This document shows, piece by piece, positions 1-63,014 of a stretch of 63,014 nt of DNA. The stretch comes from a virus (Duplodnaviria; Heunggongvirae; Uroviricota; Caudoviricetes). The notes beneath the pieces were generated by a model. That model made no database searches and was not told the DNA's origin. It saw only the letters and a list, made by a program, of their open reading frames with translations. The DNA lies in the IMG/VR virus record IMGVR_UViG_3300045988_147415, one strand, 5' to 3'. How positions within the stretch are numbered: position 1 is the first letter of the stretch; every line of letters begins with the position of its first letter. The translations under genes and the position numbers were made by a program.

Positions 1-1
1 G

Positions 2-247
2 TACGACCGTCTGTTCAGTGTACCGAACCCAGGGGCTGCGGATGATTTCCTGTCGGTGATTAACCCGGAATCGCTGGTGATCAAACAGGGCTTTGCTGAA
101 CCGTCGCTGAAAGAAGCGGTAGCGGGTAAAGCATTCCAGTTTGAGCGTGAAGGTTATTTCTGCCTCGACAGCCGCCATTCCACGGCGGAAAAACCGGTAT
201 TTAACCGCACCGTTGGGCTGCGTGATACCTGGGCGAAGTTAGGTTAA
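2..247 (+). CDS. glnS: glutaminyl-tRNA synthetase, C-terminal fragment (5' part outside window)
   Basis: Open frame enters from window start; C-terminal residues [12 protein letters not shown]...[16 protein letters not shown] match the conserved GlnRS tail; hairpin terminator follows. Confidence 0.8.
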
Positions 248-264
248 TAGGTATTTCGCCACAT

Positions 265-298
265 AAAAAAGTAAACGCCGCTACTGCGGCGTTTTTTA
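265..298. terminator. bidirectional Rho-independent terminator between glnS and the convergent methylase gene
   Basis: GC hairpin AACGCCGC-TACT-GCGGCGTT flanked by an A-run upstream and a T-run downstream. Confidence 0.55.
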
Positions 299-1201
299 CT
301 TCATTATCGCAATTATATCGTTAGCAACTACACGTGTTGACGCCTTGCAGGAAACCGACCGTCTGGCTGCCATATGATGTACTTTAAACCCGTTTCCTTC
401 ATATAGTTCACGGATGTTTGGCGCACCACTATTTGTTATCACTACCTTAGCGCCGCGCTGGTGGGCTTCCACCAATAGAGATACCAGCCGTTTCTGTTCG
501 TCGAAACGGAAGCTATTTCCTGAATAACTGGTAAACCCTTCTGTATCCGGCAGCGGTTCATACGGCGGATCGCAAAAAATCACATCGCCTTCACCAGCCG
601 CCTCGATGACGCCAGCAAAGTCACCTGATACAAAGGACGTGTTTTTGAGTACGTCATCAGCCAAAAATGCCTCCATCTCTGCATGTGGGAAGTAGGGCGC
701 TTTGTATTTGCCATACCCCACGTTGAACTCGCCATTTTGGTTGTACCGCGTTACGCCATTAAAACAGTGCCGATTAAGGTACAAAAAGGCGGCAGCATGA
801 TGTAGCTGGTCATACTTTCCTCTGTTAAATGCCTCACGCACTTCGAGGTAAGCGTCAGCGTTGTTGTAATTTTGGAAAAAACTATATGACAGCGTGACGA
901 GCGAATGTCCTTCTCGCTGCAATGTCTGATAGAAGTTAATCAGGTCACCGTTAATATCATTAAGCAGGTTGTGGCGAAATCCTGCATTTGTAAATACGGA
1001 ACCGCCACCAACGAATGGTTCTATTAACCGCTTGCCGTGTGGTAGATGCTCAAGCACTGTAGGCAACTCTGAGAATTTACCGCCTACCCATTTGAAGATC
1101 GGGCGCTCATATTCATCCGGAGTCCGAATGGTGCGCATATAGCTAATTTCAGCCATCGTATCCTGTTTTTTTATGGCTATGCTTGCTATAGATTTACTCA
1201 T
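296..1201 (-). CDS. DNA adenine methyltransferase (Dam family)
   Basis: FKWVGGK...EPFVGGGSV motif I and DPPY catalytic motif; strong overall resemblance to E. coli Dam; start set at MSKSIA with GGGGG RBS, overlapping the upstream stop. Confidence 0.85.
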   Translation of the reverse strand: MSKSIASIAIKKQDTMAEISYMRTIRTPDEYERPIFKWVGGKFSELPTVLEHLPHGKRLIEPFVGGGSVFTNAGFRHNLLNDINGDLINFYQTLQREGHSLVTLSYSFFQNYNNADAYLEVREAFNRGKYDQLHHAAAFLYLNRHCFNGVTRYNQNGEFNVGYGKYKAPYFPHAEMEAFLADDVLKNTSFVSGDFAGVIEAAGEGDVIFCDPPYEPLPDTEGFTSYSGNSFRFDEQKRLVSLLVEAHQRGAKVVITNSGAPNIRELYEGNGFKVHHMAARRSVSCKASTRVVANDIIAIMK

Positions 1202-1844
1202 AGAGCACCCCCTTATTCGCTTCGAAAACTGCCTTTGCGAATCCATGCGGAGTAGCACTTCGAAAATTAGCCCTTTCAGGTCCAGGTGGCGCGGTATGGA
1301 TTCTGTTATCTGGCTTGCCTAATGATTCGTCCATTAGGGCATCAGGCATGACAAAGCCTTGCCCGCTCCAGAGGCATGTTTTTTTGGTGTAATTGTCTTC
1401 CTTGCAATATGCAGTGAAGTGGTAAGGATGGAAGATGTGATCAGGTTTACGCCAGAATGTCGATATTTGGCTGACCGGGTTTTCAATCATGTACGGGCAA
1501 CCAATCATCTTTGCAATATCGTAACACTGCCAGACGACCTGCATCGCTTTGAACTGGAAAAACGGATCTTTGTCAGCCTTATGCGCAAACCAGCGCGCAC
1601 CGGAAACAGCAAGGTCCGTGCACGGCGGAAAACCAGCTAAAAACACAATACGTTGTAAATTATTTCGGAGAAAAGCATAAACTTCATCACTATCGATAAT
1701 CGCACTGATACGTGTCAGAACTGCGCCTGATTGCATCAGCTCATCTCTGGTCTCTGCGTGTTGTGGATCGACGATAACAGCATCTATACCATGCTCCAGC
1801 CAGGGGGCGACCATTTTCCCCGTGAAATCACAAAGACTCACCAT
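1194..1844 (-). CDS. short C5-cytosine methyltransferase-like protein
   Basis: GFPPCTDLAVSG resembles C5-MTase motif IV (PCQ) and MIENP resembles motif VI (ENV); internal ATG chosen because the longer ORF overlaps rdgC by more than 100 nt. Confidence 0.45.
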   Translation of the reverse strand: MVSLCDFTGKMVAPWLEHGIDAVIVDPQHAETRDELMQSGAVLTRISAIIDSDEVYAFLRNNLQRIVFLAGFPPCTDLAVSGARWFAHKADKDPFFQFKAMQVVWQCYDIAKMIGCPYMIENPVSQISTFWRKPDHIFHPYHFTAYCKEDNYTKKTCLWSGQGFVMPDALMDESLGKPDNRIHTAPPGPERANFRSATPHGFAKAVFEANKGVLYE

Positions 1845-1857
1845 CAGAGGTCTATTG

Positions 1858-2763
1858 TTAACGTTCTGCTTCACCACCAACGGCCTCCACCAGCGAAGTG
1901 AACATCGCGGATAATTCAGCAGTAAACAGGATAAAGTCAGCGTCAAATCGTTGCGCAACATCCTCTCGATCAATATCGTCGTTCTGGTCGTACAATTCGT
2001 CGCTGAACGACAAAGCCTTGATACTCATATCGTCATTCAGTCTGAAAAATGCACGGTCTTGCCAGTTAACCGCAACTGTGGTTGCAACCTTACCAGCTTC
2101 TATATGACTCATGATCTCGTCGGATAGCAGGTCCACTTTTTTGCAGCGGACCGCGCCGCCATCATCAAGCAATGCTTTTAAGGTCGCTTCCTCACCGGCA
2201 TGGAAACCGTTCGGGAAGCCATTTTTAATCCAGCCAGTGATGGTCAGTTCTAATGGGTCTTTCGGAGAGAAGGGGACAACGGGCAAGCTGCCAAGCGATT
2301 TCCGTAACAAAGCCAGCTGATCCTCTGCTTTTTTAGCACTGCTGGCCTCGACAAAAACCAGATGATTGCTTCGGTCTATCAGGATTTTAGCGACTGATTT
2401 TCTCGTGAAAGCACGAGGAAGAAGAGAGTGAAGCACTTCATCCTTCAGCGAATCTTTTTCAGTCTTCTTCAGCTTTCTGTCTTGCTCTTCTTCAAGTGTC
2501 AGGATTTTTTTCTGTAACTCTTCTTTGAGCACTTGAGAGGGTAGGATTTTTTCCTCTCGTTTATGCTGTATCAGAAGAAAACCCTGGTATTCATGGGTGA
2601 GGTTGTCGCCAAGAACGGGGGTCCAACCAGCTTTAGCCATATCCTGAGAACCGCATGGGGTAAACACAAACTTGCTAAGGGCTGCATTTACTTCTGCAGT
2701 ATCCCAGCTAACTTCGCGTGAAAGACGATAGATGAAGATATTTTTGAAAGCGACTGATCTCAT
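1858..2763 (-). CDS. rdgC: recombination-associated protein RdgC homolog
   Basis: Near full-length similarity to E. coli RdgC ([60 protein letters not shown]). Confidence 0.85.
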
Positions 2764-2774
2764 GTCTCACCATT

Positions 2775-2808
2775 TGTGTTAGAAAATACATATTAATTAT
2801 CTAACACA
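2775..2808. promoter_or_regulatory. inverted pair of operator-like motifs (TGTGTTAGAAAATACAT / ATTAATTATCTAACACA) upstream of the rdgC-methylase operon
   Basis: Perfect 9-bp inverted repeat TGTGTTAGA...TCTAACACA; same core TTTCTAACA recurs at 12 or more other promoter regions in the window. Confidence 0.45.
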
Positions 2809-2822
2809 AAGGGGTGCATTTT

Positions 2823-3476
2823 CTATCCTTTCTTGAAATCGAAGTTGCCAGCAGTGGCCTGAAAGGTTCCTCCTGCCTTGAAAGCTATGTCTCCGTTAGC
2901 GGTGACAGCAATATTTTCCCCTTTAACATTGATGTTGTTGGCTGATTTGACGTTAACACTCCCTCCTGCATTCACGATTACATCAGCCGGACCAATGATA
3001 TATATCTGCCCGGACTCATTCATGCCAATCCTTGAGCCTGCTGCCGTATTGGCAATTTCATAGCCGCCACCAGCAGTTCGTACTTCAAGAATATTGTTGC
3101 GGTGAATAACGAAGTCTTTCGTTGCTGAGATTTGGGGGCGGGGAGGTGCTCCATCTACTTCCGGCGGCGTCCAGCCGTTGCCTTTGCCAGATGCTTCTGG
3201 TGCAACGTTTGGAATTCCTCCCGGTGCATCCTGAGCGGCACCAACTATCATTGGGCGTCTGGTGTCTATTCGACCGTTAACATCTAAATAAGGAAACTCT
3301 ACCCAGACCAGGTCACCTTTGACTGTAGGTACAAAAGCGTTTCCGATGGGTAACAGGTATTCCGCCCAGGGTAGATCGTCATCAGGAACGCCATTCCAGT
3401 CAGGTAAAACACGGACTTGAGCACGCATAAGCCCTGCCGGGTGCACAGTTCCAACAATTTGCGCTCTACGCTTCAT
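2823..3476 (-). CDS. phage baseplate assembly protein V-like (spike/OB-fold)
   Basis: N-terminal G.V...G..RV.LP..WAEYLLP...GDLVWVEF pattern typical of gpV/Mu gp45-type baseplate spikes; Gly-rich C-terminal repeats. Confidence 0.65.
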   Translation of the reverse strand: MKRRAQIVGTVHPAGLMRAQVRVLPDWNGVPDDDLPWAEYLLPIGNAFVPTVKGDLVWVEFPYLDVNGRIDTRRPMIVGAAQDAPGGIPNVAPEASGKGNGWTPPEVDGAPPRPQISATKDFVIHRNNILEVRTAGGGYEIANTAAGSRIGMNESGQIYIIGPADVIVNAGGSVNVKSANNINVKGENIAVTANGDIAFKAGGTFQATAGNFDFKKG

Positions 3477-4453
3477 TTGTTCGGCACTCCCAATATCATT
3501 CGTGTTGTGTAGCCTACGCGGTCTTCAAAGTGCGCAACATTTTTTACTATCAGCTTACGGGGCATTGATTCATCAATGCGGTTTTCCTGATCATAGCGGT
3601 ATACGATAATCTCTATCACCATCCCCGGTTTTATATCAGGATTGCCTGCGACTTCTATATCCATTTTGGGGACGAGAGACAGCTGCATATTGCGAAGAGT
3701 TTCCATATCAGAGTCGGATATATAACGCACTGGGAGTGAGCTATCGCCATATTCGACGTAGCCATCGGTCATGGAATACCCAACAAAACGATATTGATTC
3801 TTTGCTGTTGTCGCATGTTCCTGTTGGAGTAGGCGCATTTTTGACAAAGTGTATTCTGCTTTAGGGTTATTCCCCTCGTAGGTAAATGATGGCGTTTGCT
3901 TCATCAGATCAGCCAGGGTGTAAAAGTTAAATTCCCCCCGGCATACCCAACATAATGCACCTTTGTCTCGCGCTATCTGCGAGAGCATTTTTGACGGTTT
4001 GTCACCAGCATTCAGATGATATGTAACTGCGCGTTTTAGCACGCTGCTGGTAATTTTAAGCTTGCCGGAATATGCCTTGAATATAGCGTCTGGTGTTTTG
4101 TTGGTATGTAAATTTGTGCGCGGGGAGGGGATCTTAAACCTGCGCACGTCTTCACTGACAGCAATAACGGTAACAACATCACCAGCCAGCATTGCAGACG
4201 TAACAAAGAAATCTGTTTTAAAAGTGCCTGCATTACCGTTTGGATCGCCCATTTCAGCCACCAGCGATGCACCGTATTTGGCTTTCCAGTCATCAATTAC
4301 GGTGCCGGTAGCGTCATGAATTTCCAGTTTTAGCAAAGGGGCTTTGAGGCTGGTTTTTTCTACATATACTGCGGTAAAAATCCAGTCTCGTGGCACTTTG
4401 TTATCGTTAATGAGCACTGACTGTAGAAAATATTGTTGTAACTCCTGGGCCAC
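3473..4453 (-). CDS. putative phage baseplate/tail protein
   Basis: 326-aa ORF translationally coupled directly upstream of the V-like gene; no recognisable catalytic motifs. Confidence 0.45.
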   Translation of the reverse strand: MAQELQQYFLQSVLINDNKVPRDWIFTAVYVEKTSLKAPLLKLEIHDATGTVIDDWKAKYGASLVAEMGDPNGNAGTFKTDFFVTSAMLAGDVVTVIAVSEDVRRFKIPSPRTNLHTNKTPDAIFKAYSGKLKITSSVLKRAVTYHLNAGDKPSKMLSQIARDKGALCWVCRGEFNFYTLADLMKQTPSFTYEGNNPKAEYTLSKMRLLQQEHATTAKNQYRFVGYSMTDGYVEYGDSSLPVRYISDSDMETLRNMQLSLVPKMDIEVAGNPDIKPGMVIEIIVYRYDQENRIDESMPRKLIVKNVAHFEDRVGYTTRMILGVPNK

Positions 4454-4456
4454 TTA

Positions 4457-5224
4457 TCACCCCATAGATATCGAGGTTTCGGTAATAATACGTTTTGCGT
4501 CCAACTCCCATGCTGTGATCACGTCTGCAATCACACTTATCGGCGCTTGTGTGGCATAAATACGCTCTTCTCCAATTGGTGCCGAAACATCCGTAAATCC
4601 GACTTCTTTGGCATCCTGTATCGAGCAAATCAGCGGGACCGGGACACGAACAAGGTGAGTGGTTGCTTCAAATTGTGTACCTGTCATCAGGCGAAGCCGT
4701 GCGCCCAGCGAATTACACATCAGACTCATGGTCGCTTTATCAGTTGCCATTAACGTAACGTCATACGTCAGAATGGCCTGGGTGTATTCCAGTTCTGCTA
4801 AAGGCATTCCGGTATCCGGTTCGCAAAAACTGGCTACTTTTTTGCGGTCAATCTGCTGATCATCGTTGATATAATTGATATCCATAGTGCGTGAGATATT
4901 GACCAGGGGGAGAGCATCCCGGTTAATGTTCTGGTTTTCAGGTTTTCTCCCTTGCCCGGCATTTGCGCGACGAACTGCTTTAAGAAACTCGATCGAATTG
5001 TCGAAACGGGCCACATAGACACGCTCTGCTGGTGGACGATTCAGGAATGACGCAAAGCGTTTTTCTTCCGGCGCGGGGGCCACCAGTAAGATATCAGAAA
5101 AGATATTGCTGATTAGCGTAGCAAACGCGTTATCCACGCTTTCAAAGCCCGTGGTCTGGAATTTTCCTGTGCGTGAGGTTTGCCATTCACCTGTTCGCGC
5201 CAGGAGGGTTTTATTTGAAGTCAT
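4457..5224 (-). CDS. putative phage tail/baseplate protein
   Basis: 255-aa ORF in the same operon, overlapping start/stop with neighbours. Confidence 0.4.
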   Translation of the reverse strand: MTSNKTLLARTGEWQTSRTGKFQTTGFESVDNAFATLISNIFSDILLVAPAPEEKRFASFLNRPPAERVYVARFDNSIEFLKAVRRANAGQGRKPENQNINRDALPLVNISRTMDINYINDDQQIDRKKVASFCEPDTGMPLAELEYTQAILTYDVTLMATDKATMSLMCNSLGARLRLMTGTQFEATTHLVRVPVPLICSIQDAKEVGFTDVSAPIGEERIYATQAPISVIADVITAWELDAKRIITETSISMG

Positions 5225-6024
5225 TCGATCACTCCGTTTTGAGTCGTATCAAAATTCCTGGCAGGTATGCAGTAGTAAAGCGAACCAACATGCTGTGTGC
5301 CGTAGCTAAAAATACGGTGCACGTACCACCAGCGGCGGGCTACGCCGTTTACCATCTCTTCATTCCATTCAAGAATTGATCCGACGGGGACGTTATTTGC
5401 TGCAATACGCAGAATCAGAACATCATCGGTTAAGCCATCCTGCTCTCCGTCTGCGTCAATCGCATGGAAAGAGTCACGCCCGTCAGGGTTATCCAGCACA
5501 TAAACGATTTCAGGTTCCTGGTAAGTCAGTTCGCGTTGGTTGTTATCCAGTTCAGTGAATGACTCTTCTCCTGTTTCATCGCTGACTACCCCATATGTGC
5601 CAACATCTGGTCGATATAAGAGAGCCTGAAACGCGTCTGGGCTGGATTCAATAATCAGCATCCAGTCTGCGCGGATTTGGTCGTTAAAGGCTTTATGCCC
5701 GTTATAGCGTGCTTTTAGCTGTGGAGTTGGTTCTCTGCCAGCCAGGGAAGGTGGAAGTATGGCTATATCTGATTCGCCAGCATCCGGAGTAAGGCCACCG
5801 TTGCTATCAGCAAAATTATCATGGCTATCAGCTTTGGCGGCGGGTTGCTCTTCCAGAATGCTGAATGAATCCGATCCGGTATTGCCATGTTCCGGCGCGC
5901 CTCCTGCATTCGCTTCAATCGGCGCTGGCGTTTCTCTCTGCGTGCTGTCATGTTCTGACTCCTTACTTGCCAGGTTTGCATCGTCAGCAAACCATTCGTC
6001 AAAACGGCCCATAAGCATCCTCAA
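5221..6024 (-). CDS. hypothetical phage protein (first gene of baseplate operon; acidic N-terminal region)
   Basis: 267-aa ORF with GAGGA RBS; operon position only. Confidence 0.35.
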   Translation of the reverse strand: MRMLMGRFDEWFADDANLASKESEHDSTQRETPAPIEANAGGAPEHGNTGSDSFSILEEQPAAKADSHDNFADSNGGLTPDAGESDIAILPPSLAGREPTPQLKARYNGHKAFNDQIRADWMLIIESSPDAFQALLYRPDVGTYGVVSDETGEESFTELDNNQRELTYQEPEIVYVLDNPDGRDSFHAIDADGEQDGLTDDVLILRIAANNVPVGSILEWNEEMVNGVARRWWYVHRIFSYGTQHVGSLYYCIPARNFDTTQNGVIE

Positions 6025-6102
6025 AGGTCGATCTGTCAGGTATCGAAAGGAAGATTTTCTGGAGATTGTGATTTTGGATGAAGGAGGGGGAATTCATAAA
6101 AT

Positions 6103-6129
6103 GCACTTGCGCACAGTGCAACGGTGCGC
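6103..6129. promoter_or_regulatory. overlapping palindromes GCACTTGCGCACAGTGC / GCGCAC-N9-GTGCGC in the higBA promoter region (candidate HigA operator)
   Basis: Dyad symmetry immediately upstream of a TATAGT -10-like hexamer and the higB RBS. Confidence 0.3.
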
Positions 6130-6174
6130 TATAGTTATGGCATTCGGTAATCATCACGGAGGATCAAATGACTA

Positions 6175-6477
6175 ATGACCAAAAAAATTAACATAAAGGA
6201 TTTCAGGGATGCGTGGCTTGATGATTTTTTTGAATTTTCAACACCACATAGAAAGATACCTCCTGATATTCATATGACATTGTCACGGAAGTTGGACATT
6301 ATCAATGCCGCAACTACCTGTAAGGATTTAAGATCACCACCAGGTAATCGGTATGAGGAACTGTCAGGGAAGCTAAATGGCTATTCATCAGTAAGGGTGA
6401 ATAAGCAATATAGGTTAATTTTTAAGTGGGTTAACGGAAAGGCCGAGGACTTGTATCTCGACCCTCACAAATACTAA
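6175..6477 (+). CDS. higB: HigB-family toxin (plasmid maintenance system killer, RelE/ParE superfamily)
   Basis: DLRSPPGNRYEELSGKLNGYSSVRVNKQYRLIFKWVNG matches the conserved HigB core; toxin-first order with adjacent HTH antitoxin. Confidence 0.8.
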   Translation: MTKKINIKDFRDAWLDDFFEFSTPHRKIPPDIHMTLSRKLDIINAATTCKDLRSPPGNRYEELSGKLNGYSSVRVNKQYRLIFKWVNGKAEDLYLDPHKY

Positions 6478-6547
6478 AACAGATACCCGGTTACGGACCG
6501 GGTTCTGACCAGAGTCCACTTAATACGCACGCTAGTAAGGGCAAAAA

Positions 6548-6886
6548 ATGAAACAGGCAACCAGAAAACCGACGACCGTAGGTGATATCCTGCTGTACGA
6601 ATACCTGGAGCCGTTAGAGCTGAAGATCAACGAGTTAGCAGAAATACTTCATGTTCATCGTAACACCGTAAGTGCTCTTGTTAATAATAATCGTAAGCTA
6701 ACGATGGATATGGCATATCGCCTGGCAAAAGCATTCGATACTTCTGTAGATTTTTGGATTAATCTTCAGACCGCAGTAGATCTGTGGGAAGTCGAAAATG
6801 ATATGCGCGTTCAGGAAGAGTTAAGTCGTATCAATACTGCTGAAAAATTTATTTCTCAGCGGAACCTGAATAAAAAAGCAGCCTGA
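6548..6886 (+). CDS. higA: HigA-family antitoxin (XRE-type HTH)
   Basis: GDILLYEYLEPLELKINELAEILHVHRNTVSALVNNNRKLTMDMAYRLAKAFDTSVDFWINLQ is a classic HigA HTH; directly downstream of higB. Confidence 0.8.
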   Translation: MKQATRKPTTVGDILLYEYLEPLELKINELAEILHVHRNTVSALVNNNRKLTMDMAYRLAKAFDTSVDFWINLQTAVDLWEVENDMRVQEELSRINTAEKFISQRNLNKKAA

Positions 6887-6906
6887 TATAGTAAAACACA
6901 TACAAA

Positions 6907-6935
6907 AAGCCCACTTAGCAAGTGGGCTTTCCTTT
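6907..6935 (+). terminator. Rho-independent terminator after higA
   Basis: Hairpin AAGCCCACT-TAGCA-AGTGGGCTT followed by a T-rich tract. Confidence 0.5.
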
Positions 6936-6942
6936 GTAATTA

Positions 6943-7143
6943 ATGAACATTAAACCTATCCGTACAGAACAAGATTATGAGGCCGCACTGCGTGCGGTCG
7001 AACCGATGTTCGATAACGAACCGGAAATGAATACTCCGGAAGGTGATTTCTTTGAGGTTATGAGTCTTCTCATTGAGGAGTACGAGAAGAAACATTACCC
7101 AATTCAGCCACCATCACCTGTTGAATCTTTTAACTATCCATAA
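6943..7143 (+). CDS. short ORF resembling only the N-terminal (non-HTH) domain of XRE/HigA-type antitoxins; possibly truncated
   Basis: MNIKPIRTEQDYEAALRAVEPMF...EEYEKKHYPI is the usual N-terminal segment of longer antitoxins but the ORF stops before any HTH. Confidence 0.4.
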   Translation: MNIKPIRTEQDYEAALRAVEPMFDNEPEMNTPEGDFFEVMSLLIEEYEKKHYPIQPPSPVESFNYP

Positions 7144-7164
7144 TAAAAGTAATCAGGATAAGCT

Positions 7165-7893
7165 ATGATGTCAGAAAAAGTTAAAGATAATTCGTCTATA
7201 AATGAAACAGAACTAAAATCATTTTCTGAAATAATAAAAGATAAAATATTTAACAAGGTTTTTGCATATGTTGTCATTTCTTTTCTAATCCTTAACTGGA
7301 AGGATATTTTAATTATATTAAAGTCAAAGGACGACATCCTATATACATTATCTATTGTTTTTGTTGGTGGTAATGTACCGTTCTTTGATAATTGGATTGT
7401 ACCCCCGTGGGTTTGTCACGTTGTAATCCCATTTATTTATGGAGTATTTGCATCTGTATTAGCTCCTATTCTCACACTGACGATATCTAAGCTAACAAGT
7501 AAATTATACACTGAAATAAGATATTTAGATGAAGTTGCTGATTATGATAAAAGAATAGAATTGCAAAGAAAGAAAACAAAGTTAAATCAAGCAACCAATG
7601 ACGCTAAATATTCAAAACAAATCTTAGATGAAAATGAAAATAAACTTAATGACTTGGTTACGAAACAGCGAGAAATTTGTGGCGCGATAAAACTATTGCA
7701 TACTGATGTTGGCAGTATTATTGAACTATATAAAAATAAGGGGGTTAGCATTGAATCTCCGCAAGATTTATGTGATTTTATAGTCGCTATAAAAAGCACA
7801 TCATTCTATAATGATGACAAGCATTTTAATAAATTGGTGTCTGATATTTCCAGTTTGTTTGATAATACTGGAATTGATCTTTCAAAAAAATGA
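7165..7893 (+). CDS. AT-rich cargo gene: membrane protein with cytoplasmic coiled-coil domain (candidate abortive-infection/defence protein)
   Basis: Strong drop in GC over the ORF; three hydrophobic helices then a Lys/Glu/Asn-rich coiled-coil region; own terminator. Confidence 0.55.
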   Translation: MMSEKVKDNSSINETELKSFSEIIKDKIFNKVFAYVVISFLILNWKDILIILKSKDDILYTLSIVFVGGNVPFFDNWIVPPWVCHVVIPFIYGVFASVLAPILTLTISKLTSKLYTEIRYLDEVADYDKRIELQRKKTKLNQATNDAKYSKQILDENENKLNDLVTKQREICGAIKLLHTDVGSIIELYKNKGVSIESPQDLCDFIVAIKSTSFYNDDKHFNKLVSDISSLFDNTGIDLSKK

Positions 7894-7899
7894 AAGCCC

Positions 7900-7940
7900 A
7901 GCATAAACTACTAGGCTATGTGTGGTTTATGCTTTTTTTA
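7900..7940 (+). terminator. Rho-independent terminator after the AT-rich membrane-protein gene
   Basis: Hairpin AGCATAAAC...GTTTATGCT followed by TTTTTTT. Confidence 0.5.
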
Positions 7941-9120
7941 CATACTCCATGAACATTTTTTCAGCTTGTGCTGGTGGTGTTCCAGCCATGACAAGCGCAT
8001 CAATGAACGCCTGCTTCTTCAGTGCGAACTGATCGGCAAGGCGTTGCTGAAGCTCCTTGTTTTTCTGTTTCTCACGTTGCAAGGCCGCTTCTTTTGCTGC
8101 CGCCCGTTTTTTCTGTGCATCTGACAACTTTCTGGCCTTGGTCAATTGGTCACGTAGTTTGTCGATCTTGCCGTTGTCCTTTGCCAGTTTTGTACTTAAA
8201 GCTGCCTGGCGCTTCTGATAGAGCCTCCATTCGCGTTTGGCGGCTTCAACGTTCGTTTTACTGCTACGATTGCGATTAAACTCCTTCTCGTCTTCTTTTG
8301 AGAAGTGTTTAGTTGTACGGCGGCGATCGTCACCAAATGCAATTTGCGTTGCAGCCTTTTGTAGCGCACGAGCAATACTCATTTGCCAACTGGCGGACTG
8401 TAACCGCGTCATTGAGTGGATCACGTGTTTACAGGCGACGCCTTGCAGCTTCGGGTTGCGAACTTTTGGATAGGCGTATTCTTTTGGCGGTGCCAGGGCA
8501 AAGTTACCCGCAGTGGCGATGTAACGATACCAGTATTGATGACGACCACAGTCACAATCGAAAGACACTCGCCCGGCGCACAGTGATTTAGTGATTTTGA
8601 GAGCTGATTTATCGTCTTCTGCGATGTCATCAACCATCTGATCCCATTCTTCAAAGCGTATCCTGACGATATGGTGCTGGTGGACGGATATATCCGATGC
8701 TTCTACGCGGATATTAATCACATTGTGGCGAAGAGATACGGGTGTAGCTCTTTTGATACCAGATCCGTCATCCACGGCGTTATTTGCACGCTTAATATCG
8801 ATTGCCTGGCTGGATGCCACCAGCTGGGCGTATGTGATGCCAGCCGTCTTGCTGTCATATTTTTCGCGCGTTTTACTCCGTAGCTTTTCGAAACCTTTCA
8901 GGTCGTCTCGCGTGAAGAACGTGCCGCCTTTTTTCTTCCCTAACTTGAGAATATCTTCGGCGGATTTGTTCCTCAGTCTACCTGGCGTCAGCGTCCGGTG
9001 AGCTTGTCGGCGCTTACGGGTTTGTTCTTTCCTGATAAGGTCGAATAAACGCGTGAAGTCCTTAGAGGACAGGCCGTCAGTGATATAGCGCCCGTCCTGG
9101 TTTTTCAGGAAATCAGGCAT
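7927..9120 (-). CDS. SWIM zinc-finger protein with Lys/Arg-rich coiled-coil C-terminus
   Basis: FDCDCGRHQYWYRY...GVACKHVIH fits the CxCx(n)CxH SWIM motif; 397 aa. Confidence 0.55.
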   Translation of the reverse strand: MPDFLKNQDGRYITDGLSSKDFTRLFDLIRKEQTRKRRQAHRTLTPGRLRNKSAEDILKLGKKKGGTFFTRDDLKGFEKLRSKTREKYDSKTAGITYAQLVASSQAIDIKRANNAVDDGSGIKRATPVSLRHNVINIRVEASDISVHQHHIVRIRFEEWDQMVDDIAEDDKSALKITKSLCAGRVSFDCDCGRHQYWYRYIATAGNFALAPPKEYAYPKVRNPKLQGVACKHVIHSMTRLQSASWQMSIARALQKAATQIAFGDDRRRTTKHFSKEDEKEFNRNRSSKTNVEAAKREWRLYQKRQAALSTKLAKDNGKIDKLRDQLTKARKLSDAQKKRAAAKEAALQREKQKNKELQQRLADQFALKKQAFIDALVMAGTPPAQAEKMFMEYVKKA

Positions 9121-9442
9121 TTTCTATCTCCGGTTCCGCGCTTGCGTAATCACGGATCTTGTTCCTTAGCCATGCCACATCAGGAAGAGTTAACGTGGTC
9201 CCTGCGGGCATTTCTTCCATTTCTGACTCATGGCCCACCAGCACCCGGAATACCCAGCGCAAATCTGCATTGCCATACGCCCTGTAGGCTGCAAGGTCTG
9301 AACGATATACTTCATCAATCTTTATCGTGTACTGGAAATTATCAGAGTGATACTCCGATACCCGCTTAATCATTTCCTGGTGAAACAGCGCACGAAAAAT
9401 ATCGTCTTCAATGTACCTATCGTCGAGTCTGCTATAGCCCAT
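9113..9442 (-). CDS. hypothetical protein
   Basis: 109-aa ORF overlapping the start of the SWIM gene by 8 nt. Confidence 0.45.
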   Translation of the reverse strand: MGYSRLDDRYIEDDIFRALFHQEMIKRVSEYHSDNFQYTIKIDEVYRSDLAAYRAYGNADLRWVFRVLVGHESEMEEMPAGTTLTLPDVAWLRNKIRDYASAEPEIENA

Positions 9443-9635
9443 AACAAAGCCTCTCAGTCATAACCTGGGGGAAACTGTATGCAGGGTGTGAAATGCGAGA
9501 AACAGACAGGCCACCAGTTCAGGGGGATGGGGTTCATAAATCCCCTCACTGGTGACAAGTGACTTTCATTAATCTTTATGCGGGGGCCAGCTTCATTTGC
9601 TGGCATTAGATTAAAAATCAAACGGAGTAAATGAC

Positions 9636-9770
9636 ATGGATGTTATCTTCGAATTATTAATGCTAATTGATCTGTTTATGAACGCTTCATTGACCACTCA
9701 AATACTCGCGTCAATATTTTTGTTACTCTTCTACCTGGTATTGAGGGAGTTAACAAAGCTACTAATGTGA
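9636..9770 (+). CDS. possible small hydrophobic peptide (44 aa)
   Basis: ATG with GGAG about 11 nt upstream; MDVIFELLMLIDLFMNASLTTQILASIFLLLFYLVLRELTKLLM; convergent with the next gene; not in the ORF track because under 60 aa. Confidence 0.25.
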   Translation: MDVIFELLMLIDLFMNASLTTQILASIFLLLFYLVLRELTKLLM

Positions 9771-10424
9771 TCAAAGTATCACGGTATCTTCATCAACTTC
9801 TTTCCCAGCCAGTGACTTTGGCTGGGAGGTGCCTGCTTTAACTTTTTCATGCCCAATAATGGACAGGAACGAAGCGAGTATGCCTGTTTTTTGTTCTTTC
9901 TCGACTGTACCGGTCATCTGCTCTACGTAATCCGCACTGGCAACGTTGTGGTATACGGTCGCGTAGCAACACAGGATCATAATAATATGTTCCGGCCTGA
10001 TGTCCTGCCAGTTCACCCGGTAGACTTCTTCTCCGTTACCGTTGTATTCGGTGTCAACGATGGAGTCGGGGATTTCGAAAGCACCTTTGTTATTTTGCGG
10101 CAGGGATAATAGCTTCTGGAGTTTTAGCTCTCTGTATCTTTCCATCCCGACGATGATTGCTGCTCTGCCATCGGCATGACGGGTCTTGAGAGTCACCTGG
10201 CTTGCTCCGGTGCCAGCGGAGATCGTTGGCGTAATTTCGTCTACTAGAACCTTAAATTTGCTTTTCCGCAGGGCTGCTATAGCTGGAGGAATTTTTTGCT
10301 TTTGCTCCAATGCTGACGCGGGAAGGGGTTTTACTTCGTTAATAATGAGAGCACCGTCTTTCAGTATTGCAGTGAGCATTTGAGGCTTGCTGGTGGTCAG
10401 GCTGAATATTGCGATCTTTTCCAT
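9771..10424 (-). CDS. hypothetical protein
   Basis: Start set at internal MEKIAIF with GGAGGA RBS; the longer ORF would read through a terminator hairpin. Confidence 0.5.
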   Translation of the reverse strand: MEKIAIFSLTTSKPQMLTAILKDGALIINEVKPLPASALEQKQKIPPAIAALRKSKFKVLVDEITPTISAGTGASQVTLKTRHADGRAAIIVGMERYRELKLQKLLSLPQNNKGAFEIPDSIVDTEYNGNGEEVYRVNWQDIRPEHIIMILCCYATVYHNVASADYVEQMTGTVEKEQKTGILASFLSIIGHEKVKAGTSQPKSLAGKEVDEDTVIL

Positions 10425-10450
10425 TGTCCTTCCTCCACGGATGACGGATA

Positions 10451-10476
10451 CAAAAAAAGGCCGCACATGGCGGCCT
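10451..10476 (-). terminator. Rho-independent terminator on the minus strand with no annotated gene upstream
   Basis: Hairpin AGGCCGC-ACATG-GCGGCCT followed on the minus strand by a 7-nt U tract. Confidence 0.5.
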
Positions 10477-10769
10477 GCTTTGGCGTTATGACTCCCTACC
10501 GCGCTTCGGCTGAAAGTTAATCGTCAAAAGAACCTTCAACGGGAGCCGTTAGCGCGATGGATTATGTGCAGTTTGTGATTTCCAAAATAGTGTCAACCAC
10601 TTTTTATGGATTTTATTTTTTGACCGAAATTTGGCCTAAATCATGTTGATTTGGCTGATTATTTTTATAACATAAAAGTCATTTTGATTGCATGAAGGAC
10701 GGTGCAGTGAAGTTAAGGGTTTTAGGGACCGCGCTCGCGGCTAAGATGGTAAAGTATGGAGTTAATGAA

Positions 10770-11591
10770 ATGTTTTTTATAAAAAATGGAAAAAGATGTT
10801 CCTCAACAATACTTGCTACTGTTGTTGCTCTCTCTGTTCCCACATTTGCCTTTGCTTATGATTTTAGCAAAATTGACTGCAATGCCCCTAAAACCAGACA
10901 GATGTTAATCGATGATTATAATGAACTGCTGAAGGACGATCAGGAAGCAATCTCTGTAATTGATGCTTATAATCAGATCAATGAGATAAGAGAAAAAAAT
11001 AAGCTCCAATGCCTGGGAACGTATGAATTCTCAGATGGAAGTGCGCTTAGGGTTAGATATAAGTTATATTTAAATAGCCTCGGCACACCCATATATGAAT
11101 TTTCTCCAGTTGAGGAATTAACGCAAGATGACGTAAGCGCATCTATCCAAAATATCCCTGCAACCACAGCGAGTAAGGCTGGAGGGAATGAAGAAACGTA
11201 CTCCTGTAAAGTGGCTGTAACCTACAATGGAAAGCGCTCTAACTATATGGGGGATACCGGAGTCTGGGATCGTGTGATTACTGACTATGGCACTTATTTC
11301 TCCTGGGATTTGCCGCGCGGAAATCGAGGCAATAGTACAGGCCAGGATGCTTTTAGTGGCATGGACGAATTAAAGCCAGCATTAGAAAATAAGCTGGTGA
11401 GAAAGGAAGTCGAAAAAGATGGTAGCGTGGTTGATGAATTTAGGACTGATGTAAGTTATGGGGAAAAACAACCAGTTCATAAGTTTGTATATGCTCGTAG
11501 AATAAAACCTACAGGCATGAGAGAGTATTATGTTACGGATTTAACAGACAAGCGGGCGTTTATGTTTCTGAATTGTCAGAGAGATTCGTGA
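10770..11591 (+). CDS. AT-rich cargo gene: secreted protein of unknown function
   Basis: Signal-peptide-like N-terminus (KRCSSTILATVVALSVPTFAFA); low GC relative to flanks; start at internal ATG with GGAG RBS. Confidence 0.55.
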   Translation: MFFIKNGKRCSSTILATVVALSVPTFAFAYDFSKIDCNAPKTRQMLIDDYNELLKDDQEAISVIDAYNQINEIREKNKLQCLGTYEFSDGSALRVRYKLYLNSLGTPIYEFSPVEELTQDDVSASIQNIPATTASKAGGNEETYSCKVAVTYNGKRSNYMGDTGVWDRVITDYGTYFSWDLPRGNRGNSTGQDAFSGMDELKPALENKLVRKEVEKDGSVVDEFRTDVSYGEKQPVHKFVYARRIKPTGMREYYVTDLTDKRAFMFLNCQRDS

Positions 11592-11630
11592 TTGACATAG
11601 CAGGCTTACTATTAAGCCTGCTTTTTGGCT

Positions 11631-11990
11631 TTACTCGGTAATAGTTTTGCAGTTGTTTTGATTTAATGACAATCCTAGCTTGCTAGCAGCCAACTCATTT
11701 TCTGTGTGAGAACCAGCAAAAATGAAGCCTTGTTTTATCTTATTTACGGTGAAATATTTATTATACATGAACGCCCAGATAAATGAGGCAATCCACGGGC
11801 CAATTCCGGCTGTGAGGAATGCCAGTATCAGCATCACTACAAATACCCCAATAAAAGTTATAAAGTCTTTCCTGAACAAAGCTGGAAAAGCACCAAACAA
11901 GAATGTAGTCCAGGAAAAACCATAAAAACCGGTGATTGATTCGCCAGTTTGAGGGTTTTCAAGTTTAATTTTAGTAGCCACGATTATCAT
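11631..11990 (-). CDS. AT-rich cargo gene: small inner-membrane protein
   Basis: 119 aa with two or three hydrophobic helices; low GC. Confidence 0.5.
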   Translation of the reverse strand: MIIVATKIKLENPQTGESITGFYGFSWTTFLFGAFPALFRKDFITFIGVFVVMLILAFLTAGIGPWIASFIWAFMYNKYFTVNKIKQGFIFAGSHTENELAASKLGLSLNQNNCKTITE

Positions 11991-12126
11991 CCTTTTACAT
12001 AAAAAACATATAGTTATAGTGCTGTGTGAGATTCTAATGTTACTAATTTACACTTTGTAATGCAATTAAATAACTTTAGGCAGTGGAAGTAACTATTCGT
12101 GGCAGACTATCGTTAAGACCTTTCAA

Positions 12127-12411
12127 TTATGGTTGCTGTAAGTGGAGGGGAACAGCCTGTTCTATCATCTCGCGTATCAAGCCAACTTCAAGTAGTTCCT
12201 CGGATTCCCAGTATCTGTTTGTCACCAGATCCAGGCTGGCTATGACCTTGTGCCGGTCATTCGGCATAGCCAATTTTTCTGCTATAACCATCAGTGAAAA
12301 CTCTTCATCCAGTAGAATTTGATAGCAGTTTTTTGATAGTTCCACTTCCCTTATGAGACTGAAACGTCGCTGGATTGTGGCAGCAGAGTAAGTGAAATCT
12401 ATTTTCTTCAT
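12127..12411 (-). CDS. hypothetical protein
   Basis: 94-aa ORF just downstream of the antirepressor gene. Confidence 0.4.
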   Translation of the reverse strand: MKKIDFTYSAATIQRRFSLIREVELSKNCYQILLDEEFSLMVIAEKLAMPNDRHKVIASLDLVTNRYWESEELLEVGLIREMIEQAVPLHLQQP

Positions 12412-12470
12412 CGTGCGGAGAATCCGGTTATTTAGTAGTTAAAGCCCCGGACAGGCCGGGGCAACAGTAA

Positions 12471-13412
12471 TTAACTAACAATCCAGTCCGTAGCAACAAC
12501 ATCCTCTGGAGCTAAATCAATCGCATGGATTTTCCCATCCCGGATGGTGCGCCAGTGCTTTCGTGATCCACCTTCGGGCCATACCCATACACCTTCAGGC
12601 CAGGATGCTCGACGGCATACGATTGCATACCCTGTTTTAATCCTCTCTCTCGCGGTATGCAACGACAGGTTTGCCTTTGGACTTTCAGGTACAGGATGGT
12701 GAATGGCCTGAAACAGCCCCATTTTGGGGTGATACCAGCGTTTATTACGTGGTTCTGCCTCCGACATCACCTGCTTAAAGGCTTTCCGGAAGGGGGCCAG
12801 GGCCACAATGGAGCGTCGCGCAAGCAAACCATCTGGAGTTAAAAACTCATGCGTATCGGTGGGAATCCGGAAAGCGTTGACCAGGTTGCGACATTTGGCT
12901 TCAGTCAGGCCACATTTCGCCGCCAGCTGGCGGTAGCCAATGTAGCCTTCCGGAATATTGCCTTTCTTGATTTGCTCGACGGTTTCAGCGACTTCGGACA
13001 CTTGTGCCGATACTTCGGCTACCTGGGCATTAACGGCGTTGATCCGGCGTTCATGCTCAAGATGCATTTGCGCCATTTCAGCCAGGATTTCGGCTTTTGA
13101 TTTTAACTGTACCCGGGCATTCTCCAGTTCGCGCCAGCGGTCCACCAGCCGGGCGGTAAATTCGGGAGAAAGCTGTGCGACGACAATGATACTGTCACGC
13201 TTGCCTTGTTCGCCTTCAAAGATGTAAGCCTTGGAAAATCGACGAGGGCCAACTGATTGTTTATTTTCAATTTCCTCAATTTGAGGAAATTGAATGACAC
13301 CACCTTTAGTTAATACTTCAATGGTACGCTTCACATTATCATGACGCTTACCTACCAGTTCCGCGATCTCAATACTGGTCATTGTCGCTTTTTGAGAGAT
13401 GGACAGATTCAT
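12471..13412 (-). CDS. ant: phage antirepressor (N-terminal Rha-type domain, C-terminal Ant domain), immI-like copy 1
   Basis: TSIEIAELVGKRHDNVKR Rha-type N-terminus; 313 aa; paralog of the 51842..52549 gene; preceded by an icd-like ORF as in P1 immI. Confidence 0.75.
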   Translation of the reverse strand: MNLSISQKATMTSIEIAELVGKRHDNVKRTIEVLTKGGVIQFPQIEEIENKQSVGPRRFSKAYIFEGEQGKRDSIIVVAQLSPEFTARLVDRWRELENARVQLKSKAEILAEMAQMHLEHERRINAVNAQVAEVSAQVSEVAETVEQIKKGNIPEGYIGYRQLAAKCGLTEAKCRNLVNAFRIPTDTHEFLTPDGLLARRSIVALAPFRKAFKQVMSEAEPRNKRWYHPKMGLFQAIHHPVPESPKANLSLHTARERIKTGYAIVCRRASWPEGVWVWPEGGSRKHWRTIRDGKIHAIDLAPEDVVATDWIVS

Positions 13413-13627
13413 CAGTGCACCTCCACGCAGTTCATCGGCAGATTCCAGTAATTGAGGATCTCCATCGCATCAAGAGTGAAGCGAGCAGCAAAAATGCAGG
13501 GTTCTTCGGGAAGGTATGAGCGCGCTTCTGCTTCGGTAGCAGCCATGACGCAGATATAGAGGTGTTTTTGGCAGGAATAGAAACGCCAGATAAATTCAGA
13601 ATGAGTTGGGGTAGGGGTAGTAGCCAT
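13412..13627 (-). CDS. icd: Icd-like small protein (host cell division inhibitor-like), immI copy 1
   Basis: 71 aa; EFIWRF...ATE.EARS motif shared with the paralog at 52549..52773; AAGGAGG RBS; translationally coupled to ant. Confidence 0.5.
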   Translation of the reverse strand: MATTPTPTHSEFIWRFYSCQKHLYICVMAATEAEARSYLPEEPCIFAARFTLDAMEILNYWNLPMNCVEVH

Positions 13628-13689
13628 AATGGCAGCCTCCTTTTGCTAATTTAAGGAGCTACCGCGTGAGGTTCCAATCTCAATGGCGG

Positions 13690-13790
13690 TAGCACTGACT
13701 GGGTTGGAACTACCGGCGCAAAAGGGAACCGGCCTGCCTTTCGGCAGCCCAGCCAGCACTACCATTGATCTCTGAGCTAAACGCTACGTA
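13690..13790 (-). ncRNA. candidate c4-like antisense regulatory RNA (tRNA-like features), immI copy 1
   Basis: Minus-strand transcript carries GUUCCAAC complementary to GAUUGGAACC sites both upstream and about 42 nt before the icd start; a UAGCUCAG...GGUAG D-arm-like segment suggests RNase P-type processing; boundaries approximate. Confidence 0.3.
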
Positions 13791-13811
13791 TGGCTGTGCG
13801 ATGGCATGACA

Positions 13812-13835
13812 CAAAAAAAGACGCTTTCGGCGTCT
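13812..13835 (-). terminator. Rho-independent terminator upstream of the c4-like region
   Basis: Hairpin AGACGC-TTTCG-GCGTCT followed on the minus strand by UUUUUU. Confidence 0.5.
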
Positions 13836-13940
13836 GTGTCGCCTTTTGCATTATCCGGGGTTCCAATCCCGGCACCCGTTTTTCTAAGGTGCCGTAGAAA
13901 TATACCCCACGATAATGCCAGGGCGCAACAGTCAGTATTT

Positions 13941-14109
13941 TATGCTTTGGCGGATTTCTTCCGGGCTTGCTTGCAGGCGTAGGCCATTGCTTTAGCTTTC
14001 ACTTCATCCAGCTTCCCGGTGATCACTTCTTTTCCGAGAGTGACAAACCAGTCATAGCAACCGCCAGTAATGTTCTTGATTTGAAAGTTGAGGTAGCGAA
14101 CCGTCATTT
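13941..14109 (-). CDS. possible small protein (55 aa)
   Basis: ATG preceded by GGGGGTG RBS; MTVRYLNFQIKNITGG...; under the ORF-track length cutoff. Confidence 0.3.
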
Positions 14110-14426
14110 TGACACCCCCAGCGCGAGTAAAGAATGCAGATTATCGCGTGAGTGGTGGACGAAGAGTGATGGTAAAAGACTGTAGTTGTTCATAGTGTAG
14201 TGACTCCTTGCTTTCGGAGCCGCCATTGACTGTTCCACGGTCTGGTGGCGGCGCAATAAAGGCTGGAACACCGTGAGTCAACGGGGGCTTTTCAGCCACC
14301 TATATTGCACCGCCATAGGTATAGCGGCGGCAATAATACGAAAAACTAAACAGTTTGTCTCAAAAAGTTGACCGGTGTGCCAATCGGTAGTGAATGTACA
14401 TCGGGGAAATTTACAATTCAACTTAA

Positions 14427-14450
14427 AATGTTAGAAAACTAATTTATCAA
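14427..14450 (-). promoter_or_regulatory. operator-like motif (TTGATAAATTAGTTTTCTAACATTT on minus strand)
   Basis: Instance of the recurrent TTTCTAACA motif, overlapping the 3' end of the ref-like gene. Confidence 0.35.
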
Positions 14451-15017
14451 TTCAATCGCCATCTGATACAACGCCATTTCATCGGCATTGTGCCGTATGA
14501 AATCTGCTTTTCCGCCTATTTTTCCATCAGCATGAACAGGGACCAGCCAGGGATATTGTTCTCGGACCTCGGCTGGCGCTGCGTACTGGTGGTGCCATTT
14601 ACACAAAGGGAGGACATATTTATGCGCGTTCTCTGCCGTTCTCCCGAAGATATGGTGCAGGGATACTACTGGGCTATGTTGCCCGTGAATATGGCAGGCA
14701 ATGCAGGGGAGAGTACCGATAGCGGTCTGTATCCGGCGTTCATCGGCTGTGAGTGATCTGCCCTTCAGGCCGCGTGACGTGCGTGTTTTTTTGGGCGGAG
14801 CGGATACAGCTTTATCTTTTCTCCGCTGTTCATATTGCTTTGCTTTTTCAATTTTCTTTTGCCGATATTCAGGCGATGCGGCTTTTTCTCTCGCTCGCTG
14901 CTGCTGGCGTTGAGCTTGTTGAAGGCGCTTTGCCCTTTGTTCCTCTCGCCAGGCCGGGTCAGCCAATTTTTGCATGGCTTTTTGTCTCTGTTTCTCCCAA
15001 TAACTCTGTTTCTGCAT
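14439..15017 (-). CDS. ref: Ref-like HNH-family nuclease with a highly basic disordered N-terminus
   Basis: About 75 aa Lys/Arg/Gln-rich N-terminus then a Cys/His-rich core (CIACHIHG...HHIFGR...LPLCKWHH); size and architecture fit P1 Ref; operator motif in its promoter. Confidence 0.5.
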   Translation of the reverse strand: MQKQSYWEKQRQKAMQKLADPAWREEQRAKRLQQAQRQQQRAREKAASPEYRQKKIEKAKQYEQRRKDKAVSAPPKKTRTSRGLKGRSLTADERRIQTAIGTLPCIACHIHGQHSPVVSLHHIFGRTAENAHKYVLPLCKWHHQYAAPAEVREQYPWLVPVHADGKIGGKADFIRHNADEMALYQMAIELIN

Positions 15018-15076
15018 GATGGCAGTCTCTTACTTTTCAACGATTTTTCTATGATTGATCAAAATGGTTAGATATT

Positions 15077-15099
15077 CAAAATTGATTTTCTAACACAAA
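15077..15099 (+). promoter_or_regulatory. operator-like motif AAAATTGATTTTCTAACACAAAA upstream of the ref-like gene
   Basis: Recurrent motif about 60 bp upstream of the ref-like start. Confidence 0.4.
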
Positions 15100-15289
15100 A
15101 CATTAATATCATTCCTGATAACTGTTTGGAGGACATGATGCTTATAGCTTTAAGTGCGATCCACCAGCCATCTGTGAATGAAATTGGCCTGTTCTATGTG
15201 TTGTTTTTCGGGGCGTTGGCGCTACTTGAGCTTGGTATTGAGCTTTTCGCAGTGCTTATGTTTTGCGTCACGATTTTGGGGAAATTTTG

Positions 15290-15901
15290 ATGGTGAAACG
15301 TGTTTTGAAAATTTACATCGCGGGGCCGATGACTGGTTATCCAGATTACAACCGTGCTGCGTTTAATGCGAAAGCGAGCGAGCTGATGGCTGAAGGGCAT
15401 ATCGTTCTGAATCCAGCTGTGTTACCTGGTGGCCTTTGTCAGAGTGAATACATGGATATTTGCCTGGCAATGGTGCGTTCTGCTGATGCGATCTACTTGC
15501 TCAATCGATGGGAGGAATCGATTGGTGCTCGTGCAGAGCACGCGCTGGCTGAAAAGCTGGGGCTGACTGTAATTTATGAGTCACCAACCAACATTGAATG
15601 CCAGGTTGCTCCGCATATTTACCGGGAACTGGTCAATGCACTGCGTGATATCGCTGCTGTATATCACGGTACAGAACAGCTTCGTGAGCGTTTAGCCCAT
15701 ACCATTTCCTATTACCTGTCTTTATCTCATGAGCACAAGCTCCGCCAGAAGGTAATGATCAAATTTATCATGAGGTTATCGAAATCCCTGGCAAACGCCG
15801 ATCCAAAGAATCCATTACCGAAAGAGGCAATGAATTACCTGAAGTCCTGCAACGTTGTTTCTGAAGATGGCGTTCTTTTGGTTAGAAGGAGTTCTGCGTG
15901 A
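15290..15901 (+). CDS. DUF4406-like (nucleoside 2-deoxyribosyltransferase-fold) protein
   Basis: N-terminal KIYIAGPMTGYPDYN...LNPA pattern; start at internal ATG. Confidence 0.45.
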   Translation: MVKRVLKIYIAGPMTGYPDYNRAAFNAKASELMAEGHIVLNPAVLPGGLCQSEYMDICLAMVRSADAIYLLNRWEESIGARAEHALAEKLGLTVIYESPTNIECQVAPHIYRELVNALRDIAAVYHGTEQLRERLAHTISYYLSLSHEHKLRQKVMIKFIMRLSKSLANADPKNPLPKEAMNYLKSCNVVSEDGVLLVRRSSA

Positions 15902-16215
15902 GCTGGCGGGGATGGGGAAGGGCAGAAATCATGATACTCCGCCAGTGCGCCGGAACTATGACGGTCGAGAGTATTGGGAAGCTGATCGGTCGTACCGGTG
16001 ATGCCGTCAGGACTAAAGCGCGGGAGTTGGGGATCAGCATGATTCTGAAAGGAGACTTTCATCCGTCAGCCAAATACCGGCAGAGCGATATAGAACTGGC
16101 ACGGCAGCTTCATCAGTGTGGTGTTCCCCGCCGTGAGATCGCGGAAAAACTCGAAATGCCCCTGGGCATGATTAATCAGTACGTTTATTTCGAAAGGAGA
16201 GTGTATGAAGTCTGA
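15898..16215 (+). CDS. small HTH-type DNA-binding protein
   Basis: GTG start overlapping the upstream stop; C-terminal HTH-like segment (RREIAEKLEMPLGMINQYV). Confidence 0.45.
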   Translation: MSWRGWGRAEIMILRQCAGTMTVESIGKLIGRTGDAVRTKARELGISMILKGDFHPSAKYRQSDIELARQLHQCGVPRREIAEKLEMPLGMINQYVYFERRVYEV

Positions 16216-16693
16216 AGGTTTAACGCCCGCACAACTGGCAGAGCGTAACGCTGAGTATGTAACGGAAATTTCCCGACTTGAGAAAGCGTGTGCTGCGCTG
16301 GCGGCGGAGAATGCTGGGCTGAAACATGCAATGGCTGTAACTCTTGAGCATGTGTCGGTCACGGATGCAGGGCAGGCCGGAGTTGCTGCAATGATTATCA
16401 ACGATGCCCTGCACCACAGCGAAACTCCAGCCACCGATGCTTTTCTGGCTGAAATTCGTGCGACGGCTCGCAACGAGGGGATTAACTATACCGCAAGCCG
16501 TCTTGCTGCTGCTTTCAACCACGGATTTATCAATAAGTCTTTACGTGAAGTTTTCGACGTTACGCGCATGATTCTGTCAGCGAAAGAAGAGTTGGCTAAT
16601 GAACCGCACCCGATTGATGGCCTGTCCGGTGAATATGCGGAGAAATCCCTTGAAGAATGGGCGGAACAGATTCGCAAAGGAGCTGACAAGTGA
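16205..16693 (+). CDS. hypothetical protein (coiled-coil; paralogous C-terminal domain shared with 17109..17894)
   Basis: AALAAENAGLK coiled-coil and shared ...TPATD.FL.E...AR.EG....A.R.LAA...GFI... segment. Confidence 0.45.
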   Translation: MKSEGLTPAQLAERNAEYVTEISRLEKACAALAAENAGLKHAMAVTLEHVSVTDAGQAGVAAMIINDALHHSETPATDAFLAEIRATARNEGINYTASRLAAAFNHGFINKSLREVFDVTRMILSAKEELANEPHPIDGLSGEYAEKSLEEWAEQIRKGADK

Positions 16694-17100
16694 AGAGGAT
16701 GATTTTTGTAGCGGCATTGCTGACCATTACCCAACAGGCGCAGGCTTCAGCAGTTATTGTGGCATCTACCGCCGCGACCACGGCTGCTGTAGCTGCTGCG
16801 AACTCTGCGAATATCGCAAACCAACAGTCACAGCGTGCTGCCAATGCATCAGCCAGTGTTCACCCGATCGCCATTAAGACCGGCAAGAAAAATATAGGTT
16901 TCATAACATGCGGCAAACGTTCTGACGAGGCTGTAGGTTCACTTGGATGTACGGTATATGGGGATAGTGAGAGTAGAGAAATTCCATGGAAAACGTGGCC
17001 CGGATACGTTCTCGGATCGAAGCTCCCTGCCAGCTACGAAGTAAATGCCGTATCGTTTGATCACTATAACGGCGTGGCAACTGTCTATTTTACATACTGA
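16690..17100 (+). CDS. secreted protein of unknown function
   Basis: Signal peptide MKRMIFVAALLTITQQAQA; Ala-rich low-complexity region; translationally coupled. Confidence 0.45.
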   Translation: MKRMIFVAALLTITQQAQASAVIVASTAATTAAVAAANSANIANQQSQRAANASASVHPIAIKTGKKNIGFITCGKRSDEAVGSLGCTVYGDSESREIPWKTWPGYVLGSKLPASYEVNAVSFDHYNGVATVYFTY

Positions 17101-17108
17101 GGCTCCGC

Positions 17109-17894
17109 ATGAAATTCTCCAAATTTTCTGAGTTGGTGAATCGTATTTTGTCCAACAACCACAGCCATCGTCGCGATATGGATGTAACGATCGTTGTTCA
17201 TTCGCCTGGCAGCATTGGTTCAACACCCTCAGTTGAGGTTCAGTCAATTCACGCTGGTTTTGATTGGGATTCCGGGAAAGTGCTGATTTTCCCTGCACAG
17301 CCACTGACTACGCTAACACCAGAACAGATTACTGATATTACTGATAGTGTGCGCAAAGGTCAGTCCTGGCACGCATATCAGGAATACAAGAAGCATAAAG
17401 AGCAGTTGGAAAAATTATCGATTGAACTTGATACCGCAAAACAGCGCATTGCAGAGCTGGAGGGTAATCGCGCGGCGCTGGCTGCGGAGAATGCGAGACT
17501 GAAGGCGATATGTGAGGATCGCCGCACGTTCATTATGAATGGCGTGCAGCTTGGTTTTATCAAGGTGCCAACAGTGGAAATAGATCCAGCTCTTGAAACA
17601 ATTCGTATCGCCCTATCACCACAAAAAACCACTCCTGCGACCGACACTTTCCTGGATGAAGTGAAGACTGAAGCACGCAAGGAGGGCGCTTACTTTGTGG
17701 CGAACAGGATGCTGGCTGCTTGGGAAGCTGGTTTTATTGATGATACTGCGAAGAACGCCGCGGATATTGCCCGGATGATTCTTACCTCTACTGAGTTTAT
17801 GGCTAATGCGCGGGAAGGCGATTTTGACCGCTCATTCTCTGATGGGGTTCTCGAAGATATCGCCGAACAGCTTAGAAAAGGAGGTAAACAGTGA
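17109..17894 (+). CDS. hypothetical protein (coiled-coil; paralog of 16205..16693)
   Basis: Shares the AALAAENARLK coiled-coil and C-terminal domain with 16205..16693. Confidence 0.45.
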   Translation: MKFSKFSELVNRILSNNHSHRRDMDVTIVVHSPGSIGSTPSVEVQSIHAGFDWDSGKVLIFPAQPLTTLTPEQITDITDSVRKGQSWHAYQEYKKHKEQLEKLSIELDTAKQRIAELEGNRAALAAENARLKAICEDRRTFIMNGVQLGFIKVPTVEIDPALETIRIALSPQKTTPATDTFLDEVKTEARKEGAYFVANRMLAAWEAGFIDDTAKNAADIARMILTSTEFMANAREGDFDRSFSDGVLEDIAEQLRKGGKQ

Positions 17895-18139
17895 GTAATA
17901 CCGCACGACTACAGCTTGGTTTTTCACCGCTATCAAAAACCATCGTGTTGGCAAAAATGCGTGACTTAGGGGATGGAACAAAACGTCGTGTCGGCAATGA
18001 TCGCGGTCGTGATGTAACCAACGAGGCCGCACAACTCGTTTGGCATCTAGTCATGGCTGAAGGCGGTGAAATTAATTGGGAGCTGGATGATGGTTCTCGC
18101 ATGGTATTGAAGGCAGAAAAGCAGGAGCCACCACAGTGA
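17891..18139 (+). CDS. hypothetical small protein
   Basis: 4-nt overlap with the upstream stop (translational coupling). Confidence 0.4.
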   Translation: MSNTARLQLGFSPLSKTIVLAKMRDLGDGTKRRVGNDRGRDVTNEAAQLVWHLVMAEGGEINWELDDGSRMVLKAEKQEPPQ

Positions 18140-18411
18140 ATATCGACACCACGATAACAATCGATACGGCCCTAAATACCGGTCTGGCACTTTTCGGTTG
18201 GCTTTACATCATGTCCCGTACCTGGCGATGGCTGGGTTCCATTTTCCTAAAAGAGTGGAAAAAACGGCGCAAACAGGAACTACGCCAGAAGGCATTAGAA
18301 GCGTTCTATGACGCATTTGAGCTTAGCCGCATTGAACCAGGCACAACAGCCAGAATAGCGACAAAAGGCGACCTGATGATAGTGATGTTCAGACAGGAGA
18401 AAACCAAATGA
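18136..18411 (+). CDS. hypothetical small membrane protein
   Basis: Coupled ORF; one hydrophobic helix (LALFGWLYIM). Confidence 0.4.
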   Translation: MNIDTTITIDTALNTGLALFGWLYIMSRTWRWLGSIFLKEWKKRRKQELRQKALEAFYDAFELSRIEPGTTARIATKGDLMIVMFRQEKTK

Positions 18412-18632
18412 CAGAACAGACGATGACAAATCGCGAACTTGTTGATGCCGCGATTGAACTTGCTGGCGATTTTTATTCCATGATGGGTTACGAGCATCGA
18501 CCTGGTTTTAAGTATTGGGAGTCACCGCATCCGCAAGAACAACAGGTGTTTGAAATGGCCTGCCGTGCTTTTGAGGTTATTCGCGGTTCTGATGTGATGG
18601 AGGCCGTTGCCGACTTGGAGGATGAAGAGTGA
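18408..18632 (+). CDS. hypothetical small protein
   Basis: Coupled ORF in the same chain. Confidence 0.4.
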   Translation: MTEQTMTNRELVDAAIELAGDFYSMMGYEHRPGFKYWESPHPQEQQVFEMACRAFEVIRGSDVMEAVADLEDEE

Positions 18633-18925
18633 GCATCATTAAAGAAATGCCGGTAGAACGTGATGAATATGGCTGCTGGACACATCCGGAGTATGAGAAG
18701 TTTTGCGCAGGTCGTGAATGTATTTCCACTGAGGAATTTGACGCCTGGATGAAGGAAAATAATCTTCAGTGGACTATTCGCAGTATGGATCTGGACGCAG
18801 CTGGACCCGATATTGCCGCCTGGGAACCGGAGCGACCAGAGGGTGAAGGCTGGTTTGTTGGCTCTATCCATGACACTGAAGATGGTCCAGTTTGTATCTG
18901 GCTGCGGGAGAAGGTTGCCGCATGA
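18629..18925 (+). CDS. hypothetical protein
   Basis: Coupled ORF; stop overlaps the phosphatase start (ATGA). Confidence 0.4.
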
Positions 18926-19614
18926 TCCAGGCTATGCATGAAGTGAATTTATATAGCCGTATTGATGGTTCTGGCTACAGAAACATATGGGTTGTTGGTG
19001 ATCTGCATGGTTGCTACACCAGACTGATGTCCGAACTCCATCGTGTGGATTTTGACCCGGCGCAGGATTTACTGATATCGGTTGGCGACCTTATCGATCG
19101 CGGCACCGAAAATGTTGAATGCCTGGAGCTATTGCAGATGCCCTGGTTTCGGTCGGTTATGGGAAACCACGAGCGATTAATGATCGATGCGTTAAGTCCT
19201 GATGGCAACGTGAATAACTGGCTAATGAATGGCGGGCAATGGTTCTTCATGCTGGACGCTGATCAGGAAATATTAGCCAGGGCGCTGGTGGAGCTGGTAA
19301 GACGTCTGCCCTATATCATTGAGTTGAACACCGGGCATGAAACTATCGTTATAGCCCATGCCGACTATCCAGGTGGAGAGTACCAGTTCGGTAAGGATGT
19401 GTCGCTTTTTGATGTTGTCTGGTCGCGCAGTCGCGTCGGTGATTCGATAGATGGCATTGGTGGAGAAATCACAGGCGCAGATCGCTTTATCTTTGGGCAC
19501 ACACCGGTACGAAGACCAAAAGCATACTGGAATCAGCACTACATAGACACTGGCGCGGTTTTTTGCGGAAATCTGACGCTAATGCATGTGAAGGGAGGGC
19601 AGCTTAAAGTCTGA
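18922..19614 (+). CDS. serine/threonine protein phosphatase (lambda PPase / PrpA-like metallophosphoesterase)
   Basis: GDLHG, GDLIDRG and GNHE metallophosphatase motifs; start at internal ATG overlapping the upstream stop. Confidence 0.85.
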
Positions 19615-19640
19615 TCAAATCATTTACGCACTCAAAATAC

Positions 19641-19672
19641 GTTAGAACATTGATTTTAGTTTTCTAACATAT
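19641..19672 (+). promoter_or_regulatory. operator-like motif pair (GTTAGAACATTGATTTTAGTTTTCTAACATAT)
   Basis: Recurrent motif with a partial inverted half-site, about 40 bp upstream of the 19712 gene. Confidence 0.4.
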
Positions 19673-19711
19673 TATTTTACCACTCGGAACAAAACAGAGT
19701 CGGTATGCATT

Positions 19712-20707
19712 ATGAGTGCAATAATCACCCCATATGTCGTAAATGAAACTGGTGTGGCTGTCTTTCCTGTAGATAAGCCCACCAGCAATTACATCGGCGC
19801 AGGACGCCGTTTTCTTATATCCCCATTGCCGCGCGAACAGGTTGAAAACACCCCTGATGGCGTCGTGGACCTGAATTATTCCCTGGTTGCCAACCAGTCA
19901 CTGACACCCTTTTTTCAAAGTGAGCGCGTATTTAATGCGTTAGGTGGTGAGGATTCTATCGTTCACTGGGTTAGCACCAACATTCACGATTGCCAGGCGC
20001 ATGATAAGCGTGATTGTAGCCACCAGCTAACCACTCACTTCTATAACGGTTCTGCCGTTCGCCTGTGCTGGAAGCATGATGCGGAATACATGATGAAGGG
20101 GTACGGCAAGCTTGACGACCAGCTATCCCTGAATCGCGCCAACTGGATTATGAACTGGGCCGCCAGCGAGTTAAAACTTCCGCCAGACCGCGATCTTAGC
20201 ATGGTTGAACTCACCTTTTGGGCCATTCGCCGGAATCTTAAAGACGAGCTACCTGATGAAGCTGGTCGCATTGCATTTTGTCAGCCAAAGCCTGAGATCC
20301 CTACAGGCACTCTGAAAGAGTCGGATATCACCTGGGAGCACAGCACCCGCGAGCTGGTGGATATTACCGCAGAGCAGATCGTCAACCTGTCTGTAGATGA
20401 AGATTCCGGCCTGCTTTATATGCGCCGACCAAAAACGGTCCTCGGTAAAAGCCCGGCTTATCTCCGGTTTGTGGTTTCTCGTCCGTGCATCGGATGCGGT
20501 GGAAAAGTTAATCACCCGTTCATGTACCGCGCCCGCTCGTTAAACGAACACGATCGCTGGGCTGTTCCTCTTTGCGATGAATGCGCCAGAAGCGCAGAAA
20601 ACGATGTCCGGGCATGGGAAAAAACGCATGGCATACGCCTTTACGTAGCCGCTAACCAGCTTTTCGATTTCGCCATCGAGCGCGGAGTGATCACGTTCAA
20701 TAACTGA
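19712..20707 (+). CDS. hypothetical protein with C-terminal Cys-rich (zinc-ribbon-like) segment
   Basis: 331 aa; C-terminal CIGCGG...CDECA cysteine pairs. Confidence 0.5.
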   Translation: MSAIITPYVVNETGVAVFPVDKPTSNYIGAGRRFLISPLPREQVENTPDGVVDLNYSLVANQSLTPFFQSERVFNALGGEDSIVHWVSTNIHDCQAHDKRDCSHQLTTHFYNGSAVRLCWKHDAEYMMKGYGKLDDQLSLNRANWIMNWAASELKLPPDRDLSMVELTFWAIRRNLKDELPDEAGRIAFCQPKPEIPTGTLKESDITWEHSTRELVDITAEQIVNLSVDEDSGLLYMRRPKTVLGKSPAYLRFVVSRPCIGCGGKVNHPFMYRARSLNEHDRWAVPLCDECARSAENDVRAWEKTHGIRLYVAANQLFDFAIERGVITFNN

Positions 20708-20720
20708 TGGGAACAATGCA

Positions 20721-21020
20721 ATGAGTCAAGGTAATGGTGACGGAGCTGCAAAGTGCAGAATCTCCACTTGTTTGATTAATGACAAAAAAATAGAACCGTG
20801 CGCGGCGTTGGCACAATCCCTGGAGCAGGATGCTGAATACACGACGCGGAAAGGTCTGCTGAAATACAAAATCTATAACCATGAATTAATTCATTCACAA
20901 GACCTGATCATGCTGCGGTCAGGCGAGCTTTCTAAATCGCCGATTCGAATTTCATTTTGCCCGTTCTGTGGTGAAAGTCTGAAAACGTGGGAAGCGGAGG
21001 CAACCAGTGATCAAAATTAA
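20721..21020 (+). CDS. hypothetical small protein (possible zinc ribbon)
   Basis: CRISTC ... CPFCG cysteine pairs. Confidence 0.4.
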   Translation: MSQGNGDGAAKCRISTCLINDKKIEPCAALAQSLEQDAEYTTRKGLLKYKIYNHELIHSQDLIMLRSGELSKSPIRISFCPFCGESLKTWEAEATSDQN

Positions 21021-21816
21021 CTATCAAGAACTGCGCGAGGCGGCGGAACAGGCAACGCAAGATGAATGGGTAGCATATATTTTGCCGGGTCATAACGGCA
21101 TTTATCCTGCGCGCACGTCTGAGGGTAGGCATTGCGGATACTTTATTGACTGGCCTGGCATTGATGGACAAAGGAATGCTGGTGCTAATGCCCGTTATAT
21201 CGCGTCTATCCCACCAAAAGTTGCGCTGGCACTCCTGGCCGAAATTAAGTGCCTGGAAGACACAAATATTGATGCCATGTGCCGAATTGCAGAACTGGAA
21301 AAACAATGCGCTGAATGGGAGCGAAAAGCATTAAGCAACTTTGAAGAGTGTGCTGCTATGGCTGAACGTATCGAAGAGTTGCAGACAAACTCTGCACCAG
21401 GTTCGTTTGGCATCATCGGTGAAAACATTCGAACACAGGATAATCGAATAACGTCAGACCCTATGTTTTGTGTGTATCAAAAGCGCGAAATCGTTGTTGA
21501 TGCTGATTATGACTATGACCGGATTGTCTGGGTTGATGAAGATGGCAATGAAGCCAATAAACGCCAAAGTCGTCGTCTCGAACTACTTCACGAAAACTTT
21601 CGAGAGCCACCAGAAAAATGGCGGCGCGTTGCTGTGAAAGATATTGATGAATTCGTGACCTGCTGTTTCACCGAGCAGGGTTGTAAAGACTACTTGGCAG
21701 CCAATGGTCACAATCTTCGCTTGCCTTTTATATATGTAAAAAGCGGTTTCAGGAACGCTGAATATATCGGCATAAGAAACTGGCTTGCTGGCATTCGCAT
21801 CAAAGGAGGTGAGTAA
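21007..21816 (+). CDS. ead/Ea22-like family protein
   Basis: N-terminal ELREAAEQATQDEW...ANARYIASIPPKVALALLAEI typical of Ea22-like prophage proteins. Confidence 0.55.
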   Translation: MIKINYQELREAAEQATQDEWVAYILPGHNGIYPARTSEGRHCGYFIDWPGIDGQRNAGANARYIASIPPKVALALLAEIKCLEDTNIDAMCRIAELEKQCAEWERKALSNFEECAAMAERIEELQTNSAPGSFGIIGENIRTQDNRITSDPMFCVYQKREIVVDADYDYDRIVWVDEDGNEANKRQSRRLELLHENFREPPEKWRRVAVKDIDEFVTCCFTEQGCKDYLAANGHNLRLPFIYVKSGFRNAEYIGIRNWLAGIRIKGGE

Positions 21817-21992
21817 TGCGTGTGGCATGTATCGGCTTGTTACCGTACCCGACTCGTTTTTGGGCTTCTGCGCTAATTGCAAAGCCACATGTCCTGATGG
21901 CTGACAACATCATCCCGGCACCAAAGCGCCGCCATACCGGTATTGCAGCGGCACGACGAGCAGCAAAGAAACGCAGGAGAGCAAAACGATGA
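21816..21992 (+). CDS. possible small basic protein (58 aa)
   Basis: AGGAGGTGA RBS; TAATG overlap with the upstream stop and ATGA overlap with the next start; below ORF-track cutoff. Confidence 0.3.
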   Translation: MRVACIGLLPYPTRFWASALIAKPHVLMADNIIPAPKRRHTGIAAARRAAKKRRRAKR

Positions 21993-22180
21993 AAAACCGT
22001 AAAGCAAAGATGCTTATTTCCCGTGTATACAGACGTTGCCATCCCAGCCAGTGGTTGAGAGTTAGCAATCGCCGTGTGGTGTTGTACTTATATTCTGGAA
22101 TTGCCAGAGAGGGAGTCCGAGATAAGCGCAGCGCGGCGCAAAACCGCTGGAAAAACCACCTGCGCACTAAAGGAGACTGA
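21989..22180 (+). CDS. hypothetical small basic protein
   Basis: Translationally coupled on both sides. Confidence 0.35.
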   Translation: MKNRKAKMLISRVYRRCHPSQWLRVSNRRVVLYLYSGIAREGVRDKRSAAQNRWKNHLRTKGD

Positions 22181-22181
22181 T

Positions 22182-22391
22182 ATGGCTATTGCCGCAAGTT
22201 ACACCATGCATCTCTACTGTGATTGTCGCCAGTGTACAAATGGTAAATATCAAACGCCAGACTTCGGTGAGTATATCGGTACGTCATGGGCTGGCTGTGC
22301 AAAAGAGGCGCGCAAGGACGGCTGGCGAATAAGCAAAGACAAAACGCGTGCTTTTGCGCCCGGGCATAAAGTTTTGAGGGTTAATAAATGA
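22182..22391 (+). CDS. small Cys-containing protein (possible zinc-binding)
   Basis: Internal ATG with AAAGGAG RBS; YCDCRQC motif. Confidence 0.45.
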   Translation: MAIAASYTMHLYCDCRQCTNGKYQTPDFGEYIGTSWAGCAKEARKDGWRISKDKTRAFAPGHKVLRVNK

Positions 22392-22837
22392 CCACTATTA
22401 CCAAAGAACGTGCGGAGATTAAATCATTCATCACAGGCTTCCTGAGCGACCCAGCGCACGATAACCAATCTTCAGACAGCCTGCTTGCCAATGTGTTTCG
22501 TATCGCGCTGGCATCGCTGGAAGCAGAACCGATGGCATGGCGATATCGCTACGTGAAAAAAGGCATTACGGACTCACAGGGGGAGCCGTGGGTTGGTGAC
22601 TGGAAATATGTACCGACAAAAGAGGATTGCAACGACAGACCGAACTATGAAATTCAGGCGTTATTCACTGCCCCGCCTGTGCCACTGACACCAGAAGGAT
22701 TGATTAAAGCAGTGCGCTTCTATGAACAGGTTAAGCGTGAGAATCCGCCAGTCGAAACCGGAGCATGGAAAGACGCTGTTGACTGGGTGCTCAAAGAGGC
22801 TTGCCAGGCTGTAAACATTGGTACCAAAGGAGATTGA
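22388..22837 (+). CDS. hypothetical protein (paralogous N-terminal motif with the next gene)
   Basis: Shares ALASLEAEP and TAPP(V/A)P segments with 22839..23681. Confidence 0.45.
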   Translation: MTTITKERAEIKSFITGFLSDPAHDNQSSDSLLANVFRIALASLEAEPMAWRYRYVKKGITDSQGEPWVGDWKYVPTKEDCNDRPNYEIQALFTAPPVPLTPEGLIKAVRFYEQVKRENPPVETGAWKDAVDWVLKEACQAVNIGTKGD

Positions 22838-22838
22838 T

Positions 22839-23681
22839 ATGACCACTTTCACCGACAAAGAACTGATTAAAGAAATCAAAGAGCGCATAGGCAGCCTGGA
22901 CGTTCGAGACAATATTGAGCGCCGTGCTTATGAAATTGCACTGGCATCGCTGGAAGCAGAGCCTATTGGTGAAGTTTCAGAGAAGCGACACGGCCTTGTT
23001 ATGGATGGAACGGTAGACCTTGGCGGGAAATCAACTTATCGCATCATTAAGGGAGAAAAAGCGATGAAGTTGTTGCCGTTGGGGACGAAGTTTTATACCG
23101 CACCGCCAGCGCCGGTAATACAGGCTGATGTCGCGCAAGCAATTGAAAATCTCAAGCAGAAATTAGTGGAATGCAATCGCTATAACTACTGCGCAGATGC
23201 AGTTAAGGGCGTAGAGGATGCCTGCCACGCTGCCATGCTTCAGGGTATCCAACCTGTAAGCCAAACTTACAACTTGCCAGAATTAATCGAAGGGATGGAA
23301 GTTTCCATTGATGTAAGCACTTGTGATGCTGATTTAGGTAATCGCTATTTCGGCACCGTCACCGAGGCGTTAGAACTTGATACAGCCAAGAATGGTTACA
23401 TCCTCCTGGTTCAGGACGCAGAGCCAAACTTCGATGTAAATGGCAACTCTCCGGGAACTCCGGATAGTTGGATAAGCTGTAGTGATCGAATGCCTGAAAA
23501 GGGCCAGAACGTGCTTATTTCGGTGAATTTCGATAGCTCTCTGGTTGAACCGCTAATATGCTCCGCACGCTATACCGGAAGCACCTTTCGGCGCGGAGAT
23601 GCAACGATTAAGCCGGGTAATGGTATTGAGCAAGCAACTCACTGGATGCCGCTACCGGAACCGCCGCAGGAGGCGAAATGA
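22839..23681 (+). CDS. hypothetical protein with DUF551-like C-terminus
   Basis: C-terminal W(M)PLPEPP motif; AAAGGAG RBS at internal ATG. Confidence 0.5.
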   Translation: MTTFTDKELIKEIKERIGSLDVRDNIERRAYEIALASLEAEPIGEVSEKRHGLVMDGTVDLGGKSTYRIIKGEKAMKLLPLGTKFYTAPPAPVIQADVAQAIENLKQKLVECNRYNYCADAVKGVEDACHAAMLQGIQPVSQTYNLPELIEGMEVSIDVSTCDADLGNRYFGTVTEALELDTAKNGYILLVQDAEPNFDVNGNSPGTPDSWISCSDRMPEKGQNVLISVNFDSSLVEPLICSARYTGSTFRRGDATIKPGNGIEQATHWMPLPEPPQEAK

Positions 23682-23938
23682 TGGATGTAAAAGAGAAGGT
23701 TTTGCAGGTGATGCGTTCCCGGGCTGCCCTGCAAGATAAAGCTCTCGGCGGGGAATATCCATTCAGGATGGCAACCTGGAATTTGCGGTTGGCAATGGAG
23801 AAGGAATTTCCTGATGAAGAATGGCGTTCGGCAGATTTGCGCAAAATTCTTATGGAGATTGCTAAAGACGGAACAGTATCTAAAGATAAACATGCCAGCC
23901 GGATTGGTCAGGCAGTATGGAGACTGGAGGAGCGGTAA
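23678..23938 (+). CDS. hypothetical small protein
   Basis: ATGA overlap with the upstream gene. Confidence 0.4.
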   Translation: MMDVKEKVLQVMRSRAALQDKALGGEYPFRMATWNLRLAMEKEFPDEEWRSADLRKILMEIAKDGTVSKDKHASRIGQAVWRLEER

Positions 23939-24237
23939 TGGCTAACCTGCAACTTGCCGTCAAAGGTGAATACTTCGATGCCATGATTCGCGGGGAGAAA
24001 ACGGAAGAGTATCGCCTGTGCAATGACTACTGGAATAAACGCCTCGTTAATCGTAAGTATGACCGCCTGATTATCACAAAGGGATATCCGAAGCGCGACG
24101 ATTCCAGCCGCAGACTTGACGTCCCGTATGACGGATATGAAATCAAGACAATCACACATCCACACTTCGGAGATAAACCGGTAAAGGTGTTCGCGATAAA
24201 AGTAAAATTAACACGGAGTAATTATGTGGTGCGGTAA
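23938..24237 (+). CDS. ASCH/DUF3850-like small protein
   Basis: LAVKGEYFDAMIRGEKTEEYR pattern; TAATG-coupled start. Confidence 0.45.
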   Translation: MANLQLAVKGEYFDAMIRGEKTEEYRLCNDYWNKRLVNRKYDRLIITKGYPKRDDSSRRLDVPYDGYEIKTITHPHFGDKPVKVFAIKVKLTRSNYVVR

Positions 24238-24256
24238 TAATCATGGCGGAAGCCAG

Positions 24257-24517
24257 ATGATACTTACCGAATATACGTTCGACCACAAAACCAATAAATC
24301 ACGTTCAGTATATTTGCTTCGGCACAATAGCCGCGTAAGAAATACCGTGCTGGAGCAAAATCTGACTGTTGAAATGGATAATTTGGGAAACTTCAAGCCA
24401 ACAATATCGCTTGATGATTTTCCTCGTGGTTTAAGCGAAAGAGAAGCAATGCTGAAATTAGCAGAATGGTTACAAAGATTGAGCATTGCTATTGAGGATA
24501 ACTGGATTCAACCATAA
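24257..24517 (+). CDS. hypothetical small protein
   Basis: Start ambiguous (24224 or 24257). Confidence 0.35.
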   Translation: MILTEYTFDHKTNKSRSVYLLRHNSRVRNTVLEQNLTVEMDNLGNFKPTISLDDFPRGLSEREAMLKLAEWLQRLSIAIEDNWIQP

Positions 24518-24541
24518 TGAAAAACAGAAAGAAAGATTGCT

Positions 24542-24751
24542 ATGGCAACATTTAGTAAATTCGCAGTAATTATGATTTTATTAATCCCCCTCACTGTTAC
24601 AGCAGGGGAACAGCAACATTGCACAAAAGAGAATGAACACCCTTTCATCGTTATTCAATGTGATGACGGAACGGTGACAGTGGTTAATGTAAGAAATGAC
24701 CGTGTAGCTGTATGCCGTAAAGGCGAACCATGCAAGGAGATAAAGCTATGA
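24542..24751 (+). CDS. small secreted protein
   Basis: Signal-peptide-like N-terminus (FAVIMILLIPLTVTA) with several Cys. Confidence 0.4.
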   Translation: MATFSKFAVIMILLIPLTVTAGEQQHCTKENEHPFIVIQCDDGTVTVVNVRNDRVAVCRKGEPCKEIKL

Positions 24752-25527
24752 CCAAAATCACTAAAGAGCGTATATCAGAGATTATTTCCCGTATCGAAAT
24801 GTATGGTCACGGTGCTGGATATACGGCAGATGAAGTATTGGCACTTGCCCAAATGGCTTTGGCGGCTTGCAAAGATGATAAAAAAATGAAGCTTATCGAC
24901 TTGTTAGTGAAGGAGCTGCCTAAGTGCGGCGGGTGGCCTGATGGAATGAGTTATTGTTACCTACCCAGTGTCAATTTAATGGCACCATGCGCGACTTTTG
25001 CTTTTGGCTCAGACCTCAAAAAAGACACTTTCTTTGGGCGCAATTTTTGTTGTGAGATTGAGCTTCCAATTGGTGACCTTGATAGCGATGAATACCAGTC
25101 AGTTGTCACTCGCGAACAATACGAATCAGCTCTCATAGCGTCGCAGAAAGTCGAGTTCAATGGTGATGAACCTGAAAGTAAGGCTTACAAGTTAGATTTT
25201 GAGCAATTAGATTTTGAGCAATGGCTGGAGCAGCAACGCGGGGAAATCGATGTGGACTGCGGTTGTGTGTCTGCGGAAACATTCATGCACTGGTTGCGGG
25301 TAGCTTATGAGGCTGGGAACCATCCGGTTCTTCCGGATAGTTCCCAACAAGCGCCCAGGAAAAGCGTAAAAACCACTCTGGAAAGAGGCTATCTTGAGGC
25401 CGCATTAAAGATTAAGCCGGGCCATACGCTAGGCGTCATTGATGCCATGTTGGTTCATGAAATGGCTAAGGCTTTATTGCCGCTGGTGGCTGATAAACAT
25501 GAGGCGGGCCATGCCAACGAAAGCTGA
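24748..25527 (+). CDS. hypothetical protein
   Basis: AAGGAG RBS; ATGA overlap with the upstream stop. Confidence 0.45.
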   Translation: MTKITKERISEIISRIEMYGHGAGYTADEVLALAQMALAACKDDKKMKLIDLLVKELPKCGGWPDGMSYCYLPSVNLMAPCATFAFGSDLKKDTFFGRNFCCEIELPIGDLDSDEYQSVVTREQYESALIASQKVEFNGDEPESKAYKLDFEQLDFEQWLEQQRGEIDVDCGCVSAETFMHWLRVAYEAGNHPVLPDSSQQAPRKSVKTTLERGYLEAALKIKPGHTLGVIDAMLVHEMAKALLPLVADKHEAGHANES

Positions 25528-25843
25528 GTTACAGGCTCGCGTAGAGATTCTTGAAAAAGAAAATGCGAGTCTAAAAGGAATGCTGGCGCGGGCGGAAAGG
25601 GAATTATAAGGCAAATTATTGCCAGAAGAGCTGCCACCAGCAGATATATCTGATCGAGTGTCCTGGTGGATGAAGTATTTCCGTGCACCGTGGGAGGCGT
25701 TTTGGTGCTACGACCATCGCAGATGGTGTGATGAGCTTGATAGCAGTTTCCCCTATTTTGCGGAAGGGAACTCTTGCCCTGAATGTAGGAGTTAATGATG
25801 ACCGGCGATAACGCGTTTGCACCAAAGGTGTCTCTTTAATGTA

Positions 25844-25863
25844 TACTGTATAAATGAACAGTA
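25844..25863. promoter_or_regulatory. LexA (SOS) box TACTGTATAAATGAACAGTA upstream of humD
   Basis: Perfect CTGT-N8-ACAG LexA consensus about 20 bp upstream of the humD start. Confidence 0.7.
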
Positions 25864-25882
25864 TTATTGAGGTGAAAACGCT

Positions 25883-26272
25883 ATGGGCTTCCCTTCTCCT
25901 GCGGCGGATTATGTTGAAAGCAGAATTTCTCTTGATCAGCAACTAATCAGGCATCCATCAGCGACATACTTCATGCGGGCGGCAGACAGCCATCACCGTG
26001 AGGGAATATTGCAGGGTGCTTTGCTGGTGGTTGATTCCTCGCTTACTCCGGTTGATGGCTCTCTGCTTGTGTGCGCTATGGAGGGCGAATATCGCATAAA
26101 GAGATACCGAAAGTATCCGCGCCAGCACCTGGAGGATTTAAGCACCGGGAAGAAAGAGGCGTTACCAGTGGATGACGATGGATACACGGGCAGTAATGCT
26201 GTTTTTGGTGTGATCACTCATGTCATCAATGATGCCCGAAGTGGGGAGTTTGATGATTGTCCGGTTATTTAA
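25883..26272 (+). CDS. humD: UmuD'-like protein (HumD)
   Basis: Begins at GFPSPAADYVE, matching the post-cleavage UmuD' N-terminus; S24 peptidase fold residues retained. Confidence 0.85.
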   Translation: MGFPSPAADYVESRISLDQQLIRHPSATYFMRAADSHHREGILQGALLVVDSSLTPVDGSLLVCAMEGEYRIKRYRKYPRQHLEDLSTGKKEALPVDDDGYTGSNAVFGVITHVINDARSGEFDDCPVI

Positions 26273-26344
26273 GCTGCAAAGTGCTGGTGCTTTATGCCTG
26301 TGAAGTTTATAATCGTGTACACATAACGAGTACACGAGGTGTTT

Positions 26345-26566
26345 ATGCAATCCATTAACTTCCGTACCGCGCGCGGCAACCTTTCTGAAGTGCTCAACAA
26401 TGTTGAAGCCGGGGAAGAGGTTGAAATCACCCGCAGAGGCCGTGAGCCAGCAGTAATTGTCAGCAAGGCTACTTTCGAAGCCTACAAAAAAGCGGCGCTG
26501 GATGCTGAATTTGCATCCCTGTTTGACACCCTGGACTCCACCAACAAGGAACTGGTTAACCGATAA
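26345..26566 (+). CDS. phd: Phd antitoxin (prevent-host-death)
   Basis: [39 protein letters not shown]... matches P1 Phd essentially throughout. Confidence 0.9.
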
Positions 26567-26946
26567 TGAGGCATATATCACCGGAAGAACTTATTGCGCT
26601 TCATGATGCGAATATAAGCCGCTACGGCGGCCTGCCGGGAATGTCAGATCCGGGTAGGGCAGAGGCCATTATCGGGAGAGTTCAGGCCAGAGTTGCCTAC
26701 GAAGAGATCACCGACCTTTTCGAAGTCTCCGCCACCTACCTGGTGGCTACGGCGAGAGGGCATATATTCAATGATGCCAATAAGCGTACCGCGCTAAACA
26801 GTGCGCTGCTATTTCTACGCCGTAACGGTATACAGGTATATGATTCTCCCGTGCTGGTGGAGCTTACAGTGGGGGCTGCAACTGGTGAAATCCCCGTATC
26901 TTCAGTAGCGAAAAAACTACGTGAACTATATGGTTCCAATATTTGA
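26566..26946 (+). CDS. doc: Doc toxin (death-on-curing, Fic fold)
   Basis: [25 protein letters not shown]...[12 protein letters not shown] matches P1 Doc; TAATG overlap with phd. Confidence 0.9.
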
Positions 26947-26950
26947 AAAG

Positions 26951-26974
26951 AAGCCCGCTCAACCAGGCGGGCTT
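26951..26974. terminator. hairpin shared by convergent doc and terminase-paralog genes
   Basis: AAGCCCGC-TCAACCAG-GCGGGCTT; on the minus strand it is followed by a U-rich tract. Confidence 0.4.
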
Positions 26975-26981
26975 CCTACTA

Positions 26982-28088
26982 TCACTCAATGATTTTTTCT
27001 GCTGTCAGCCAGCTAATTTCTTGCCTGTCTTTCGGCGGTTTTAGCATGTGGGCGTATTCAGCGACATTCTCCCACGGAATTGTTTTTGCCCACTCAACGA
27101 TAGCATTGTGATCTGCAGTGAAGAGTGGAATGGTGTGCGATTTCAACCACTCTAATGTTGTAACGCCATGTTTTTTTGCGTGGTGCTGTGCATGATGCCG
27201 GGCTATCACTTGTAATGGCATTGTCCATTCACTACCATCAGGCATCGAAAAGCGCATTGTTTTCGGCATATCTGATTCAAGAACAGCCTCCCGAATACCC
27301 GGGAACTCACCAAGAACCATGCGACGGTAATCATCGCCGATTTTACCACCATACATTTCTGCAATCCCATCAAGATAATCTTGAGTAAGCAGAGGTGATT
27401 CTTCTGCGTTCAGCTTGATGGCTGTATAAATACCACATGGATTTTCTTCAGTTTTTGCACGACCATGATGGGAATCGTAAAAGTGTCCATGTTCCTCCTC
27501 TGGAGGAGCAGACATTAAAAGTATACGTGAATCGTCACTCACTAAAGATGCTCTTAACATCCCGAATAGCCGATAGCTTACAAGAGCCGCGTCCATAACA
27601 ATGATCAAAAGATGTTCAGCATAATATCCGGCTACATCTTCCTCATAATTTAGGCGATATGGTTTAATTTCGCAGCCCCAAGATTTTTGGTAACGATGAT
27701 TGAGGCCATTTTGGTCGATTTGAAAATACTCTCCCAGTAATGGCGCTTTTGTTTTAGCTTTCTCCCAATACATATTCATGAGTGAGAGAGTTACCATTCC
27801 ATTACGCTCAAAGTCTGGAGCGACCATGACCGTTTTAGACTCAGGCATCAGGATCGTATAAAGGATACAAATGATAGCCAGAGCAGACTTATGCCCTATC
27901 CCAGTCGGTGTGGTAACGCTGACTGCTGAACCTTTTTGTTGAATCGCCTCAACAATTAATTTTTGCTGGTGGGTTAACTTAACCCCCATCAACTCTTCTG
28001 CTGCTAATGCCCAGTCATGGCTATATTTGCTTACCAGCTCTATCCACTCTGGTAATTCGGTGATGTTTTTAGGCGTCAGCATCAGCAT
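26982..28088 (-). CDS. terminase large-subunit ATPase-domain paralog with degenerate catalytic motifs
   Basis: Aligns with the pacB-like protein over about 250 aa (THQQKLIVEAIQ, HFYDSHHGRAKTEENP) but Walker A is GIGHKS rather than GTGKS and Walker B is VMDAAL rather than ILDEAS. Confidence 0.55.
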   Translation of the reverse strand: MLMLTPKNITELPEWIELVSKYSHDWALAAEELMGVKLTHQQKLIVEAIQQKGSAVSVTTPTGIGHKSALAIICILYTILMPESKTVMVAPDFERNGMVTLSLMNMYWEKAKTKAPLLGEYFQIDQNGLNHRYQKSWGCEIKPYRLNYEEDVAGYYAEHLLIIVMDAALVSYRLFGMLRASLVSDDSRILLMSAPPEEEHGHFYDSHHGRAKTEENPCGIYTAIKLNAEESPLLTQDYLDGIAEMYGGKIGDDYRRMVLGEFPGIREAVLESDMPKTMRFSMPDGSEWTMPLQVIARHHAQHHAKKHGVTTLEWLKSHTIPLFTADHNAIVEWAKTIPWENVAEYAHMLKPPKDRQEISWLTAEKIIE

Positions 28089-28875
28089 CCTCCGCTACCT
28101 CTGCTTCCACATCAGCCACGGCTTCATCGGACGGTTCTTCTTTGGCCTGCTCTGCAATCGCCGCACGGCATTTCGCCCTGGCTGTAGCGATTGCTTCAGC
28201 TCGCACATCATCAGGAATCGTTGACGTGATATACATATCCAGTTCTTCGGCGCGGAACACTGTTTGGTCCAGATATTCGCGTAGCATCCAGGTAAATTCG
28301 AAATCACACGCGATAATTTCTGCGCTACCTTCTGCACCATTTGGGAAATGAATAAATGCCTGTTTAGCCAAACCGATAACACGACATGCGGTTGCCAAAA
28401 CAGCGACAACCAGGTTTACATTTTCACACGCTACGGGCTGATTAACGCCGGAGATTACTCCATTTAACTGTCGGTTATATGGAAGGTAGTTTGAGATGCG
28501 TTCTACGCGCCATGTGCCAGTCAGGCTGCCATTTTTAAAGATAATTGGTGTAACGGATAGCCCAAGCTCGCGTATAAGTCGTTGCGCTATAGCAGGATCA
28601 TTAAACAGGTCTAATGCTACACATTCGAAAGACTGCGCAAGGGCAAACAGTTCTTCCAGCGAGTAGTCTTTGCCCCTGGCGGTGATGTAACGACGAACGC
28701 CGCTGTCCGCATCACTCCATATAGCTACGCCATGCTCTTCATTCAGTTCTTCATTAAAGCCGAGATACGTCATGATAGTGCGTTCAATCGTGTCAAACGG
28801 CAGTGACATGTCGGCGTTAACAGCCACCAGCAGGCCATTACGCAAGCGGTATTGAATTGCTTTAGTATTTTCCAC
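28069..28875 (-). CDS. hypothetical protein with acidic C-terminal tail
   Basis: 268 aa; C-terminus EAVADVEAEVAEDADADA. Confidence 0.45.
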   Translation of the reverse strand: MENTKAIQYRLRNGLLVAVNADMSLPFDTIERTIMTYLGFNEELNEEHGVAIWSDADSGVRRYITARGKDYSLEELFALAQSFECVALDLFNDPAIAQRLIRELGLSVTPIIFKNGSLTGTWRVERISNYLPYNRQLNGVISGVNQPVACENVNLVVAVLATACRVIGLAKQAFIHFPNGAEGSAEIIACDFEFTWMLREYLDQTVFRAEELDMYITSTIPDDVRAEAIATARAKCRAAIAEQAKEEPSDEAVADVEAEVAEDADADA

Positions 28876-28881
28876 GTTAAA

Positions 28882-29544
28882 TCACTCCACTACAAACCAG
28901 TCACATGCCAGTAAGTCGCCTACAGAAGGAACCCACGGAACAACTACACCTTGTGCATTTTTTAAGGCGAAATAAGCACCATACGGAACGAGGTCGCCGG
29001 GGAAATATCCCTTAATGGCTTCCATTCGTGCCGGGTACTGTCCTTCAGGAACCAGCCAGCAGAATTGGTTTTCGCCGTTCCACCCGCGTCGGGCAACTTT
29101 CTTGCCATCCTTCAGCCACATCAGCGCGTCAGAAAAGTCGGCTGCTTCAAGGTCGATTTCTTCTTGTAGAGTAGCGATACCGCCAGCAGAAATAGTTACG
29201 TCCCTGGCTGTAATGAATGTCACCCCATTGTGACCTTCAATGCTGAGCGATACCCCATTTTCGGAGGCGTCGTTAACCCGGCTATAGCATTTTTCAAATG
29301 CTTTCTCTGGCACATAGACCAGATAGCCATTTTCAGCAGTGACGAGATATCCTCCTATTTGCGGTCGGAATTTTTCCAAGAACACACCATCAACACGAAG
29401 CGTCATTCCTTTTGGCTCAACGACTTCGATACTGCCAAAAATGGGCGCATAAGCTTCGCCGACAATAACAATATCTTTGATTTTCGATGCCCGAATGACG
29501 CTGTGGCTTTTGTATTTGGGGAACACCTGAAAAGTGCTGGCCAT
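28882..29544 (-). CDS. hypothetical protein with DUF2829-like C-terminal motif
   Basis: ALMWLKDGKKVARRGWNG motif, repeated in 37191..37766. Confidence 0.45.
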   Translation of the reverse strand: MASTFQVFPKYKSHSVIRASKIKDIVIVGEAYAPIFGSIEVVEPKGMTLRVDGVFLEKFRPQIGGYLVTAENGYLVYVPEKAFEKCYSRVNDASENGVSLSIEGHNGVTFITARDVTISAGGIATLQEEIDLEAADFSDALMWLKDGKKVARRGWNGENQFCWLVPEGQYPARMEAIKGYFPGDLVPYGAYFALKNAQGVVVPWVPSVGDLLACDWFVVE

Positions 29545-29558
29545 AATCTTTCCTCTAC

Positions 29559-30053
29559 TTAAAACTTTTCGTACTGAAGCGGTGTACGCTTGATTTCAAT
29601 GCGGTCTTCCGATGTGCTACCAAAGCCACCAGCACCACGTTCCGTTTCGTTGAGTTCCTCAACCTCGACTAGTGAGACTTGTTCAACACGCTCAAAAATT
29701 CCTTGCATGACAGCCATTCCAGGCTTGAGACAAACGCCTTCCCCGCCGGGATCAGTAATCAGTTTTGCCATGATTTCACCGCGATAATCGGAGTCGATAA
29801 TTCCTACGCAGTTAGCCAGGCGAGTATGTTTTTTGCAGCCCAATCCGGAACGCGGATAGAGTTTCAGACACCAGCCGGGCGGGATCTCCATAGCCAGTCC
29901 GGTGTACACCCACCAGCTTGAGGAAATTGCACCATTGCTATCGACACATGGTTTTATTTCAACAGCCTCAAAATCCATCGCCGCCGATCCGGAGGTGGCA
30001 TAAGCTGGAAGTTTTGCTGCCGGATGTAGGCGTTTCACTTTTACGTAAATCAT
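29559..30053 (-). CDS. dut: dUTPase
   Basis: AYATSGSAAMD, PRSGL and GIIDSDYRGE motifs of trimeric dUTPases. Confidence 0.8.
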   Translation of the reverse strand: MIYVKVKRLHPAAKLPAYATSGSAAMDFEAVEIKPCVDSNGAISSSWWVYTGLAMEIPPGWCLKLYPRSGLGCKKHTRLANCVGIIDSDYRGEIMAKLITDPGGEGVCLKPGMAVMQGIFERVEQVSLVEVEELNETERGAGGFGSTSEDRIEIKRTPLQYEKF

Positions 30054-30526
30054 TGTTTTTTAGCTCTCTGCGTGAAGGTGTAAACCCGACGTTTGATATG
30101 TGGAACGGTAGGAACAGGAAGACAGGAACTTTCAATAACTCCTTGCTCCTCCAGCGATCGCACCGCCCGCAAGAACTGCGACGTGTCGCCGCCAAACTGG
30201 CGGGCATAGGTGCTGCCGTTATGAAGTATTTGAGCTATTACCCGAGCTTTTGTCTGGCTGTCACGATATGCGAATAGCCGCACGGCCTCTTCTGGCGCAA
30301 TCGATAACTGATAGCCTTTACCGGCACGGTGTCGAATGAATCCATGCGCCAGTAGGTTTTTGAGTTCGTTACGAGTGCGAACAGATCCGTAATCCAGGAA
30401 GTGTGGATTGATAACGACTGGCTTAAACCATTCCGTAGGTGCTTTAGCTAATAGAGCTAACAGCTTTCCGGACAATTCTGGATAGGAAGACGGGTAGCAA
30501 TTCAGAGATGGGTAATAAGTTTTCAC
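30050..30526 (-). CDS. hypothetical protein
   Basis: 158-aa ORF coupled to dut. Confidence 0.45.
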   Translation of the reverse strand: MKTYYPSLNCYPSSYPELSGKLLALLAKAPTEWFKPVVINPHFLDYGSVRTRNELKNLLAHGFIRHRAGKGYQLSIAPEEAVRLFAYRDSQTKARVIAQILHNGSTYARQFGGDTSQFLRAVRSLEEQGVIESSCLPVPTVPHIKRRVYTFTQRAKKQ

Positions 30527-30867
30527 CGACGCCCCCTTGCAGGATATCGACCTGCATCAGTATCCGGTGCGATAAAGCCGGTAGTGGGGCGAGTGAAAGC
30601 GAGATTAATCTTCTCGACCATAGTGCGATAATTTTCCTGATAGTGGGCCAGGAGTTTTTCGGCGGCAATGATGGTTACTTTCCGGACGTAGCTTTCTGCT
30701 TCCTCCAGATTTCGCCAGTTTTTTTCGAGGGTAAACACAGGGACGGCCTCAAGCCCGGTCATGATGCCGAACACAACGACAGCATGACTGTTCTTAACAC
30801 CAGCGGCGAAGGTTACGGTGTAACCATCCACCTTGAAGCGTCTTGATTCCGTGATTTGACTCTGCAA
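30523..30867 (-). CDS. hypothetical protein downstream of cre
   Basis: 114-aa ORF; operator motif in its promoter. Confidence 0.4.
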   Translation of the reverse strand: MQSQITESRRFKVDGYTVTFAAGVKNSHAVVVFGIMTGLEAVPVFTLEKNWRNLEEAESYVRKVTIIAAEKLLAHYQENYRTMVEKINLAFTRPTTGFIAPDTDAGRYPARGRR

Positions 30868-30924
30868 AGCACCCTCCTAAATAGGCGAGGGTACTTTACA
30901 GCAAAGGCGTTAATCTAAAAAGAT

Positions 30925-30946
30925 GTGTTAGAAATTTAATTTACGA
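30925..30946 (-). promoter_or_regulatory. operator-like motif (CGTAAATTAAATTTCTAACACA on minus strand)
   Basis: Recurrent motif at the cre 3' end, upstream of 30523..30867. Confidence 0.4.
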
Positions 30947-31969
30947 ATCCATAAGGCGGCTATTAGCCCCCACAGACACGCCGCCACGGCGAAGATACCG
31001 CATAAGTGTTTCCGGTTTCTTCCAGGTTCCTTCCTGCATGATCTCCACCATAGACACCTGCTTTTCAGCCATATCAATAGCGGCCCCGACGCGTGCACTA
31101 TGCCCGGTCCACGTCCGGTATCTTCCTTTGTTTGGCGTAGCATCTCTTTTATTCAGCAACACCCAGGCGTCGCTGAATATTTTCTCCATTGCAGGTGCAG
31201 TAAGGGGCGTTGTCGTGATCCTGGCCTTATTGCTACGGTGTATCGGCGGGAACAGCACTGCGTCAGGATGTTCGCGAAGCCCGGAAACATCCAGCCAGTC
31301 ATTCAGCACAGCGGTAGTGCGACGGGAAAGCACCTTATCAAGCCCGGCGGCGGTCGTTATTGTCTTCGTGTGTGAAATATGTAGCGTGACAGTGTCACCT
31401 GTTTGGTCCAGATCTCCTACACGAATACGCGAGATTTCCGACATACGCATCAGCGTATTGTATGCAACAAAGAGAAAAGCCCGGTTGCGCAGGTCCACCA
31501 GCCGTTCTGACCTGGACAACAGGACGTCGAGCAGTTTCAGATCGTCCCACCGCAGCGGTATAGCCTGGCCTGTTCGTTCGCCTTTTTCAGTTGCCGCTTC
31601 GCGCCGGATGCGCCGCATAGCCAGAGAAACACTTTTATCATCCGAAAGTGGCGCAAGGCCACAATGCGAAAGCAGCATGTTCAGCATGGCGTAGTGCTTA
31701 TCAATGGTGGTCGAAGCCAGATCGGCATCATGCAGCTGAAGAAAATACTCGCGGGCCATTTCTGGTGAGATCGGAAACCAGGCAAGCTGGCGAGCGTGAC
31801 ACCAGCGCGCCCAGGAATGAAACACCAACCGGAGGTCGCGCAGAGTATTCGGCGCATAAGCCCCCTGGTCATTCATGAACCGCATAAAGTTTTCTGCGGC
31901 TTCCTGGTACTCTTTGCCAATGTTGCGCAGAAAACCACCGGAACTGCCAGAGATAATTAATTCACTCAT
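30941..31969 (-). CDS. cre: Cre-like tyrosine recombinase
   Basis: Colinear similarity to P1 Cre (SWARWC, VSLAMRRIRRE, RNRAFLFVAYNTLMRMSEISRIRVGD, HTKT, SGHSARVGAAIDMA, EIMQEGTW); roughly 40 percent identity by eye. Confidence 0.85.
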   Translation of the reverse strand: MSELIISGSSGGFLRNIGKEYQEAAENFMRFMNDQGAYAPNTLRDLRLVFHSWARWCHARQLAWFPISPEMAREYFLQLHDADLASTTIDKHYAMLNMLLSHCGLAPLSDDKSVSLAMRRIRREAATEKGERTGQAIPLRWDDLKLLDVLLSRSERLVDLRNRAFLFVAYNTLMRMSEISRIRVGDLDQTGDTVTLHISHTKTITTAAGLDKVLSRRTTAVLNDWLDVSGLREHPDAVLFPPIHRSNKARITTTPLTAPAMEKIFSDAWVLLNKRDATPNKGRYRTWTGHSARVGAAIDMAEKQVSMVEIMQEGTWKKPETLMRYLRRGGVSVGANSRLMDS

Positions 31970-32120
31970 GAAACTATTTGACCTCTATATACAGATGACG
32001 CTACGCGAAAAATATAAAAATGACAGGGTAGCTATAAGTTAATTTTCAAAATACAAGCCTTTGATTCGAGGCACGTATTTTCAGTGATGTCAACACTGTT
32101 CATCTACACATGATTATAGC

Positions 32121-32154
32121 CTAACTTTAAATAATGCCAATTATTTAAAGTTAT
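32121..32154. other. lox-like recombination site CTAACTTTAAATA-ATGCCAAT-TATTTAAAGTTAT
   Basis: 13-bp inverted arms around an 8-bp asymmetric spacer; arms resemble loxP arms (ATAACTTCGTATA); about 150 bp upstream of the cre-like start. Confidence 0.65.
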
Positions 32155-32334
32155 AAAATGCCGATTTTTTTTAATCCATCATAGATTGATGATGACCAGT
32201 AACACGTTGCCTTCATGGTCTTTAATTTGCGAAGTGTGGTTTCTACGGTTGGTTTTCTAAAATTGATGACAAAAAATCACAGTTCGATCCTTTACTCACT
32301 CTGTTATTCGACATAAATTTGTCATAGTAATTTT

Positions 32335-32355
32335 ATGTTAGAAAACTAAATCGAG
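32335..32355 (-). promoter_or_regulatory. operator-like motif (CTCGATTTAGTTTTCTAACAT on minus strand) just upstream of the candidate repressor gene
   Basis: Recurrent motif 10-30 bp before the 32364 start; weaker variants at about 32251-32270 and 32036-32056. Confidence 0.4.
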
Positions 32356-32363
32356 TAGGAATA

Positions 32364-33401
32364 ATGAGTAAGAAGTCGATCGAGAAAGAGTACAAACGGT
32401 TCCTGCAAACCGCTGAACGGTGGAAAGAGCTGGTGGTCGCAAACTCTGTTTTCCATGATACCAGTTATGCTGGCGAGGAATTCCGCCATGTTGCATTAAC
32501 GCATGACCAAAACATATTAGAAGAAGCTGAAAAATGTCTTGCTGAATGGAAAGCCTTCGTTGACATGTGCCGCGATGCCGACGGCAAAGCGTCGAACATT
32601 GTTGAGTCTGTATATTCTCCGATCCCATTCATCATTGAGGACACCAATCAAAGCACGCATGTCGTTGTGCAAAGCGCTACAACAACACGTACATTTACAC
32701 GTGAACAATTGCTAAAAAAATACGACAAAATCATAAAGAAAAGCCTGAAAAACAGGGTTTTTTCTCAAATTGTAGGTGCTCTTGAAGAAGAACAGCGCTT
32801 CTTTGAAGCTGAGCCTGAAGGCGAGATCTACCGGGCGCGTAAAGAGGCATATACAGATGTTGTGCTGACAACAAACATCGAAGGCAGCAATGCCCTTTCT
32901 CGCTTTAGAGTTGGCGCACATGGCGCATTGGTTTTCGCAAGACTACCGAAGACAACGATCCCCGTTGTCAATAATGTTGGTGAACGCCGGAGCATTACAA
33001 TTTATTCTGGCGTCGAATCGGTACCTTGCAGCCTTCTCGGCGATTTTAACTTATATCGTGTTCGTGACCTGGAAAAACACCAGCCAAGCTACGTTGCGAA
33101 GTCGTACATCTTAAGGAACATCGATATTCGCAATGAAAGCCTTAAGCAGAAATCCGCTAAGATGCTGGAGGATGCCGATCCGGCTATTCGCCATATCATT
33201 GAGCGTAAGATACGTACATCACGTGAAGCAATGGCAAGGCTGGATAAAATGGATCTGGAATTGTTAGACGTAATGATGGCCTCTGGAGACGACCTGACCG
33301 GCATTAAACTGAATGAAGCTCGTAAAAAATACGGCAAAGCAATCGAAGAACGTTACGGATACACATTCCCCCAAACGCAGTACGCCGCGAAGCTCTGGTA
33401 A
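32364..33401 (+). CDS. hypothetical protein; candidate C1-type master repressor by position
   Basis: 345-aa ORF divergent from cre across the lox site and convergent with pacB, the topology of c1 in P1; no sequence-level confirmation. Confidence 0.35.
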   Translation: MSKKSIEKEYKRFLQTAERWKELVVANSVFHDTSYAGEEFRHVALTHDQNILEEAEKCLAEWKAFVDMCRDADGKASNIVESVYSPIPFIIEDTNQSTHVVVQSATTTRTFTREQLLKKYDKIIKKSLKNRVFSQIVGALEEEQRFFEAEPEGEIYRARKEAYTDVVLTTNIEGSNALSRFRVGAHGALVFARLPKTTIPVVNNVGERRSITIYSGVESVPCSLLGDFNLYRVRDLEKHQPSYVAKSYILRNIDIRNESLKQKSAKMLEDADPAIRHIIERKIRTSREAMARLDKMDLELLDVMMASGDDLTGIKLNEARKKYGKAIEERYGYTFPQTQYAAKLW

Positions 33402-33410
33402 TCACAACCG

Positions 33411-33427
33411 GCCCCGCATCGCGGGGC
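33411..33427. terminator. terminator hairpin shared by the convergent candidate repressor and pacB genes
   Basis: GCCCCGC-ATC-GCGGGGC followed by TTTATATAT. Confidence 0.5.
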
Positions 33428-33428
33428 T

Positions 33429-34937
33429 TTATATATCCAGATCTGGCATTTCGATATCCGCCAGAACCTGATCTCGGAAAGTTGCCATTTCGGCACCAAT
33501 ATCTTCATTAGCAGGCACATAGTCCACCAGCATAGTGAAGCAGTAGGTATCCCATCGGTCAGGCGATTTGATGTTTAGCTTTTGCCGCATGTGCTCTTTG
33601 CGCATCATCGCCATTTTCCCTTCCTCATTCAGTAAAAAGGGGATTTTTGACGCTTGCTCTGCCGTTTTAGGGTCACTGTCTATCCGCATACGCCCTGACT
33701 TTATGGCATCACGCGCCATAATATTTGCGTAGGCACGCTGATTAACAAATCGCTCCCTGTCTTTGTTCGCAAACATGGGTTTTCCCCACCGAATACGTAC
33801 CGGGTTCGCACCACGACGCACCAACTGCGCACACGTATCAGAACCAAAACCATCGGCATCAACCGCGATTGTTATATTCGGGTATTTTTCCGGCGTACAT
33901 TCGTTATATATGAAGTCAGCAAAGGCCAATGGGTCCATAGTGCCAGGCATCTCCATTACCTTAAAGTTAACAACGCGCCGCTTATCCCTGTGACCAGATA
34001 CCTTGCAGATGTTGAGGACCGACTTATCTCGCCCATTACCAACGTCAGCCGTTGCCACCCATCCCCAGTTTTTCTCCAACAACACCTTGCGGCGAGCAGC
34101 GCGATCGCATTCATCACGACCAAGCAAATAGCCGTTAATTTCTCGTGGGAACTGACCAAGCACCTTGACCATGTACTCAATAGAATCGCGCCCGCCATAT
34201 TCCAGAAGCTTCTGCTTGATGAATTGTGGTGTGACGAACGGTGATTCTTCCGAGTTAAGAACAATTGCTGTCCAGATCCCTTTCGGGTTGTCTGGGGTTT
34301 TTGCTTGAGAATGGTGCGAATCGTAGAAATAACCACTTGGCCTTGTTGGCTGGGATAGCATCAACATCCGGTTATCTTCTTCAGTAAGAGCACCGGTCAT
34401 TACGCCGATCGCCTTATCAGATATACCAGATGCTTCATCCAGAATTAGAAGCAAATGTGCCGCGTGTTCACCCGCCAGCGCTTCTTCGTTGCCGAGTCGA
34501 TAACCTTTGCAGAGAACTTCCCAAATCCCCTTACGGGAGCGCTCATAAAACATGGTGTCAGAGAGGACAAAATAGGTCTGCAACCACCCATGACGCTTAA
34601 CTGCATTCGCCCAATACTGTTTAACGTATTTGAATACGCCTGTTTTTACCTGGCCTATCTTGTTAGCAACAATGATGACACGGGCATCGGGGAACAGGAT
34701 CATGAAAATCAACAGCAACATCGCGGTAAGGGACGACTTCCCCGTTCCGTGTCCGGACGTGACGGTCGTCCTACTCCCCGTTTCCTGCACGGACTGAATG
34801 ATCTGCTGCTGCTGGTGGGAGGGGAACATCCCAAAAATATCGACAACAGCCTGGGTAAAGTTGTAGCGGTATTTGATTACCATATCGCGCCAGCGTGGAT
34901 CGCTGGTGACGCATTTAATCTTGCGCCCTCCAGCCAT
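33429..34937 (-). CDS. pacB: terminase large subunit (PacB-like)
   Basis: Walker A SGHGTGKSS and Walker B LLLILDEASG; 502 aa; directly downstream of the small-subunit gene. Confidence 0.8.
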   Translation of the reverse strand: MAGGRKIKCVTSDPRWRDMVIKYRYNFTQAVVDIFGMFPSHQQQQIIQSVQETGSRTTVTSGHGTGKSSLTAMLLLIFMILFPDARVIIVANKIGQVKTGVFKYVKQYWANAVKRHGWLQTYFVLSDTMFYERSRKGIWEVLCKGYRLGNEEALAGEHAAHLLLILDEASGISDKAIGVMTGALTEEDNRMLMLSQPTRPSGYFYDSHHSQAKTPDNPKGIWTAIVLNSEESPFVTPQFIKQKLLEYGGRDSIEYMVKVLGQFPREINGYLLGRDECDRAARRKVLLEKNWGWVATADVGNGRDKSVLNICKVSGHRDKRRVVNFKVMEMPGTMDPLAFADFIYNECTPEKYPNITIAVDADGFGSDTCAQLVRRGANPVRIRWGKPMFANKDRERFVNQRAYANIMARDAIKSGRMRIDSDPKTAEQASKIPFLLNEEGKMAMMRKEHMRQKLNIKSPDRWDTYCFTMLVDYVPANEDIGAEMATFRDQVLADIEMPDLDI

Positions 34938-36301
34938 TAATCATCCTCCGGCGGTTCTATCGCGATATCATCATCTCCGGCGTCATACCCTGCATCAGAT
35001 GCATCATAATCACCGTAAATTTCAGCCGTTGCCGAAGGGTCAATATCCAGCTCTTCGTCGTTGGCCTCGAATTCTCCAGCTTTACGCTCGCCATTGCGGT
35101 CGTAATCTCCGCACCCCAATTCTTCAACAATGGTTGCCACATCCGCCCGGCGCTCTGCCAGCCATTGCGGATGGTTAGCCTGAAGCGTTGCAAACTCCCT
35201 TGCCTCTTTGTCCAGCTGTTCATCATCAACATCATTGACGTCAGAAACAGGTGGTTCGAGAAGAGTGATAGCTTTCGCCGCGCGCGCCGCGAGGATAGCC
35301 GGGACGCTGACCCCCTGGCGCTCGATGTATTCAGCAACACCGATATCATCCAGTTCCTCGCGCTCACGCATACGTATAGCGGCGGCGATAACTCTGGCTG
35401 CGCGTGCGTCAGCGCCAATGCGATATTCAATCTCTTTGCCACGCTGTTCGGCCTGTAGGCGTGCTAATTCGAGTTTTTCTCTGGCCTCAGCCTCTTTGAA
35501 TGCTTGCTGGCGAGCGCTCTGACGAAGCTTTTCATCCCCCTGTCGCAGCTTTTGTTCGGACTGATATATAGCTGCCAACCTACTGATAAAATCATTCATG
35601 TAGTAGGCCGCGTCACTGATTAGACCGAGAAGGCGCTGCCCAGGGTGCATTCCTTCTGGCTCTTTATCGCCCAAGGCGTCTATTTCCGCCTGTAGACGTT
35701 CGGCCTCCTGATCAACAATGCTTTGATACTGAAGTGCGCGCTCTTGCGCCATTTGAATTGCTAACCGCAGGTGTTCTTCTGCGCCGTTCTTCATCATATC
35801 GCGAGCCACATTCGTAGTGGGCAATGTGGCACGCTGCACAGCACCGCCAGGGATCATTGCTGAAGATCCCTCAATTTTTGGGGCGCTTTTATCTTCTTCG
35901 GGGATCATTTTCGCCATTTTTTCGCGCAATGATCTCCTGACAGATTCTTTTATCTCATTGTTATTATTGGTATTACTTTCATGATCCGAAGTTTTCTTTC
36001 TTGGCATACTTCGGAAAGAACCTGCACCCTGCGAATTGTCAATTTCTGTAAATTTTGTTTTTTCTGCACCCTCTTCCAGCTTTTTTGTTGCTCTTCCCGC
36101 CCGTTTTTTTTCAGGTGATTTGGTGCTTTTTTTTGTTGTCTTTACCTGCGACCGCACCTCATTTTTTTTCATATTGAGATGCTTTCTGGCTGTATTGAAG
36201 CTAAGGCCATGCTCCTCACAGTATTCCTTTACAGTGATCCCTTTTTCTTCACGCAACGCTATAAAGCGGGCGCGGTGCTCCTCCCAATTAACCAGACTCA
36301 T
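34937..36301 (-). CDS. pacA: terminase small subunit (PacA-like) with N-terminal HTH
   Basis: N-terminal HTH (ITVKEYCEEHGLSFNTARKHL); overlaps the pacB start; contains an internal GATC-hexamer cluster. Confidence 0.6.
   Translation of the reverse strand: MSLVNWEEHRARFIALREEKGITVKEYCEEHGLSFNTARKHLNMKKNEVRSQVKTTKKSTKSPEKKRAGRATKKLEEGAEKTKFTEIDNSQGAGSFRSMPRKKTSDHESNTNNNNEIKESVRRSLREKMAKMIPEEDKSAPKIEGSSAMIPGGAVQRATLPTTNVARDMMKNGAEEHLRLAIQMAQERALQYQSIVDQEAERLQAEIDALGDKEPEGMHPGQRLLGLISDAAYYMNDFISRLAAIYQSEQKLRQGDEKLRQSARQQAFKEAEAREKLELARLQAEQRGKEIEYRIGADARAARVIAAAIRMREREELDDIGVAEYIERQGVSVPAILAARAAKAITLLEPPVSDVNDVDDEQLDKEAREFATLQANHPQWLAERRADVATIVEELGCGDYDRNGERKAGEFEANDEELDIDPSATAEIYGDYDASDAGYDAGDDDIAIEPPEDD
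35850..35990. other. candidate pac packaging site: cluster of GATC hexamers inside pacA
   Basis: Five GATC sites within about 135 bp (near 35852, 35865, 35903, 35931, 35983) plus TGATCA near 35710, against about 0.5 expected by chance. Confidence 0.45.
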
Positions 36302-36690
36302 AAAGCAACACCACGCTTTTTAACGGCGGCATTCCACAGCTTATTCGCCATGTCCACCAGCTCTCGTTGCTCTTTTCGCGCCTGTTCGACTGATTTCCTG
36401 CTACAGTTTTTAACCAGTAAGCTACCGTATTCAGGCGTGCGCCCGCGCACCTTGAACTGATATCCGTTCAGACCATGTAGCCAGTATTTTCGTGGATACA
36501 CACGATCATCCAGCTCACAGATTGCCCTGCTTGAACGAACAAAATGACGAATGATGTTAGTTACACTTACTCGTGAAACATGGAGATGAGGGTATTTTTC
36601 TTTGGCGAGAGTGGTAATTTCAGTGACTGTCAGATAGCAGTCAGCCCTGATCATGATATCCGCAATTTCTGCGCTGCTGATTTGTTCCAT
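36298..36690 (-). CDS. hypothetical protein; candidate late-promoter activator (Lpa-like) by position
   Basis: 130-aa basic protein immediately upstream of and coupled to pacA; operator motif in its promoter. Confidence 0.3.
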   Translation of the reverse strand: MEQISSAEIADIMIRADCYLTVTEITTLAKEKYPHLHVSRVSVTNIIRHFVRSSRAICELDDRVYPRKYWLHGLNGYQFKVRGRTPEYGSLLVKNCSRKSVEQARKEQRELVDMANKLWNAAVKKRGVAL

Positions 36691-36767
36691 TAATCCCCCG
36701 GGCAGGAAATGACCGAGGGGATGATAATGAGAATGTTAAAACTGTATAGACTGGTAAAAAGATGATT

Positions 36768-36790
36768 ATATTAGAAAATTAATATTAAAT
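36768..36790 (-). promoter_or_regulatory. operator-like motif (weaker variant) upstream of the Lpa-like gene
   Basis: ATTTAATATTAATTTTCTAATA on the minus strand. Confidence 0.3.
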
Positions 36791-36798
36791 ACCTAACG

Positions 36799-37191
36799 CT
36801 ACCAGCGAGACAAACGAACAACATGTTTCACTTTTGCGATCCACTTTCCGCGATAACTATTGATTACGGCCTGTGCCAGCTTCAAATTGGCTTCAAAATC
36901 AGCCTTACTACCATCAGACTCCACCAGCATTCCTCCATCTATTTCTGGTAAACATAGATAATCCTGCTCAACCTGCAGCGGCATTGATGGCTCTCTGAAT
37001 GGCGTTACTTGCTCTGCTTTCCAGCGAAATCTAACCCTCATCCCCCTGGTGGTCATTACTAGATAGCCTGTTATAGTGCTTTTATGGCCCACATCAGTAC
37101 GCGTGGCATTGCATGACACGATCTTACAGTTAGCGATAGACCACTCCATATTGGTGGCCTGTTGAGTGCTTAATTTGGTAGTCCCGTACAT
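36799..37191 (-). CDS. hypothetical protein
   Basis: 130-aa ORF coupled to the upstream gene. Confidence 0.4.
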   Translation of the reverse strand: MYGTTKLSTQQATNMEWSIANCKIVSCNATRTDVGHKSTITGYLVMTTRGMRVRFRWKAEQVTPFREPSMPLQVEQDYLCLPEIDGGMLVESDGSKADFEANLKLAQAVINSYRGKWIAKVKHVVRLSRW

Positions 37192-37766
37192 CAGAAAGCC
37201 TCCCAGTCAGTCGCGATTATATCCACACCAGTTGCAAACCAGTCTGTCTGCGCCTGTAAATCCCCATTCATCATTACCAGGCGAGGCATCACCATCACAT
37301 CGCACCCTTCCACAATATCGAATGCCTCTTCCGGCAAGAATTCGAAGAGCTTTTCTTTGCTGCCAATGCTGCCACGGAACATCGATATATAGCTCCCTTT
37401 AGGCCATGATGTCCGCCGGGCATCAAGCCCTTTCATCATCCAGTAAAAAGCCGAGGAAAAAGGGATATTCTTTTTGCCAATGATTACATTATTCGCTTCT
37501 GTGTACTTCAGGAACTTAACTAACCTTACCATTGACTCGGATAACGCAACGTATGGCTCATGATTGATTGCTGACACGCTTACACCGTGCAATCCAACGC
37601 TTACCACTGTCATATCGCCGCTCTGTGCGGTTTCGATATTGACGCCTTTGCGAACTAATGAGGCGTAAAGTTCCTCTCGCTTTTGGGTCCAGCGTTCCCG
37701 CTTCCCTATGAAGTCACTCAAAATGAGATCTTCTTCTGCATATGCGTTATCGTTCGCCATTAACAT
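37191..37766 (-). CDS. hypothetical protein with DUF2829-like motif
   Basis: FYWMMKGLDARRTSWPKG resembles the motif in 28882..29544. Confidence 0.45.
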   Translation of the reverse strand: MLMANDNAYAEEDLILSDFIGKRERWTQKREELYASLVRKGVNIETAQSGDMTVVSVGLHGVSVSAINHEPYVALSESMVRLVKFLKYTEANNVIIGKKNIPFSSAFYWMMKGLDARRTSWPKGSYISMFRGSIGSKEKLFEFLPEEAFDIVEGCDVMVMPRLVMMNGDLQAQTDWFATGVDIIATDWEAF

Positions 37767-37974
37767 AACGTCTCCTTTTTACACGCGCGACCATCTCTCG
37801 GTTAAACCGATAGAGATGTCGAAACTTCGTATTAATTAAGGGTTACAGCCTGAGCGGCTATATGATGAATTGAAAGGAGTTGTGGCGGTGGTGCCTCCAC
37901 CTGCCAGGTCAGCCACGCCCGGCGACGACACTTATCAGAACCTCAATGAATGAAAATGGCTTCGTCACGAGCGC

Positions 37975-38040
37975 ATAGCCGCAATTACCACAACGGAAAC
38001 GGCGCTCGCGTTAATTAAACGCCTTTTCCTGTTGTGCGCC
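37975..38040. repeat. hairpin element, copy 0 of a repeated tRNA-trailer module
   Basis: CCACAACGG ... CCTGTTGTG inverted repeat resembling the elements at 38800, 39130 and 39367. Confidence 0.35.
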
Positions 38041-38220
38041 GTACTCTTCCGGCTGTCACACCGAATCGCCAGGATGGTGAGTCCTCGGTCCGACGATATG
38101 AACGGGGCTTGCACATTCCGGCTACCTGGTTTGTTGCCTGAGCTAGGGGAAAAGGTAACCCCTTTAACGTCACCAGACCGCTAACGACGCATGTGCCAGA
38201 CGCCGTGTTACAACCAAATA

Positions 38221-38296
38221 TGGTGGCCCCTACCGGATTTGAACCGGTGACCGTGCGATTATGAGTCGCCAGCTCTAACCACTGAGCTAAAGGGCC
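38221..38296 (-). tRNA. tRNA-Ile (anticodon CAU, ileX-like; Met cannot be excluded)
   Basis: 76-nt cloverleaf GGCCCTTTAGCTCAGTGGTTAGAGC...GGCGACTCATAATCGC...GGTTCAAATCC...GGGGCCACCA, closely resembling E. coli ileX. Confidence 0.8.
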
Positions 38297-38433
38297 AGAT
38301 TACTGTTAATTCCGCTTACGCTTTTTGCCAGAACCGCGTAAGGCTTTTGCCGCTTGCTCGGCCCCATATGCAACCACCAGCAAAAATAAAAATGTCCAAC
38401 CAGGGTTCTTATCGGCAAACGCCCAAAAATTCA

Positions 38434-38667
38434 TCACTTACAGCCACCTTGCATTTCCTTGGATAATTCATTGATTTTAGTGCTCAATAAGTAATCAAAG
38501 TAAAGATAAAACACAAAAGTAACGATAGTGCTTAAAGTGTCTGAAATTGCGTATTTCAGCTCAGGAAGCATGACAAAGCAGACAAATAGCGGAAGAAATA
38601 ACTGCACTATGCACAGGCTCTTCTTCCACAACCATCTATATCTGAAGTCTGACAACAAAAACTCCAT
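38434..38667 (-). CDS. possible small membrane protein inside the tRNA cluster
   Basis: AT-rich ORF with two hydrophobic helices; start ambiguous and RBS weak. Confidence 0.3.
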   Translation of the reverse strand: MEFLLSDFRYRWLWKKSLCIVQLFLPLFVCFVMLPELKYAISDTLSTIVTFVFYLYFDYLLSTKINELSKEMQGGCK

Positions 38668-38799
38668 TGCTTGAAACTTTATTAGGTTGCGGTGCCTGGT
38701 GCCTCCAGGTGACGTTAACCAGTTAACAATTAACGCCGGGATGTTTGACTTAACCACTAAGGAGGATTGTTTTAACTGTTCCGCGTGCGCTTAGCCGCA

Positions 38800-38920
38800 T
38801 TCACCGCAATGGTAAGAGCACTTGGCTGGCTGGGCGGCGATGACGCCTGTACGCATTTGGTGATCCGGTTCTGCTTCCGGCATTCGCTTAATTAGCCAAA
38901 TACTCTTAACGTTGCACTGG
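38800..38920. repeat. hairpin trailer element, copy 1 (immediately 3' of tRNA-Ser)
   Basis: Conserved TCACCGCAATGGTAAGAGCACTTGG paired with CCAAATACTCTTAACGTTGCACTGG about 70 nt away. Confidence 0.4.
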
Positions 38921-39004
38921 CGGAGAGTAATGGAATCGAACCATCATCGCTTGCGCAATGGGACGGTTTTCAAGACCGCTTGAGCACCATGCTCCCTACT
39001 CTCC
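38918..39004 (-). tRNA. tRNA-Ser (anticodon UGA), long variable arm
   Basis: 87 nt; acceptor GGAGAGT/ACTCTCC, anticodon loop CTTGAAA, T-loop TTCGATT, CCA encoded. Confidence 0.75.
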
Positions 39005-39129
39005 AGTGATTGTGGCGACCGGTGCTGATCTCCGGCTTGCGGTTATTTCAGACTCTCACGGGCGTTTAATTGCCCCGCCGAACAGCTCTTTTCCGCAATA
39101 GCTGCAATGTCTTTCGCGCATCAGCCTGC

Positions 39130-39240
39130 GCATTCACCACAATGTTGAGAACACTGGTTGTCACGCTGCAACGCAACATTTATTCGTAGATTGGGATATG
39201 ACCCCGTTACGCCGGTGTTCTCAACGTTGTAGTGCCGGTT
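39130..39240. repeat. hairpin trailer element, copy 2, with a duplicated fragment of the tRNA-Thr 3' end
   Basis: CACAATGTTGAGAACAC ... GTGTTCTCAACGTTGTAG 17-bp inverted repeat followed by GTGCCGGTTACGG. Confidence 0.4.
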
Positions 39241-39366
39241 ACGGTTCCGGCCAGGCCTCTTCCTCAACGGGGTGTTCTCCATACGGACTACCGTTTATTG
39301 GTCGTTCCTGCGGTTTATGTTGTGAAGCCAGATGCTTATCTTCTGGTTGCTTCTAGGAGCTGCACT

Positions 39367-39452
39367 TCATCACAACGGTAAGAGCATTTATGGCTCGCAT
39401 CGCGGGAAAAAGCCCACGGTAGAGAGTCGAACTCTACAAATGCTCTTACCTG
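39367..39452. repeat. hairpin trailer element, copy 3 (immediately 3' of tRNA-Thr)
   Basis: GGTAAGAGCATTT ... AAATGCTCTTACC 13-bp inverted repeat enclosing two internal hairpins; no valid cloverleaf on either strand. Confidence 0.4.
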
Positions 39453-39458
39453 TTGTGT

Positions 39459-39534
39459 TGGTGCCGGTTAACGGGATCGAACCGCTGACCATTCGCTTAC
39501 AAAGCGACTGCTCTACCAACTGAGCTAAACCGGC
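39459..39534 (-). tRNA. tRNA-Thr (anticodon UGU)
   Basis: 76 nt; acceptor GCCGGTT/AACCGGC, D-arm GCTCAGTTGGTAGAGC, anticodon loop TTTGTAA, T-loop TTCGATC, CCA encoded. Confidence 0.8.
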
Positions 39535-39538
39535 AATT

Positions 39539-39625
39539 TGGTGGGGAGTGATGGAGTCGAACCACCCGAGTCGCAATGACAGTAGATTTACAGTCTACCC
39601 CGCTACCCCTACGGACTAACTCCCC
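39539..39625 (-). tRNA. tRNA-Tyr (anticodon GUA), long variable arm
   Basis: 87 nt; anticodon stem-loop GTAGACTGTAAATCTAC as in E. coli tRNA-Tyr; acceptor GGGGAGT/ACTCCCC; CCA encoded. Confidence 0.7.
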
Positions 39626-39630
39626 TAAAT

Positions 39631-39707
39631 TGGCGATGGTGGGTGGATTCGAACCACCGACCGACAGCTTAGAAGGCTGCTGCTCTATCCTACTGAGCTA
39701 CACCATC
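39631..39707 (-). tRNA. tRNA-Arg (anticodon UCU, reads rare AGA)
   Basis: 77 nt; acceptor GATGGTG/CACCATC, anticodon loop CTTCTAA, T-loop TTCGAAT, CCA encoded. Confidence 0.8.
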
Positions 39708-40912
39708 ACTTGCCGGGTACGTCTCCGGCGAGGGCTTCCACCTCCGTATGCTTTTCGGCGCACCGCGCCCTGGCTGCAATTCGGTAACAGGGGATGCACA
39801 ACCCTGGCTTCCAGCGTGATTAGCGCCTTCAGCATGACGGGATATACCCGTTACAAGAGATTTCCCAGGATGCCATTAACCAATGGCTGTTACGCGGGAG
39901 GGACGTAACAGGTAAGGGCGCTGACCAGAAAGACCTGACCCTTCTCATTCATCTGGTTAATCACACCAGCGCCCTTGCCTGTTATGCCTCCCCGTTCCCT
40001 AATACACAGACGGGGACACTCTGCGGTCGATTTTTTGACGGGGGACGACTCATACCCCGTGGCGTCTGGCTTCTTAGGCCGCTACCATCATCAGATCATC
40101 GTTTGCATTTACTTTAATGGTCGGTTTCTAAACCGCCGCAAAGTCGCTAACCATGACGAAAACCCTAAAAAAGCCCACCCGAAGATGGGCAAATACGCTA
40201 CATCTCACACAAGAAAGAAGCCGACTGCCTGAGCTGGATTCACTTTCAAATGCCCGCTGAAAGGGATCACAAGTCGGCTTCTTTCTTGATGCGGCACTCT
40301 CTCCGCCCGTCACCGCTCTGTCTCGGTTGTCGCGTTTGCCACGCCAGCCGTAACGAGGTTTAAAGTCTTTACACGTTTCCATCACTCGACTGCCGTCTGT
40401 GGCTGTTCGTTGCAGCGGGGGTGCCTCCCCCTGGGGATATCCCCGGCCTTACCCCATTCTTTCAAGACACAATGCAAGGCCACATCCGCATAGGTGCATT
40501 ACCGCAACATTAAGGAGACTCAGGGCAAAAGGTAACCGCCACAAAAATCCCTATGCCTCCTTAATGTTGAAGATGTGCATTGATGATTAGATGCAGCATG
40601 TACCGTTACTCTCTGCCGGACCATCATCAATGAACACCTTAAAAAGACCTTCCGTGGCTCAACATGTATTGTCGTTTACTCCGCAAAGTGCTCTCTCTGA
40701 AACCACTTTCCGCACTAAACCTGCTGAACTTTGGCCTGCACGGTGCCAAAGCGTGCTCTTGCATTACTATACATTTCTAACACTTTAATTTGTTAAATGC
40801 TGGTGGGAGAACAATAACCAATAAGTGACTATCAAGCCCAGCAAGCGAAACGTGGGTACCGCCCACCAGCAAGGAAAATTCTATGTTAAGTTATCTTCAC
40901 AATCAATACATT

Positions 40913-40940
40913 CGAATTGTGATTTTAGATTTCTAACACA
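40913..40940 (+). promoter_or_regulatory. operator-like motif ATTGTGATTTTAGATTTCTAACACA (second copy at about 40768-40792)
   Basis: Good match to the recurrent motif at the edge of the 1.2-kb noncoding region. Confidence 0.4.
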
Positions 40941-42149
40941 TTATTTCCCATAAAGATCTTCTACACCCCCATTCTTCTTATCCCATTCGTTCGCCCATAC
41001 CCGGCAAGCGTCAATGATTTCCTGACGACGATCTCCTTGCATGAACGGGATGCTTTCATGGAAACAGCTTGGAATGCAGGCCACACTGAATACAGTATCA
41101 AACTCCGTCTGCTTGATTGCCTCCAGCGTCTCCGGACGCATTTTTAATTCATCGATTGGCGCATCCTTAGAGTCCATAATCCGGCGATATAAGCGCGGAA
41201 AATCCGTCTCCAGGTACGCCATAATTTTATCTGCGAGACATTCGTCTATGTCGGTATTCCAGTCCTTTTCGAAGCCCGGCAGGCGATAGTAAAGCGGCGT
41301 TCCCCATACCGATGGGATCACATCCATCGTTAACAGGCGATTGGTTCTGATTTGTTGATGGTAATTAGCCGTCAGCAGTGCTTCGCCACGCTGCCCAGTT
41401 TCCGCAACCAGGCCGTGTGGATACTCATGGATGTAGGCAATGGCATCCCTTCCATCATACATAAGTGGAAATGTCTCTGGTCTTTGTCCCATGCCACAAG
41501 CACGGTTCAGATCGTGACCAAGCTGTGAGCACTCTCGCTTTAATGTTTCGATAATGCTCTGCGCTGTAGCCAACTTTTTACGCAGTGTGACGCCTTCGCC
41601 TTGATAATCAATGCATTGCTGATTGAGCTTGGTTAAACGCTCTTTTAGTTCCCGGCGCTCTCTTTTCAGCGTGCGGTTATCCTTCTCCGCAACATCCAGC
41701 CGCTTTGTCAGGCTGGGCGGATAGTCTTTTTTGTAACGGTTCAAATCGGCTTCGGCAGATTTACGCAGTGTATTTGCCTGTTCAAGACGCGCTTCCAGAT
41801 TGCCGATCTCATTACGCATATTCGCGGCAAATTGATTAACTGCATCACCCAGGCTTTCAACTGTCGCTGATACGCCTGTGACTTGTGAAAAACGGATCAA
41901 GCCATCATTAACGGCTTGTTGGTATTCCTCAAACTGATCCACCAGCTTATTGTAATCAACTGCCCCATCATCAAGCAGCTTGTTGATTTCCGCCACCAGG
42001 TTATCTGTAGTGGCAATGACACTCTCGTGCAGTCGCTTTGACAGGTCATCACCCGGATTCCGTTTCTGTATAAGAGCGATTTGTGTGCGCAGCGTTTCAA
42101 TTGCTGTCGAGATAATTTCCAGATTAGAAGTATCAGTGTGTTGACTCAT
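40941..42149 (-). CDS. hypothetical protein (N-terminal coiled-coil, C-terminal globular domain)
   Basis: Start set at internal ATG (MSQHTD) because the ORF-track start is GTG; operator motif directly upstream. Confidence 0.5.
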   Translation of the reverse strand: MSQHTDTSNLEIISTAIETLRTQIALIQKRNPGDDLSKRLHESVIATTDNLVAEINKLLDDGAVDYNKLVDQFEEYQQAVNDGLIRFSQVTGVSATVESLGDAVNQFAANMRNEIGNLEARLEQANTLRKSAEADLNRYKKDYPPSLTKRLDVAEKDNRTLKRERRELKERLTKLNQQCIDYQGEGVTLRKKLATAQSIIETLKRECSQLGHDLNRACGMGQRPETFPLMYDGRDAIAYIHEYPHGLVAETGQRGEALLTANYHQQIRTNRLLTMDVIPSVWGTPLYYRLPGFEKDWNTDIDECLADKIMAYLETDFPRLYRRIMDSKDAPIDELKMRPETLEAIKQTEFDTVFSVACIPSCFHESIPFMQGDRRQEIIDACRVWANEWDKKNGGVEDLYGK

Positions 42150-42166
42150 TGCTGTTCCCGTCACCT

Positions 42167-42193
42167 TGTTAAATTAGTTTTCTAACATATTTT
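42167..42193 (+). promoter_or_regulatory. operator-like motif CCTTGTTAAATTAGTTTTCTAACATAT
   Basis: Near-identical to the reverse complement of the site at 54320-54346; about 20 bp upstream of the 40941..42149 start. Confidence 0.45.
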
Positions 42194-42230
42194 ATTAGTT
42201 TGATGGCGGTATCGGAAGATGCAATAAACA

Positions 42231-42257
42231 AAAAACCCGCTAATTGGCGGGTTTTTA
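42231..42257. terminator. bidirectional Rho-independent terminator
   Basis: AACCCGC-TAATTG-GCGGGTT flanked by an A-run and a T-run. Confidence 0.55.
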
Positions 42258-42262
42258 TGCAA

Positions 42263-42577
42263 TTACTGTGTTGCAGCCTGATAAATAAGATACGCGATAA
42301 ATACAGGTACGATGGCCCATTGCAGCAATGAAAGTAGCCTCATTACTGTTATTGGGGTAACTCCATTCACGTATTGCTTCTCTGACATTTTCCCTAACCA
42401 ACTAACCGACAACAGTGCCGAGTTTTCCCCCAATTCCAGCTCTCTGAGAGCTTCACGGATTAACGGCGCTGTCACAGCCTTAACCGGCGTGCTCAACGTG
42501 ATACTCCGCGTCCTCCCCGCATCGTCAGCGAACGCCAGACTCACATAATATTTTTTGCTCAATGTACAAACTCCCAA
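42263..42577 (-). CDS. hypothetical protein with C-terminal transmembrane helix
   Basis: 104 aa; hydrophobic C-terminus (WAIVPVFIAYLIY); followed by a terminator. Confidence 0.4.
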   Translation of the reverse strand: MGVCTLSKKYYVSLAFADDAGRTRSITLSTPVKAVTAPLIREALRELELGENSALLSVSWLGKMSEKQYVNGVTPITVMRLLSLLQWAIVPVFIAYLIYQAATQ

Positions 42578-42759
42578 TCATCAGCGCTTGCACTTTCCGG
42601 GGTTATGTGAACCTTATCGCCAGTAACAATATTGCGAGCTTCAAAACTTCCATTGATACGTTTCGAGATCTCAATACATAGAGCCTGCTGCCATGAGCGA
42701 CGACGAGCGATAGCATTAGTTCCTGCAGGGATAAGTTCTGCCACGTTAAGTAAACGCAA
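42559..42759 (-). CDS. hypothetical small protein
   Basis: 66-aa ORF overlapping the downstream gene by 19 nt. Confidence 0.35.
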   Translation of the reverse strand: MRLLNVAELIPAGTNAIARRRSWQQALCIEISKRINGSFEARNIVTGDKVHITPESASADDWEFVH

Positions 42760-42773
42760 AACGATTTCTCCGT

Positions 42774-43265
42774 TTAATCAAGACAAACATATTCCGTGAT
42801 AGCTTTTATGGCTTCAGCGGCACTGCGCGCCTCAAAGCAGTAGTAACCTGCTTCAGTGAGGCGAGTCATCCAGACGAGTTGTTCGGGAGTCAGGCGATTT
42901 CTCCCATGTTTCATCTCAATGCGCATTCCGTGGTATCCCCCGCAAGCAAGGTCTATAGAAAGATCGGGATATCCCTTCTTTTGGCCTTCTGCCACCATCT
43001 TTATTGCCGTCCTTATGCCTCGCAGACCGCCGTTTGGAGTGGCGTGAGTATGCTCATACACATAGCGCATATTGCGATACAACCAATCCAGGACGCGAAC
43101 CTGTTCGTAATGCTCATGGTTCCTTTTGATTAGATCTGGGTTTTTCTCCAGTTCTCTGAGAGCTGCGGCATGTGGGGATGTTTCAGAATATTCACTGCGA
43201 CGCCTTCTTTTTCGCGCTATTTTTCTAACACACCCATTGATAGTAAATAAGCGAAATAATAACAA
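42774..43265 (-). CDS. VRR-NUC domain nuclease
   Basis: HEHYEQVRVLDWL...HATPNGG...GYPDLSI...GGYHGMRIEMK...LTPEQLVWM pattern of VRR-NUC; start uncertain because an operator motif lies within the first 20 codons. Confidence 0.55.
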   Translation of the reverse strand: MLLFRLFTINGCVRKIARKRRRRSEYSETSPHAAALRELEKNPDLIKRNHEHYEQVRVLDWLYRNMRYVYEHTHATPNGGLRGIRTAIKMVAEGQKKGYPDLSIDLACGGYHGMRIEMKHGRNRLTPEQLVWMTRLTEAGYYCFEARSAAEAIKAITEYVCLD

Positions 43266-43404
43266 CTACGTTAGATTTGTAAAACAAGAGAGATACTACT
43301 CAAGGATGGGCTATATGCAACAGGTCGGATTTGCTTTTAGAGTAAAGAGTGACCTTAATCAACAAGGAGGGTAAATCGCATGGCATTTACCCAACCTGTT
43401 ATTT

Positions 43405-43665
43405 TTAAAGGGTTATTTTATCCTGTTCGGATAATTCTTTGATTGTCTTGTCGATTGCGATCAACCAACCTTCATAGGTTAAATCATCAACAAGTTCTAC
43501 CAACTTATCATCGGTGTGAGGAAAGTATATCCAGCTCCAGTTCGCAGGGTTTTCTGCTTTTCGCAGCGTAAAAACCTTCTTGTATCGGTGGAACTCAAGG
43601 ATATACCCCTTCGATATGGAATATTCCTTTAGGTCTTCGACCGTAAACCTACGATTCTTTCGCAT
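43405..43665 (-). CDS. hypothetical small protein
   Basis: 86-aa ORF coupled to the upstream gene. Confidence 0.4.
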   Translation of the reverse strand: MRKNRRFTVEDLKEYSISKGYILEFHRYKKVFTLRKAENPANWSWIYFPHTDDKLVELVDDLTYEGWLIAIDKTIKELSEQDKITL

Positions 43666-43667
43666 GG

Positions 43668-44102
43668 CTACCCCATGATTCGATATTTCTCTATAGACTC
43701 GTCGTAACTTGTGTACACGTATGGCTCTGTATCATCAGCATAAGGTGCGACTTCCAGAGCATGAACGGGATTGTATACCGCGTCATTTTCCAGGCGATCG
43801 CTCGAATACAGATGCCCAGCCAAAACCGTAAGCGCCGGGCGACTCATTTTGTAGATCTCTGCCACATCACTATCTACAACTTGTCCAAATGATATGTCGC
43901 CGCGCTCCAGCAATATCGTTTTGAGCGCGGGCCACCACGGACCATAAAGGTGATAAAGCTGTGGATTTTTCTTCAGTCTTTCTACCATGCCATCAAGATA
44001 AACTGTCAGGTATTCTTCTTCACTCCTGCCATTGAGCGCCTGCGGCAAAATGTCCTCAAGGTAGGATTCCGTCGGTTTTACAGTGTCAATTAATGTCGTC
44101 AT
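43668..44102 (-). CDS. hypothetical protein (second gene of the giant-protein operon)
   Basis: 144-aa ORF 36 nt downstream of the giant gene. Confidence 0.45.
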   Translation of the reverse strand: MTTLIDTVKPTESYLEDILPQALNGRSEEEYLTVYLDGMVERLKKNPQLYHLYGPWWPALKTILLERGDISFGQVVDSDVAEIYKMSRPALTVLAGHLYSSDRLENDAVYNPVHALEVAPYADDTEPYVYTSYDESIEKYRIMG

Positions 44103-44138
44103 TCAAATTCGGCCCCGGTTGGGGCCGCTCCTTATCTG

Positions 44139-47100
44139 TTAGGCCGCATCGGCGATTATTTTACGCAGTTCATCTACCGAGTAACGCGTAGATACCATCC
44201 ATGCAGGACGGTCAAAGTTCACATCAGCAACCGGGTTTGCTTCAAAATTCCAGAAACGCCCGCCAATCTTCTTAATCGCGTCTTTGGCGTTCCGTATTGT
44301 CGAGGAACCTGGTTGGTCGGCAATGAGATAAACCGCGCCAACGTCCTCGCTGACGCTCCACCAGCGCCCGCGAACACGCGCCTTAGCGCGAATCGGCTTA
44401 TCATTAACCACAATGATATAGTCATCATTCGCCGCTTCATCAGCTCTGGCTTCAGCCACTGCCGCCTGCTCTTCTCTTTTGCTTTCAGCCTGCTCAAGCC
44501 TTTCCGCGATCTCTGATTCAGTGGCCCCGCCGTTTTTCAGCGATACATAGTCCTGCCACGTTGCCGATTTGAGCGTATCCGGCAACTCATTCACATAGTC
44601 GCCGTCTTTCAACTCACGGGCGCGGCGGGTAGCCATTTCTACCAGGCGATTAACAGAAACAGCATCAGCAAAATCGTCCTTACTAATGTATTTTTCATCA
44701 AATGCATTGATGACAGCCCCCACCTTAATCCACTGTGCTGCCGGTGATTCCAGGGGGTTATCAGCCTGAACAATGGCGAGTTTCGCTCCATCTACCCCAT
44801 TATTCGCCAGCTGTTCCAATGCCGCCCATCCATCTGCATCACTGAGTGATTTATATTGCTCAAACAATGCATCGCGCCAGGCCACCAGCGCAGAACGTGT
44901 TTTTTCGATCTTCGTCTTAATTTTCGCTATCTTGACCTGATTAAACATCCGTTCAATATCATCGATATTGCTAAAGGCTTTCATCCTGCCCTGGAATAAA
45001 CGGTATGCCAGCACGGTCCTCCAGAATGATTCCAGACCTTCTCCGGACGGTTTGCGGAACAAGCTAAGAATATCTTCAGAAGTGACTTTATTAAGCGAAC
45101 GACCTGACAGACCACGCCCAGCCATCCAGTTTTCGAACTCCTGGGCAACATCATCCATCGTTGCCTGTGCGCCCCATGCCTGCATTCCCTGGATGTAATC
45201 ATACCCATACAATGCCTGGAGGAATCCCTCTCCGTCCACGATATTCAGCGGATTATCACTGGCTTGTATTTTTGCCACTTCACGCTTCAGCGCCTCATTG
45301 TTGATATCAGGGTAAATCCACTGCTCTGGTGCAATATCCGATGTACGCCCGATTTTCTGTCCTATCATGCCATCATAGGTCGATGACAGCGCGATCTGAC
45401 CATCATCGGTGCGATAGGCCCAGTATTTAATACCTGGTTCACCGCCCCATGCTCTACCAGGCTGGCCTGTAGTGACCTTCATTACTCCGTTACGAATAGC
45501 ATCATAGAACTGATCGCGAGTAAGTGACGTTGATAGCTGGTGGCACTGAACACCACGCGCAGCTGTTGCACGCGATTCTGCAACACCCTCTTCAAAAGTT
45601 ACCGCTTCAATCACTGAGTCAAACGGTAATGTTACGATTGACCCCGGTGATCGAGCGTAACGGCTTGCTCTATCCAGCCAGGCGATACGACAGATGTATT
45701 GTGCTTTTTCACCATCAATTTTTTCCACCCGGACAATCGCTGTTGTTTCGCGATCATCAATGACTGCACGGTAATAACTACCTTTATGCAACAGAATGTT
45801 CTTGTCAGTGCGCATATATTCTTGCGGGTTCTGAATAACATCGATGCTGATATCCAGCACACCAGACTTAATAGCGCGTTCCACATCACCACGAGAGCGT
45901 TTCATAATGGTATCCGCGTCTTTTGCCCTGGTGATCGCAAACCGCAGCACCCGCGCACGTTTTCTGTAGCTACTCAACTGCTCAAGCGCGTATTTTTGCC
46001 CATTCCTGTTCGTACCCGCTTTTATCAGGTCGTCAAGATTGCGCTGGTAATACTCTATCTGTTCCATCGCGCTTTTCAGTTCTGTCTCCATCATGCCGAT
46101 ATCTTTTCCGGCGGCGTTTGCCGCTTTCAGGTAGATATCGAGAGCATTGTTGGCCTCGCGCTGTGCTTTCAGTTTCAGACGTTCTTCACGCTCTTGCGCC
46201 TGGCGAGCCATGATTGCGCGGCGTTCTTCCGGGTTTGCCGCCAGCATAATGGCGCGTTCATCAGCATCATCCGCATCACCATTGGCGATCTCTGACATGT
46301 CGGATGTCATCACCATCTTGATCCAGTCTTTCTTACGTTTCAGCGTATCCAGACGGAAGTCGTCGAATGTGCCTTTGCCACAATAGTAGTGAACATTGAC
46401 CTTTTCTTGCGGTGAACCTACGCGCGCACCGCGCCCATTTCGTTGGTCGATACTGGCTGGTGTCCAGGGTAGTGTCAGGTGATGGATATCGGTTGTCCCG
46501 ATGTGCAGGTTAATACCTACTTCAGCCTTCTTGTTACAGATTATGATGCGCGTGCGACCTTCGTTATAGTCGGCGGCAATGCCTTCCATGCCCTCAAGGC
46601 CAGCATCATTTTTAGCTGAGAGATAATCCTCATATTGTGCAAGTTTGCTGTAGTAGGTTTCCCATGCCCCTTCTTTGTATTCACCGTTTTTGTTTGGAGT
46701 AGGTTCGGTCGGCTTATTCACCTTCTTCAGCTTGATGCCGCCAGCCTGGCTAACTGTCGTCGCATTGATAATGCCAATCTCCTGCTCCGGCATTTGCAGT
46801 GCACTGGCGATAATACGGCGAAGCTTCTGGTGCTGGGCTTTTTCATCAATAAAGACGATCTGCTTACCGTTCTTCAGACCTTCACGAAGATTTTCGATCA
46901 GCGCGGCATACTTCGGCGGGATGGGGTGCGATACCTGCTGCATATCAATACCGGCAGCCGCAATGGCCTTCAGTATTTCAGCTTCCAGTTCAATGCTGGC
47001 ACGTATTTCAACATGCGTCGGATGTTCACTAAAAGCGGTCTTCACTACCTTGCTGGTACGCGTACTGACCAGCCCGCCAGCGCCGTCTTCCTCGGCCTCA

Positions 47101-50100
47101 TCAACATCATCTGCCACTTTACCGCCAGCTACTTTTGGCAAGGCATCAGCAATAGCTTTTACCTGGTCTGCAAGCTCAACGGGGAACTGGAATGTAATTG
47201 CACTGGCATACAGATCCGGGTCTATAGCAACCTTGTCCATGTCACGGATGATGGAGAAGATGAAATCATCCGGTTTGTCGTTAGTGATATGCCCGTTTTC
47301 ATCGACTGTCAGCTCATCATTGCGACTTAACTCCTGAGCACGCTTACGAAGCTCTTCATAAGCAGTCTCCTGCTCCCCTGTCATCGGGATCTGCAAGGTG
47401 TTCTCGATGATGTCGGGAATTTTAACCGTCGCTCCGACATCTGCAGCAGTCTTCAGAGTGGTCCAACGATGGAAAATACCACGCAGGCCGTCAAGGTTCT
47501 GGAAGCCCACCAGCCCCTGCTTCTCTTCCACTTCCCCGGAAATTTTCTGGACCTGAACTGTGGCTGTTTTGCCAAACACACGAACGAAATCATCAGGCGT
47601 AATGATGCCCATGCGCATCCACTCTTCCTGCGGAATGACAGTAGACAGCATGTTGAAGGCATCAATCGGACTGTTCACCAGCGGAGTTGCCGTCAGCATG
47701 ACTACACCACGCCCGTTGTTGCGTTTCATCATGTACGCAGCTTTTACAGCCATGTCGCGGGCCATCTTGGATACTGCCGGGTTAGGCAAATATGCCAGTT
47801 GTCCCGCTTCACGCCCGGCATTAAAGGAGTTGCGGTAGTTATGCCCCTCGTCGGCAATCACGCTATCGAAGTTCATATCCTCAAAGTACGGGATATTCTG
47901 CTTCTTCGTTGTACCGGTATTCGCGGCCTGATCCTTAATCTTGTTCTTCTTCTGCGCATCACGGTGTTTACCGGACGCCAGGTCAAGACGCCCCATTTCC
48001 ACAGCATTAAAGACAGCTTGCTGTGAGTTCTCCTCGATGGTTTTTTCTCGTAGCGGGATAGACGCGAATTGTTCTTTTGTCATGATGACCGTTCGCCAAT
48101 TTGACGACGGGATCATGTTCATACGCTGAACGATAACGGCGCTGGCGGACTCTTTCACAACATTTCTGGTAAGAGGCTGCCCGTTACTGTCGAGGCGTGG
48201 TTCGCCATTTTCATCAAGCACCGGCGAGGTCAGAATATTTCCGCTGTCATCACGAACTTCATCCAAACCGATAAACATCATATTGGCGAAGGCATCAGCA
48301 CTGTAGAAACTCTGTGCCTCGTGATACCAGTTCTGATAAACCGCCTTCGGAACAACAATACACGTGCGTTTAGTGCGACCTGTTTCGAAGTTATACGCCT
48401 CAAGCGCAAGCGCGGTCGTGGTTTTACCCAGCCCGGTACCAAATCCCATGATGCCGCGCCCATCTTCTGACAAGCGCCGAACTTCTTCATTCTGATAAGT
48501 AAGAGGAATGCGCTTTCCACTAAGCCCTTCCAGGCCAAGCGGTGCGTCAGAATGCGTGAACGGAATGAAACCATTGAATGCGTCGTTATACTCGCGGGCT
48601 ATCTGATCAGCCTGCGGGTGAGTGCGTAACCAGTCGTTAAAACTAACTTCCAGTTGAGCAATTTTATCCAGGTACTCGTTAGCGTTCTGCCCACGCGGTT
48701 TAACACCGTTCAGGTAGTTTTCTAACTGGTTCAGGAAGCCGTCTTTATTGTTGGCCTTCTTGAACTCATTCCCGTTTTTGCCGTTTACGGTTCGTAGCTG
48801 ATAGCCGGTAAATACCCCGTCCTTACCTTCGTAATCGTCCGGAGATACCAGAATGCCATCGACGACCTTCAGATCAGGTTCAGTGTATTTAAACTCGTCA
48901 TAGCCCTGCTCTGCCAGGAACTCTTTTATCAAGCGGCGATCCAGCCAGCGGGCATTCAGATTAACGGTGACTTTATTTAGTGGCGTGAAAATACGTTTCT
49001 CTTCGATTTTCGCCAACTGACGCTCAAAGTTCGCTTTCTGCTCACCTGTTGACGCATCACGCCAGCCCATCAGCAATGCTGTTTTGGTTGCAATATCGCC
49101 GCTGGTGGCGCGGTCCATCGGCAGCAGGCAGCCATACCCATCAATAGCGATATCATCAAATTTCGCCAGGTATTCAAGGGCCGCGTCGTCGTCCTCTGGC
49201 AGTTCACCAGCAAACGCCTCACGAAAGTCTCCCAGCGTTATAGGATTAAGGGCTACATCACTGAAAAGATGTGCTATCACTTGTTCAGGACGTGTAAAGT
49301 CAATACCGGCAGCACCATCCGTTACATCAAGTCGCCCTGCCAGAAGGTCAGAAGTGGAACCATCCTGTTTCACATTGCCAGTGAACGTCATCCAGTTTTT
49401 AGCGCCAGCTTCAGCAAGCCCATTCAGCTTAATGGCGTGCGGTGGTCCATACTTCGCAACTTCTGCTGCCGCCAGGCGGGATGCATCTGCCAGTTTGTCA
49501 TCAACGTTCACACCCAGGTTACGCAAATCAAGTGCCTTGTTGATCAACTGACCTATCAGCGCACCGCGCATAACGCGCTCCCTGTCTTTTTCTCGCTGCT
49601 TGCCAGCAAAGCGAATCATTGCTGCCACTTCATCACTGACAACCGATGGATAGTCGGACGCGATCGCCGATATCTGGTCCCATGACAAAGCCAGAATCCC
49701 GTTTGTTGACTGGAACGCGATCTGCAGATCGCCAAACGTCGAAACACCATATCGACTTACATCAAGCGCGGAGGATTTGGTTGTCGTGTCCTTAACCCAT
49801 TTCAGACCATCAAACTCATGCCAGATACCGCCTACAAGGCGTTTATCGCCCACTTTCGCACCCTGCCATGCCTGAGTAGTTACGCCGAGCAAATCCCAAT
49901 TGATGCGACTATCAAAGCGACGAGATAGCGCGGTTTTCATCGACTCATTGGATACACGACCGTCTTTTTTCACCACCAGGGTATTGCGGAAGCTGGTACG
50001 TTCCATGTCGCCGTAAACAAATCGCTTCCCTTCGGTTGTAAACCATTTTCCTTTGAGGAAGGTATCCCAAAGGACGTTTGCCGATTTGAGTGTTGAATCA

Positions 50101-50975
50101 TCCGTGTCGGGGATCATCTCCAGGAAGGTTTCCGGGTGTTTACGCAATACCCATACGTCCACCACGGTATCTGTACCGGATTCGCTGAACGTACCAGAAG
50201 GCATACGATGTGCGCCCAAAAATTCCGCTTTACGGCTGACTTTATCGCGCAATTTTTTATATTTCGCACCATCGGTCATGCCATTCGGCACCACCAATAC
50301 GATAAGCCCACCAGGCTTAACCTTGTCGATCGTGCGCAGCACAAAGTAATTGCCAACGTTCTTCTCGTTTGCATATGCCGGATCAAGCCCGGCGACACCG
50401 GAACGCCCTTCACCAAACGGTACGTTACCAACAGCGTGATCATACATTGCGTCTTTCGCCGCCAGCGCCTCAAACGCCCCGATATTCACATCGTCTTCCG
50501 GGTGCAAAAGCTGGTTTATTCGACCGGAAATCGGAGACAGTTCGGCGCTGGTCATTATCATGCCCTGCCGTTTTGTCTCCTGGAAAATACCTGTGCCCGC
50601 TGATGGTTCCAGTACGTGCCCGCCATCAATACCGTAGTCAGCAAACAGATCCCATATACCTTCAGCCATAAACTGTGGCGTGTAGTATTCGTATTGGCTG
50701 CCCTCACCATCTGTCAGGCCGCCTTCACCGGTATACCCGGCAAGAATCTGACGTTGTTCGTCAGTTAATTTCGCCCCATCGAAGCCGGGCGGAAGGGAAT
50801 TAAGAAGATCTACTGCGGCATTATTTGCTGCCCGGCGTGTTTTCTGAATACTGACGCCATCGGCTTTCCTGACGCCAAAGGTCGCAACAGCACGTAATTT
50901 ATGCAACCGACTAACAATTTCAATCAGTTCGCCTAAGCTGGAGGCTTCACTGATTGAATGAAGTAGTTTGTCCAA
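44139..50975 (-). CDS. darB: 2278-aa DNA methyltransferase-helicase fusion (DarB-like putative antirestriction protein)
   Basis: N-terminal SAM-MTase motif I (LEPSAGTGIF) and N6-adenine motif IV (NVPFGEG); central SF2 helicase motifs (GLGKTT, DEGHNYRN, LTATPLVNSP, QRNGRGARVGS); AGAGGGGGA RBS. Confidence 0.8.
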   Translation of the reverse strand: MDKLLHSISEASSLGELIEIVSRLHKLRAVATFGVRKADGVSIQKTRRAANNAAVDLLNSLPPGFDGAKLTDEQRQILAGYTGEGGLTDGEGSQYEYYTPQFMAEGIWDLFADYGIDGGHVLEPSAGTGIFQETKRQGMIMTSAELSPISGRINQLLHPEDDVNIGAFEALAAKDAMYDHAVGNVPFGEGRSGVAGLDPAYANEKNVGNYFVLRTIDKVKPGGLIVLVVPNGMTDGAKYKKLRDKVSRKAEFLGAHRMPSGTFSESGTDTVVDVWVLRKHPETFLEMIPDTDDSTLKSANVLWDTFLKGKWFTTEGKRFVYGDMERTSFRNTLVVKKDGRVSNESMKTALSRRFDSRINWDLLGVTTQAWQGAKVGDKRLVGGIWHEFDGLKWVKDTTTKSSALDVSRYGVSTFGDLQIAFQSTNGILALSWDQISAIASDYPSVVSDEVAAMIRFAGKQREKDRERVMRGALIGQLINKALDLRNLGVNVDDKLADASRLAAAEVAKYGPPHAIKLNGLAEAGAKNWMTFTGNVKQDGSTSDLLAGRLDVTDGAAGIDFTRPEQVIAHLFSDVALNPITLGDFREAFAGELPEDDDAALEYLAKFDDIAIDGYGCLLPMDRATSGDIATKTALLMGWRDASTGEQKANFERQLAKIEEKRIFTPLNKVTVNLNARWLDRRLIKEFLAEQGYDEFKYTEPDLKVVDGILVSPDDYEGKDGVFTGYQLRTVNGKNGNEFKKANNKDGFLNQLENYLNGVKPRGQNANEYLDKIAQLEVSFNDWLRTHPQADQIAREYNDAFNGFIPFTHSDAPLGLEGLSGKRIPLTYQNEEVRRLSEDGRGIMGFGTGLGKTTTALALEAYNFETGRTKRTCIVVPKAVYQNWYHEAQSFYSADAFANMMFIGLDEVRDDSGNILTSPVLDENGEPRLDSNGQPLTRNVVKESASAVIVQRMNMIPSSNWRTVIMTKEQFASIPLREKTIEENSQQAVFNAVEMGRLDLASGKHRDAQKKNKIKDQAANTGTTKKQNIPYFEDMNFDSVIADEGHNYRNSFNAGREAGQLAYLPNPAVSKMARDMAVKAAYMMKRNNGRGVVMLTATPLVNSPIDAFNMLSTVIPQEEWMRMGIITPDDFVRVFGKTATVQVQKISGEVEEKQGLVGFQNLDGLRGIFHRWTTLKTAADVGATVKIPDIIENTLQIPMTGEQETAYEELRKRAQELSRNDELTVDENGHITNDKPDDFIFSIIRDMDKVAIDPDLYASAITFQFPVELADQVKAIADALPKVAGGKVADDVDEAEEDGAGGLVSTRTSKVVKTAFSEHPTHVEIRASIELEAEILKAIAAAGIDMQQVSHPIPPKYAALIENLREGLKNGKQIVFIDEKAQHQKLRRIIASALQMPEQEIGIINATTVSQAGGIKLKKVNKPTEPTPNKNGEYKEGAWETYYSKLAQYEDYLSAKNDAGLEGMEGIAADYNEGRTRIIICNKKAEVGINLHIGTTDIHHLTLPWTPASIDQRNGRGARVGSPQEKVNVHYYCGKGTFDDFRLDTLKRKKDWIKMVMTSDMSEIANGDADDADERAIMLAANPEERRAIMARQAQEREERLKLKAQREANNALDIYLKAANAAGKDIGMMETELKSAMEQIEYYQRNLDDLIKAGTNRNGQKYALEQLSSYRKRARVLRFAITRAKDADTIMKRSRGDVERAIKSGVLDISIDVIQNPQEYMRTDKNILLHKGSYYRAVIDDRETTAIVRVEKIDGEKAQYICRIAWLDRASRYARSPGSIVTLPFDSVIEAVTFEEGVAESRATAARGVQCHQLSTSLTRDQFYDAIRNGVMKVTTGQPGRAWGGEPGIKYWAYRTDDGQIALSSTYDGMIGQKIGRTSDIAPEQWIYPDINNEALKREVAKIQASDNPLNIVDGEGFLQALYGYDYIQGMQAWGAQATMDDVAQEFENWMAGRGLSGRSLNKVTSEDILSLFRKPSGEGLESFWRTVLAYRLFQGRMKAFSNIDDIERMFNQVKIAKIKTKIEKTRSALVAWRDALFEQYKSLSDADGWAALEQLANNGVDGAKLAIVQADNPLESPAAQWIKVGAVINAFDEKYISKDDFADAVSVNRLVEMATRRARELKDGDYVNELPDTLKSATWQDYVSLKNGGATESEIAERLEQAESKREEQAAVAEARADEAANDDYIIVVNDKPIRAKARVRGRWWSVSEDVGAVYLIADQPGSSTIRNAKDAIKKIGGRFWNFEANPVADVNFDRPAWMVSTRYSVDELRKIIADAA

Positions 50976-51126
50976 AGGATTTCCCCCTCTAAACCGTAAA
51001 AAATTCCGCTATGCGGTACGATTGAGAGGGTATGGAGAATGTTATTTTCAGGGGGACGATACTACCGTCAAAATCACATACTCCCCATAGTTTGCCTACT
51101 TATTAACCCATGACCGGGAGAAAAAT

Positions 51127-51612
51127 ATGGCAAACATTGAACCTCGCTGGCTAATTGAAGCCCGTAAGCACATTGGCCTGACTGAAATAAAAGGCGCTAA
51201 ACACAACCCTGAAATCGTTCAGTTCTGGCGCGACATCAAGCGCGGCGGAATTAAAGACGATGAAACGCCGTGGTGCGCAGCATTTGTCGGTGCAATGCTG
51301 GAACGTGTAGGCATCCGCTCAACAAGATTTGAGTCGGCAAAATCCTATCTGGATTGGGGCGAGAAATTAGATACACCGGCATACGGATGTATCGTTGTAT
51401 TTACCCGCGTAGGCGGTGGGCACGTAGGCTTCGTTGTCGGACGCCGCGCCAATGGCGATCTGCTTGTCCTGGGTGGGAACCAGGGGGATGCGGTTAATAT
51501 TCGCGCATTCCCAACATCAAGAGTGTCTGGCTATCGCTGGCCTGCTGGCGAACCACGCAATACCGCTCTGTTACCAGTCGGAGACGCAGCAACCTCAACT
51601 AATGAGGCATGA
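51127..51612 (+). CDS. TIGR02594-family protein (CHAP/NlpC-P60-like putative peptidoglycan peptidase)
   Basis: Conserved WCAAFV...GCIVVF...GGGHVGFVVG pattern (Cys/His dyad). Confidence 0.5.
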   Translation: MANIEPRWLIEARKHIGLTEIKGAKHNPEIVQFWRDIKRGGIKDDETPWCAAFVGAMLERVGIRSTRFESAKSYLDWGEKLDTPAYGCIVVFTRVGGGHVGFVVGRRANGDLLVLGGNQGDAVNIRAFPTSRVSGYRWPAGEPRNTALLPVGDAATSTNEA

Positions 51613-51637
51613 AAAAAGCCCCGGCCAGGCCGGGGCA
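51611..51637 (-). terminator. Rho-independent terminator after the split antirepressor gene
   Basis: GCCCCGGCC-AGG-CCGGGGC followed on the minus strand by UUUUUU. Confidence 0.5.
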
Positions 51638-51644
51638 TCACGCT

Positions 51645-51845
51645 TCAAGTCACGATCCAATCATTACCGACTATATCAGCCGTCGATAAATCAACTTCCC
51701 GGATCTGGAGTCCATTAATACAAAACCATCCGGTAGTAGAGTAATTATCAGGCCAGGCCCATACACCAACACTCCATGCTTTACGGCGGCACACTTCAGC
51801 CTGTCCTTCCCTGATTTTTTTTACCGCCTGCATGATGTCCATCAC
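51645..51845 (-). CDS. antirepressor C-terminal domain encoded as a separate ORF (immI-like copy 2)
   Basis: 66 aa aligning with the last 60 residues of the intact antirepressor (...VCRRKAW..GVWAWP...DWIVT); start overlaps the upstream stop (ATGA) in a different frame. Confidence 0.5.
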   Translation of the reverse strand: MMDIMQAVKKIREGQAEVCRRKAWSVGVWAWPDNYSTTGWFCINGLQIREVDLSTADIVGNDWIVT

Positions 51846-52549
51846 TCACCTCCCCAACCGATCACCTGGAATTGCCCCATTTTGGGGTGATACCAGCGTT
51901 TTCCTCGGTGTTCAGCCTCCGACATCATCCGGTTAAAAGCATTCATGAAGGGAGATAAGGCCACGATGGAACGACGCGACAATACCCCCTCTGGAGTTAA
52001 AAACTCATGTGTATCGGTGGGAATCCGGTAAGCGTTGACAAGGTTGCGGCATTTGGCTTCGGTCAGGCCGCATTTTGCCGCCAGCTGGCGGTATCCAATG
52101 TAACCATCTGGCATGTTGCCCTTCTTGATTTGCTCGACGGTTTCTACCACCTGGCTAACCTTTGACTCAACAACATGAAGCCGCTTTTGCTGCTGAACTG
52201 CATTTGCAGCCATTGCGGCGATCATCTCTATTTCGGTCAACGGCTGGCGTGCTTGTTCTTCCAGTTCGCGCCAGCGGTCCACCAGCCGGGCGGTGAATTC
52301 GGGAGAGAGCTGCGCAACGACAATAATGCTGTCTCGTTTGCCTTGCTCGCCTTCGAAGACGTAAGCCTCGACACTACGGCGTAGTCCTAAGTTATTGATT
52401 TTTTCGAAAACCTGCAATGCAGGAAGTTGAATAACTCCAGATTTAGCCAGGCGCTCTATTGATATTTTTACGTTATCTGGACGACTTCCCACCAGCTCCG
52501 CGATCTCAATGCTGGTCATTGATGGCTTTTCAAGAATGCAGATATCCAT
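51842..52549 (-). CDS. ant: antirepressor N-terminal Rha-type portion (immI-like copy 2; gene split relative to copy 1)
   Basis: TSIEIAELVGSRPDNVK Rha N-terminus; high similarity to 12471..13412 over about 230 aa, then terminates early. Confidence 0.65.
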   Translation of the reverse strand: MDICILEKPSMTSIEIAELVGSRPDNVKISIERLAKSGVIQLPALQVFEKINNLGLRRSVEAYVFEGEQGKRDSIIVVAQLSPEFTARLVDRWRELEEQARQPLTEIEMIAAMAANAVQQQKRLHVVESKVSQVVETVEQIKKGNMPDGYIGYRQLAAKCGLTEAKCRNLVNAYRIPTDTHEFLTPEGVLSRRSIVALSPFMNAFNRMMSEAEHRGKRWYHPKMGQFQVIGWGGE

Positions 52550-52773
52550 CAGTGTGCCTCCGCAATGCCGGGATTGGTAATATTGCGATACCAGGGATTA
52601 GTGTTTGGTTGTGGGGAAGTAGAGAAACGACCAGTAAGAACACCATGCTGATCAGGGATCAGAGAACGGGCTTCTTTTTCGGTTGCGGCAATTGCGAAGT
52701 GATCGCAGTGTTTTTGCAGGGAGTGGAAACGCCAGATGAATTCTGGACGTGAGCAAGGATTGGCATTAACCAT
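52549..52773 (-). CDS. icd: Icd-like small protein, immI copy 2
   Basis: 74 aa; paralog of 13412..13627 (PEFIWRFHSLQKH...ATEKEARS); GAGG RBS. Confidence 0.5.
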   Translation of the reverse strand: MVNANPCSRPEFIWRFHSLQKHCDHFAIAATEKEARSLIPDQHGVLTGRFSTSPQPNTNPWYRNITNPGIAEAH

Positions 52774-52829
52774 AGTTACGGCCTCACTAACAGGTTTAAC
52801 AACCTGCTACCCGCTGTCAAACAGGTGGC

Positions 52830-52920
52830 AGGACGTGACAGGGTTGACAGACTGGCGTTAGTGAAACCAGCAGGCCGAAGCCTCCCCATCACGCCCCACC
52901 ATAATTCGGGCGTAACGCGG
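52830..52920 (-). ncRNA. candidate c4-like antisense regulatory RNA, immI copy 2
   Basis: CUGUCAAC element complementary to UUGACAGC sites located about 41 nt before the icd start and again about 170 nt upstream; same geometry as copy 1 with a different sequence; boundaries approximate. Confidence 0.3.
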
Positions 52921-53116
52921 TTTACGGACACAAAAATACCGCAATATCGGAAATCTGCGGTTGTCCGCACTAACATTCAGGCTGTCAAACCTGGTCGCAG
53001 AATTTGCTACGACGGCATGAATATAAGCCTGAAAACATGGAAGATCAACTAAAAATTTCAGCAATGGATGACTTCAGTCGATGATGCAGATCATACATTC
53101 CGATTTAGAAACAGCA

Positions 53117-53135
53117 AATTAATTTTCTAACACAG
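53117..53135 (+). promoter_or_regulatory. operator-like motif AAATTAATTTTCTAACACA upstream of the immI copy 2 operon
   Basis: Recurrent motif about 340 bp upstream of the icd start. Confidence 0.4.
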
Positions 53136-53186
53136 ATTATCGAGCGAGCATTTTCCGATCATTGGGATGTTTTGTAGACACACAGG

Positions 53187-54149
53187 TCATCCCCTAAAGC
53201 CCGCCGGGATTGACCAATCCTCACGGTCAAATTCAGACCGATAGCCACGCTGTTTCATCAGGTCAAAGGCTTCACCAATGGTTGCACACCCCTGGGAGCC
53301 AGAATAATCCATTGAGAAATCCAGGGCACTGGATTGTTTAGGCTTATTCACTGCGGTAGCGGCACTACGTATCCATGCAAATTTTTTTGCCAGCTTTTCA
53401 GCGGTACGATACAGAGCCTGCCGTTTTGCGTGCCCCTCGTCTGAACGACGCTTTGCAGCTCTCGCTTTTGCCGCCGCCAGGCAGTGGTTGGTATGTTCTT
53501 CCCTGATTACTGGTTTTTTATCCAGCCCCCCATTATCCGCTTGAGAACTATCTTCTGGTGAAGCCTTTGGCTGAACCGCGCATGATCTTTCTCTTCTTTT
53601 GGCTATAGAGTGACTCTTATTTTCTATTGGCTGTCCATTTTGAACATGGGGGGACTTGTTCAATTTGAACAGGGGGTTCCCAGTTTCAAAAAAATAACGA
53701 ACCTTTGAAATCAACTGCTTAACCAGTTTTGTGGCGTTGGCAAATTTGATGCCCTGCTTACCCCCTATCTCCATTGCTACATGAATGAAGTGGAGAAATT
53801 GTGTCGTAAACCGATATACGTTACACACCTGGGCATTGTTATTCGCTACCTGATGTTGCTTAACAAGCATTCCGCACTTCGTCGCTTCAGCAAATGCCCG
53901 GCGCACAGTAGAAATACTGCGTCCTGTAATCTCGGACATATCAGCATATGAGCGACGGATCATGTATTCATCGGTAGACCCTGCCAGGTTGGCGAACTCG
54001 GCAATAATGGCGCTATGTGAAGGGGAAAGAAGACCGCTATGACGAGCAAAAAAACTCAACTGATGACCTTTGATTTTTTTGTGGTATTCAGTGTTGTTTT
54101 TATACTCAGAAGTGTTGAAAGTTACTGAAACTGAATTTAAAATACTCAC
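53187..54149 (-). CDS. HTH-containing protein; possible replication/regulatory protein (RepL-like position)
   Basis: Internal HTH (ADMSEITGRSISTVRRAFAEATKCGMLV); own promoter after a terminator. Confidence 0.35.
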   Translation of the reverse strand: MSILNSVSVTFNTSEYKNNTEYHKKIKGHQLSFFARHSGLLSPSHSAIIAEFANLAGSTDEYMIRRSYADMSEITGRSISTVRRAFAEATKCGMLVKQHQVANNNAQVCNVYRFTTQFLHFIHVAMEIGGKQGIKFANATKLVKQLISKVRYFFETGNPLFKLNKSPHVQNGQPIENKSHSIAKRRERSCAVQPKASPEDSSQADNGGLDKKPVIREEHTNHCLAAAKARAAKRRSDEGHAKRQALYRTAEKLAKKFAWIRSAATAVNKPKQSSALDFSMDYSGSQGCATIGEAFDLMKQRGYRSEFDREDWSIPAGFRG

Positions 54150-54212
54150 CAGATAGTTCCGTGAAAAAATCTATCTACCGTATAAATCTATGGCAGTGGA
54201 TTTATACACCCA

Positions 54213-54236
54213 AAAAGCCGCTTCTCAGCGGCTTTT
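54213..54236. terminator. bidirectional Rho-independent terminator
   Basis: AAGCCGC-TTCTCA-GCGGCTT with flanking A/T runs. Confidence 0.5.
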
Positions 54237-54319
54237 GCTTTTTTGGCAGTCGCTACCGGAGCAGTGACCGCGATCCTACTCGATCCCATCCACCAGGATC
54301 AACAGTGTATATAAATACA

Positions 54320-54346
54320 CTATGTTAGAAATTTAACTTAACAAGG
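54320..54346 (-). promoter_or_regulatory. operator-like motif (CCTTGTTAAGTTAAATTTCTAACATAG on minus strand) next to palindrome GTGTATATAAATACAC
   Basis: Near-identical to the site at 42167-42193; adjacent perfect 6-4-6 palindrome at about 54305-54320. Confidence 0.45.
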
Positions 54347-54349
54347 CAA

Positions 54350-55348
54350 TCACCCCCTTCTAGAAACGAAGAGTAACGGGGTGGTGTTTTTGTTCTCCTT
54401 CGGTGATAACTCTGGTTCTTTCTTGCCTGATACCGGTAAGCCATAAGTAGCATTTGCCCCAAGAGATTCAAGCATCGCAGCCACTATGCGGGCATCATCT
54501 TCAGACTGCATACGGCAGAGCGCCCGGCGCTGTTCTGCGCTGATAAAAACAGGCATTTCCTGGATAGCGTCACGCAAAATCCGGCGGCATTGCTTTGCAT
54601 TTTCCCCTTGGCTTTCCATCATCGCTGTTTGAGCGCGCAGCTTATCTCGAAGCTGTATGTTTTCCACTTCAAGGAGCATCAATTCTGATTCCAGGGCTTC
54701 ACGATGTGCAGATTCGAGCATGGCTTGCTGATTTTTCATTGCTGAAAAGTGGTGAACCAGATCCGTAGCTGCGTTATCGGTAAAACCTTGTTCGATAAGT
54801 GCTGCATGAATAGCCGCATCGCGCTCTTCTGCTGATTCAAGCATCAGGCTTTTCTTGTCGAGGCTGATATAGTTAGGCACAGTTACGTAATCAAAGCCGT
54901 GGAAAGACTTTACCAAGGATACCGATGAATCTGGACCAGATGTAGCCCACGACCAACCACCAGCACCAGAATTAATCATGCCCTGAACAATACGCCCGGT
55001 GTCTGTATCCAGTATTTCCTGCGTATGCGTAACAATGCCGTTGTCGTCAATCGAAATGTCGATAGTCCTGTTTGACGGCACGTTCTCCAATACAACAGGC
55101 TTCCCATCTACCATCACAACAGAGACTTCCGGCAAGTTCAGGCTTTTCGTTTTGTTATAGTGCATCGCCCGGCGACCATGACCGTAATAACCATACATCT
55201 CACCCAGCGCGATACGCTCTTTTGTTTCTGGCGAGTTGAATGTGTCTCGTACCGACTGAATGACGTAATTTCGGTTGTTCTGCGGTGTGTGTTTGCGGAT
55301 TTTCTCTACCAGGGAGAAGCGATCCGTAACAGTATTCAGTGATTGCAT
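54350..55348 (-). CDS. putative head morphogenesis protein (protease/scaffold-like by position)
   Basis: 332-aa ORF directly downstream of the portal-sized gene; coiled-coil C-terminal half. Confidence 0.3.
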   Translation of the reverse strand: MQSLNTVTDRFSLVEKIRKHTPQNNRNYVIQSVRDTFNSPETKERIALGEMYGYYGHGRRAMHYNKTKSLNLPEVSVVMVDGKPVVLENVPSNRTIDISIDDNGIVTHTQEILDTDTGRIVQGMINSGAGGWSWATSGPDSSVSLVKSFHGFDYVTVPNYISLDKKSLMLESAEERDAAIHAALIEQGFTDNAATDLVHHFSAMKNQQAMLESAHREALESELMLLEVENIQLRDKLRAQTAMMESQGENAKQCRRILRDAIQEMPVFISAEQRRALCRMQSEDDARIVAAMLESLGANATYGLPVSGKKEPELSPKENKNTTPLLFVSRRG

Positions 55349-55361
55349 TATTTCCCTCCGG

Positions 55362-57044
55362 TTAATTGCTCATCACAAATTTTGCAAAGTTTATTAACTG
55401 TTCTGGCGTCCAGTTTTCCGGATCGTCACCGGACGACAACGGCGCGGATTCATACATTCCATGCTCGTTGTTTTGCTCTGATTCATTCGCCTTAAACTCT
55501 TTGATCATGGTATTGAGAGTGTCATCGTCGATGTGCAGCTGTTCGGTGAACAGATAGCGCATAAACGCGTCGCTGCCAGCCAGTTTCGGGTTGTTCTGGA
55601 CCTGGTCCATAATTTGGGAGATGACAGCAACAAAGTTGGCGCGTGCATCCAGTTCTCGGTTTTCCTCTTCCTGGATAGCAGTGTTCATTGAGTTGAATTG
55701 CACGTCATAAGGACGGTTTTTTTCGGTGTAAACCTTCCCGTATTTATAAGCGAGGTGAATATCATGAAGCCGATAAATAGTTCGCTGGGCGGCCTGTCTG
55801 ATCCAGTTCGCACGTAATGCGGCCTGGATAGCTGTTTGTTGCCATCCGCCCTCTCCAAGCCCACCGCTCATTTGATCTGCCCAGCCGAGCATCGTGGCGT
55901 CAATGCCTAAACTGGCCGCTAACTGACGAAGATGAAACATAACGTCTTCAATGCCGCTGATATCTGCGGGTATAGACTGCGTATCAATAGTGATGCCGTT
56001 CTTCCCATCTCCCATAACAGGTATCAGATGGTTAAGCACAGTCGGAATAGCGTTGGCATTAATCGACCTTTGCGCCACCAGGTCACTATGACGCTTCAAT
56101 GCCTGGCTGACGCCACGCGTATAGTTCGCCGCATTAACCGGGTCCAGTGTGTTCGTGGTAAGAGCAATCAGGCGGTCAATTTTGGCTGCATTATTTCGCG
56201 TTGATTTCAGCGCGGCGAGCGCAGCACATAAATTCAGGTAAGGTTCATAGCTGTATTCAAGGAATGAAGTTCCGTAATTCTGCGTCTCCATTAACGGCTT
56301 ATCAGCCTGCTCACTTAACAGTGAGTACCCTTTTGTGCCGTAGCTAACCGGAATAACTTTATGCTGTGGCGTCCAATAGGGATTTTTCATGGAAACCAAA
56401 TTCCACGGTTCGGTTATTACTCTGCGCAAACTATGCGTATCCAGGATGTAATCACCACTGAAACCTACCAGCTGGCTACCACGATAAAACTCCTGGACGA
56501 AGTGTGGCAGAGTGTAATAACTGGACTCAATGCCTGTTATCCCCCTGCCCTGTTCAGCATAAGGGCGGACATAAGACACCCCAAAGATCGCCATAATCAT
56601 GGCCCATGAAGGAAGTCCGTCATTAATCATCGCCCCCAAATCAGCAGTTAACTCTTCACACCTACTTACCGCCTCGGCATCGGAACCATCTTTTGGCGAA
56701 AGCATGAATGCCAGCCCGGTTTTCTTTGAAGGCGCAAGCGCATGTGCAATATGAATGTTTAAAGCCGTCGAGATAGTCGGGCTTTTAGCCATCGTTTCCA
56801 GGATGTTGTACTTTTGCAGGCGCTCGCCTGGCAGTTCAGCGGATAAAGAAATTGAATCTGCTGCACTCGTCATGCCATCGCTGTTGCTCCCCAGTATACC
56901 TGGACGTAAAGCAGACAGGCCGGAACGAGCAACGACACTATGCCCGCTCGTAAAAACGACCGGATCGGCGGGCGTAACATCACCACCGTTGAAGGCTTTC
57001 TTCAATGCTGACAGAAAGCCTTTGTTTTTGTCTTTCGTTGCCAT
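55362..57044 (-). CDS. putative portal-like head protein
   Basis: 560-aa ORF in the structural operon; assignment by size and position only. Confidence 0.35.
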   Translation of the reverse strand: MATKDKNKGFLSALKKAFNGGDVTPADPVVFTSGHSVVARSGLSALRPGILGSNSDGMTSAADSISLSAELPGERLQKYNILETMAKSPTISTALNIHIAHALAPSKKTGLAFMLSPKDGSDAEAVSRCEELTADLGAMINDGLPSWAMIMAIFGVSYVRPYAEQGRGITGIESSYYTLPHFVQEFYRGSQLVGFSGDYILDTHSLRRVITEPWNLVSMKNPYWTPQHKVIPVSYGTKGYSLLSEQADKPLMETQNYGTSFLEYSYEPYLNLCAALAALKSTRNNAAKIDRLIALTTNTLDPVNAANYTRGVSQALKRHSDLVAQRSINANAIPTVLNHLIPVMGDGKNGITIDTQSIPADISGIEDVMFHLRQLAASLGIDATMLGWADQMSGGLGEGGWQQTAIQAALRANWIRQAAQRTIYRLHDIHLAYKYGKVYTEKNRPYDVQFNSMNTAIQEEENRELDARANFVAVISQIMDQVQNNPKLAGSDAFMRYLFTEQLHIDDDTLNTMIKEFKANESEQNNEHGMYESAPLSSGDDPENWTPEQLINFAKFVMSN

Positions 57045-57108
57045 GAATCACCGCAAATTGTTTCCAGTTTTGCGGCAGCATAATCAGTATGTGATTTCAG
57101 CGGTTGGT

Positions 57109-58506
57109 TTAGTTTTCCGTACGGCAATTATTTAGATCTGTAGAATTTTCAAACATAGCAAAGTTCAGACCTTTCCCTTCGCCAAATTCACCCTCAATTT
57201 CATCAGATACAGCAGACAAAATACGACGCAGATCAACATCGCCACCGCCGAACATATCGCCCAATGCCTGTTGTTTATGAGTCAGCTCGTCGTTGATTTT
57301 TTGCGCCATTTTTTTGAATGCTGCCCCCATACGCTTCGCACTGCGATTATTTGCTACGATGAATAACGCCAATGCCTCAGCTTCCGGTGTACTGTCGCCG
57401 AATAACCCCCTTTGGGCGATCACTTCTTCAACGGCCTGACCGTTGTCTTTGGCTTCACGTACAAGATTAATTGCTTCCTGGAGTGCTGCTATCGCCTGTG
57501 TATCCAGGCCATTAACCTGCTCTATACCGTCCACTAAGCCTGTTACTGCGTCATGGTGAGCGTCGCCAGACAGCGACTGCATTTGCGCAAAATCGCTGGC
57601 TGCCGTATTTAATGCGGTCAGGATATTACGCATTTCCGGATCTGGCTCTTCCGACACCAGCCGAACAAGCCTTTCATCCTTGTACGCTTTGGCAAAAATT
57701 GCATTCTGGATGCGATCGATAAGCTGTTTCGTGGGACGCCCATCGGCAGTAAGCAAGCCTGCCGTCGCTGTATCGCCAATTTCGCGCAAAAACGCACGAA
57801 TAAACGCATCATTGGACCGCGCCAGCAGATTTCCATCATCTGAAGGATTAAATAGCGCCATGACGCTCTCAGTGAGAAATTGCGCATCCGCATACGCTTT
57901 TTCACTTGCTGCCATCTCTTGCAGATCGCTAATGTTTGAATCGCGGGCAAATTGAGCGCGGTCTACATCTGTGAGTCTTTCTCGCACCAGTACGGGCATA
58001 GACATTTGCGAAATTTCGTCAGGATTCAGACCAAACTCTTTCGCATGGTCGATCAGGTACTGGCGATACTCATCCGCCTGTCCTTGCTCATAGGCACGCC
58101 AGATACCCATACTCCTTCCGTTGCCGGATTCAACAACGTTGTCCGGACCAACTATCGGCGCTCCGTGGCTGCTCATACCGGAATCCGTTAATTGTGCCGG
58201 GCGTAAATTGGAGGCAATACGGTTAACCTGGAGTTTGCTGGATAGCCGGGTACGATCTCGTGGTTGGAGTTCTTCCGGGAAGGCCGGGTTAATCGTACCG
58301 TCAAGGTTGTTCGAAATGATCAGACTGCTGGCATCAACGACCTTAAAAGCCGTCTTTACCTCTGCACCTTTGCTGGTGACTACGTAGCTACTTCGCCCCA
58401 GGCGTGTTTCTTTCCTCTCTAATGAAGAAACCAGAGCAATGACGCTGTTAATATCTGCGGCCCCGGAAAGCGCAGAAGTAACTGATTTGTTCAAAATACA
58501 CTCCAA
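57109..58506 (-). CDS. hypothetical phage structural protein
   Basis: 465-aa Ala/Glu-rich ORF in the same operon. Confidence 0.35.
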   Translation of the reverse strand: MECILNKSVTSALSGAADINSVIALVSSLERKETRLGRSSYVVTSKGAEVKTAFKVVDASSLIISNNLDGTINPAFPEELQPRDRTRLSSKLQVNRIASNLRPAQLTDSGMSSHGAPIVGPDNVVESGNGRSMGIWRAYEQGQADEYRQYLIDHAKEFGLNPDEISQMSMPVLVRERLTDVDRAQFARDSNISDLQEMAASEKAYADAQFLTESVMALFNPSDDGNLLARSNDAFIRAFLREIGDTATAGLLTADGRPTKQLIDRIQNAIFAKAYKDERLVRLVSEEPDPEMRNILTALNTAASDFAQMQSLSGDAHHDAVTGLVDGIEQVNGLDTQAIAALQEAINLVREAKDNGQAVEEVIAQRGLFGDSTPEAEALALFIVANNRSAKRMGAAFKKMAQKINDELTHKQQALGDMFGGGDVDLRRILSAVSDEIEGEFGEGKGLNFAMFENSTDLNNCRTEN

Positions 58507-58588
58507 CTATAGAGAAAGCTGTGAGTGTAAAAAGTGTGTGATTTATGTGAGAACAGATAAGTGAAAGGGGCATTTCAGCCCCTTTTGA

Positions 58589-58957
58589 TTACCCGGCATA
58601 ACCGTTAGCTTTCACCCAGCTTATGGTCTGCTCTTTAGCCTGCTCCAACGTAAGGAACTCGCCAACATAGTTTGAGATCCCACGCAGCGCATCAATAAAT
58701 TCCATTTGTGTGGACTTTGTGAACACACCGCCCAGGAAGTCAGTCACTATCTTAGGGACTTCATCTACAACAGGATCAGTCTGTTGTTGCGGTTCCGCTG
58801 CCGGTTGCGCGGCAGTCCCCAGGCCCAATTTCAGCATCACATCAACAATCTGCTTACCAATGGTGACGCGTTGCAATACTGGCGCAGTTTTCTGCGCCTG
58901 CATTAGATCTGATAGCTCTTTACCTAATTTCAGGCGGTCTAAAACAGAGATGGTCAT
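58589..58957 (-). CDS. hypothetical protein downstream of the DarA-like gene
   Basis: 122-aa ORF coupled to the upstream gene. Confidence 0.4.
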   Translation of the reverse strand: MTISVLDRLKLGKELSDLMQAQKTAPVLQRVTIGKQIVDVMLKLGLGTAAQPAAEPQQQTDPVVDEVPKIVTDFLGGVFTKSTQMEFIDALRGISNYVGEFLTLEQAKEQTISWVKANGYAG

Positions 58958-60894
58958 TAAGCACCTCCCTGCTGAATTTCAGCCAGAATGTTGATCAGGT
59001 AGTCAACTGCTGCACCAACAGTGGCTTCGTTCTCGTCGTATCGACCTGCACTGATTAGAGCGTTTGCAGCTTCCTGCACATGGTCAAGTTCGGCACTGAT
59101 TACCGTCAGATCGCGAGATGTAAACTGCACCGGGACGGATTTAAGGTACTCCAACGCTTTATCTGCTTCCTGATCAGCTTCAGTTGCCGCTTCTTCAGCG
59201 TCTTCCGGCGTTGGCTGTTGCTCTGGTGCTGTTTGTGGGTGTGATTCTGGCTCAACTACAGGTGCTAATTCAGGCTCTGGCGTTGCTTCGTTTGAATGAT
59301 TTTGAAGGGCGTTATATACGTCCATAATGAAAAGGTTCTCCCCATCACCAAGCGGATAAGCCACGTTCGGAAACTCTTTGCGGAAAAGAATTTTTACTTG
59401 CGCCTTGAATGTTTTCAAGTCGCTGCCAAACAGGTCTACATAGCCATCAATGTGTTCTGCCATGCTGGACGCAACCAGTTCCCTCGCCATATTTTTCAGT
59501 TCATCGTCATCAGGTAGATAGCGTAATTCATACTGACTGACTTCTTCATCTGTCAGTTTACGGTCATACGTAATGATACCGTGACGAGCATATTCGTAAT
59601 ACTGATCAGCCTGGTCAGGACGATCAAGCACGGCTTTATTTCCATCCGGCACAGCACCAACACCAGCCGGGCGAGATTGAAGTGCATAGTGGTATTTACC
59701 TACATCTTGGCTCTCTGGTTGTGATACTGGGTTCGTCTCGGGGTCTGTCTGTGGTGGTTCGGAGTCTTCCTGCTGGCCTGGTAACACATCAACTTTATAT
59801 TTATCTGCGTTATGCTCTCGGTAGGCTTTAAGTAATTTGGTTGCAGCATCTGCCAAACTGCCTCCTTTGACAGCACTGGCATCAATACTGAATTTACCTT
59901 CAGGTGCTACTATCGTAACGAAATTGTCACTGCCGGACGTGACATAATTAACTTCAGCGCCATTATCCAGCACTGTTTTTCCGTCAATGGCAAGATTATG
60001 TTTTACATGTCGCAGCTGGTCACTAAACGCTCGCTCTTTCGTTTTTTCACCTTTAGCAGACAACAATTTATCGCGTTTTGCTTGTAATTCCTCGTTGATG
60101 GCTTTCTGGGCATCAAGTTTTTTTTGCATCTCCGTAAGAGCAGCACGCTTTTCAGTCAGCCCACGTTGCGCAACGTCCACCTGATCAATCATTATTGACC
60201 GTTCTTCTGCCAGTTTATCTGCTTCATTGAGATAACTCTCAATATCTGCCTTCATTTTGTCCTGGCGCTCTTTTGCTTTCTTAAATTTTTCGCTGTTACG
60301 CTCAATCAAATTAGATAGCGCCTGGCATACCTGGCTTAAAGAAACATCTCTCCCACCAATCGGGGCGACAACGTGAGTTACGTTACGCTTATTAAGTAAA
60401 AACTGAAATGCAACAAGCTCGTCGTTACTCTTTATTTTTGCCCCGTCAGCTGTTGGAGAGTGGAAAATTATGCTTGTACTCTGCCCGTCAGTAAGCGGTA
60501 TCTGCGCGGTCAAAACAGGGATATTAGCTATCCGACGCACACGACCGATAATCGCACCACCAATACAATTACGTCCATTTTCATCGGTCCCAGCTTCATC
60601 AGTCCCTGCCATAATATTCGTACCATTCAGGCCACGATTCAGCGCACGGACGAAAGCTCGCATTGTTTGAGCTAACCGAATTCTGGTTGTAGTTATGGAC
60701 TCAAACATAGCTTCGTCAGACACAACCAGAATTTCATTGCCCATATAGGCAAGCTCAATATCTTCTAAGGTCGCCGCCTCAAAAATCAGGTCATCTTCGT
60801 TTAATTCTTCTGAAGACCAGCGACTTGGCATATAGCCGGGGATCGTATCAGCAAAAGTAGACTGAATATTAATTCGTAAAGGATTGTTAATCAT
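58957..60894 (-). CDS. large internal-head-type protein (DarA-like by size and operon context)
   Basis: About 645 aa with central coiled-coil and Pro/Glu-rich low-complexity segments; start at internal ATG (MINNPL) with GGAGG RBS. Confidence 0.35.
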   Translation of the reverse strand: MINNPLRINIQSTFADTIPGYMPSRWSSEELNEDDLIFEAATLEDIELAYMGNEILVVSDEAMFESITTTRIRLAQTMRAFVRALNRGLNGTNIMAGTDEAGTDENGRNCIGGAIIGRVRRIANIPVLTAQIPLTDGQSTSIIFHSPTADGAKIKSNDELVAFQFLLNKRNVTHVVAPIGGRDVSLSQVCQALSNLIERNSEKFKKAKERQDKMKADIESYLNEADKLAEERSIMIDQVDVAQRGLTEKRAALTEMQKKLDAQKAINEELQAKRDKLLSAKGEKTKERAFSDQLRHVKHNLAIDGKTVLDNGAEVNYVTSGSDNFVTIVAPEGKFSIDASAVKGGSLADAATKLLKAYREHNADKYKVDVLPGQQEDSEPPQTDPETNPVSQPESQDVGKYHYALQSRPAGVGAVPDGNKAVLDRPDQADQYYEYARHGIITYDRKLTDEEVSQYELRYLPDDDELKNMARELVASSMAEHIDGYVDLFGSDLKTFKAQVKILFRKEFPNVAYPLGDGENLFIMDVYNALQNHSNEATPEPELAPVVEPESHPQTAPEQQPTPEDAEEAATEADQEADKALEYLKSVPVQFTSRDLTVISAELDHVQEAANALISAGRYDENEATVGAAVDYLINILAEIQQGGA

Positions 60895-61522
60895 GCTCAT
60901 CCTCCAGGCGCGCGATTTCTTCTTTAAGAGCACGTGTCTTAGCTACTTCCTGAGACAAGGCAGCTTTAACGTTACCCGTATCTTGCATTACTTTGTCTGA
61001 CTTGCTCTGGAGTTTAGACAGTTTGTCGTTAGCATTAGCGATATCTTCACGGAGTGCATCACGTGATTCTTTCGCTTCAGCTAATTTCTGAGCGTTAGAT
61101 TTAACTCCCTGCCGCTTCTTATTTCCGTCATCAATATTTTTTGCTGCACGAGCAAGTTTTCGAGCTAATGACTTCTGGAAAGAAGTTGCTCCGCGATTAA
61201 ATAAAGCCGCAAGAGATTGCCCCAAAGCCGACATTGTTTTTACTGGCTTGAACGGTACTGTTTTACCATTCAGTTTGATCCCAGATATATCACCGGTATC
61301 GTTAACCTGAACTTCCATTGTCTGTTCATCAATACCAATAAGGGTAAACGTGCGCGTCATGATCCCATCTTTCTTCCTGCCATTACTGGCAGGGATCACC
61401 CTCGCTATCTTGTAACCACCTTTGCTGATTTCTTTGACGAGTTTTGCCAGCCCCTTTTCGTTTAACTCATCATAATTAAGAAGAACATAATTATTCTTAT
61501 TTGACATCCCAGTCTCCTTCAC
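60887..61522 (-). CDS. hypothetical protein with C-terminal coiled-coil
   Basis: 211-aa ORF between the antiholin-like and DarA-like genes. Confidence 0.4.
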   Translation of the reverse strand: MKETGMSNKNNYVLLNYDELNEKGLAKLVKEISKGGYKIARVIPASNGRKKDGIMTRTFTLIGIDEQTMEVQVNDTGDISGIKLNGKTVPFKPVKTMSALGQSLAALFNRGATSFQKSLARKLARAAKNIDDGNKKRQGVKSNAQKLAEAKESRDALREDIANANDKLSKLQSKSDKVMQDTGNVKAALSQEVAKTRALKEEIARLEDEHD

Positions 61523-61943
61523 GCTTTTCGATCGTAAACTGGCGCTCTATGCAGTCATTGATAGGGAAAATGCGATAAAGCGGATTCAGTCGGCAGTTAC
61601 CGTTAGTCAATGTGACTTTCAGATCCCACTTCGTTGGCTCAAGATATTTCGTATCGATGAGCAAATACTCTTCTCTCTCACCGCGTTTTGAGGCGTCAAC
61701 TGGTCGCGTTTTCCCTGAAATAACCACAGATGGATTTTTCAGGTCTTGCAACCAATATTCGATTTGAGCATTGCTGACCCAGCTTCGCTTAACACGTAGC
61801 GAAACAGGAAATGCTATAGCTGATTCTTTCACTACAGCGTCACCAATACTCAAAATCTCAACACTCTTGCGACGAAAAATGAAACGGTCAATGATGGCAA
61901 CAAATGCCATGATAAAAATGAAATAATTTCCAAAGTTACCCAT
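61497..61943 (-). CDS. putative holin antagonist (LydB-like by position)
   Basis: 148 aa with one N-terminal hydrophobic helix; ATGA-coupled to the upstream holin-like gene. Confidence 0.3.
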   Translation of the reverse strand: MGNFGNYFIFIMAFVAIIDRFIFRRKSVEILSIGDAVVKESAIAFPVSLRVKRSWVSNAQIEYWLQDLKNPSVVISGKTRPVDASKRGEREEYLLIDTKYLEPTKWDLKVTLTNGNCRLNPLYRIFPINDCIERQFTIEKREGDWDVK

Positions 61944-62269
61944 TATTTCTCTCCACCTTTTCCCCCATTCGCTATTACGCTTAAGAGATTCAAGACGTTA
62001 CTAGCTCTGGACTTCAAGCCCTGTAAAATTTCACTACCGTTGTTACTGGCAATCAGAACAACACAGAAAATGATGCCTTCAGGCCATTCTTGGCTAACCG
62101 CCACCCCATACCCCGCAAGCCCGGCTGTTACCGCAGTAAACAATTCACTCGCAAGATTGAGCAGGGACGCAGAAATGCGCCCGTCTCTAACTCCGAGAAG
62201 GAATACGCCGGTTCCACTTAGTAGGGATGTTATGACTACTACAGCCAGATTTTCATAATCTGCAAACAT
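61943..62269 (-). CDS. putative holin (three transmembrane segments, LydA-like)
   Basis: 108 aa; three hydrophobic helices and a charged C-terminus; GGAGGGG RBS. Confidence 0.4.
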   Translation of the reverse strand: MFADYENLAVVVITSLLSGTGVFLLGVRDGRISASLLNLASELFTAVTAGLAGYGVAVSQEWPEGIIFCVVLIASNNGSEILQGLKSRASNVLNLLSVIANGGKGGEK

Positions 62270-62347
62270 ACCCCTCCAGAAATAACATCTAATGCGCCAC
62301 TAACTTAGTCAGTTTGTTATTTCCTTACAGGACATCTTCTAAAATCT

Positions 62348-62373
62348 CCCCCCTTAACATACAAGGGGGGACA
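62348..62373. promoter_or_regulatory. GC-rich hairpin in the divergent promoter region immediately upstream of cin
   Basis: TCCCCCCTT-AACATAC-AAGGGGGGA; the stem ends 2 nt before the cin ATG. Confidence 0.3.
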
Positions 62374-62374
62374 T

Positions 62375-62935
62375 ATGCTTATTGGATACATTCGCGTATC
62401 AACTAATGACCAAAACACCGCTTTACAACGAAACGCCCTTGAAAGCGCAGGATGTGAGCTAATTTTTGAGGATAAGGCGAGCGGCAAAAAGGCTGAACGC
62501 CCAGGGTTAAAAAAGGTTCTGCGTATTCTTTCCAGAGGTGACACCCTGGTCGTATGGAAGTTAGATCGTCTTGGGCGCAGCATGCGTCACTTGGTTGTGC
62601 TGGTGGAAGAGCTGCGTGACAGAGGCATTAACTTCCGAAGTCTCACTGACTCCATCGACACCAGTACACCAATGGGGCGCTTTTTCTTTCACGTAATGGG
62701 GGCGCTGGCAGAAATGGAACGTGAGCTTATCGTTGAACGTACACGCGCAGGACTTGATGCAGCTCGCGCAGAAGGTCGTATAGGTGGGCGTCGGCCTAAA
62801 TACAAAGAAGAAACATGGCAGCAAATGCGGCGATTGCTGGAGAAGGGCATCCCCCGTAAGCAGGTTGCAATCATCTATGATGTGGCTGTTTCCACGCTTT
62901 ATAAGAAGTTTCCGGCGTCATCATTTCAATCCTAA
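62375..62935 (+). CDS. cin: serine DNA invertase (Cin/Gin/Hin/Pin family)
   Basis: MLIGYIRVSTNDQNT...GDTLVVWKLDRLGRSMRHLV...GINFRSLTDSIDTSTPMGRFFFHVMGALAEMERELI...IPRKQVAIIYDVAVSTLYKK matches Cin/Gin throughout. Confidence 0.9.
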   Translation: MLIGYIRVSTNDQNTALQRNALESAGCELIFEDKASGKKAERPGLKKVLRILSRGDTLVVWKLDRLGRSMRHLVVLVEELRDRGINFRSLTDSIDTSTPMGRFFFHVMGALAEMERELIVERTRAGLDAARAEGRIGGRRPKYKEETWQQMRRLLEKGIPRKQVAIIYDVAVSTLYKKFPASSFQS

Positions 62936-62955
62936 ACCTTGGTTTAAGAGAACTC
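62924..62955. other. candidate crossover site (cix/gix/hix-like) overlapping the 3' end of cin
   Basis: TTCAATCCTAAACCTTGGTTTAAGAGAA contains the AAACCTTGGTTT palindromic core seen in hix/gix sites. Confidence 0.45.
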
Positions 62956-63014
62956 GGTACCAGTGGTGAAAAGATCCCCCTGTTGAGCACGGCTAACACA
63001 TGGAGTGCGCGCCA

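Follow-up and report, generated by a model that had tools for sequence, protein, structure and literature searches.

Two immI-type antirepressor cassettes with different antisense RNA recognition sequences in a D6-like plasmid prophage of Escherichia coli

In the immI switch of phage P1, a small antisense RNA silences the antirepressor operon. The mechanism has been published (PMC8198154), P1 and P7 are described as heteroimmune at immI (PMC6906374; Citron and Schuster 1990, as cited in PMC8198154), and in both phages a few bases in the a and b elements set the specificity. In the isrK - orf45/STnc1160 - anrP locus of Salmonella Gifsy-1 (Hershko-Shalev et al. 2016, PMC4825925), a terminator gives short and read-through isoforms of the leader, the short IsrK RNA activates translation of the downstream antirepressor, and IsrK is homologous to P4 seqA/CI. 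In P4 immunity (CI RNA, seqA, seqC), a C4-family RNA arises by processing of the leader of its own target operon, with complementary sites both upstream and downstream, and CI causes premature transcription termination of the replication genes (PMC4825925). The Rfam models isrK and C4 detect seqA and CI relatives (PMC10111431). An earlier publication describes a second antisense-RNA/icd region in D6-like plasmids (PMC6799933), RCS47-like plasmids carry, between pacB and c1, an extra ant gene together with two small ORFs (PMC6906374), and the D6-like or P1-like plasmid prophages pYU39_89, RCS47, pTZ20_1P and JL22 have been described with a second cassette. The two-cassette arrangement was in print before this study and is not peculiar to the genome analyzed here (PMC6799933, PMC6906374).

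The window, a stretch of 63,014 nucleotides, is approximately 96% identical to the plasmid prophage D6 and comes from a D6-like plasmid prophage of E. coli that belongs to the P1 family. An earlier note on this DNA had reported two cassettes with the geometry of P1 c4, and this observation was confirmed as real, its interpretation holding up for the most part, although the system is a known and widespread one of which this is one more instance. Both cassettes are on the minus strand and consist of a C4 RNA, an IsrK/c4-a1b1-type leader, an Icd-like ORF and a Rha/Ant-type antirepressor; both RNAs are C4 family members, and the order of parts is a1/b1, C4, a2/b2, icd and ant. Phage D6 carries both cassettes at the same positions, and the isrK and C4 tandem is common among P1-like plasmids and Stx phages.

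Features of the two cassettes and of the repressor region (positions are those of the window)
Feature	Position	Strand	Evidence or remark
Cassette 1
Candidate promoter 1, TTGCGC-18 nt-TATATT	13899..13928	-	Read from sequence; layout conserved in homologous loci
IsrK-type leader	13814..13892	-	Rfam isrK RF01394, 62.5 bits (threshold 50)
a1 UUGGAAC	13866..13860	-	Leader hairpin loop; 7-mer triple search
b1 GCAAAAGG	13849..13842	-	Leader; 7-mer triple search
Intrinsic terminator at leader end	stem 13835..13819 + U7	-	Terminator scan
C4-1 antisense RNA	13682..13769	-	Rfam C4 RF01695, 76.7 bits (threshold 45), full length 1-87
b' CCUUUUGC	13725..13718	-	C4-1 hairpin loop; complement of GCAAAAGG
a' GUUCCAA	13710..13704	-	C4-1 3' junction; complement of UUGGAAC
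Downstream targets	13636..13677	-	Sequence and 7-mer triple search
a2 UUGGAAC	13677..13671	-
b2 GCAAAAGG	13646..13639	-	Overlaps Shine-Dalgarno AAGGAGG (13642..13636) of icd-like ORF 1
Icd-like ORF 1, 71 aa	13412..13627	-	NCBIfam NF033153, 49.5 bits (cut-off 25); phrog_1426
Antirepressor 1 (Ant1), 313 aa, Rha/Ant type	12471..13412	-	Pfam Phage_pRha, 37.5 bits (29.9); phrog_63 'anti-repressor Ant', E=2e-63
G+C-rich hairpin AAAGCCCCGGACAGGCCGGGGC	12441..12465	.	3' end of cassette; direct repeat family D5
Repressor region
c1-like prophage repressor	32364..33401	+	D6 orf1 annotated 'similar to P1 C1'; phrog_1678; weak NF041318 match, 25 bits
Operator-like motif	32336..32352		Beside c1-like gene
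Cassette 2
17-nt motif TGTTAGAAAATTAATTT, perfect copy, candidate D6-type C1 operator	53116..53132	-	Just upstream of cassette 2 promoters
Promoter-like site, TTGATC-17 nt-TATATT	53020..53048	-	Promoter scan; start near 53013
Leader	52932..53026	-	Rfam c4-a1b1 RF03163 (53026..52974), 54.4 bits (46.7)
a1 UUGACAG	52988..52982	-	Leader; same as P1-annotated a1
b1 GUUAGUG	52974..52968	-	Leader; same as P1-annotated b1
C4-2 antisense RNA	52821..52906	-	Rfam C4 RF01695, 68.8 bits (threshold 45)
b' (U)CACUAAC	52864..52857	-	C4-2 loop
a' CUGUCAA	52850..52844	-	C4-2; complement of UUGACAG
Downstream targets	52784..52820	-	Sequence and 7-mer triple search
a2 UUGACAG	52820..52814	-
b2 GUUAGUGA	52791..52784	-	Overlaps Shine-Dalgarno GAGG of icd2; ends 11 nt before AUG, as in P1
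Icd-like ORF 2, 74 aa	52549..52773	-	NF033153, 40.3 bits
Antirepressor 2 (Ant2), 235 aa, Rha/Ant type	51842..52549	-	phrog_63, E=2e-47
66-aa ORF, homologue of Ant1 C-terminal domain	51645..51845	-	40% identity, E=1e-17; phrog_7385, E=2e-49

Cassette 2 is closely related to P1. Its promoter-like site, at which homology with P1 begins, corresponds to P1c4/P51b, and the upstream 17-nt motif occupies the position of P1 Op51/Oc4. The mature C4-2 (52900..52824, 77 nt) is base-for-base identical to the annotated P1 misc_RNA c4, and C4-2 and all four of its target sites have the same sequences as the experimentally defined c4, a1, b1, a2 and b2 of P1 (annotated in NC_005856). The segment from c4 to icd, including the 5' part of icd2, is 93% identical to P1 at the DNA level. 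The stop codon of icd-like ORF 2 overlaps the start of ant2, and the end of ant2 overlaps the start of the 66-aa ORF. The leader has a weak hairpin and U-run 3' of b1, which are spanned by a sub-threshold isrK match (43.5 bits).

In cassette 1, the -35 hexamer of the promoter was too weak for the promoter scan, and the predicted transcription start near 13892 coincides with position 1 of the isrK match; the leader also has a sub-threshold c4-a1b1 match (22.4 bits). Alignment to the 77-nt P1 C4 predicted the mature C4-1 at approximately 13763..13685, and the isolated RNA is predicted to fold into the C4 shape (-46.4 kcal/mol). The stop of icd-like ORF 1 overlaps the ant1 start (UGAUG), the C-terminal 65 residues of Ant1 are the domain that is present as a separate ORF in cassette 2, and the 3' hairpin is paralogous to a hairpin at 51615.

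Two recognition elements occur in each C4 RNA, a' at the junction and b' in the loop, and each of them matches an upstream (a1/b1) and a downstream (a2/b2) site. The earlier note had described one element with two identical sites per cassette; these proved to be the a set, located at the distances that it gave but with an exact match of 7 nt rather than 8-10 nt, whereas the b set, which covers the ribosome-binding site, had been missed. In both cassettes 41-44 nt separate the end of a2 from the AUG, and a1 is a further 168-189 nt upstream. The icd Shine-Dalgarno sequence is overlapped by b2 in both, and the distance from the end of b2 to the icd AUG is 11-12 nt, a spacing shared with P1. Loss of complementarity in homologous loci, which the earlier note had named as a refuting outcome, was not observed: complementarity is conserved there, and all three copies of each element change in concert. 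For the P1-type leaders 100% of cells were paired, with 8 compensatory pairs, for C4 with a2/b2 (15 pairs, 10 distinct leaders) and likewise with a1/b1 (14 pairs), compared with 25-49% of cells in slid controls. For the IsrK-type leaders 99.4% and 98.8% of cells were paired and 7 of 15 pairs were compensatory, the values for C4 with a2/b2 among 32 distinct homologous leaders being 99.4% and 7 compensatory pairs. Further alleles with the same geometry were found in phiP27 and one Stx2 phage.

Both modules share with P1 and P7 immI the order of promoter(s), a1/b1, C4, a2/b2, icd and ant, with overlapping stop and start codons. We propose a mechanism of the P1 type, in which each module would be one transcription unit composed of promoter, IsrK/c4-a1b1-type leader (a1, b1, hairpin and U-run), C4, a2/b2, icd-like ORF and ant. 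The C4-family RNA would be cut from the same transcript as icd-ant and would base-pair with its own mRNA, the hairpin loop (b') with b2 and the 3' junction (a') with a2. Because b2 overlaps the icd ribosome-binding site, this pairing should block icd translation, and the block would lower ant expression by translational coupling and polarity, keeping the antirepressor silent in the lysogen. Cassette 2 has exactly the P1 specificity. Processing of C4 is plausible by homology with P1 C4. A tRNA D-arm-like segment in cassette 1 had also been put forward as an argument for processing by RNase P; the string UAGCUCAG...GGUAG is present at 13779..13759, but ARAGORN and Rfam see no tRNA likeness and the string is absent or variable in homologues, and the argument is not supported.

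Cassette 1 also resembles Gifsy-1, in that its leader belongs to the isrK family, its terminator is predicted to give short and read-through isoforms, a C4/CI-like RNA and an antirepressor gene come next, and the predicted fold of the full leader allows cis pairing between its middle part and the C4 region. The two loci differ in that an icd-like ORF with its own b2-covered Shine-Dalgarno sequence lies between C4 and ant in cassette 1, whereas in Gifsy-1 a 45-codon ORF overlaps the C4-like RNA and is coupled to anrP. Since a strong terminator follows b1, cassette 1 should also make a short IsrK-like RNA with a1/b1, which could compete for C4-1 as Gifsy-1 IsrK does, a putative activating role by analogy. 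It is possible, though we lean against it, that cassette 1 works mainly like Gifsy-1 IsrK or P4 CI, with termination or read-through after b1 and titration of C4-1 by the short activator RNA as the decisive step instead of a C4 block of icd translation. The leader scores above the isrK threshold and has a strong terminator with U7 at its end, and short IsrK is a known activator of antirepressor translation with homology to P4 seqA/CI (PMC4825925). Moreover, in the minimum-energy fold of the full-length leader, cis pairing of a1/b1 with a'/b', which resembles 'structure A' of IsrK (PMC4825925), takes the place of the free C4 fold; the balance of cis and trans pairing and the processing step are likely to matter for cassette 1. 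However, b2 overlaps the icd Shine-Dalgarno sequence exactly as in P1, and b2 covaries with b' just as a1/b1 do, which argues that the downstream translational target is under selection too. Cassette 1 differs here from P4, where CI acts by premature termination, in that the downstream site covers the ribosome-binding site of an icd-ant operon. The P1-type leader shares the IsrK-like layout at a sub-threshold score, and thus the two leader types are not different in kind. The IsrK-like mode overlaps with the P1-type mechanism and does not exclude it.

The earlier note had claimed that the recognition sequences of the two cassettes differ, and they do: 3 of the 7 a positions and most of the b positions are different, which is more than between P1 and P7 (2+2). 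Predicted for isolated elements, the cognate duplexes have energies of -24.0 and -26.8 kcal/mol, the cross-cassette duplexes -8.8 and -8.9 kcal/mol, and the P1 x P7 cross duplexes -15.5 and -17.8 kcal/mol. Because the modules use different a and b sequences, each C4 should control its own cassette only, an orthogonality predicted from these energies and from the P1/P7 precedent. Cross-reaction of the two C4 RNAs, which would make the cassettes one regulatory pool instead of two independent channels, might be expected from a elements that both start with UUG and end in similar hairpin contexts and from b elements that both end in Shine-Dalgarno purines, with few base pairs in common. It appears improbable, since the cross duplexes are weaker even than those of P1 x P7, which do not cross-repress, and since no further a..b target pair or mixed pair was found in the 63 kb window. 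In addition, both cassette types are present in D6, 11 IMG/VR contigs, RCS47 and JL22, and in every one of these elements the two cassettes have different alleles. The specificity alleles of both cassettes also differ between the window and D6: a of cassette 1 is UUGGAAC in the window and UUGAGAC in D6, and b of cassette 2 is GUUAGUG in the window and ACUUACG in D6.

The protein components depart from P1 and P7. The antirepressors are of the Rha/phrog_63 type and unrelated to P1 Ant1/2, and a comparison of Ant2 of the window with P1 Ant1 gave no significant match; the repressor is related to C1 very distantly (25 bits) and has another operator motif. Within this element the c1-like gene is located between the cassettes, and its product is presumed to be the target of the antirepressors. 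The 17-nt TGTTAGAAAATTAATTT motif has 12 sites with ≤ 3 mismatches in the window against 0.44 expected, including sites upstream of the c1-like, repL-like and ref-like genes, which is consistent with a role as C1 operator. There are two modules instead of one, and cassette 2 is located downstream of repL, not upstream of kilA-repL.

Between Ant1 and Ant2 the identity is 66% over 237 aa, the central and C-terminal blocks being nearly the same, and between Icd1 and Icd2 it is 45%; the antirepressors could be redundant or have different targets. This likeness, and the fact that one cassette suffices for P1 and P7, would fit a duplicate that is decaying or functionally redundant and lacks a regulatory role of its own. 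Such a duplicate is unlikely, as every ORF is intact, both RNAs score as full-length family members, both types are retained in D6, the 11 IMG/VR contigs, RCS47 and JL22, plasmid records with IsrK-type leaders number 348 and those with P1-type leaders 575, and the compensatory three-site changes in both cassettes indicate selection on pairing. Chance matches or by-products of local repeats, for which the shortness of single matches (7-8 nt) might speak, can be practically discounted, being contradicted by the covariation, by positions fixed relative to the AUG across families, and by a search for any 7-mer occurring twice with its reverse complement in between, which returned exactly the a and b sets (3 and 2 triples, against a mean of 0.014-0.018 per shuffled leader).

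In conclusion, the D6-like prophage quite probably carries two paralogous immI-type modules that differ in their recognition sequences. What is new is the specificity analysis, made here and not in the reports on pYU39_89, RCS47, pTZ20_1P and JL22, and the reassorting a and b alleles that it revealed. Two modules in one prophage may have consequences for superimmunity and induction.

The two paralogous cassettes described in the earlier note, each with an icd-like ORF and an antirepressor gene, were confirmed, and their interpretation was supported with corrections. The antirepressors Ant1 and Ant2 share 66% identity over 237 aa, and the icd-like proteins Icd1 and Icd2 share 45%. The icd-like proteins scored 49.5 and 40.3 bits against NF033153 (cut-off 25), and the Ant proteins are of the Rha/phrog_63 type. 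In both cassettes the icd stop codon overlaps the ant start codon by one base (UGAUG), and icd and ant are presumably translationally coupled; a terminal hairpin (repeat family D5) is also common to both. The C-terminal 65 residues of Ant1 share 40% identity with a separate 66-aa ORF of cassette 2; between the two paralogues this domain has been either fused or split off. Residues 249-313 of Ant1 (12471..12665) correspond to this ORF, and both belong to phrog_7385, a family of unknown function; a DUF2829/Tad2-like identity for this small domain was rejected, as no Pfam match was found at E<=0.01 and just phrog_7385 was matched.

Escherichia phage D6 is a P1-related circular plasmid prophage. 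Both cassette regions were approximately 96-97% identical to D6 (NC_050154, 91 kb), and the DNA between them showed 96-99% identity to D6-like plasmids of 89-93 kb from E. coli and Salmonella. Since D6 has counterparts of both cassettes at equivalent places, orf82/83 (pmgF-ref) and orf17-19 (darB-repL), and since a c1-like repressor gene lies between the cassettes of the window, the two belong to one element. The element is a plasmid prophage rather than an integrated one. The window and D6 (~96% identical) differ mainly at the recognition sites of the C4 antisense RNAs, and the alleles of both cassettes differ. The tRNA cargo of these close relatives also differs: the window carries five tRNA genes at 38221..39707 (Met, Ser, Thr, Tyr and Arg), against three annotated for D6 (Ser, Thr and Asn).

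Features of the two cassettes, the c1-like gene and the 17-nt motif in the window (a' and b', C4 recognition elements; a1/b1 and a2/b2, upstream and downstream targets; Rfam gathering thresholds: C4 45, isrK 50 and c4-a1b1 46.7 bits)
Feature	Position	Strand	Details
Cassette 1 icd-like ORF	13627..13412	minus
Cassette 1 ant	13412..12471	minus
Cassette 2 icd-like ORF	52773..52549	minus
Cassette 2 ant	52549..51842	minus
Cassette 2 66-aa ORF	51845..51645	minus
C4 antisense RNA, cassette 1 (C4-1)	13769..13682	minus	RF01695, 76.7 bits, full-length
C4 antisense RNA, cassette 2 (C4-2)	52906..52821	minus	RF01695, 68.8 bits, full-length
a', cassette 1	13710..13704		GUUCCAA; matches UUGGAAC at a1 13866..13860 and a2 13677..13671
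a', cassette 2	52850..52844		CUGUCAA; matches UUGACAG at 52988..52982 and 52820..52814
b', cassette 1	13725..13718		CCUUUUGC; matches GCAAAAGG at b1 13849..13842 and b2 13646..13639
b', cassette 2	52864..52857		UCACUAAC; matches GUUAGUG at 52974..52968 and GUUAGUGA at 52791..52784
isrK match, cassette 1 leader	13892..13814	minus	RF01394, 62.5 bits, model positions 1-77
c4-a1b1 match, cassette 2 leader	53026..52974	minus	RF03163, 54.4 bits
Strong intrinsic terminator, cassette 1	13835..13819		followed by U7; after b1
Candidate promoter, cassette 1			TTGCGC-18-TATATT; start at first base of isrK match
Promoter-like site, cassette 2	53048..53020		TTGATC-17-TATATT; promoter scan
c1-like repressor gene	32364..33401		between the two cassettes
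TGTTAGAAAATTAATTT 17-nt sites	2777, 2790, 14429, 15079, 19640, 19653, 30926, 32336, 36769, 42171, 53116, 54323

Both C4 RNAs fit the family fold of RF01695, with a basal stem, two hairpins and a single-stranded 3' junction. The minus-strand element with two matching sites that had been read from the sequence is real and corresponds to a' in this 3' junction, but the second element, b', located in a hairpin loop, had been overlooked. In both cassettes a' and b' match a2 and b2 exactly over 7-8 nt at the P1 positions, b2 overlaps the Shine-Dalgarno sequence of the icd-like ORF (11-12 nt from the b2 end to the AUG), and a second copy of the targets, a1 and b1, sits upstream of C4. A search of the leaders for any 7-mer whose two occurrences flank its reverse complement yielded the a and b elements only (3 and 2 triples, versus a mean of 0.014-0.018 in shuffled leaders), and no other a..b pair or mixed pair was found elsewhere in the 63 kb window.

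A tRNA D-arm-like string had also been proposed in cassette 1, but no tRNA signal was found there. Neither ARAGORN nor the Rfam tRNA model gave a match at 13779..13759, the GGUAG of this string forms the 5' side of the basal stem of C4, and the 21-22-nt leader segment concerned is deleted in several homologues and varies in sequence among others. The C4 RNA of P1 is reportedly processed by RNase P, and only by this analogy is such processing of the present C4 RNAs plausible. In database records, CDS calls cover the C4-1 RNA gene and leader (D6 orf84; 'ash family protein' in PLSDB), and in the window the plus-strand ORFs 13683..13775 and 13790..13897 lie over the C4-1 gene (13682..13769) and its leader; such ORFs are probably spurious calls over non-coding RNA.

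The immI system of P1 and P7 is textbook material, and the P1 c4-like geometry proposed for the window was borne out. Both cassettes share with immI the C4 fold, a2/b2 targets of which b2 lies at the ribosome-binding site of icd, upstream a1/b1 copies, and icd directly after the targets, followed by ant. Over 77 nt (52900..52824) C4-2 agrees with the annotated P1 c4 RNA at every base, and its a1, b1, a2 and b2 are the C4 binding sites annotated in the P1 record; P7 differs from P1 at two bases in each of a and b. In contrast, the antirepressors are not homologues of those of immI: BLASTP comparison of P1 Ant1 (first 271 aa) with Ant2 gave E=0.22, no significant similarity. Because the P1 DNA homology of cassette 2 (93%) extends from the promoter -10 region to the 5' part of icd and ends there, the antirepressor is unrelated and the c1-like repressor is a remote relative of P1 C1 (25 bits, cut-off 500), the C4-icd front end is a portable regulatory cassette, here joined to a different antirepressor.

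Each leader also matched, below threshold, the Rfam family assigned to the other. The cassette 2 leader, of the P1 type, matched isrK at 43.5 bits (52932..53013), a match that takes in the hairpin and U-run after b1, and the cassette 1 leader, of the IsrK type, matched c4-a1b1 at 22.4 bits (13852..13905). These reciprocal matches indicate that Rfam isrK and c4-a1b1 describe one leader element, although isrK stands outside Rfam clan CL00128. The promoter scan detected one promoter-like site, and the remaining promoter candidates were read by eye. For the full cassette 1 leader, the minimum-energy fold predicted a1/b1 to be paired in cis with a'/b', and the predicted centroid fold displayed the free C4 shape. 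These folds parallel the two structures of IsrK, and a short decoy RNA is therefore expected; bearing a1/b1, such an RNA from cassette 1 would compete for C4-1.

The short IsrK RNA of Gifsy-1 acts as a translational activator of a read-through isrK-STnc1160-anrP transcript, and IsrK and STnc1160 have been related to P4 seqA and CI, respectively (PMC4825925); relatives of seqA and CI were detected by the isrK and C4 models (PMC10111431). Cassette 1 resembles the Gifsy-1 system in having a predicted IsrK-type RNA with three hairpins, the last an intrinsic terminator, that begins at the candidate transcription start, whereas the leader of cassette 2 reaches just 43.5 bits against the isrK threshold of 50. 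Unlike in Gifsy-1, the orf45-anrP coupling is absent, and it is the icd-like gene that is presumably coupled to ant. The ORF from the conserved AUG at the C4 5' end (13765..13646, 39 aa) terminates before the icd Shine-Dalgarno sequence. P4 CI/seqA/seqC immunity operates by premature termination of downstream genes, and cassette 1 has a terminator after b1. In the lambdoid phages phiP27 (L118 1500..1745) and Stx2 phage F039 (L119 1500..1745), an IsrK+C4 leader directly precedes a protein of ~215 aa, which starts like Icd (MAT.P...) and takes the place of separate icd and ant; the phiP27 a allele, UUGGAAC, is that of cassette 1.

The leaders compared came from 80 viral-contig loci with Icd1 relatives, 30 with Icd2 relatives, and D6, P1 and P7; P1-type contigs were thinly sampled, as the Icd2 search of viral contigs gave close relatives only. 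Many alleles were found, and in each all three copies were altered together. The IsrK-type leaders had the a alleles UUGGAAC, UUGGUCU, UUGAGAC, UUGGCGU and UUGGCCU and the b alleles GCAAAAGG, GUCAAAGG, ACUCAAG and GUCUAAGG; the P1-type leaders had UUGACAG and UUAGCAG for a and GUUAGUG, GAUUGUG, ACGAAUG and ACUUACG for b. Still other alleles were found in the same geometry in phiP27 and one Stx2 phage. Among the 10 distinct sequences of the P1-type alignment, all cells (100%) were paired, both for the 15 pairs of C4 with a2/b2 and for the 14 pairs of C4 with a1/b1, with eight two-sided-change pairs in each case; slid controls gave 25-49%, and the six sites account for nearly all variable columns. 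In the IsrK-type alignment (32 distinct sequences), 99.4% (a2/b2) and 98.8% (a1/b1) of cells were paired, and 7 of 15 pairs were compensatory. Contrary to the possibility raised in the earlier note that complementarity might not be conserved in homologous loci, the three sites covary with 99-100% of cells paired, and since complementarity is kept through concerted changes at three sites, C4-target pairing is under selection. One variant (L038:2171-2503) has UUGAGAC at a1 and a' and a2 of the UUGGAAC type, so that a1 is mismatched to its C4; its b1, b' and b2 still agree.

At least 13 a/b combinations were present in this small sample. Alleles of a and b reassort independently among close relatives, as seen in alignments A2 and A3 (loci L091, L093, L101, L103, L010, L017, L033 and others), and natural P1a+P7b and P7a+P1b hybrids occur. 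Since the six sites are interleaved (a1-b1...b'-a'-a2...b2) and in places only 6-7 nt apart, a single crossover cannot swap one element alone. The C4 a/b elements might constitute a fast-turning, combinatorial specificity code, a tentative reading that we consider less likely than not. If true, it would suggest that immunity specificity is subject to diversifying selection and that the sites change in concert by some mechanism such as template switching between inverted-repeat copies.

The proposal of different antisense specificities was strengthened, in that both a and b differ between the cassettes and the predicted cross duplexes are weaker than those of P1 with P7. Whole-leader versus whole-C4 RNAduplex calculations were uninformative because intramolecular structure is ignored, and were replaced by duplexes of the exposed elements. 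Predicted energies were -24.0 kcal/mol for C4-1 on its own cassette and -26.8 kcal/mol for C4-2 on its own, as against -8.8 and -8.9 kcal/mol for the non-cognate crosses and -15.5 and -17.8 kcal/mol for the P1 x P7 crosses. P1 and P7 are described as heteroimmune at immI through these few base differences (PMC6906374; Citron and Schuster 1990, via PMC8198154). Alleles differed between the cassettes in all two-cassette elements (11/11 viral contigs and D6), with combinations varying among contigs. The best-supported reading, as a prediction, is that each cassette is controlled independently by its own C4.

No site was found in the window with the P1 C1 operator consensus at up to 3 mismatches. 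However, the 17-nt motif TGTTAGAAAATTAATTT occurred at 12 sites with up to 3 mismatches, versus 0.44 expected, and copies precede the c1-like, repL-like and ref-like genes; many stand before genes that are C1-controlled in P1 (c1, repL, ref and the cre side). One copy without mismatches occupies 53132..53116, immediately before cassette 2, which is the place of Op51/Oc4 in P1, where these overlap the upstream promoter; the copy closest to cassette 1 (14429..14445) is about 540 nt upstream. By analogy with P1, the motif is probably the operator of a D6-type C1 repressor. LexA control, as for the Gifsy antirepressors, was rejected, no CTGT-N8-ACAG box being present near either promoter; the sole LexA-box-like sequence of the window, CTGTATAAATGAACAG (25846..25861), precedes a UmuD'-like ORF (25883..26272) by 22 nt.

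The cassettes of the window are a further case of a known and common system. The number of plasmid records was 348 for IsrK-type leaders and 575 for P1-type leaders, and IsrK+C4 tandems were counted in 120 phage records, in 2 of which both RNAs are annotated. Venturini et al. (PMC6906374) described an additional ant, accompanied by two small ORFs, in the pacB-c1 interval of RCS47-like plasmids, and this locus was confirmed here to be an IsrK-type C4 cassette. Two or three places per plasmid match the P1-type c4-icd leader in NZ_CP099884.1, NZ_CP122809.1 and NZ_CP057246.1, and some plasmids may carry more than two cassettes per element. Our literature search found no paper on the recognition sequences of the two cassettes or on allele diversity, the D6 genome paper being outside its scope. 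New here, at the level of sequence comparison, are two complete sets of a/b recognition elements that covary strongly at three sites, one cassette with the exact P1 specificity, and the reassortment of a and b alleles between close relatives; allele turnover is the part worth following.

The a/b alleles are a natural set of RNA-RNA recognition pairs, predicted to be orthogonal and with compensatory evidence, usable for studies of kissing-interaction specificity. On the specificity-code reading, possession of two orthogonal modules could leave an antirepressor open to induction even where a relative in the same cell has one of the specificities; if the modules are independent, a resident relative of this kind cannot silence both antirepressor operons of an incoming or co-resident D6-like element through its one shared C4 specificity. 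P1 is such a relative, because its c4 is identical to C4-2. Several P1/D6-like phage-plasmids bear resistance genes. Independent modules would bear on superinfection immunity, on induction and on the co-existence of P1/D6-like phage-plasmids in E. coli and Salmonella.

Follow-up and report, generated by a model that had tools for sequence, protein, structure and literature searches.

The large terminase subunit (TerL) is treated as a single-copy, essential and catalytic protein, and several bacterial immune sensors use it as an unavoidable signature of infection. What, then, is a second copy of its ATPase domain doing in a phage-plasmid, and what could such a copy do once the catalytic residues have gone? 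The window considered here (the whole stretch of DNA that was analysed, 63,014 nt) is a D6-like phage-plasmid of the P1 family and carries a gene of this kind, termed X, about 5 kb from pacA-pacB. Around X, the sequence matches the E. coli plasmid pCUVET20-PYO4.3 at 99.9% identity, and parts of phage D6 at about 96%. A published description of X was not found in the literature on isaA and pacB, on terminase-like or inactive paralogs, on D6 plasmid prophages or on phage-plasmid hotspots. X is an undescribed pseudo-enzyme derivative of the terminase ATPase; its anatomy is clear, and its function is what we infer. The gene and its parts are as follows.

26982..28082, minus strand: gene X, a pseudo-terminase of 366 aa (ORF, Shine-Dalgarno sequence, PGAP, match to PHROG 5902)
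27297..28082, minus strand: N-terminal domain with a TerL/PacB-type ATPase fold without catalytic motifs (BLASTP, AlphaFold2, Foldseek)
27885..27911, minus strand: degenerate Walker A, TPTGIGHKS in place of SGHGTGKS (alignment with PacBs)
27585..27611, minus strand: degenerate Walker B, LLIIVMDAA in place of hhhhDEAS (alignment with PacBs)
27465..27482, minus strand: FYDSHH, followed by the NPxG..LNxExSP segment, retained from PacB (invariant in X, near-invariant in PacBs)
26985..27275, minus strand: C-terminal 'MPDGSxW' domain of about 95 aa (X residues ~272-366)

A first-pass annotation of this DNA had placed a protein of 368 aa at 26982-28088. The mechanical ORF from 28088 does have this length and is intact, but its start appears to be two codons too early. 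The likely start is the second ATG (28082), because a Shine-Dalgarno sequence (GGAGG, 28089-28093) lies 6 nt before it, PGAP gives 366 aa for X in the 99.9% identical plasmid, and the homologs are all 364-366 aa long. An end-to-end profile match was obtained with PHROG 5902 (E = 8e-127, residues 7-367 against positions 3-358 of 359). Searches of Pfam, NCBIfam and PADLOC assigned no significant family to X, to the product of the neighbouring isaA homolog or to the C-terminal domain of X, and the defence profiles of PADLOC-DB matched neither X, IsaA nor the neighbours. Pfam DUF5076 scored 13.9-16.3 bits (E about 0.01-0.05), under its gathering threshold of 25 bits, and was weakly matched by only 2 of the 39 family members.

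The relationship to the terminase ATPase domain, proposed in the first pass, is well supported. In BLASTP, X aligns with the PacB of the window along 258 aa (E = 8e-51, 2 gaps); 35% of the aligned residues are identical and 59% score as positives, a similarity that is beyond chance. The shared motifs quoted earlier are present in this alignment, including THQQ..IQ in both proteins and HFYDSHHGRAKTEENP in X against YFYDSHHSQAKTPDNP in PacB. Structure prediction, which had been suggested as a check, agrees: an AlphaFold2 model made from an alignment of X relatives and PacBs has a pLDDT >90 over residues 10-262, and its best Foldseek matches in the PDB are TerL ATPase domains (P74-26, T4 gp17, Sf6 gp2, D6E and HK97; E from 5e-9 to 1e-6).

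The catalytic motifs were compared across five full-length X lineages and one relative with the domains in reversed order (P0138). The reference set comprised 15 PacBs, whose hosts include Enterobacterales and Vibrionaceae among others, and five terminases of this type that are more distant. All the real terminases compared carry SGHG[TIV]GK[ST] and hhhhDEAS. The degenerate GIGHKS and VMDAAL of the window were read correctly at the outset, and the loss of catalytic residues extends to every X lineage examined. At the position of the Walker A lysine, invariant in the real terminases, the X lineages have H, Q, R, E or T, sometimes with a lysine shifted by one residue. The first P-loop glycine has become proline in four of the five full-length lineages and is kept in P0138 and in the X found behind ban genes (ban-type). 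At Walker B the window pair reads IIVMDAAL in X and LILDEASG in PacB, and the DE that is invariant in the real terminases is replaced by MD, TE, VD, IN or LN. Similarly, the threonine of the QPT sequence in motif III, invariant in the PacB-type terminases compared, is lost in all X lineages examined. The nuclease half is missing as well; the X-PacB alignment ends at residue 263 and no RNase H-like domain is present in X. These replacements strongly suggest that X has lost ATPase activity.

What has been kept lies elsewhere in the fold. The best conservation between X and PacB falls in non-catalytic parts, namely the N-terminal helices and residues 186-263, which hold FYDSHH and NPxG..LNxExSP. 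The elements retained in X, some of them invariantly, are the N-terminal helices with a conserved glutamine, an NEExxAG segment, FYDSHH and NPxG..LNxExSP, the last being an insertion of the PacB clade that is missing from more distant TerLs. Some phage records annotate X as 'terminase large subunit'. Of the five defining features of a functional TerL that could be tested, X shows the ATPase fold and lacks the other four, so this annotation should not be carried by X, and the records that use it are affected.

The C-terminal region was said in the first pass to be unrelated to the nuclease domain, and indeed it has no similarity to PacB; moreover, it is a separate and widespread small domain. 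Relatives form 207 clusters at 50% identity in an exhaustive search and 450 at 90% in a profile search, and most are stand-alone phage or prophage proteins of about 100 aa. Pfam has no entry for the family, which was found only within two PHROGs of 'unknown function'. One of these is PHROG 17928, whose positions 399-486 are matched and which includes ORF36 of Xanthomonas phage CP2; in this phage and its relatives, the domain stands at the end of a 511-aa DUF1351 protein. One stand-alone member lies in the early-left accessory region of lambdoid prophages, adjoining the integrase. The domain is modelled as a small alpha/beta fold (pLDDT 82) with no meaningful neighbour in the PDB, none of the matches being nuclease-like, and its matches in BFVD are all uncharacterised phage proteins. 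No DNA-binding motif was found in it. In P0138 the small domain comes first and is followed by a PacB-like N-terminal region with 34% identity to X (E = 1e-20). This protein is also without the P-loop lysine, and its gene has been cut by a Tn3-family transposase. Fusion in both orders, that is, two independent fusions, argues that the small domain and the pseudo-ATPase work together.

The surroundings of X bear on when it is made and with which partners. The relevant features of the window are listed below.

25883..26946, plus strand: humD, phd and doc, recognisable genes near X
26943..26972, minus strand: hairpin terminator between X and doc (GCCCGC..GCGGGC stem, then TTCTTTTC)
28069..28875, minus strand: isaA homolog (48% identical to P1 IsaA, E = 3e-89)
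28882..29544, minus strand: Tad2-like (DUF2829) gene, upstream member of the shuffling module (Pfam PF11195, E = 1.6e-22)
32113..32140, minus strand: sigma-70-like promoter before cre, the only such site found upstream of X on this strand
33429..34937, minus strand: PacB, the active terminase large subunit, with intact SGHGTGKS and LILDEAS motifs
34937..36301, minus strand: PacA, which partners PacB and is a candidate for binding X

The position of X next to phd-doc had been given weight. The adjacency is real, but its significance is not upheld: the genes are convergent, a stop cluster and then a GC-rich hairpin with a T-tract part X from doc, and in P1-type and ban-type elements the homologs lie far from doc. 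X shares its operon instead with the isaA homolog upstream, the end of which overlaps the start of X by 14 nt, an overlap that recurs in P1-type loci and may couple translation of X to that of isaA. On the minus strand, cre (30941..31969), two small ORFs, dut, the Tad2-like gene, the isaA homolog and X are found, and the promoter at 32113..32140 could be the start of a cre..dut-Tad2like-isaA-X operon. The Tad2-like label denotes a match to Pfam DUF2829, which does not in itself prove a functional Tad2; such a gene also precedes isaA-X in an IncY plasmid (L017). P1 C1 operators were not found within the window, and the element has immunity of the D6 type. A pac-like cluster of TGATCR hexamers is absent in or near X. 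The idea that isaA-X might be a 'pseudo pacA-pacB' pair, with IsaA as a paralog of PacA, was dropped, as BLASTP shows no similarity between the two.

Homologs of X were found in three genomic contexts.

D6-type context, which includes the window: cre..dut-Tad2like-isaA-X, convergent with doc
P1/IncY-type context: ssb-(DUF2829)-isaA-X, convergent with hxr and the ddr/dar anti-restriction genes
ban-type context, on an IMG/VR contig (L041): a 39%-identical X directly behind the ban (DnaB-like helicase) gene, without isaA

All three are early or non-structural operons, in which X usually overlaps isaA and adjoins a Tad2-like gene, and X was never found in a pac or late operon. The ban-type contig also has a normal PacB. 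In the P1-type locus, ssb is preceded by a single C1 operator with one mismatch. No promoter-like site was detected from ssb to X, and downstream of X lies a 10-bp hairpin terminator. Together these signals point to early, repressor-controlled expression; X is thus probably an early gene, and the P1-type ssb-X unit should be off in lysogens and on in lytic growth.

Within this group of elements X is optional. A full-length homolog is present in 163 of the 748 PLSDB plasmids with a PacB-like match, about a fifth, leaving 78% without X, and the plasmid alleles fall into classes of about 99, 83, 64 and 48% identity. Closely related DNA occurs in 92 of 5426 complete E. coli genomes, always on plasmids. 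Phage D6 has pdcA at the place of X. P1 itself is without X and has isaA-IS1-isaB at the corresponding site, which is the known variable region RD-2 (PMC6906374). Two P1 proteins were considered as counterparts of X and set aside: PdcB is annotated as an HNH endonuclease and lies at the doc-proximal site, and IsaB has no similarity to X, P1 having IS1 and isaB where its relatives have X.

The evolutionary record of X bears on whether it is maintained. In a neighbour-joining tree of the ATPase domain, X is monophyletic (95/100), as is PacB (100/100), and the two together exclude more distant terminases (100/100). Since the X clade is sister to all PacBs, X is an old or fast-evolving offshoot of the P1-type terminase and not a recent duplicate. 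Pairwise estimates (Nei-Gojobori, NG86) put dN/dS at 0.2-0.45 over the gene as a whole and at 0.06-0.2 over its C-terminal domain, with dS running from 0.09 to >2. The ORF is intact in all eight loci analysed, from lineages down to 39% identity and from all three contexts, and many non-catalytic residues are invariant across lineages. Residues 76-140 are the least constrained (pN/pS 0.64-0.79), a variability that may reflect relaxed constraint and recombination instead of an arms race. Among four D6-type plasmids, identity of X ranges from 65% to 95% without tracking the terminase: PacA, PacB and the repressor are 99-100% identical in three of the four while X stands at 82% and 65%, and in the fourth PacA is at 74%, PacB at 92% and X at 95%. 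The alleles of X, IsaA and the Tad2-like protein also shuffle independently of each other in these plasmids. Moreover, among the matches listed, X is equidistant (35-37%) from its own PacB and from those of P1 or other elements. The firm conclusion is that X is a maintained, selected and optional gene, a terminase-ATPase derivative, predicted from its motifs to be non-catalytic, that would act by binding rather than by hydrolysis.

As to what X binds, the reading we tentatively prefer, plausible rather than probable, is that X is an early-expressed mimic of the terminase in counter-defence. X is a duplicate of the PacB ATPase domain that has no nuclease, has presumably lost ATP hydrolysis and is joined to a small accessory domain widespread in phages. 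Expressed, as its contexts suggest, together with early or non-structural genes, it would appear no later than the real terminase and could show a PacB-ATPase-like surface to host sensors of terminase ATPase domains, whether of the Avs1-3 or Upx type or others. Without bound ATP and catalytic residues, X might occupy such sensors without productive activation, and its C-terminal domain might supply a second contact or block oligomerisation. The preference follows from the hotspot site, the shuffling of alleles, the early operons, the Tad2-like neighbour and the dar/ddr genes nearby. The gene neighbourhood thus favours counter-defence, a role that the first-pass annotation had not considered, although association by neighbourhood is weak evidence. 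A further reason is that Avs2 and Upx have terminase ATPase domains as their direct targets, and that accessory TerL-ATPase-like phage proteins, T4 vs.8 and Ksap1/Ksap2, fit into the pocket of Avs2, the authors having suggested an anti-defence role for them (PMC13601566). On the other side, EcAvs2 uses a bridging ATP to contact both the terminase-bound ATP and the hydration shell of the active-site Mg2+ (PMC13601566), so X, which lacks the P-loop lysine and the Walker B acids, may simply not bind the sensor, or may bind it without 'sealing'. In addition, the non-catalytic elements specific to the PacB clade that X retains fit binding of P1-specific packaging partners at least as well as they fit mimicry. 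That X is the first phage-encoded 'dead terminase' counter-defence factor, an early, ATP-blind decoy for Avs1-3- or Upx-like receptors with its fused small domain as a general anti-immune adaptor, is a doubtful proposition at this stage.

The main rival is that X modulates or poisons packaging, by joining the PacB ring or by sequestering PacA or the portal through the non-catalytic surfaces it has kept. Unable to hydrolyse ATP, it would slow or prevent the cleavage of pac or the translocation of DNA. The target could be the element itself, whose packaging X would hold back until the right time, or another P1-like phage that is co-resident or superinfecting. Inactive paralogs of enzymes often work on the pathway of the active enzyme, and conservation between X and PacB is strongest in non-catalytic parts, some of them confined to the PacB clade, which are plausible as interfaces with subunits or partners. 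Ring ATPases are poisoned by subunits that lack the Walker B residues or an arginine finger, as is established for TerL; an example is P74-26 R139A, PDB 4znj, which is among the Foldseek matches of X. Nonetheless, X is accessory and missing from most PacB-bearing plasmids, never sits in a pac or late operon and has alleles that are decoupled from those of PacA and PacB in both directions, which together disfavour a regulator dedicated to the element's own packaging. Its equal distance from own and other PacBs leaves nothing visible that would spare its own motor, and the P1-type X, being in a C1-controlled lytic unit, would be present during its own packaging. A role in packaging is therefore possible but somewhat unlikely. 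The same obstacle of self-poisoning meets the view that X is a prophage exclusion gene, with X from the plasmid prophage blocking the packaging of incoming P1-like phages to the benefit of the lysogen, as foreign PacBs resemble X no more than its own PacB does. The D6-type X does appear to end an operon that starts at cre, a gene that must act in the plasmid state, and the variable hotspot in which X resides is a place where prophage defence genes are often found. The P1-type X, however, sits in an ssb unit controlled by a C1 operator that should be repressed in lysogens, which weakens any lysogen-expressed dominant-negative reading, and neither a promoter of its own nor a PADLOC match was found for X; exclusion is accordingly rated highly unlikely.

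A different proposal is that X is an early factor of DNA metabolism, its dead RecA-like/ASCE domain being a scaffold that binds DNA or protein in replication or recombination, with no part in packaging or immunity. X follows ssb in P1-type loci, ban in L041 and dut in D6-type loci, and relatives of its C-terminal domain are fused to DUF1351 or stand beside the integrase of lambdoid prophages. This support is purely positional, however, and the early regions of temperate phages hold most anti-host genes too. The C-terminal domain, furthermore, offers neither a DNA-binding motif nor a fold match, and X is not needed for the growth of P1, which is without it; its partner IsaA is likewise dispensable, being non-essential in P1 (PMC10695390). 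Such a role is distinctly unlikely. Finally, X might be what is left of a duplicated terminase, without function and carried along in a recombination hotspot, as the vanished catalytic motifs and the high variability of residues 76-140 would allow. Against this stand the low dN/dS over the whole gene and, even more so, over the C-terminal domain at dS up to >2, the eight intact ORFs out of eight in three contexts and across lineages to 39% identity, the many invariant non-catalytic residues and the two-domain fusion that arose in both orders; a remnant is hardly credible.

Several consequences follow for the study of phage-plasmids. A selected copy of the ATPase domain that is predicted to be catalytically dead suggests that phages also keep non-motor derivatives of the TerL fold. 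Should X antagonise terminase sensing, target mimicry of this kind would be a new class of immune evasion; should it modulate packaging, it would add a new layer of control or competition among phage-plasmids that are very common in E. coli and Salmonella. X also draws attention to a domain family of about 95 aa whose hundreds of clusters have neither a Pfam entry nor a structural match.

Among the known systems close to X is PacB, the terminase large subunit of P1-like phages, here the copy in the window, whose ATPase fold, N-terminal helices with the conserved glutamine, FYDSHH and NPxG..LNxExSP it shares at 35% identity over 258 aa. Unlike PacB, X lacks the Walker A lysine, the Walker B Asp/Glu, the motif III threonine and the RNase H-like nuclease, and has another C-terminal domain instead; its gene does not adjoin pacA, is accessory and lies outside the late operon. 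PHROG 5902 and PHROG 17928, which hold X and its C-terminal domain respectively, are unannotated sequence clusters, both of 'unknown function'. Ppi of SaPIs and Rpp of PICIs are small accessory proteins encoded by satellites that interfere with or redirect packaging by binding terminase components. Likened to X by description only, they are accessory and work through binding rather than catalysis; they differ in targeting the small subunit, in not being TerL homologs and in being satellite-encoded. At the level of sequence, no T4 record was among the 40 of 57 tblastn matches to X that are listed (E limit 1e-5). A parallel in concept is T4 vs.8, which, like X, is a stand-alone, lineage-restricted, non-terminase copy resembling the TerL ATPase that exists beside the real terminase. 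[quoted passage not shown]

In the window, isaA and X (the degenerate paralog of the PacB ATPase domain) are immediately preceded by a Tad2-like gene, and the following window features are considered here:

7165..7893 (+), 242-aa ORF, hydrophobic in its N-terminal half, inside a low-GC island
12471..13412 (-), Rha-family regulatory protein (PF09669)
28069..28875 (-), isaA homolog, 48% identical to P1 IsaA
28882..29544 (-), Tad2-like protein (Pfam DUF2829, PF11195, E=1.6e-22)
32364..33401 (+), 345-aa protein at the c1 position, for which some plasmids carry the annotation 'phage repressor protein'

The start of X is overlapped by isaA in D6-type and P1-type contexts alike. The IsaA homolog, whose C-terminal tail (..EVAEDADADA) is strongly acidic, gave no match in Pfam, NCBIfam or PDB; kinship with PacA was also considered, and the two proteins are unrelated. 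The Tad2-like protein carries an N-terminal extension of ~130 aa, and its alleles (70-99% identity) reassort independently of isaA and X in plasmids that are otherwise near-identical. Separately, the final ~60 aa of the Rha-family protein resemble by eye the DUF2829/Tad2-like motif (WPEGVWVW...DWIVS); Pfam reports no DUF2829 domain in this protein.

Relatives of X and of its small C-terminal domain were also found at loci outside the window:

L003 4971..6065 (MH422554.1), P1-type X homolog
L011 8001..10384 (GCA_024867085.4 contig), reversed-order relative
L018 3995..4291 (Cronobacter phage JK004), stand-alone small C-terminal domain gene, 98 aa

The P1-type homolog is labelled 'terminase large subunit' in the public phage records MH422554.1 and MH445380.1, which is a misannotation because the homolog lacks the nuclease domain and has degenerate motifs. 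In the reversed-order relative, the small domain leads and the pseudo-PacB N-terminus comes second. A Tn3-family transposase gene cuts this relative short, and its neighbourhood includes genes for AbiH and for a RecA-dependent nuclease. The JK004 gene sits among a run of small hypothetical genes; the phage is ~94 kb long and has a PacB-like match as well.

Elsewhere in the window, positions 6001..8000 form the low-GC island (GC 0.367 vs ~0.48), whose 242-aa ORF has no Pfam match and looks like a moron. The 345-aa protein at the c1 position likewise lacks a Pfam match. No P1-type C1 operators were found across the whole window, which is consistent with an immunity type different from that of P1.

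Follow-up and report, generated by a model that had tools for sequence, protein, structure and literature searches.

The recombinase gene and the 32-bp site beside it in the 63,014-nucleotide stretch of DNA analyzed here (the window) are, with a probability of roughly 97% by our estimate, the Dre/rox system by which phage D6 carries out site-specific recombination, present here on a D6-like phage-plasmid of Enterobacteriaceae. This pair is already known and is a standard genetic tool, routinely paired with Cre/loxP in mouse, zebrafish, cell-line and bacterial genetics; the Dre/rox of phage D6 was reportedly described by Sauer and McDermott in 2004. In a megablast search of positions 30800-32400 against phage records, only three matches were found, all of them Escherichia phage D6 with 97.2-97.6% identity. 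The matched record AY753669 ("Enterobacteria phage D6 immC region", 97.6% DNA identity) annotates dre, rox, c1, pacB and pacA, and labels the first two as [quoted passage not shown] and "region of crossover (rox) site for Dre recombinase"; Dre and rox are also annotated in the D6 record MF356679. The gene order dre-rox-c1-pacB-pacA in the window (Table 1) is that of the D6 annotation in both records, and the intergenic region between dre and c1 is 99% identical to that of D6, with rox and its immediate flanks unchanged. Moreover, a BLAST comparison of the whole window with the 91,159-bp D6 genome shows that the two are colinear, from D6 position 61340 to 91159 and on from 1 to 32223, and that most blocks are 92-98% identical, with several segments lacking any D6 counterpart, as in a mosaic. 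The colinearity with D6 together with the identity of Dre and rox indicates that the window is most probably a D6-like phage-plasmid and that the locus is Dre/rox; there is nothing in the evidence that contradicts this identification. The protein, the 32-bp site, the gene order and the phage-plasmid backbone are thus all common to D6 and the window, and the differences consist of one amino acid change (P106A), the 97.6% identity of the surrounding DNA and several mosaic replacements in the backbone.

Table 1. Positions of the recombinase gene, its site and neighboring features in the window
Feature	Position	Strand	Description
dre	30941..31969	-	Dre tyrosine recombinase, 342 aa, allele P106A; ATG-to-stop ORF
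Candidate dre promoter	32113..32140	-	-35 TTGGCA at 32140..32135, 16-nt spacer, -10 TATAAT at 32118..32113; 11/12 of the sigma-70 consensus
rox	32122..32153	+	32-bp Dre target; left arm 32122-32135, spacer GCCA 32136-32139, right arm 32140-32153
34-bp 13-8-13 parse of rox	32121..32154	+	CTAACTTTAAATAATGCCAATTATTTAAAGTTAT, read directly
c1-like prophage repressor	32364..33401	+	Divergent from dre; c1 of AY753669, D6_1 of MF356679; phrog_1678, E 3e-170
pacB, terminase large subunit	33429..34937	-	D6 annotation; weak Terminase_6N match
pacA, terminase small subunit	34937..36301	-	D6 annotation; contains the candidate pac site
Candidate pac site	~35791..36050		Within pacA; nowhere else in the window are there 5 or more GATC per 200 bp

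An earlier reading made from the sequence only had described a 342-aa protein colinear with P1 Cre but diverged from it, and this description is borne out. PDB Cre chains align with residues 22-341 of the window protein (E 7e-68), and a global alignment with P1 Cre, taken from the P1 record, gives 136 identical residues out of 338 (40%) over the full length, in agreement with the 37-40% identity reported between Dre and Cre (PMC3553980, PMC4777119). The PDB search returned Cre and Tre chains only and no Dre structure. The protein matches Pfam Phage_integrase (PF00589) above the cut-off (E 5e-17), scores 21.7 bits for the N-terminal SAM-like domain (PF02899), just below the 22.3-bit cut-off, and falls into the PHROG "integrase" family phrog_1. 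It has the full-length two-domain Cre architecture and the complete R-K-H-R-W-Y catalytic set, in which R175, K202, H290, R293, W316 and Y325 are aligned with R173, K201, H289, R292, W315 and Y324 of Cre. Judged by its sequence, the window protein belongs to the Cre family of tyrosine recombinases and has a lox-like site of its own directly upstream. The earlier reading had named Dre as a comparator only, and here it went astray, for the protein is Dre itself: 341 of its 342 amino acids (99.7%) are identical with D6 Dre (AAV84949.1) in an alignment free of gaps, and P106A is the sole change.

The window Dre has Ala at position 106, where D6 Dre, five other Dre-like proteins and P1 Cre (P105) all have Pro. 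Among plasmid records, the exact A106 protein is found only in NZ_CP115379.1, a single copy at 100% compared with about 90 at 99% identity or more. The fact that Cre and all six of the other Dre-like proteins have Pro at this position, and the rarity of the exact protein, could mean that the A106 allele is impaired or altered in activity, so that the locus would be Dre/rox by descent but unlike laboratory Dre in its behavior. However, the reading frame is intact and of full length, the catalytic residues are all present, rox is intact, and the substitution, a mild one, falls outside the catalytic domain. Furthermore, NZ_CP115379.1, an independent complete plasmid (E. coli CUVET20-PYO4, from a dog), is 100% identical with the window at the DNA level over 30941-32160. 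We therefore regard impairment of this allele as very improbable, and there seems to be no reason to expect that the A106 change entails a loss of function.

The site TAACTTTAAATAATGCCAATTATTTAAAGTTA is identical at 32 of 32 positions with the published wild-type roxP, 5'-TAACTTTAAATAATGCCAATTATTTAAAGTTA-3' (PMC4777119). It lies on the upstream side of dre, 152 nt from the ATG, which agrees with the claim of a 34-bp site (CTAACTTTAAATAATGCCAATTATTTAAAGTTAT) about 150 bp upstream of the recombinase. A repeat finder returned rox as a perfect inverted repeat with a 14-4-14 organization; the base composition predicts about 0.0026 repeats of this kind (perfect 14-nt arms, spacer of 0-10 nt) per 63 kb, and two were observed in the window. 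The rox 32-mer is present as a single copy in the window even when 3 mismatches are allowed (0 in 100 shuffles), and no second or degenerate rox was found in the window at up to 3 mismatches or up to 8 substitutions. The claim that the site has the exact 13-8-13 architecture of lox holds only in part. The outer pair of the 34-mer (C 32121 and T 32154) is not complementary, leaving the arms matched at 12 of 13 positions, and the asymmetry of its 8-bp "spacer" is confined to the central 4 bp; in the literature, too, rox is described as 14-bp inverted repeats with a 4-bp spacer (PMC4777119, PMC12331466). A lox-style alignment has nevertheless been used, in which ATGCCAAT is numbered as spacer positions 1-8 when rox is aligned with loxP, and rox mutations at positions 2 and 7 abolish the compatibility with wild-type rox (PMC4777119). 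[quoted passage not shown] The 13-8-13 parse is thus a defensible functional alignment in the lox style, as in the literature, and is not the symmetry of the sequence, which is 14-4-14. The claims that the arms share the TAACTT...ATA skeleton with loxP and that the spacer is different were confirmed, the 34-mer being identical with loxP at 22 of 34 positions (9/13 in the left arm, 3/8 in the spacer and 10/13 in the right arm).

We also considered whether a direct repeat overlapping rox (32122-32145 and 32146-32169, 75% identical) is a part of the site, and rejected it because the second copy is not conserved in the divergent loci. The other perfect 14-nt inverted repeat of the window, TTCAATTTCCTCAA-T-TTGAGGAAATTGAA, is located at 13266..13294 and overlaps a GAGGA ribosome-binding site and an ATG in a region matching the anti-repressor and icd genes of D6; it may control translation or act as an operator.

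That the recombinase and its site form a naturally divergent Cre/lox pair that is orthogonal to Cre/loxP was correct insofar as this is a Cre-family pair showing no cross-reaction with Cre/loxP (PMC12331466, PMC3553980); the implied novelty has to be given up. The 40% identity to Cre, the distinct site and the orthogonality reported in the literature might point to an undescribed pair that could serve as a new recombination tool, but with a protein 99.7% identical to Dre, a site identical to laboratory rox, and both parts annotated in AY753669 and MF356679, this is next to impossible. The locus is no new discovery, and the correct recognition of a functional recombinase-site pair from raw sequence makes it a useful positive control.

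The site was expected to be present at homologous loci, its absence having been set as a refutation. Among six homologous loci compared, namely D6 and five divergent loci, rox is present in all six, exactly in five and as a variant with four changes in one. In four of the five divergent loci, the Dre-like proteins share 306-320 of 342 residues with Dre (90-94%) and rox is unchanged at 32 of 32 positions. The DNA directly flanking rox differs substantially on both sides in three of these four. The invariance of rox while its flanks diverge is the signature of a constrained site. The fifth divergent locus, on the S. dysenteriae plasmid NZ_CP026818, encodes a Dre with 305 of 342 identical residues (89%) adjoining the variant site TAGCTTTAAATAATACTAATTATCTAAAGTTA (locus 2822..2853), in which each arm has a single change and the spacer has two (GCCA to ACTA). 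This recombinase and its site are a candidate for a heterospecific natural pair. The natural Dre variants (89-94% identity, mostly with unchanged rox) and the variant site offer modest material for the study of recombinase specificity.

To see how the locus is distributed, we looked at complete genomes and plasmids. It occurs in 124 of 5426 complete E. coli genomes, nearly always on plasmids of about 90 kb: 123 of the 126 places are on plasmids and three on chromosomes. Among PLSDB plasmids, 144 carry the locus (Escherichia 118, Salmonella 16, Shigella 9, Enterobacter 1). A scan of species-representative genomes with Dre as a query revealed no D6-type copy; the 74 relatives returned, in Pantoea, Mixta, Rahnella and Erwinia, show only 41-47% identity and are Panto-like. 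Dre-like genes (90% amino acid identity) accompanied by an exact rox are also found outside D6-type backbones. On the E. coli IncY plasmid NZ_CP058720 such a gene lies between copies of IS26 and adjoins mphA, and in Enterobacter hormaechei it is carried by NZ_CP049291, a 182-kb multi-replicon IncC/IncFIB plasmid. Going by these sequences, the dre/rox module has found its way into resistance plasmids.

D6 Dre, which has Pro at position 106, recombines rox with rox by excision and by co-integration (PMC3553980). By homology with Cre, both arms of rox would be occupied by one Dre monomer each, and a tetramer would pair two such sites. Tyr325 would cleave through a 3'-phosphotyrosyl intermediate, the exchange of the first pair of strands would give rise to a Holliday junction, and the exchange of the second pair would complete a conservative, cofactor-independent recombination, with the asymmetric core of rox setting the direction of the site. 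We infer this chemistry for the window Dre because it is a Cre-family protein that retains the catalytic residues. In P1, Cre/lox circularizes the terminally redundant injected DNA and resolves plasmid dimers, and the P1 pac site is Dam-regulated and rich in GATC. By analogy, we infer roles in cyclization and dimer resolution for Dre/rox. Headful packaging from the nearby pac site would make the injected linear DNA terminally redundant, and Dre would recombine the copies of rox in the redundant ends and thereby circularize the injected DNA; it would also resolve dimers of the plasmid prophage into monomers for faithful segregation. The arrangement of c1, site and recombinase adjoining pacAB is P1-like. 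This order fits such roles, and so does the GATC-dense stretch in pacA, a candidate for a Dam-regulated pac site that lies about 3.7 kb from rox, a placing comparable to that in P1. The residence on plasmids, with 123 of 126 places in E. coli, fits plasmid maintenance as well as cyclization. In D6-like Salmonella plasmids, the recombinase and its site have been listed as a multimer-resolution function (PMC6799933). A demonstration of cyclization or dimer resolution for D6 itself was not found in the accessible literature, Sauer and McDermott (2004) and Gilcrease and Casjens (2018) lying outside its scope. That the gene and site are instead a phage integrase and its attP for chromosomal integration could be argued from the Phage_integrase family, the "integrase" label of phrog_1 and the three chromosomal places among 126, but is scarcely credible given that the site is a simple 32-bp symmetric core, that the window has no second rox-like site, that the protein is colinear with Cre over its full length, and that 123 places are on plasmids of about 90 kb, D6 being a circular plasmid prophage.

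The Dre/rox locus may also hold its own switch. When the intergenic region was scanned for promoters, a single sigma-70-like site came up, pointing at dre, and this candidate is the only match of at least 11/12 on both strands of the 63-kb window. Its -35 hexamer is inside the rox core, its spacer covers the dre-proximal arm, and its -10 hexamer sits 4 nt beyond that arm. Among seven loci compared, a -10 hexamer of at least 5/6 is found at the same 16-nt spacing in all seven despite divergent neighboring bases, and the -35 hexamer is weakened, to 3/6, in the S. dysenteriae variant alone. Since the candidate promoter overlaps rox, Dre bound to rox may occlude its own promoter. The footprint of RNA polymerase would then overlap the dre-proximal arm, and rox-bound Dre would shut off its own transcription. 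From consensus matching and the seven loci, a dre promoter built into rox, with Dre repressing itself in a self-limiting circuit, is a tentative proposal that we consider possible and rather doubtful. In our literature search, which did not cover the original 2004 paper, no statement for or against a promoter in rox or autoregulation was found. P1 differs in this respect, its record annotating cra and three cre promoters downstream of lox, whereas the best promoter match in the window overlaps rox. If real, the overlapping promoter would bear on how a phage-plasmid limits the level of its recombinase.

Compared with Cre/loxP of P1, the system in the window has a homologous recombinase of full length (40% identity) with identical catalytic residues, a site likewise placed between the recombinase gene and c1 near pacAB, and a common arm skeleton in that site. 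It is nevertheless not the Cre/loxP of P1, as the protein (40%), the site (22/34), the core and the symmetry (14-4-14 rather than 13-8-13) are all different, and no cross-recombination of Dre and Cre on rox and loxP has been observed (PMC12331466). Similarly, Vika/vox and VCre/VloxP, like Cre/loxP, do not cross-react with Dre/rox (PMC3553980, PMC12331466); Vika is 23% identical to Dre, Dre is inactive on vox and Vika is inactive on rox (PMC3553980). Vika/vox, VCre/VloxP, SCre/SloxP and Nigri/nox resemble Dre/rox in being Cre-like tyrosine recombinases with short inverted-repeat sites adjoining the gene, and differ in their distant proteins, their unrelated site sequences and the lack of cross-reaction with rox. 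The sole reported cross-reacting relative is Panto/pox of Pantoea sp. aB, a Cre/Dre-like system in which pox is rox with one arm position changed and in which Panto and Dre cross-recombine; it differs from Dre/rox in its protein (about 50% identity), its other hosts and its relaxed specificity (PMC4957104).

Several further features of the window were noted. The mosaic segments absent from D6 lie at 16463-18133, 21039-21959, 22392-22837, 23230-25378 and 26937-28123, and their genes include those for an Ead/Ea22-like protein (21007..21816) and a DUF551 protein (22818..23681). Five tRNA genes are present at 38221..39707 (Met, Ser-tga, Thr, Tyr and Arg-tct), all on the minus strand. In D6, ARAGORN finds Met, Ser, Thr and Asn at 6084..7850, also all on the minus strand, whereas MF356679 annotates only three tRNAs and places them on the plus strand; the strand given in that record looks wrong. 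The tRNA gene comparison thus shows that the set in the window differs from that of D6, with Tyr and Arg instead of Asn. A 368-aa reading frame at 26982..28088 (minus strand; phrog_5902, unknown function) is absent from D6 and lies roughly at the position of D6 pdcA. Its product is a paralogue of the terminase ATPase domain of PacB (35% identity over 258 aa, E 8e-51), with both Walker motifs degenerate (TGIGHKS versus GHGTGKS and IVMDAA versus ILDEAS). The similarity stops near residue 264 of the 502 in PacB, the remainder of which has no counterpart, and some P1-like phages bear copies 48% identical to this reading frame beside a true pacB. The product could be a packaging decoy or an interference protein. 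Two genes from dut, a 220-aa protein encoded at 28882..29544 (minus strand) has a C-terminal Tad2-like domain (Thoeris anti-defence 2, PF11195, E 1.6e-22), and is likely the product of a counter-defence gene of the phage-plasmid.

Follow-up and report, generated by a model that had tools for sequence, protein, structure and literature searches.

A conserved cluster of five Dam sites within pacA is the probable recognition part of the packaging site of phage D6-type plasmid prophages

In the headful phages P22 (gene 3), SPP1 and Sf6, pac lies inside or beside the small-terminase gene and starts a processive headful series. We know of no Dam-site construction and no methylation control for these pac sites, and the small terminases of the three phages are unrelated in sequence to PacA of phage P1. 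The pac site of P1 (Sternberg and Coulby; Skorupski et al.) is, to our knowledge, the only packaging site that consists of Dam sites and responds to their methylation, and tools for P1 phagemids, PAC cloning and transduction are based on it. Sternberg and Coulby (1987) reportedly observed that cleavage of P1 pac drops about 10-fold for each hexamer removed, whichever arm it is taken from. P1 pac comprises 161 bp inside pacA; it holds seven TGATCA/G hexamers with Dam sites as well as sites for IHF and for cleavage, and packaging falls about 9-fold when the hexamers are disrupted by synonymous changes (PMC10028697). Packaging also requires Dam methylation of pac (PMC12707154).

Here we describe a related arrangement in a window of 63,014 nucleotides, the whole stretch of DNA that was analysed, which by its 99.7% identity to phage D6 is a D6-type plasmid prophage. 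The features relevant to packaging are the following:

34937..36301, minus strand: pacA, small (recognition) subunit of the pacase; ORF of 454 aa (1365 nt), annotated as pacA in D6
33429..34937, minus strand: pacB, large terminase subunit (ATPase/nuclease), with a match to PHROG 2 'terminase large subunit' (E = 2e-40), a weak match to Pfam Terminase_6N and the D6 annotation
32122..32153, no strand assigned: rox, the Dre recombination site, an exact match to rox annotated in AY753669
296..1258, minus strand: Dam-family N6-adenine DNA methyltransferase, D6 orf63 (PF02086, E = 2e-56; D6 annotation)

The D6-type PacA matched PHROG 1711 'terminase' (E = 2e-183) and aligned with P1 PacA over its full length by BLASTP, at 21% identity (E = 2e-9). 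This homology, together with the conserved gene order lpa-pacA-pacB-c1, places the protein in the PacA family. An AlphaFold model computed from the single sequence (pTM 0.24, which is low and restricts its use to domain layout) predicted an N-terminal three-helix domain resembling a helix-turn-helix (HTH; residues ~6-58), a low-confidence linker (~60-170) and a long helical C-terminal part; the GATC cluster described below falls within the predicted linker.

In both D6 and P1, short repeats occupy the linker that follows the N-terminal HTH domain, toward the 5' end of pacA, and every repeat has a Dam GATC. The two phages also share adjacent pacA and pacB genes, a phage-encoded Dam-type methylase and a Cre/lox-type site about 4 kb downstream: rox lies 3.7 kb from the cluster, downstream in the direction of pacA, compared with 4.0 kb from pac to lox in P1. 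In D6, lpa overlaps pacA, so that the separate late promoter which P1 has between these two genes is missing. The initial annotation had placed a Dam methylase at 296..1201; the Dam family assignment held (PF02086, TIGR00571), but the real ORF extends to 1258 on the minus strand. Its score against TIGR00571 'dam' (249 bits) exceeds the cut-off of 115, while the score against the E. coli Dam equivalog (240 bits) is below the cut-off of 441. The best relative in the PDB is E. coli Dam (E = 2e-58), followed by DpnII M1, both of which are GATC enzymes, and family membership suggests that the D6 methylase is GATC-specific as well.

Five GATC sites, previously noted as a candidate pac site, start at exactly the positions given for them (35852, 35865, 35903, 35931 and 35983). 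They occupy pacA nt 316-450 of 1365 and thus lie in the 5' third of the gene, as the initial annotation had said, in a sequence that matches D6 exactly:

35850..35988, no strand assigned: conserved cluster of five Dam (GATC) sites, proposed recognition region of a D6-type pac (pacA nt 314-452)
35981..35987, plus strand: site 1, ATGATCC (GATC 35983; pacA nt 316; Asp-His codons GAT-CAT)
35929..35935, plus strand: site 2, ATGATCT (GATC 35931; pacA nt 368); ATGATCC in relatives L005-L008
35901..35908, minus strand: site 3, ATGATCCC (GATC 35903; pacA nt 396)
35863..35869, plus strand: site 4, AAGATCC, with a degenerate flank (GATC 35865; pacA nt 434); ATGATCC in L005 and ATGATCT in L006 and L007
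35850..35857, minus strand: site 5, ATGATCCC (GATC 35852; pacA nt 447)

Sites 3 and 5 form a direct repeat with a spacing of 51 bp (repeat D4, GGGATCATT twice). None of the five fits the P1-type hexamer TGATCA/G that had been suggested; with their flanks they read TGATCC (three), TGATCT (one) and GGATCT (one), and the consensus repeat of the D6 clade is ATGATCC in both orientations. The D6 genome nowhere contains a cluster of at least three P1-type hexamers within 165 bp that could serve as an alternative site.

The density of GATC sites, on which the initial annotation had relied, is not significant on its own. With 225 GATCs in 63 kb, five sites within 135 bp occur in ~25% of random placements, and for the whole 91-kb D6 genome the chance of such a density is ~33% (scan P about 0.25-0.33). 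The cluster is the only place in that genome with at least five GATCs per 140 bp. Shuffling codons while keeping protein and codon usage fixed gave an expectation of 2.07 GATCs, compared with the five observed (P = 0.012); the same test returned P = 0.04 for the proven pac of P1, whose coordinates were taken from the annotated record NC_005856. The rest of pacA has two GATCs where 4.1 are expected.

Conservation is significant in a codon alignment of the D6 clade, with relatives at 93, 74, 73 and 68% amino-acid identity. Within the linker (nt 150-470), nucleotide identity in the clade is ~60% and only 11% of 4-mers are invariant, yet all five GATCs are (P about 1e-5). The longest invariant runs of the linker are CGGATCA, GATCATT, AAATGATCCC and AATGATCCC, and all five GATCs lie inside the longest runs. 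Site spacing is constant across lineages that differ by ~40% in the linker. Among the distinct D6-clade sequences in IMG/VR, 19 of 21 keep all five sites, and the two natural variants, L028 and L049, each lack one. Left out of these tests were L009 (Salmonella pSa1423-160k) and L013 (Acinetobacter), with frameshifted pacA; L080, a Pantoea-type pseudogene, was unusable as well.

The pattern within codons indicates what is being conserved. The five GATCs are spread over three reading frames and both strands, and synonymous positions within the motifs are frozen while the wobble bases immediately flanking them vary. Site 1 lies in CGGATCA, which does not vary in the clade; its Asp codon is always GAT, while the wobble base of the His codon, immediately beyond the motif, is variable. 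The GATC of site 2 is retained although the encoded residue alternates between Arg (AGA) and Gly (GGA), and that of site 4 likewise survives Gly/Arg changes in the preceding codon. Site 3 (AAATGATCCC) and site 5 (AATGATCCC) are invariant in six of six aligned lineages, including the Enterobacter relative L008 (56% amino-acid identity); in both sites Ile is always encoded by ATC, and the wobble base of the Pro codon that follows at site 3 varies. With L008 added, 15.5% of the codons for conserved residues are codon-invariant. These include, inside the motifs, both of the two invariant codons among 13 Ile, the single invariant one among five conserved Ser columns (TCA, at site 2) and Asp316. Because the sites lie in three frames, GATC is kept through Gly/Arg swaps and in-motif codons are frozen, this is not a peptide effect. 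At the level of sequence comparison, these data establish purifying selection on the DNA of the cluster as opposed to constraint on the protein; some protein-level constraint may act in addition at sites 3 and 5, which encode the same Met-Ile-Pro.

GATC clusters were found in the same linker in all sampled PacA-family genes. Their counts by group are 4+3+1 in P1, 6-7+2 in the Pantoea type, 5-6+3 in Serratia, 2+2 in Citrobacter, 3+1 in Leclercia and 3+5 in Enterobacter L008 and L051. The type of repeat co-varies with the putative recognition helix of PacA (helix 3), TGATCC occurring with NTARKHL as opposed to NTARRE/YL. The Enterobacter-type prophages (p60214CZ_1, that is L008, and L051/L053 from IMG/VR) resemble D6 in their TGATCC-type repeat and NTARKHL helix, and their sites 2, 3 and 5 align exactly with those of D6, with AAATGATCCC invariant. 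Unlike D6, they lack site 1 and carry a left arm of three sites spaced 12 bp apart (nt 157-181), which makes them two-armed (3+5) like P1.

When we compared the cluster with P1 pac, it aligned with, and just after, the right arm. The columns of the P1 left arm (HEX4) are free of GATC in the D6 clade, whereas the same columns carry an arm in the Pantoea, Serratia and Enterobacter relatives. In D6, the five sites form one cluster that spans 135 bp, in contrast to the two arms of P1 (4+3 hexamers) and their ~90 bp spacer with the cleavage site. Its repeat, ATGATCC, is asymmetric and occurs in both orientations, while that of P1 is TGATCA/G. P1 also has an IHF site between its arms; no match to the IHF consensus WATCAANNNNTTR with at most one mismatch was present in 35800-36120 of the window, although a consensus scan of this kind cannot exclude IHF or HU binding. 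A P1-like pac made of Dam sites in pacA, as had been proposed, is the reading with the best support, which comes from selection, right-arm alignment, the family-wide clusters and the encoded Dam-family methylase; the proposal fails for hexamer type and the 4+3 arms, and no IHF consensus site was seen. The suggested comparison with P1 pac yielded an aligned right arm, an absent left arm and a different repeat.

Since the five GATCs stay unchanged at the DNA level amid drifting sequence, the cluster is most likely the packaging start site of D6. We consider it likely that 35850-35988 is the recognition part of pac in D6 and its plasmid-prophage relatives, a variant of the P1 kind; as in P22, SPP1 and Sf6, the recognition site would be embedded in the gene of its reader protein. 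By analogy with P1, we infer that the PacA/PacB pacase would bind the Dam-site heptamers (consensus ATGATCC, both orientations) through the N-terminal helix-turn-helix of PacA and cut near them. Headful packaging would then run from pacA through pacB and c1 to rox, toward decreasing window coordinates; with this direction, the terminally redundant part of the first headful would include rox. Since each repeat has a GATC and a Dam-family methylase is encoded by the element itself, methylation of the sites probably controls binding or cleavage, as it does in P1. A literature search returned no paper that joins D6-like elements with pac or GATC; its coverage of D6 was partial, and an earlier description may exist.

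We tentatively propose, at a lower level of confidence, a more specific layout in which the D6-type pac is one-armed. Its five asymmetric ATGATCC Dam heptamers, in mixed orientation, would all lie on the packaged side of the cut, in the absence of a P1-like left arm or IHF site, and the switch from TGATCA to TGATCC would be matched by that of the PacA helix from NTARR-E/Y-L to NTARKHL. If this layout is correct, the pacases of D6 and P1 would be orthogonal, neither packaging the DNA or phagemids of the other.

Methylation could be irrelevant to a site that is nevertheless recognized by the pacase, GATC being simply the core read by PacA and the methylase serving anti-restriction, replication control or the like. 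The conserved unit does exceed GATC, as the invariance of AAATGATCCC shows, and the co-variation of flank type with helix 3 fits reading of a sequence rather than of a methyl group. However, cleavage of P1 pac depends on methylation (PMC10028697, PMC12707154). GATC is also the most strictly kept part of the repeat, since in D6 it persists at sites 2 and 4, where altered flanks give TGATCT and GGATCT, and GATC cores occur in all sampled PacA-family lineages whatever the flank. We therefore regard a methylation-independent element as unlikely.

GATC clusters spaced 13-52 bp, the spacing found here, are typical targets of SeqA and of Dam-sensitive regulators. The cluster might accordingly respond to Dam or SeqA without a role in packaging, either by controlling an internal or antisense promoter or by SeqA sequestration that affects pacA/pacB expression or replication, and a GATC triplet at 54272-54297 hints at a possible use of Dam sites in other parts of the element. 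Against this, we detected no promoter-like site on either strand in 35700-36100 (the only one in 35500-36900 lies at 36748-36721), no match to an Rfam family in pacA, and a position homologous to a proven arm of P1 pac. Terminator matches at the cluster were weak, with stems of 5-6 bp on the antisense strand. Such a regulatory role is very unlikely.

Conservation might be a by-product of protein constraint (such as a repeated K-M-I-P peptide or a D-H motif), or the cluster might be left over from an ancestral P1-type site and no longer functional. In favour of this are the identical Met-Ile-Pro at sites 3 and 5 and the ~2 GATCs already expected from the protein sequence; the loss of the left arm in the D6 clade shows that decay does occur. 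Both versions are highly improbable given the frozen synonymous positions next to varying wobble bases, one DNA motif in three frames and on both strands, GATCs that outlast amino-acid replacements, and a spacing that stays fixed despite ~40% divergence of the linker. A chance cluster without function, although at least five GATCs in 135 bp arise somewhere in 25-33% of random trials, is hardly credible for sites that diverged lineages share without change (P about 1e-5) and a trait that recurs in every sampled PacA-family lineage.

Under the reading that we prefer, a P1-kind pac in D6, the presence of the Dam-site design throughout the sampled PacA-family lineages implies that it is not a peculiarity of P1. 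D6 would represent a second, natural version with another repeat and a simpler layout, and with these differences one can ask directly whether P1 pac needs its two arms, IHF or the exact hexamer. The change in helix 3 points to PacA residues that may read the repeat. The cluster also suggests where the packaging start may be sought in D6-like plasmid prophages, which are widespread in E. coli, Salmonella and Shigella, and the D6 elements may provide a pac/pacase pair orthogonal to that of P1 for phagemid delivery. The general picture of headful packaging is unchanged.

Beside the cluster, one further conserved element stood out:

36036..36054, no strand assigned: conserved DNA island AATTTACA-N5-TGACAA (pacA nt 248-266), 50-70 bp upstream of site 1

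Neither AATTTACA nor TGACAA varies within the D6 clade, TGACAA is invariant in L008 too, and the Thr codon ACA and Asp codon GAC of the island are identical in six of six sequences. Speculatively, the island may be an accessory or cleavage-region element. Its reverse complement in L004-L008 contains TTGTCAG, the heptamer at the P1 cleavage point; the orientation is opposite and a 7-mer has a ~4% chance of occurring in 300 bp, and we made no use of it. The island aside, nt 100-315 contain no conserved, repeated non-GATC motif that could replace the left arm, and the repeat CTGCACCCT, present twice (36022 and 36064), is not conserved in L004. A weak likeness by eye between D6 TAACAATGAGATA (nt 339-351) and the P1 IHF site AAACAAAGAGTTA was not relied on because only ATAACA is invariant in the clade.

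Other GATCs in and around pacA were set apart from the cluster. The sixth site mentioned by the initial annotation exists, at 35710 (TGATCA; a one-base offset), but we rejected it as part of the element because it is lost in relatives L005-L007. The one exact IHF consensus match in the vicinity of the cluster (35716-35728), which adjoins this sixth site, is not conserved in relatives. The GATC at 36236 (pacA nt 63) is conserved owing to protein constraint, as it lies within the conserved HTH domain (Gly-Ile-Thr). Elsewhere in the window, a separate GATC triplet (54272-54297) is located upstream of a repL-like gene.

The stretch 34900-36350 shared 99.7% identity with Escherichia phage D6 (NC_050154, MF356679, AY753669), a plasmid prophage related to P1. 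The pacA gene of the window differs from that of D6 at four positions only (35021, 35189, 35201 and 35399), none close to the cluster of five GATC sites at 35850-35988 within this gene. The D6 records, which also annotate c1 and dre, give the following features:

36298..36690, minus strand: lpa
34937..36301, minus strand: pacA (PHROG 1711 'terminase', E = 2e-183)
33429..34937, minus strand: pacB (PHROG 2, large terminase)
32122-32153: rox

A packaging initiation site (pac) is annotated in neither of the two D6 records inspected. The PacA proteins of D6 and P1 share only 21% identity in a full-length alignment (E = 2e-9), and the sole tblastn match of PacA in the phage collection was D6 itself. 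The lpa stop overlaps the pacA start (ATGA, 36298-36301) and thus leaves no space for a separate late promoter, in contrast to P1, where an 85-bp spacer between the two genes bears LPpac.

The element had been credited with its own Dam methylase at 296..1201. The profiles PF02086 (E = 2e-56) and TIGR00571 (249 bits, cut-off 115) confirmed the assignment to the Dam family, but the open reading frame spans 296..1258 on the minus strand; among solved structures, E. coli Dam is closest, followed by DpnII M1. A second reading frame (1194-1973, minus strand) overlaps the 5' end of this long form and matches D6 orf64, a gene annotated 'DNA methyltransferase', in position; a Pfam search with it at E <= 0.001 gave no match. 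Two methylases that differ in specificity may be present in the element.

All six GATC sites that the initial annotation had placed in pacA were recovered, starting at 35710, 35852, 35865, 35903, 35931 and 35983 (pacA nt 589, 447, 434, 396, 368 and 316). Likening the repeats to the TGATCA/G hexamers of P1, in contrast, did not hold, as the five clustered hexamers read GGATCA, AGATCA, TGATCC, GGATCT and TGATCC in gene orientation and TGATCA occurs only at the outlying site at 35710. Density alone does not set the cluster apart from chance: 225 sites placed randomly in 63 kb yielded five within 135 bp in ~25% of trials (~33% for the whole D6 genome of 91,159 bp with 325 sites). It is the sole spot in the D6 genome with at least five GATC per 140 bp, and at least three P1-type hexamers within 165 bp were found nowhere in that genome. 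Synonymous-codon shuffling within pacA gave 2.07 expected GATCs for nt 300-460 against 5 observed (P = 0.012), compared with 4.1 expected and 2 observed in the remainder of the gene. The test is conservative, since the proven P1 pac yields only P = 0.04.

We then compared pacA homologues drawn from plasmids, GTDB genomes and IMG/VR. Within the D6 clade (E. coli, Shigella and E. fergusonii; PacA identity 93, 74, 73 and 68%), every sequence of the comparison set has GATC at nt 316, 368, 396, 434 and 447, numbered here sites 1 to 5, and the remaining pacA GATCs are unshared except that at nt 63. The latter (36236) was rejected as part of the element because the conserved HTH domain explains its conservation; the site at 35710, originally counted in, was discarded as it is lost in three lineages. 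In a codon alignment, the linker following the HTH domain (nt 150-470) is ~60% identical in nucleotides between D6 and the 68-74% relatives, and no more than 11% of the 4-mers in it are invariant, compared with 5/5 of the clustered GATCs (P ~1e-5). The longest invariant linker runs are CGGATCA, GATCATT, AAATGATCCC and AATGATCCC. The sites span three reading frames (GAT-CAT, Asp-His; xGA-TCA; ATG-ATC-CC), and sites 2 and 4 retain GATC through an Arg (AGA) to Gly (GGA) replacement or the reverse. When the Enterobacter relative (56% identity) was included, 15.5% of conserved-residue codons were invariant; among them were 2/13 conserved Ile columns, precisely both ATC codons within ATGATCC, and 1/5 conserved Ser columns, the TCA of site 2. 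Wobble bases directly flanking the motifs vary (Pro 400, Pro 451, His 319, Ser 436). By these codon patterns, selection on the cluster acts at the level of DNA, not protein. Among distinct IMG/VR D6-clade pacA 5' sequences, 19/21 have all five sites; contigs L028 and L049 lack one each, at nt 368 and 396. There may be some redundancy among the sites, or packaging may be poor in these prophages.

Read from the T-starting orientation, the clade consensus is ATGATCC(C/G), with copies oriented reverse, reverse, forward, reverse and forward relative to the gene. Plasmid pEC361_3 carries five perfect TGATCC copies, and two of the D6 copies have drifted flanks. Like-oriented pairs (sites 1-2 and 3-5) are spaced 51-52 bp, about five helical turns, GGGATCATT being an exact direct repeat at 51 bp. 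A 9-mer repeat near the cluster was dropped as non-conserved.

P1 pac comprises 161 bp inside pacA with seven TGATCA/G hexamers containing Dam sites, the synonymous disruption of which lowers the titre ~9-fold; in a model cited in the same work, pac is bound in its hemimethylated state and can be cut after further methylation (PMC10028697). P1 depends on Dam methylation at pac and cannot do without dmt when the host is dam-negative (PMC12707154). In the annotated P1 record, the hexamer arms enclose an IHF site (pacA nt 256-268) as well as the cleavage points (nt 276-285). According to Sternberg, removal of single hexamers reportedly costs ~10-fold in cleavage, and packaging is said to run from pac towards lox. 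Like P1 pac, the D6 cluster lies in pacA, has a GATC core in each repeat and is accompanied by pacase and dam genes; rox is 3.7 kb away, lox 4.0 kb from pac in P1. DNA-level constraint on the repeats, examined as a pac-type feature, was likewise found. Unlike P1 pac, the cluster has no TGATCA/G hexamer and no two-armed 4+3 layout. Because these two defining features are absent and the other testable ones present, it is probably a distinct variant that works like P1 pac and is positionally homologous to its right arm.

In all PacA-family genes sampled, the linker that follows the N-terminal domain contains GATC clusters:

P1: nt 195, 202, 214, 229; then 325, 337, 348, 376
Pantoea type: six or seven TGATCA spaced 12 bp apart, and two more
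Serratia: 5-6+3
Citrobacter: 2+2
Leclercia: 3+1
Enterobacter (p60214CZ_1 and an IMG/VR sequence, L008/L051): 3+5

The Pantoea-type array (L012, L016-L019, L061-L079; nt 154-214) has six TGATCA at an exact 12-bp period, encodes a (Ser/Gly/Asn/His)-Asp-His peptide repeat and is the most regular Dam-site array met in the family. The D6 cluster coincides with, and extends just past, the P1 right-arm columns of the protein alignment, and the left-arm columns contain no GATC in the D6 clade. Since the Enterobacter type shares the TGATCC repeat with D6 yet possesses a left arm, the D6 clade appears to have lost this arm and gained site 1. Helix 3 of the N-terminal domain begins with NTARKHL in both TGATCC-using lineages and with NTARRE/YL or NTVRRQ in every lineage that uses TGATCA. 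In a single-sequence AlphaFold model, the overall confidence of which is low (pTM 0.24), NTARKHL opens helix 3 of a three-helix bundle (residues 6-58, pLDDT 74-90) and the cluster codons 106-151 fall within a linker of mostly low confidence. As it reflects a single evolutionary event, the co-variation of repeat and helix 3 is a lead, not proof.

Based on these findings, we consider it likely that the D6 pac site has its recognition part in this cluster. PacA/PacB would bind the ATGATCC repeats and cut nearby, and packaging would proceed towards pacB, c1 and rox. By P1 alignment, the cut would lie slightly upstream of site 1 (~pacA nt 270-300, window ~36000-36035), a guess in a poorly aligned region, and thus near a conserved island, AATTTACA-N5-TGACAA (36036-36054, pacA nt 248-266). 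This island is invariant throughout the D6 clade and might belong to the pac site; its TGACAA is invariant in the Enterobacter relative too, with the Thr codon ACA and the Asp codon GAC frozen. Its reverse complement in relatives (TTGTCAG) equals the P1 pac cleavage-point heptamer in opposite orientation, a match that led nowhere. For the IHF site, a third feature by which P1 pac is defined, consensus searches around the cluster led to no supported candidate. An exact IHF consensus, TATCAAAGCATTG (35716-35728, minus strand), adjoins the TGATCA at 35710; as neither is conserved in D6-clade relatives, the match is probably due to chance.

The GATC cores would be methylated by host Dam and the element's Dam-family enzyme, and binding or cutting is probably gated thereby. 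This methylation dependence is less certain than pac recognition itself, and a recognition site indifferent to methylation is unlikely but the foremost alternative. A Dam/SeqA regulatory element without a packaging role seems improbable, a promoter scan and an Rfam search having found no promoter-like site or RNA family in the cluster. About as improbable is a relic or by-product of protein constraint, given that the motif codons are invariant while conserved-residue codons elsewhere and adjacent wobble bases vary. Chance is very improbable in view of the invariance across the D6 clade and the retention in IMG/VR sequences. A P1-like pac in D6 is what a specialist would expect; modestly new are the changed repeat, the presence of one arm only and the co-variation with helix 3. 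We found no description of the cluster in the searchable literature, and D6 papers outside that search possibly hold an earlier remark.

Elsewhere, three GATCs lie within 30 bp at 54272-54297 (CGATCC, CGATCC, GGATCA), outside any open reading frame of at least 80 codons and, as estimated by coordinate offset, a short distance upstream of the repL-like gene for lytic replication (D6 repL, 21331-22293). They could form a Dam-sensitive promoter or origin element. Rfam searches detected these RNA features:

13682-13769, minus strand: C4 antisense RNA
13814-13892: isrK-like RNA, adjoining the C4 gene at 13682-13769
52821-52906, minus strand: C4 antisense RNA
52974-53026: c4 a1/b1 target element, adjoining the C4 gene at 52821-52906

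This suggests two immI-like antirepressor control modules, in line with the two icd-ant pairs of the D6 annotation. Only three tRNAs appear in the D6 RefSeq record, which puts them on the plus strand and omits tRNA-Met. ARAGORN detected four in D6 (6084-7850, minus strand: Met, Ser, Thr, Asn) and five in the window (38221-39707, minus strand: Met, Ser-tga, Thr, Tyr, Arg-tct), so that the cargo differs, with Tyr and Arg in the window versus Asn in D6.
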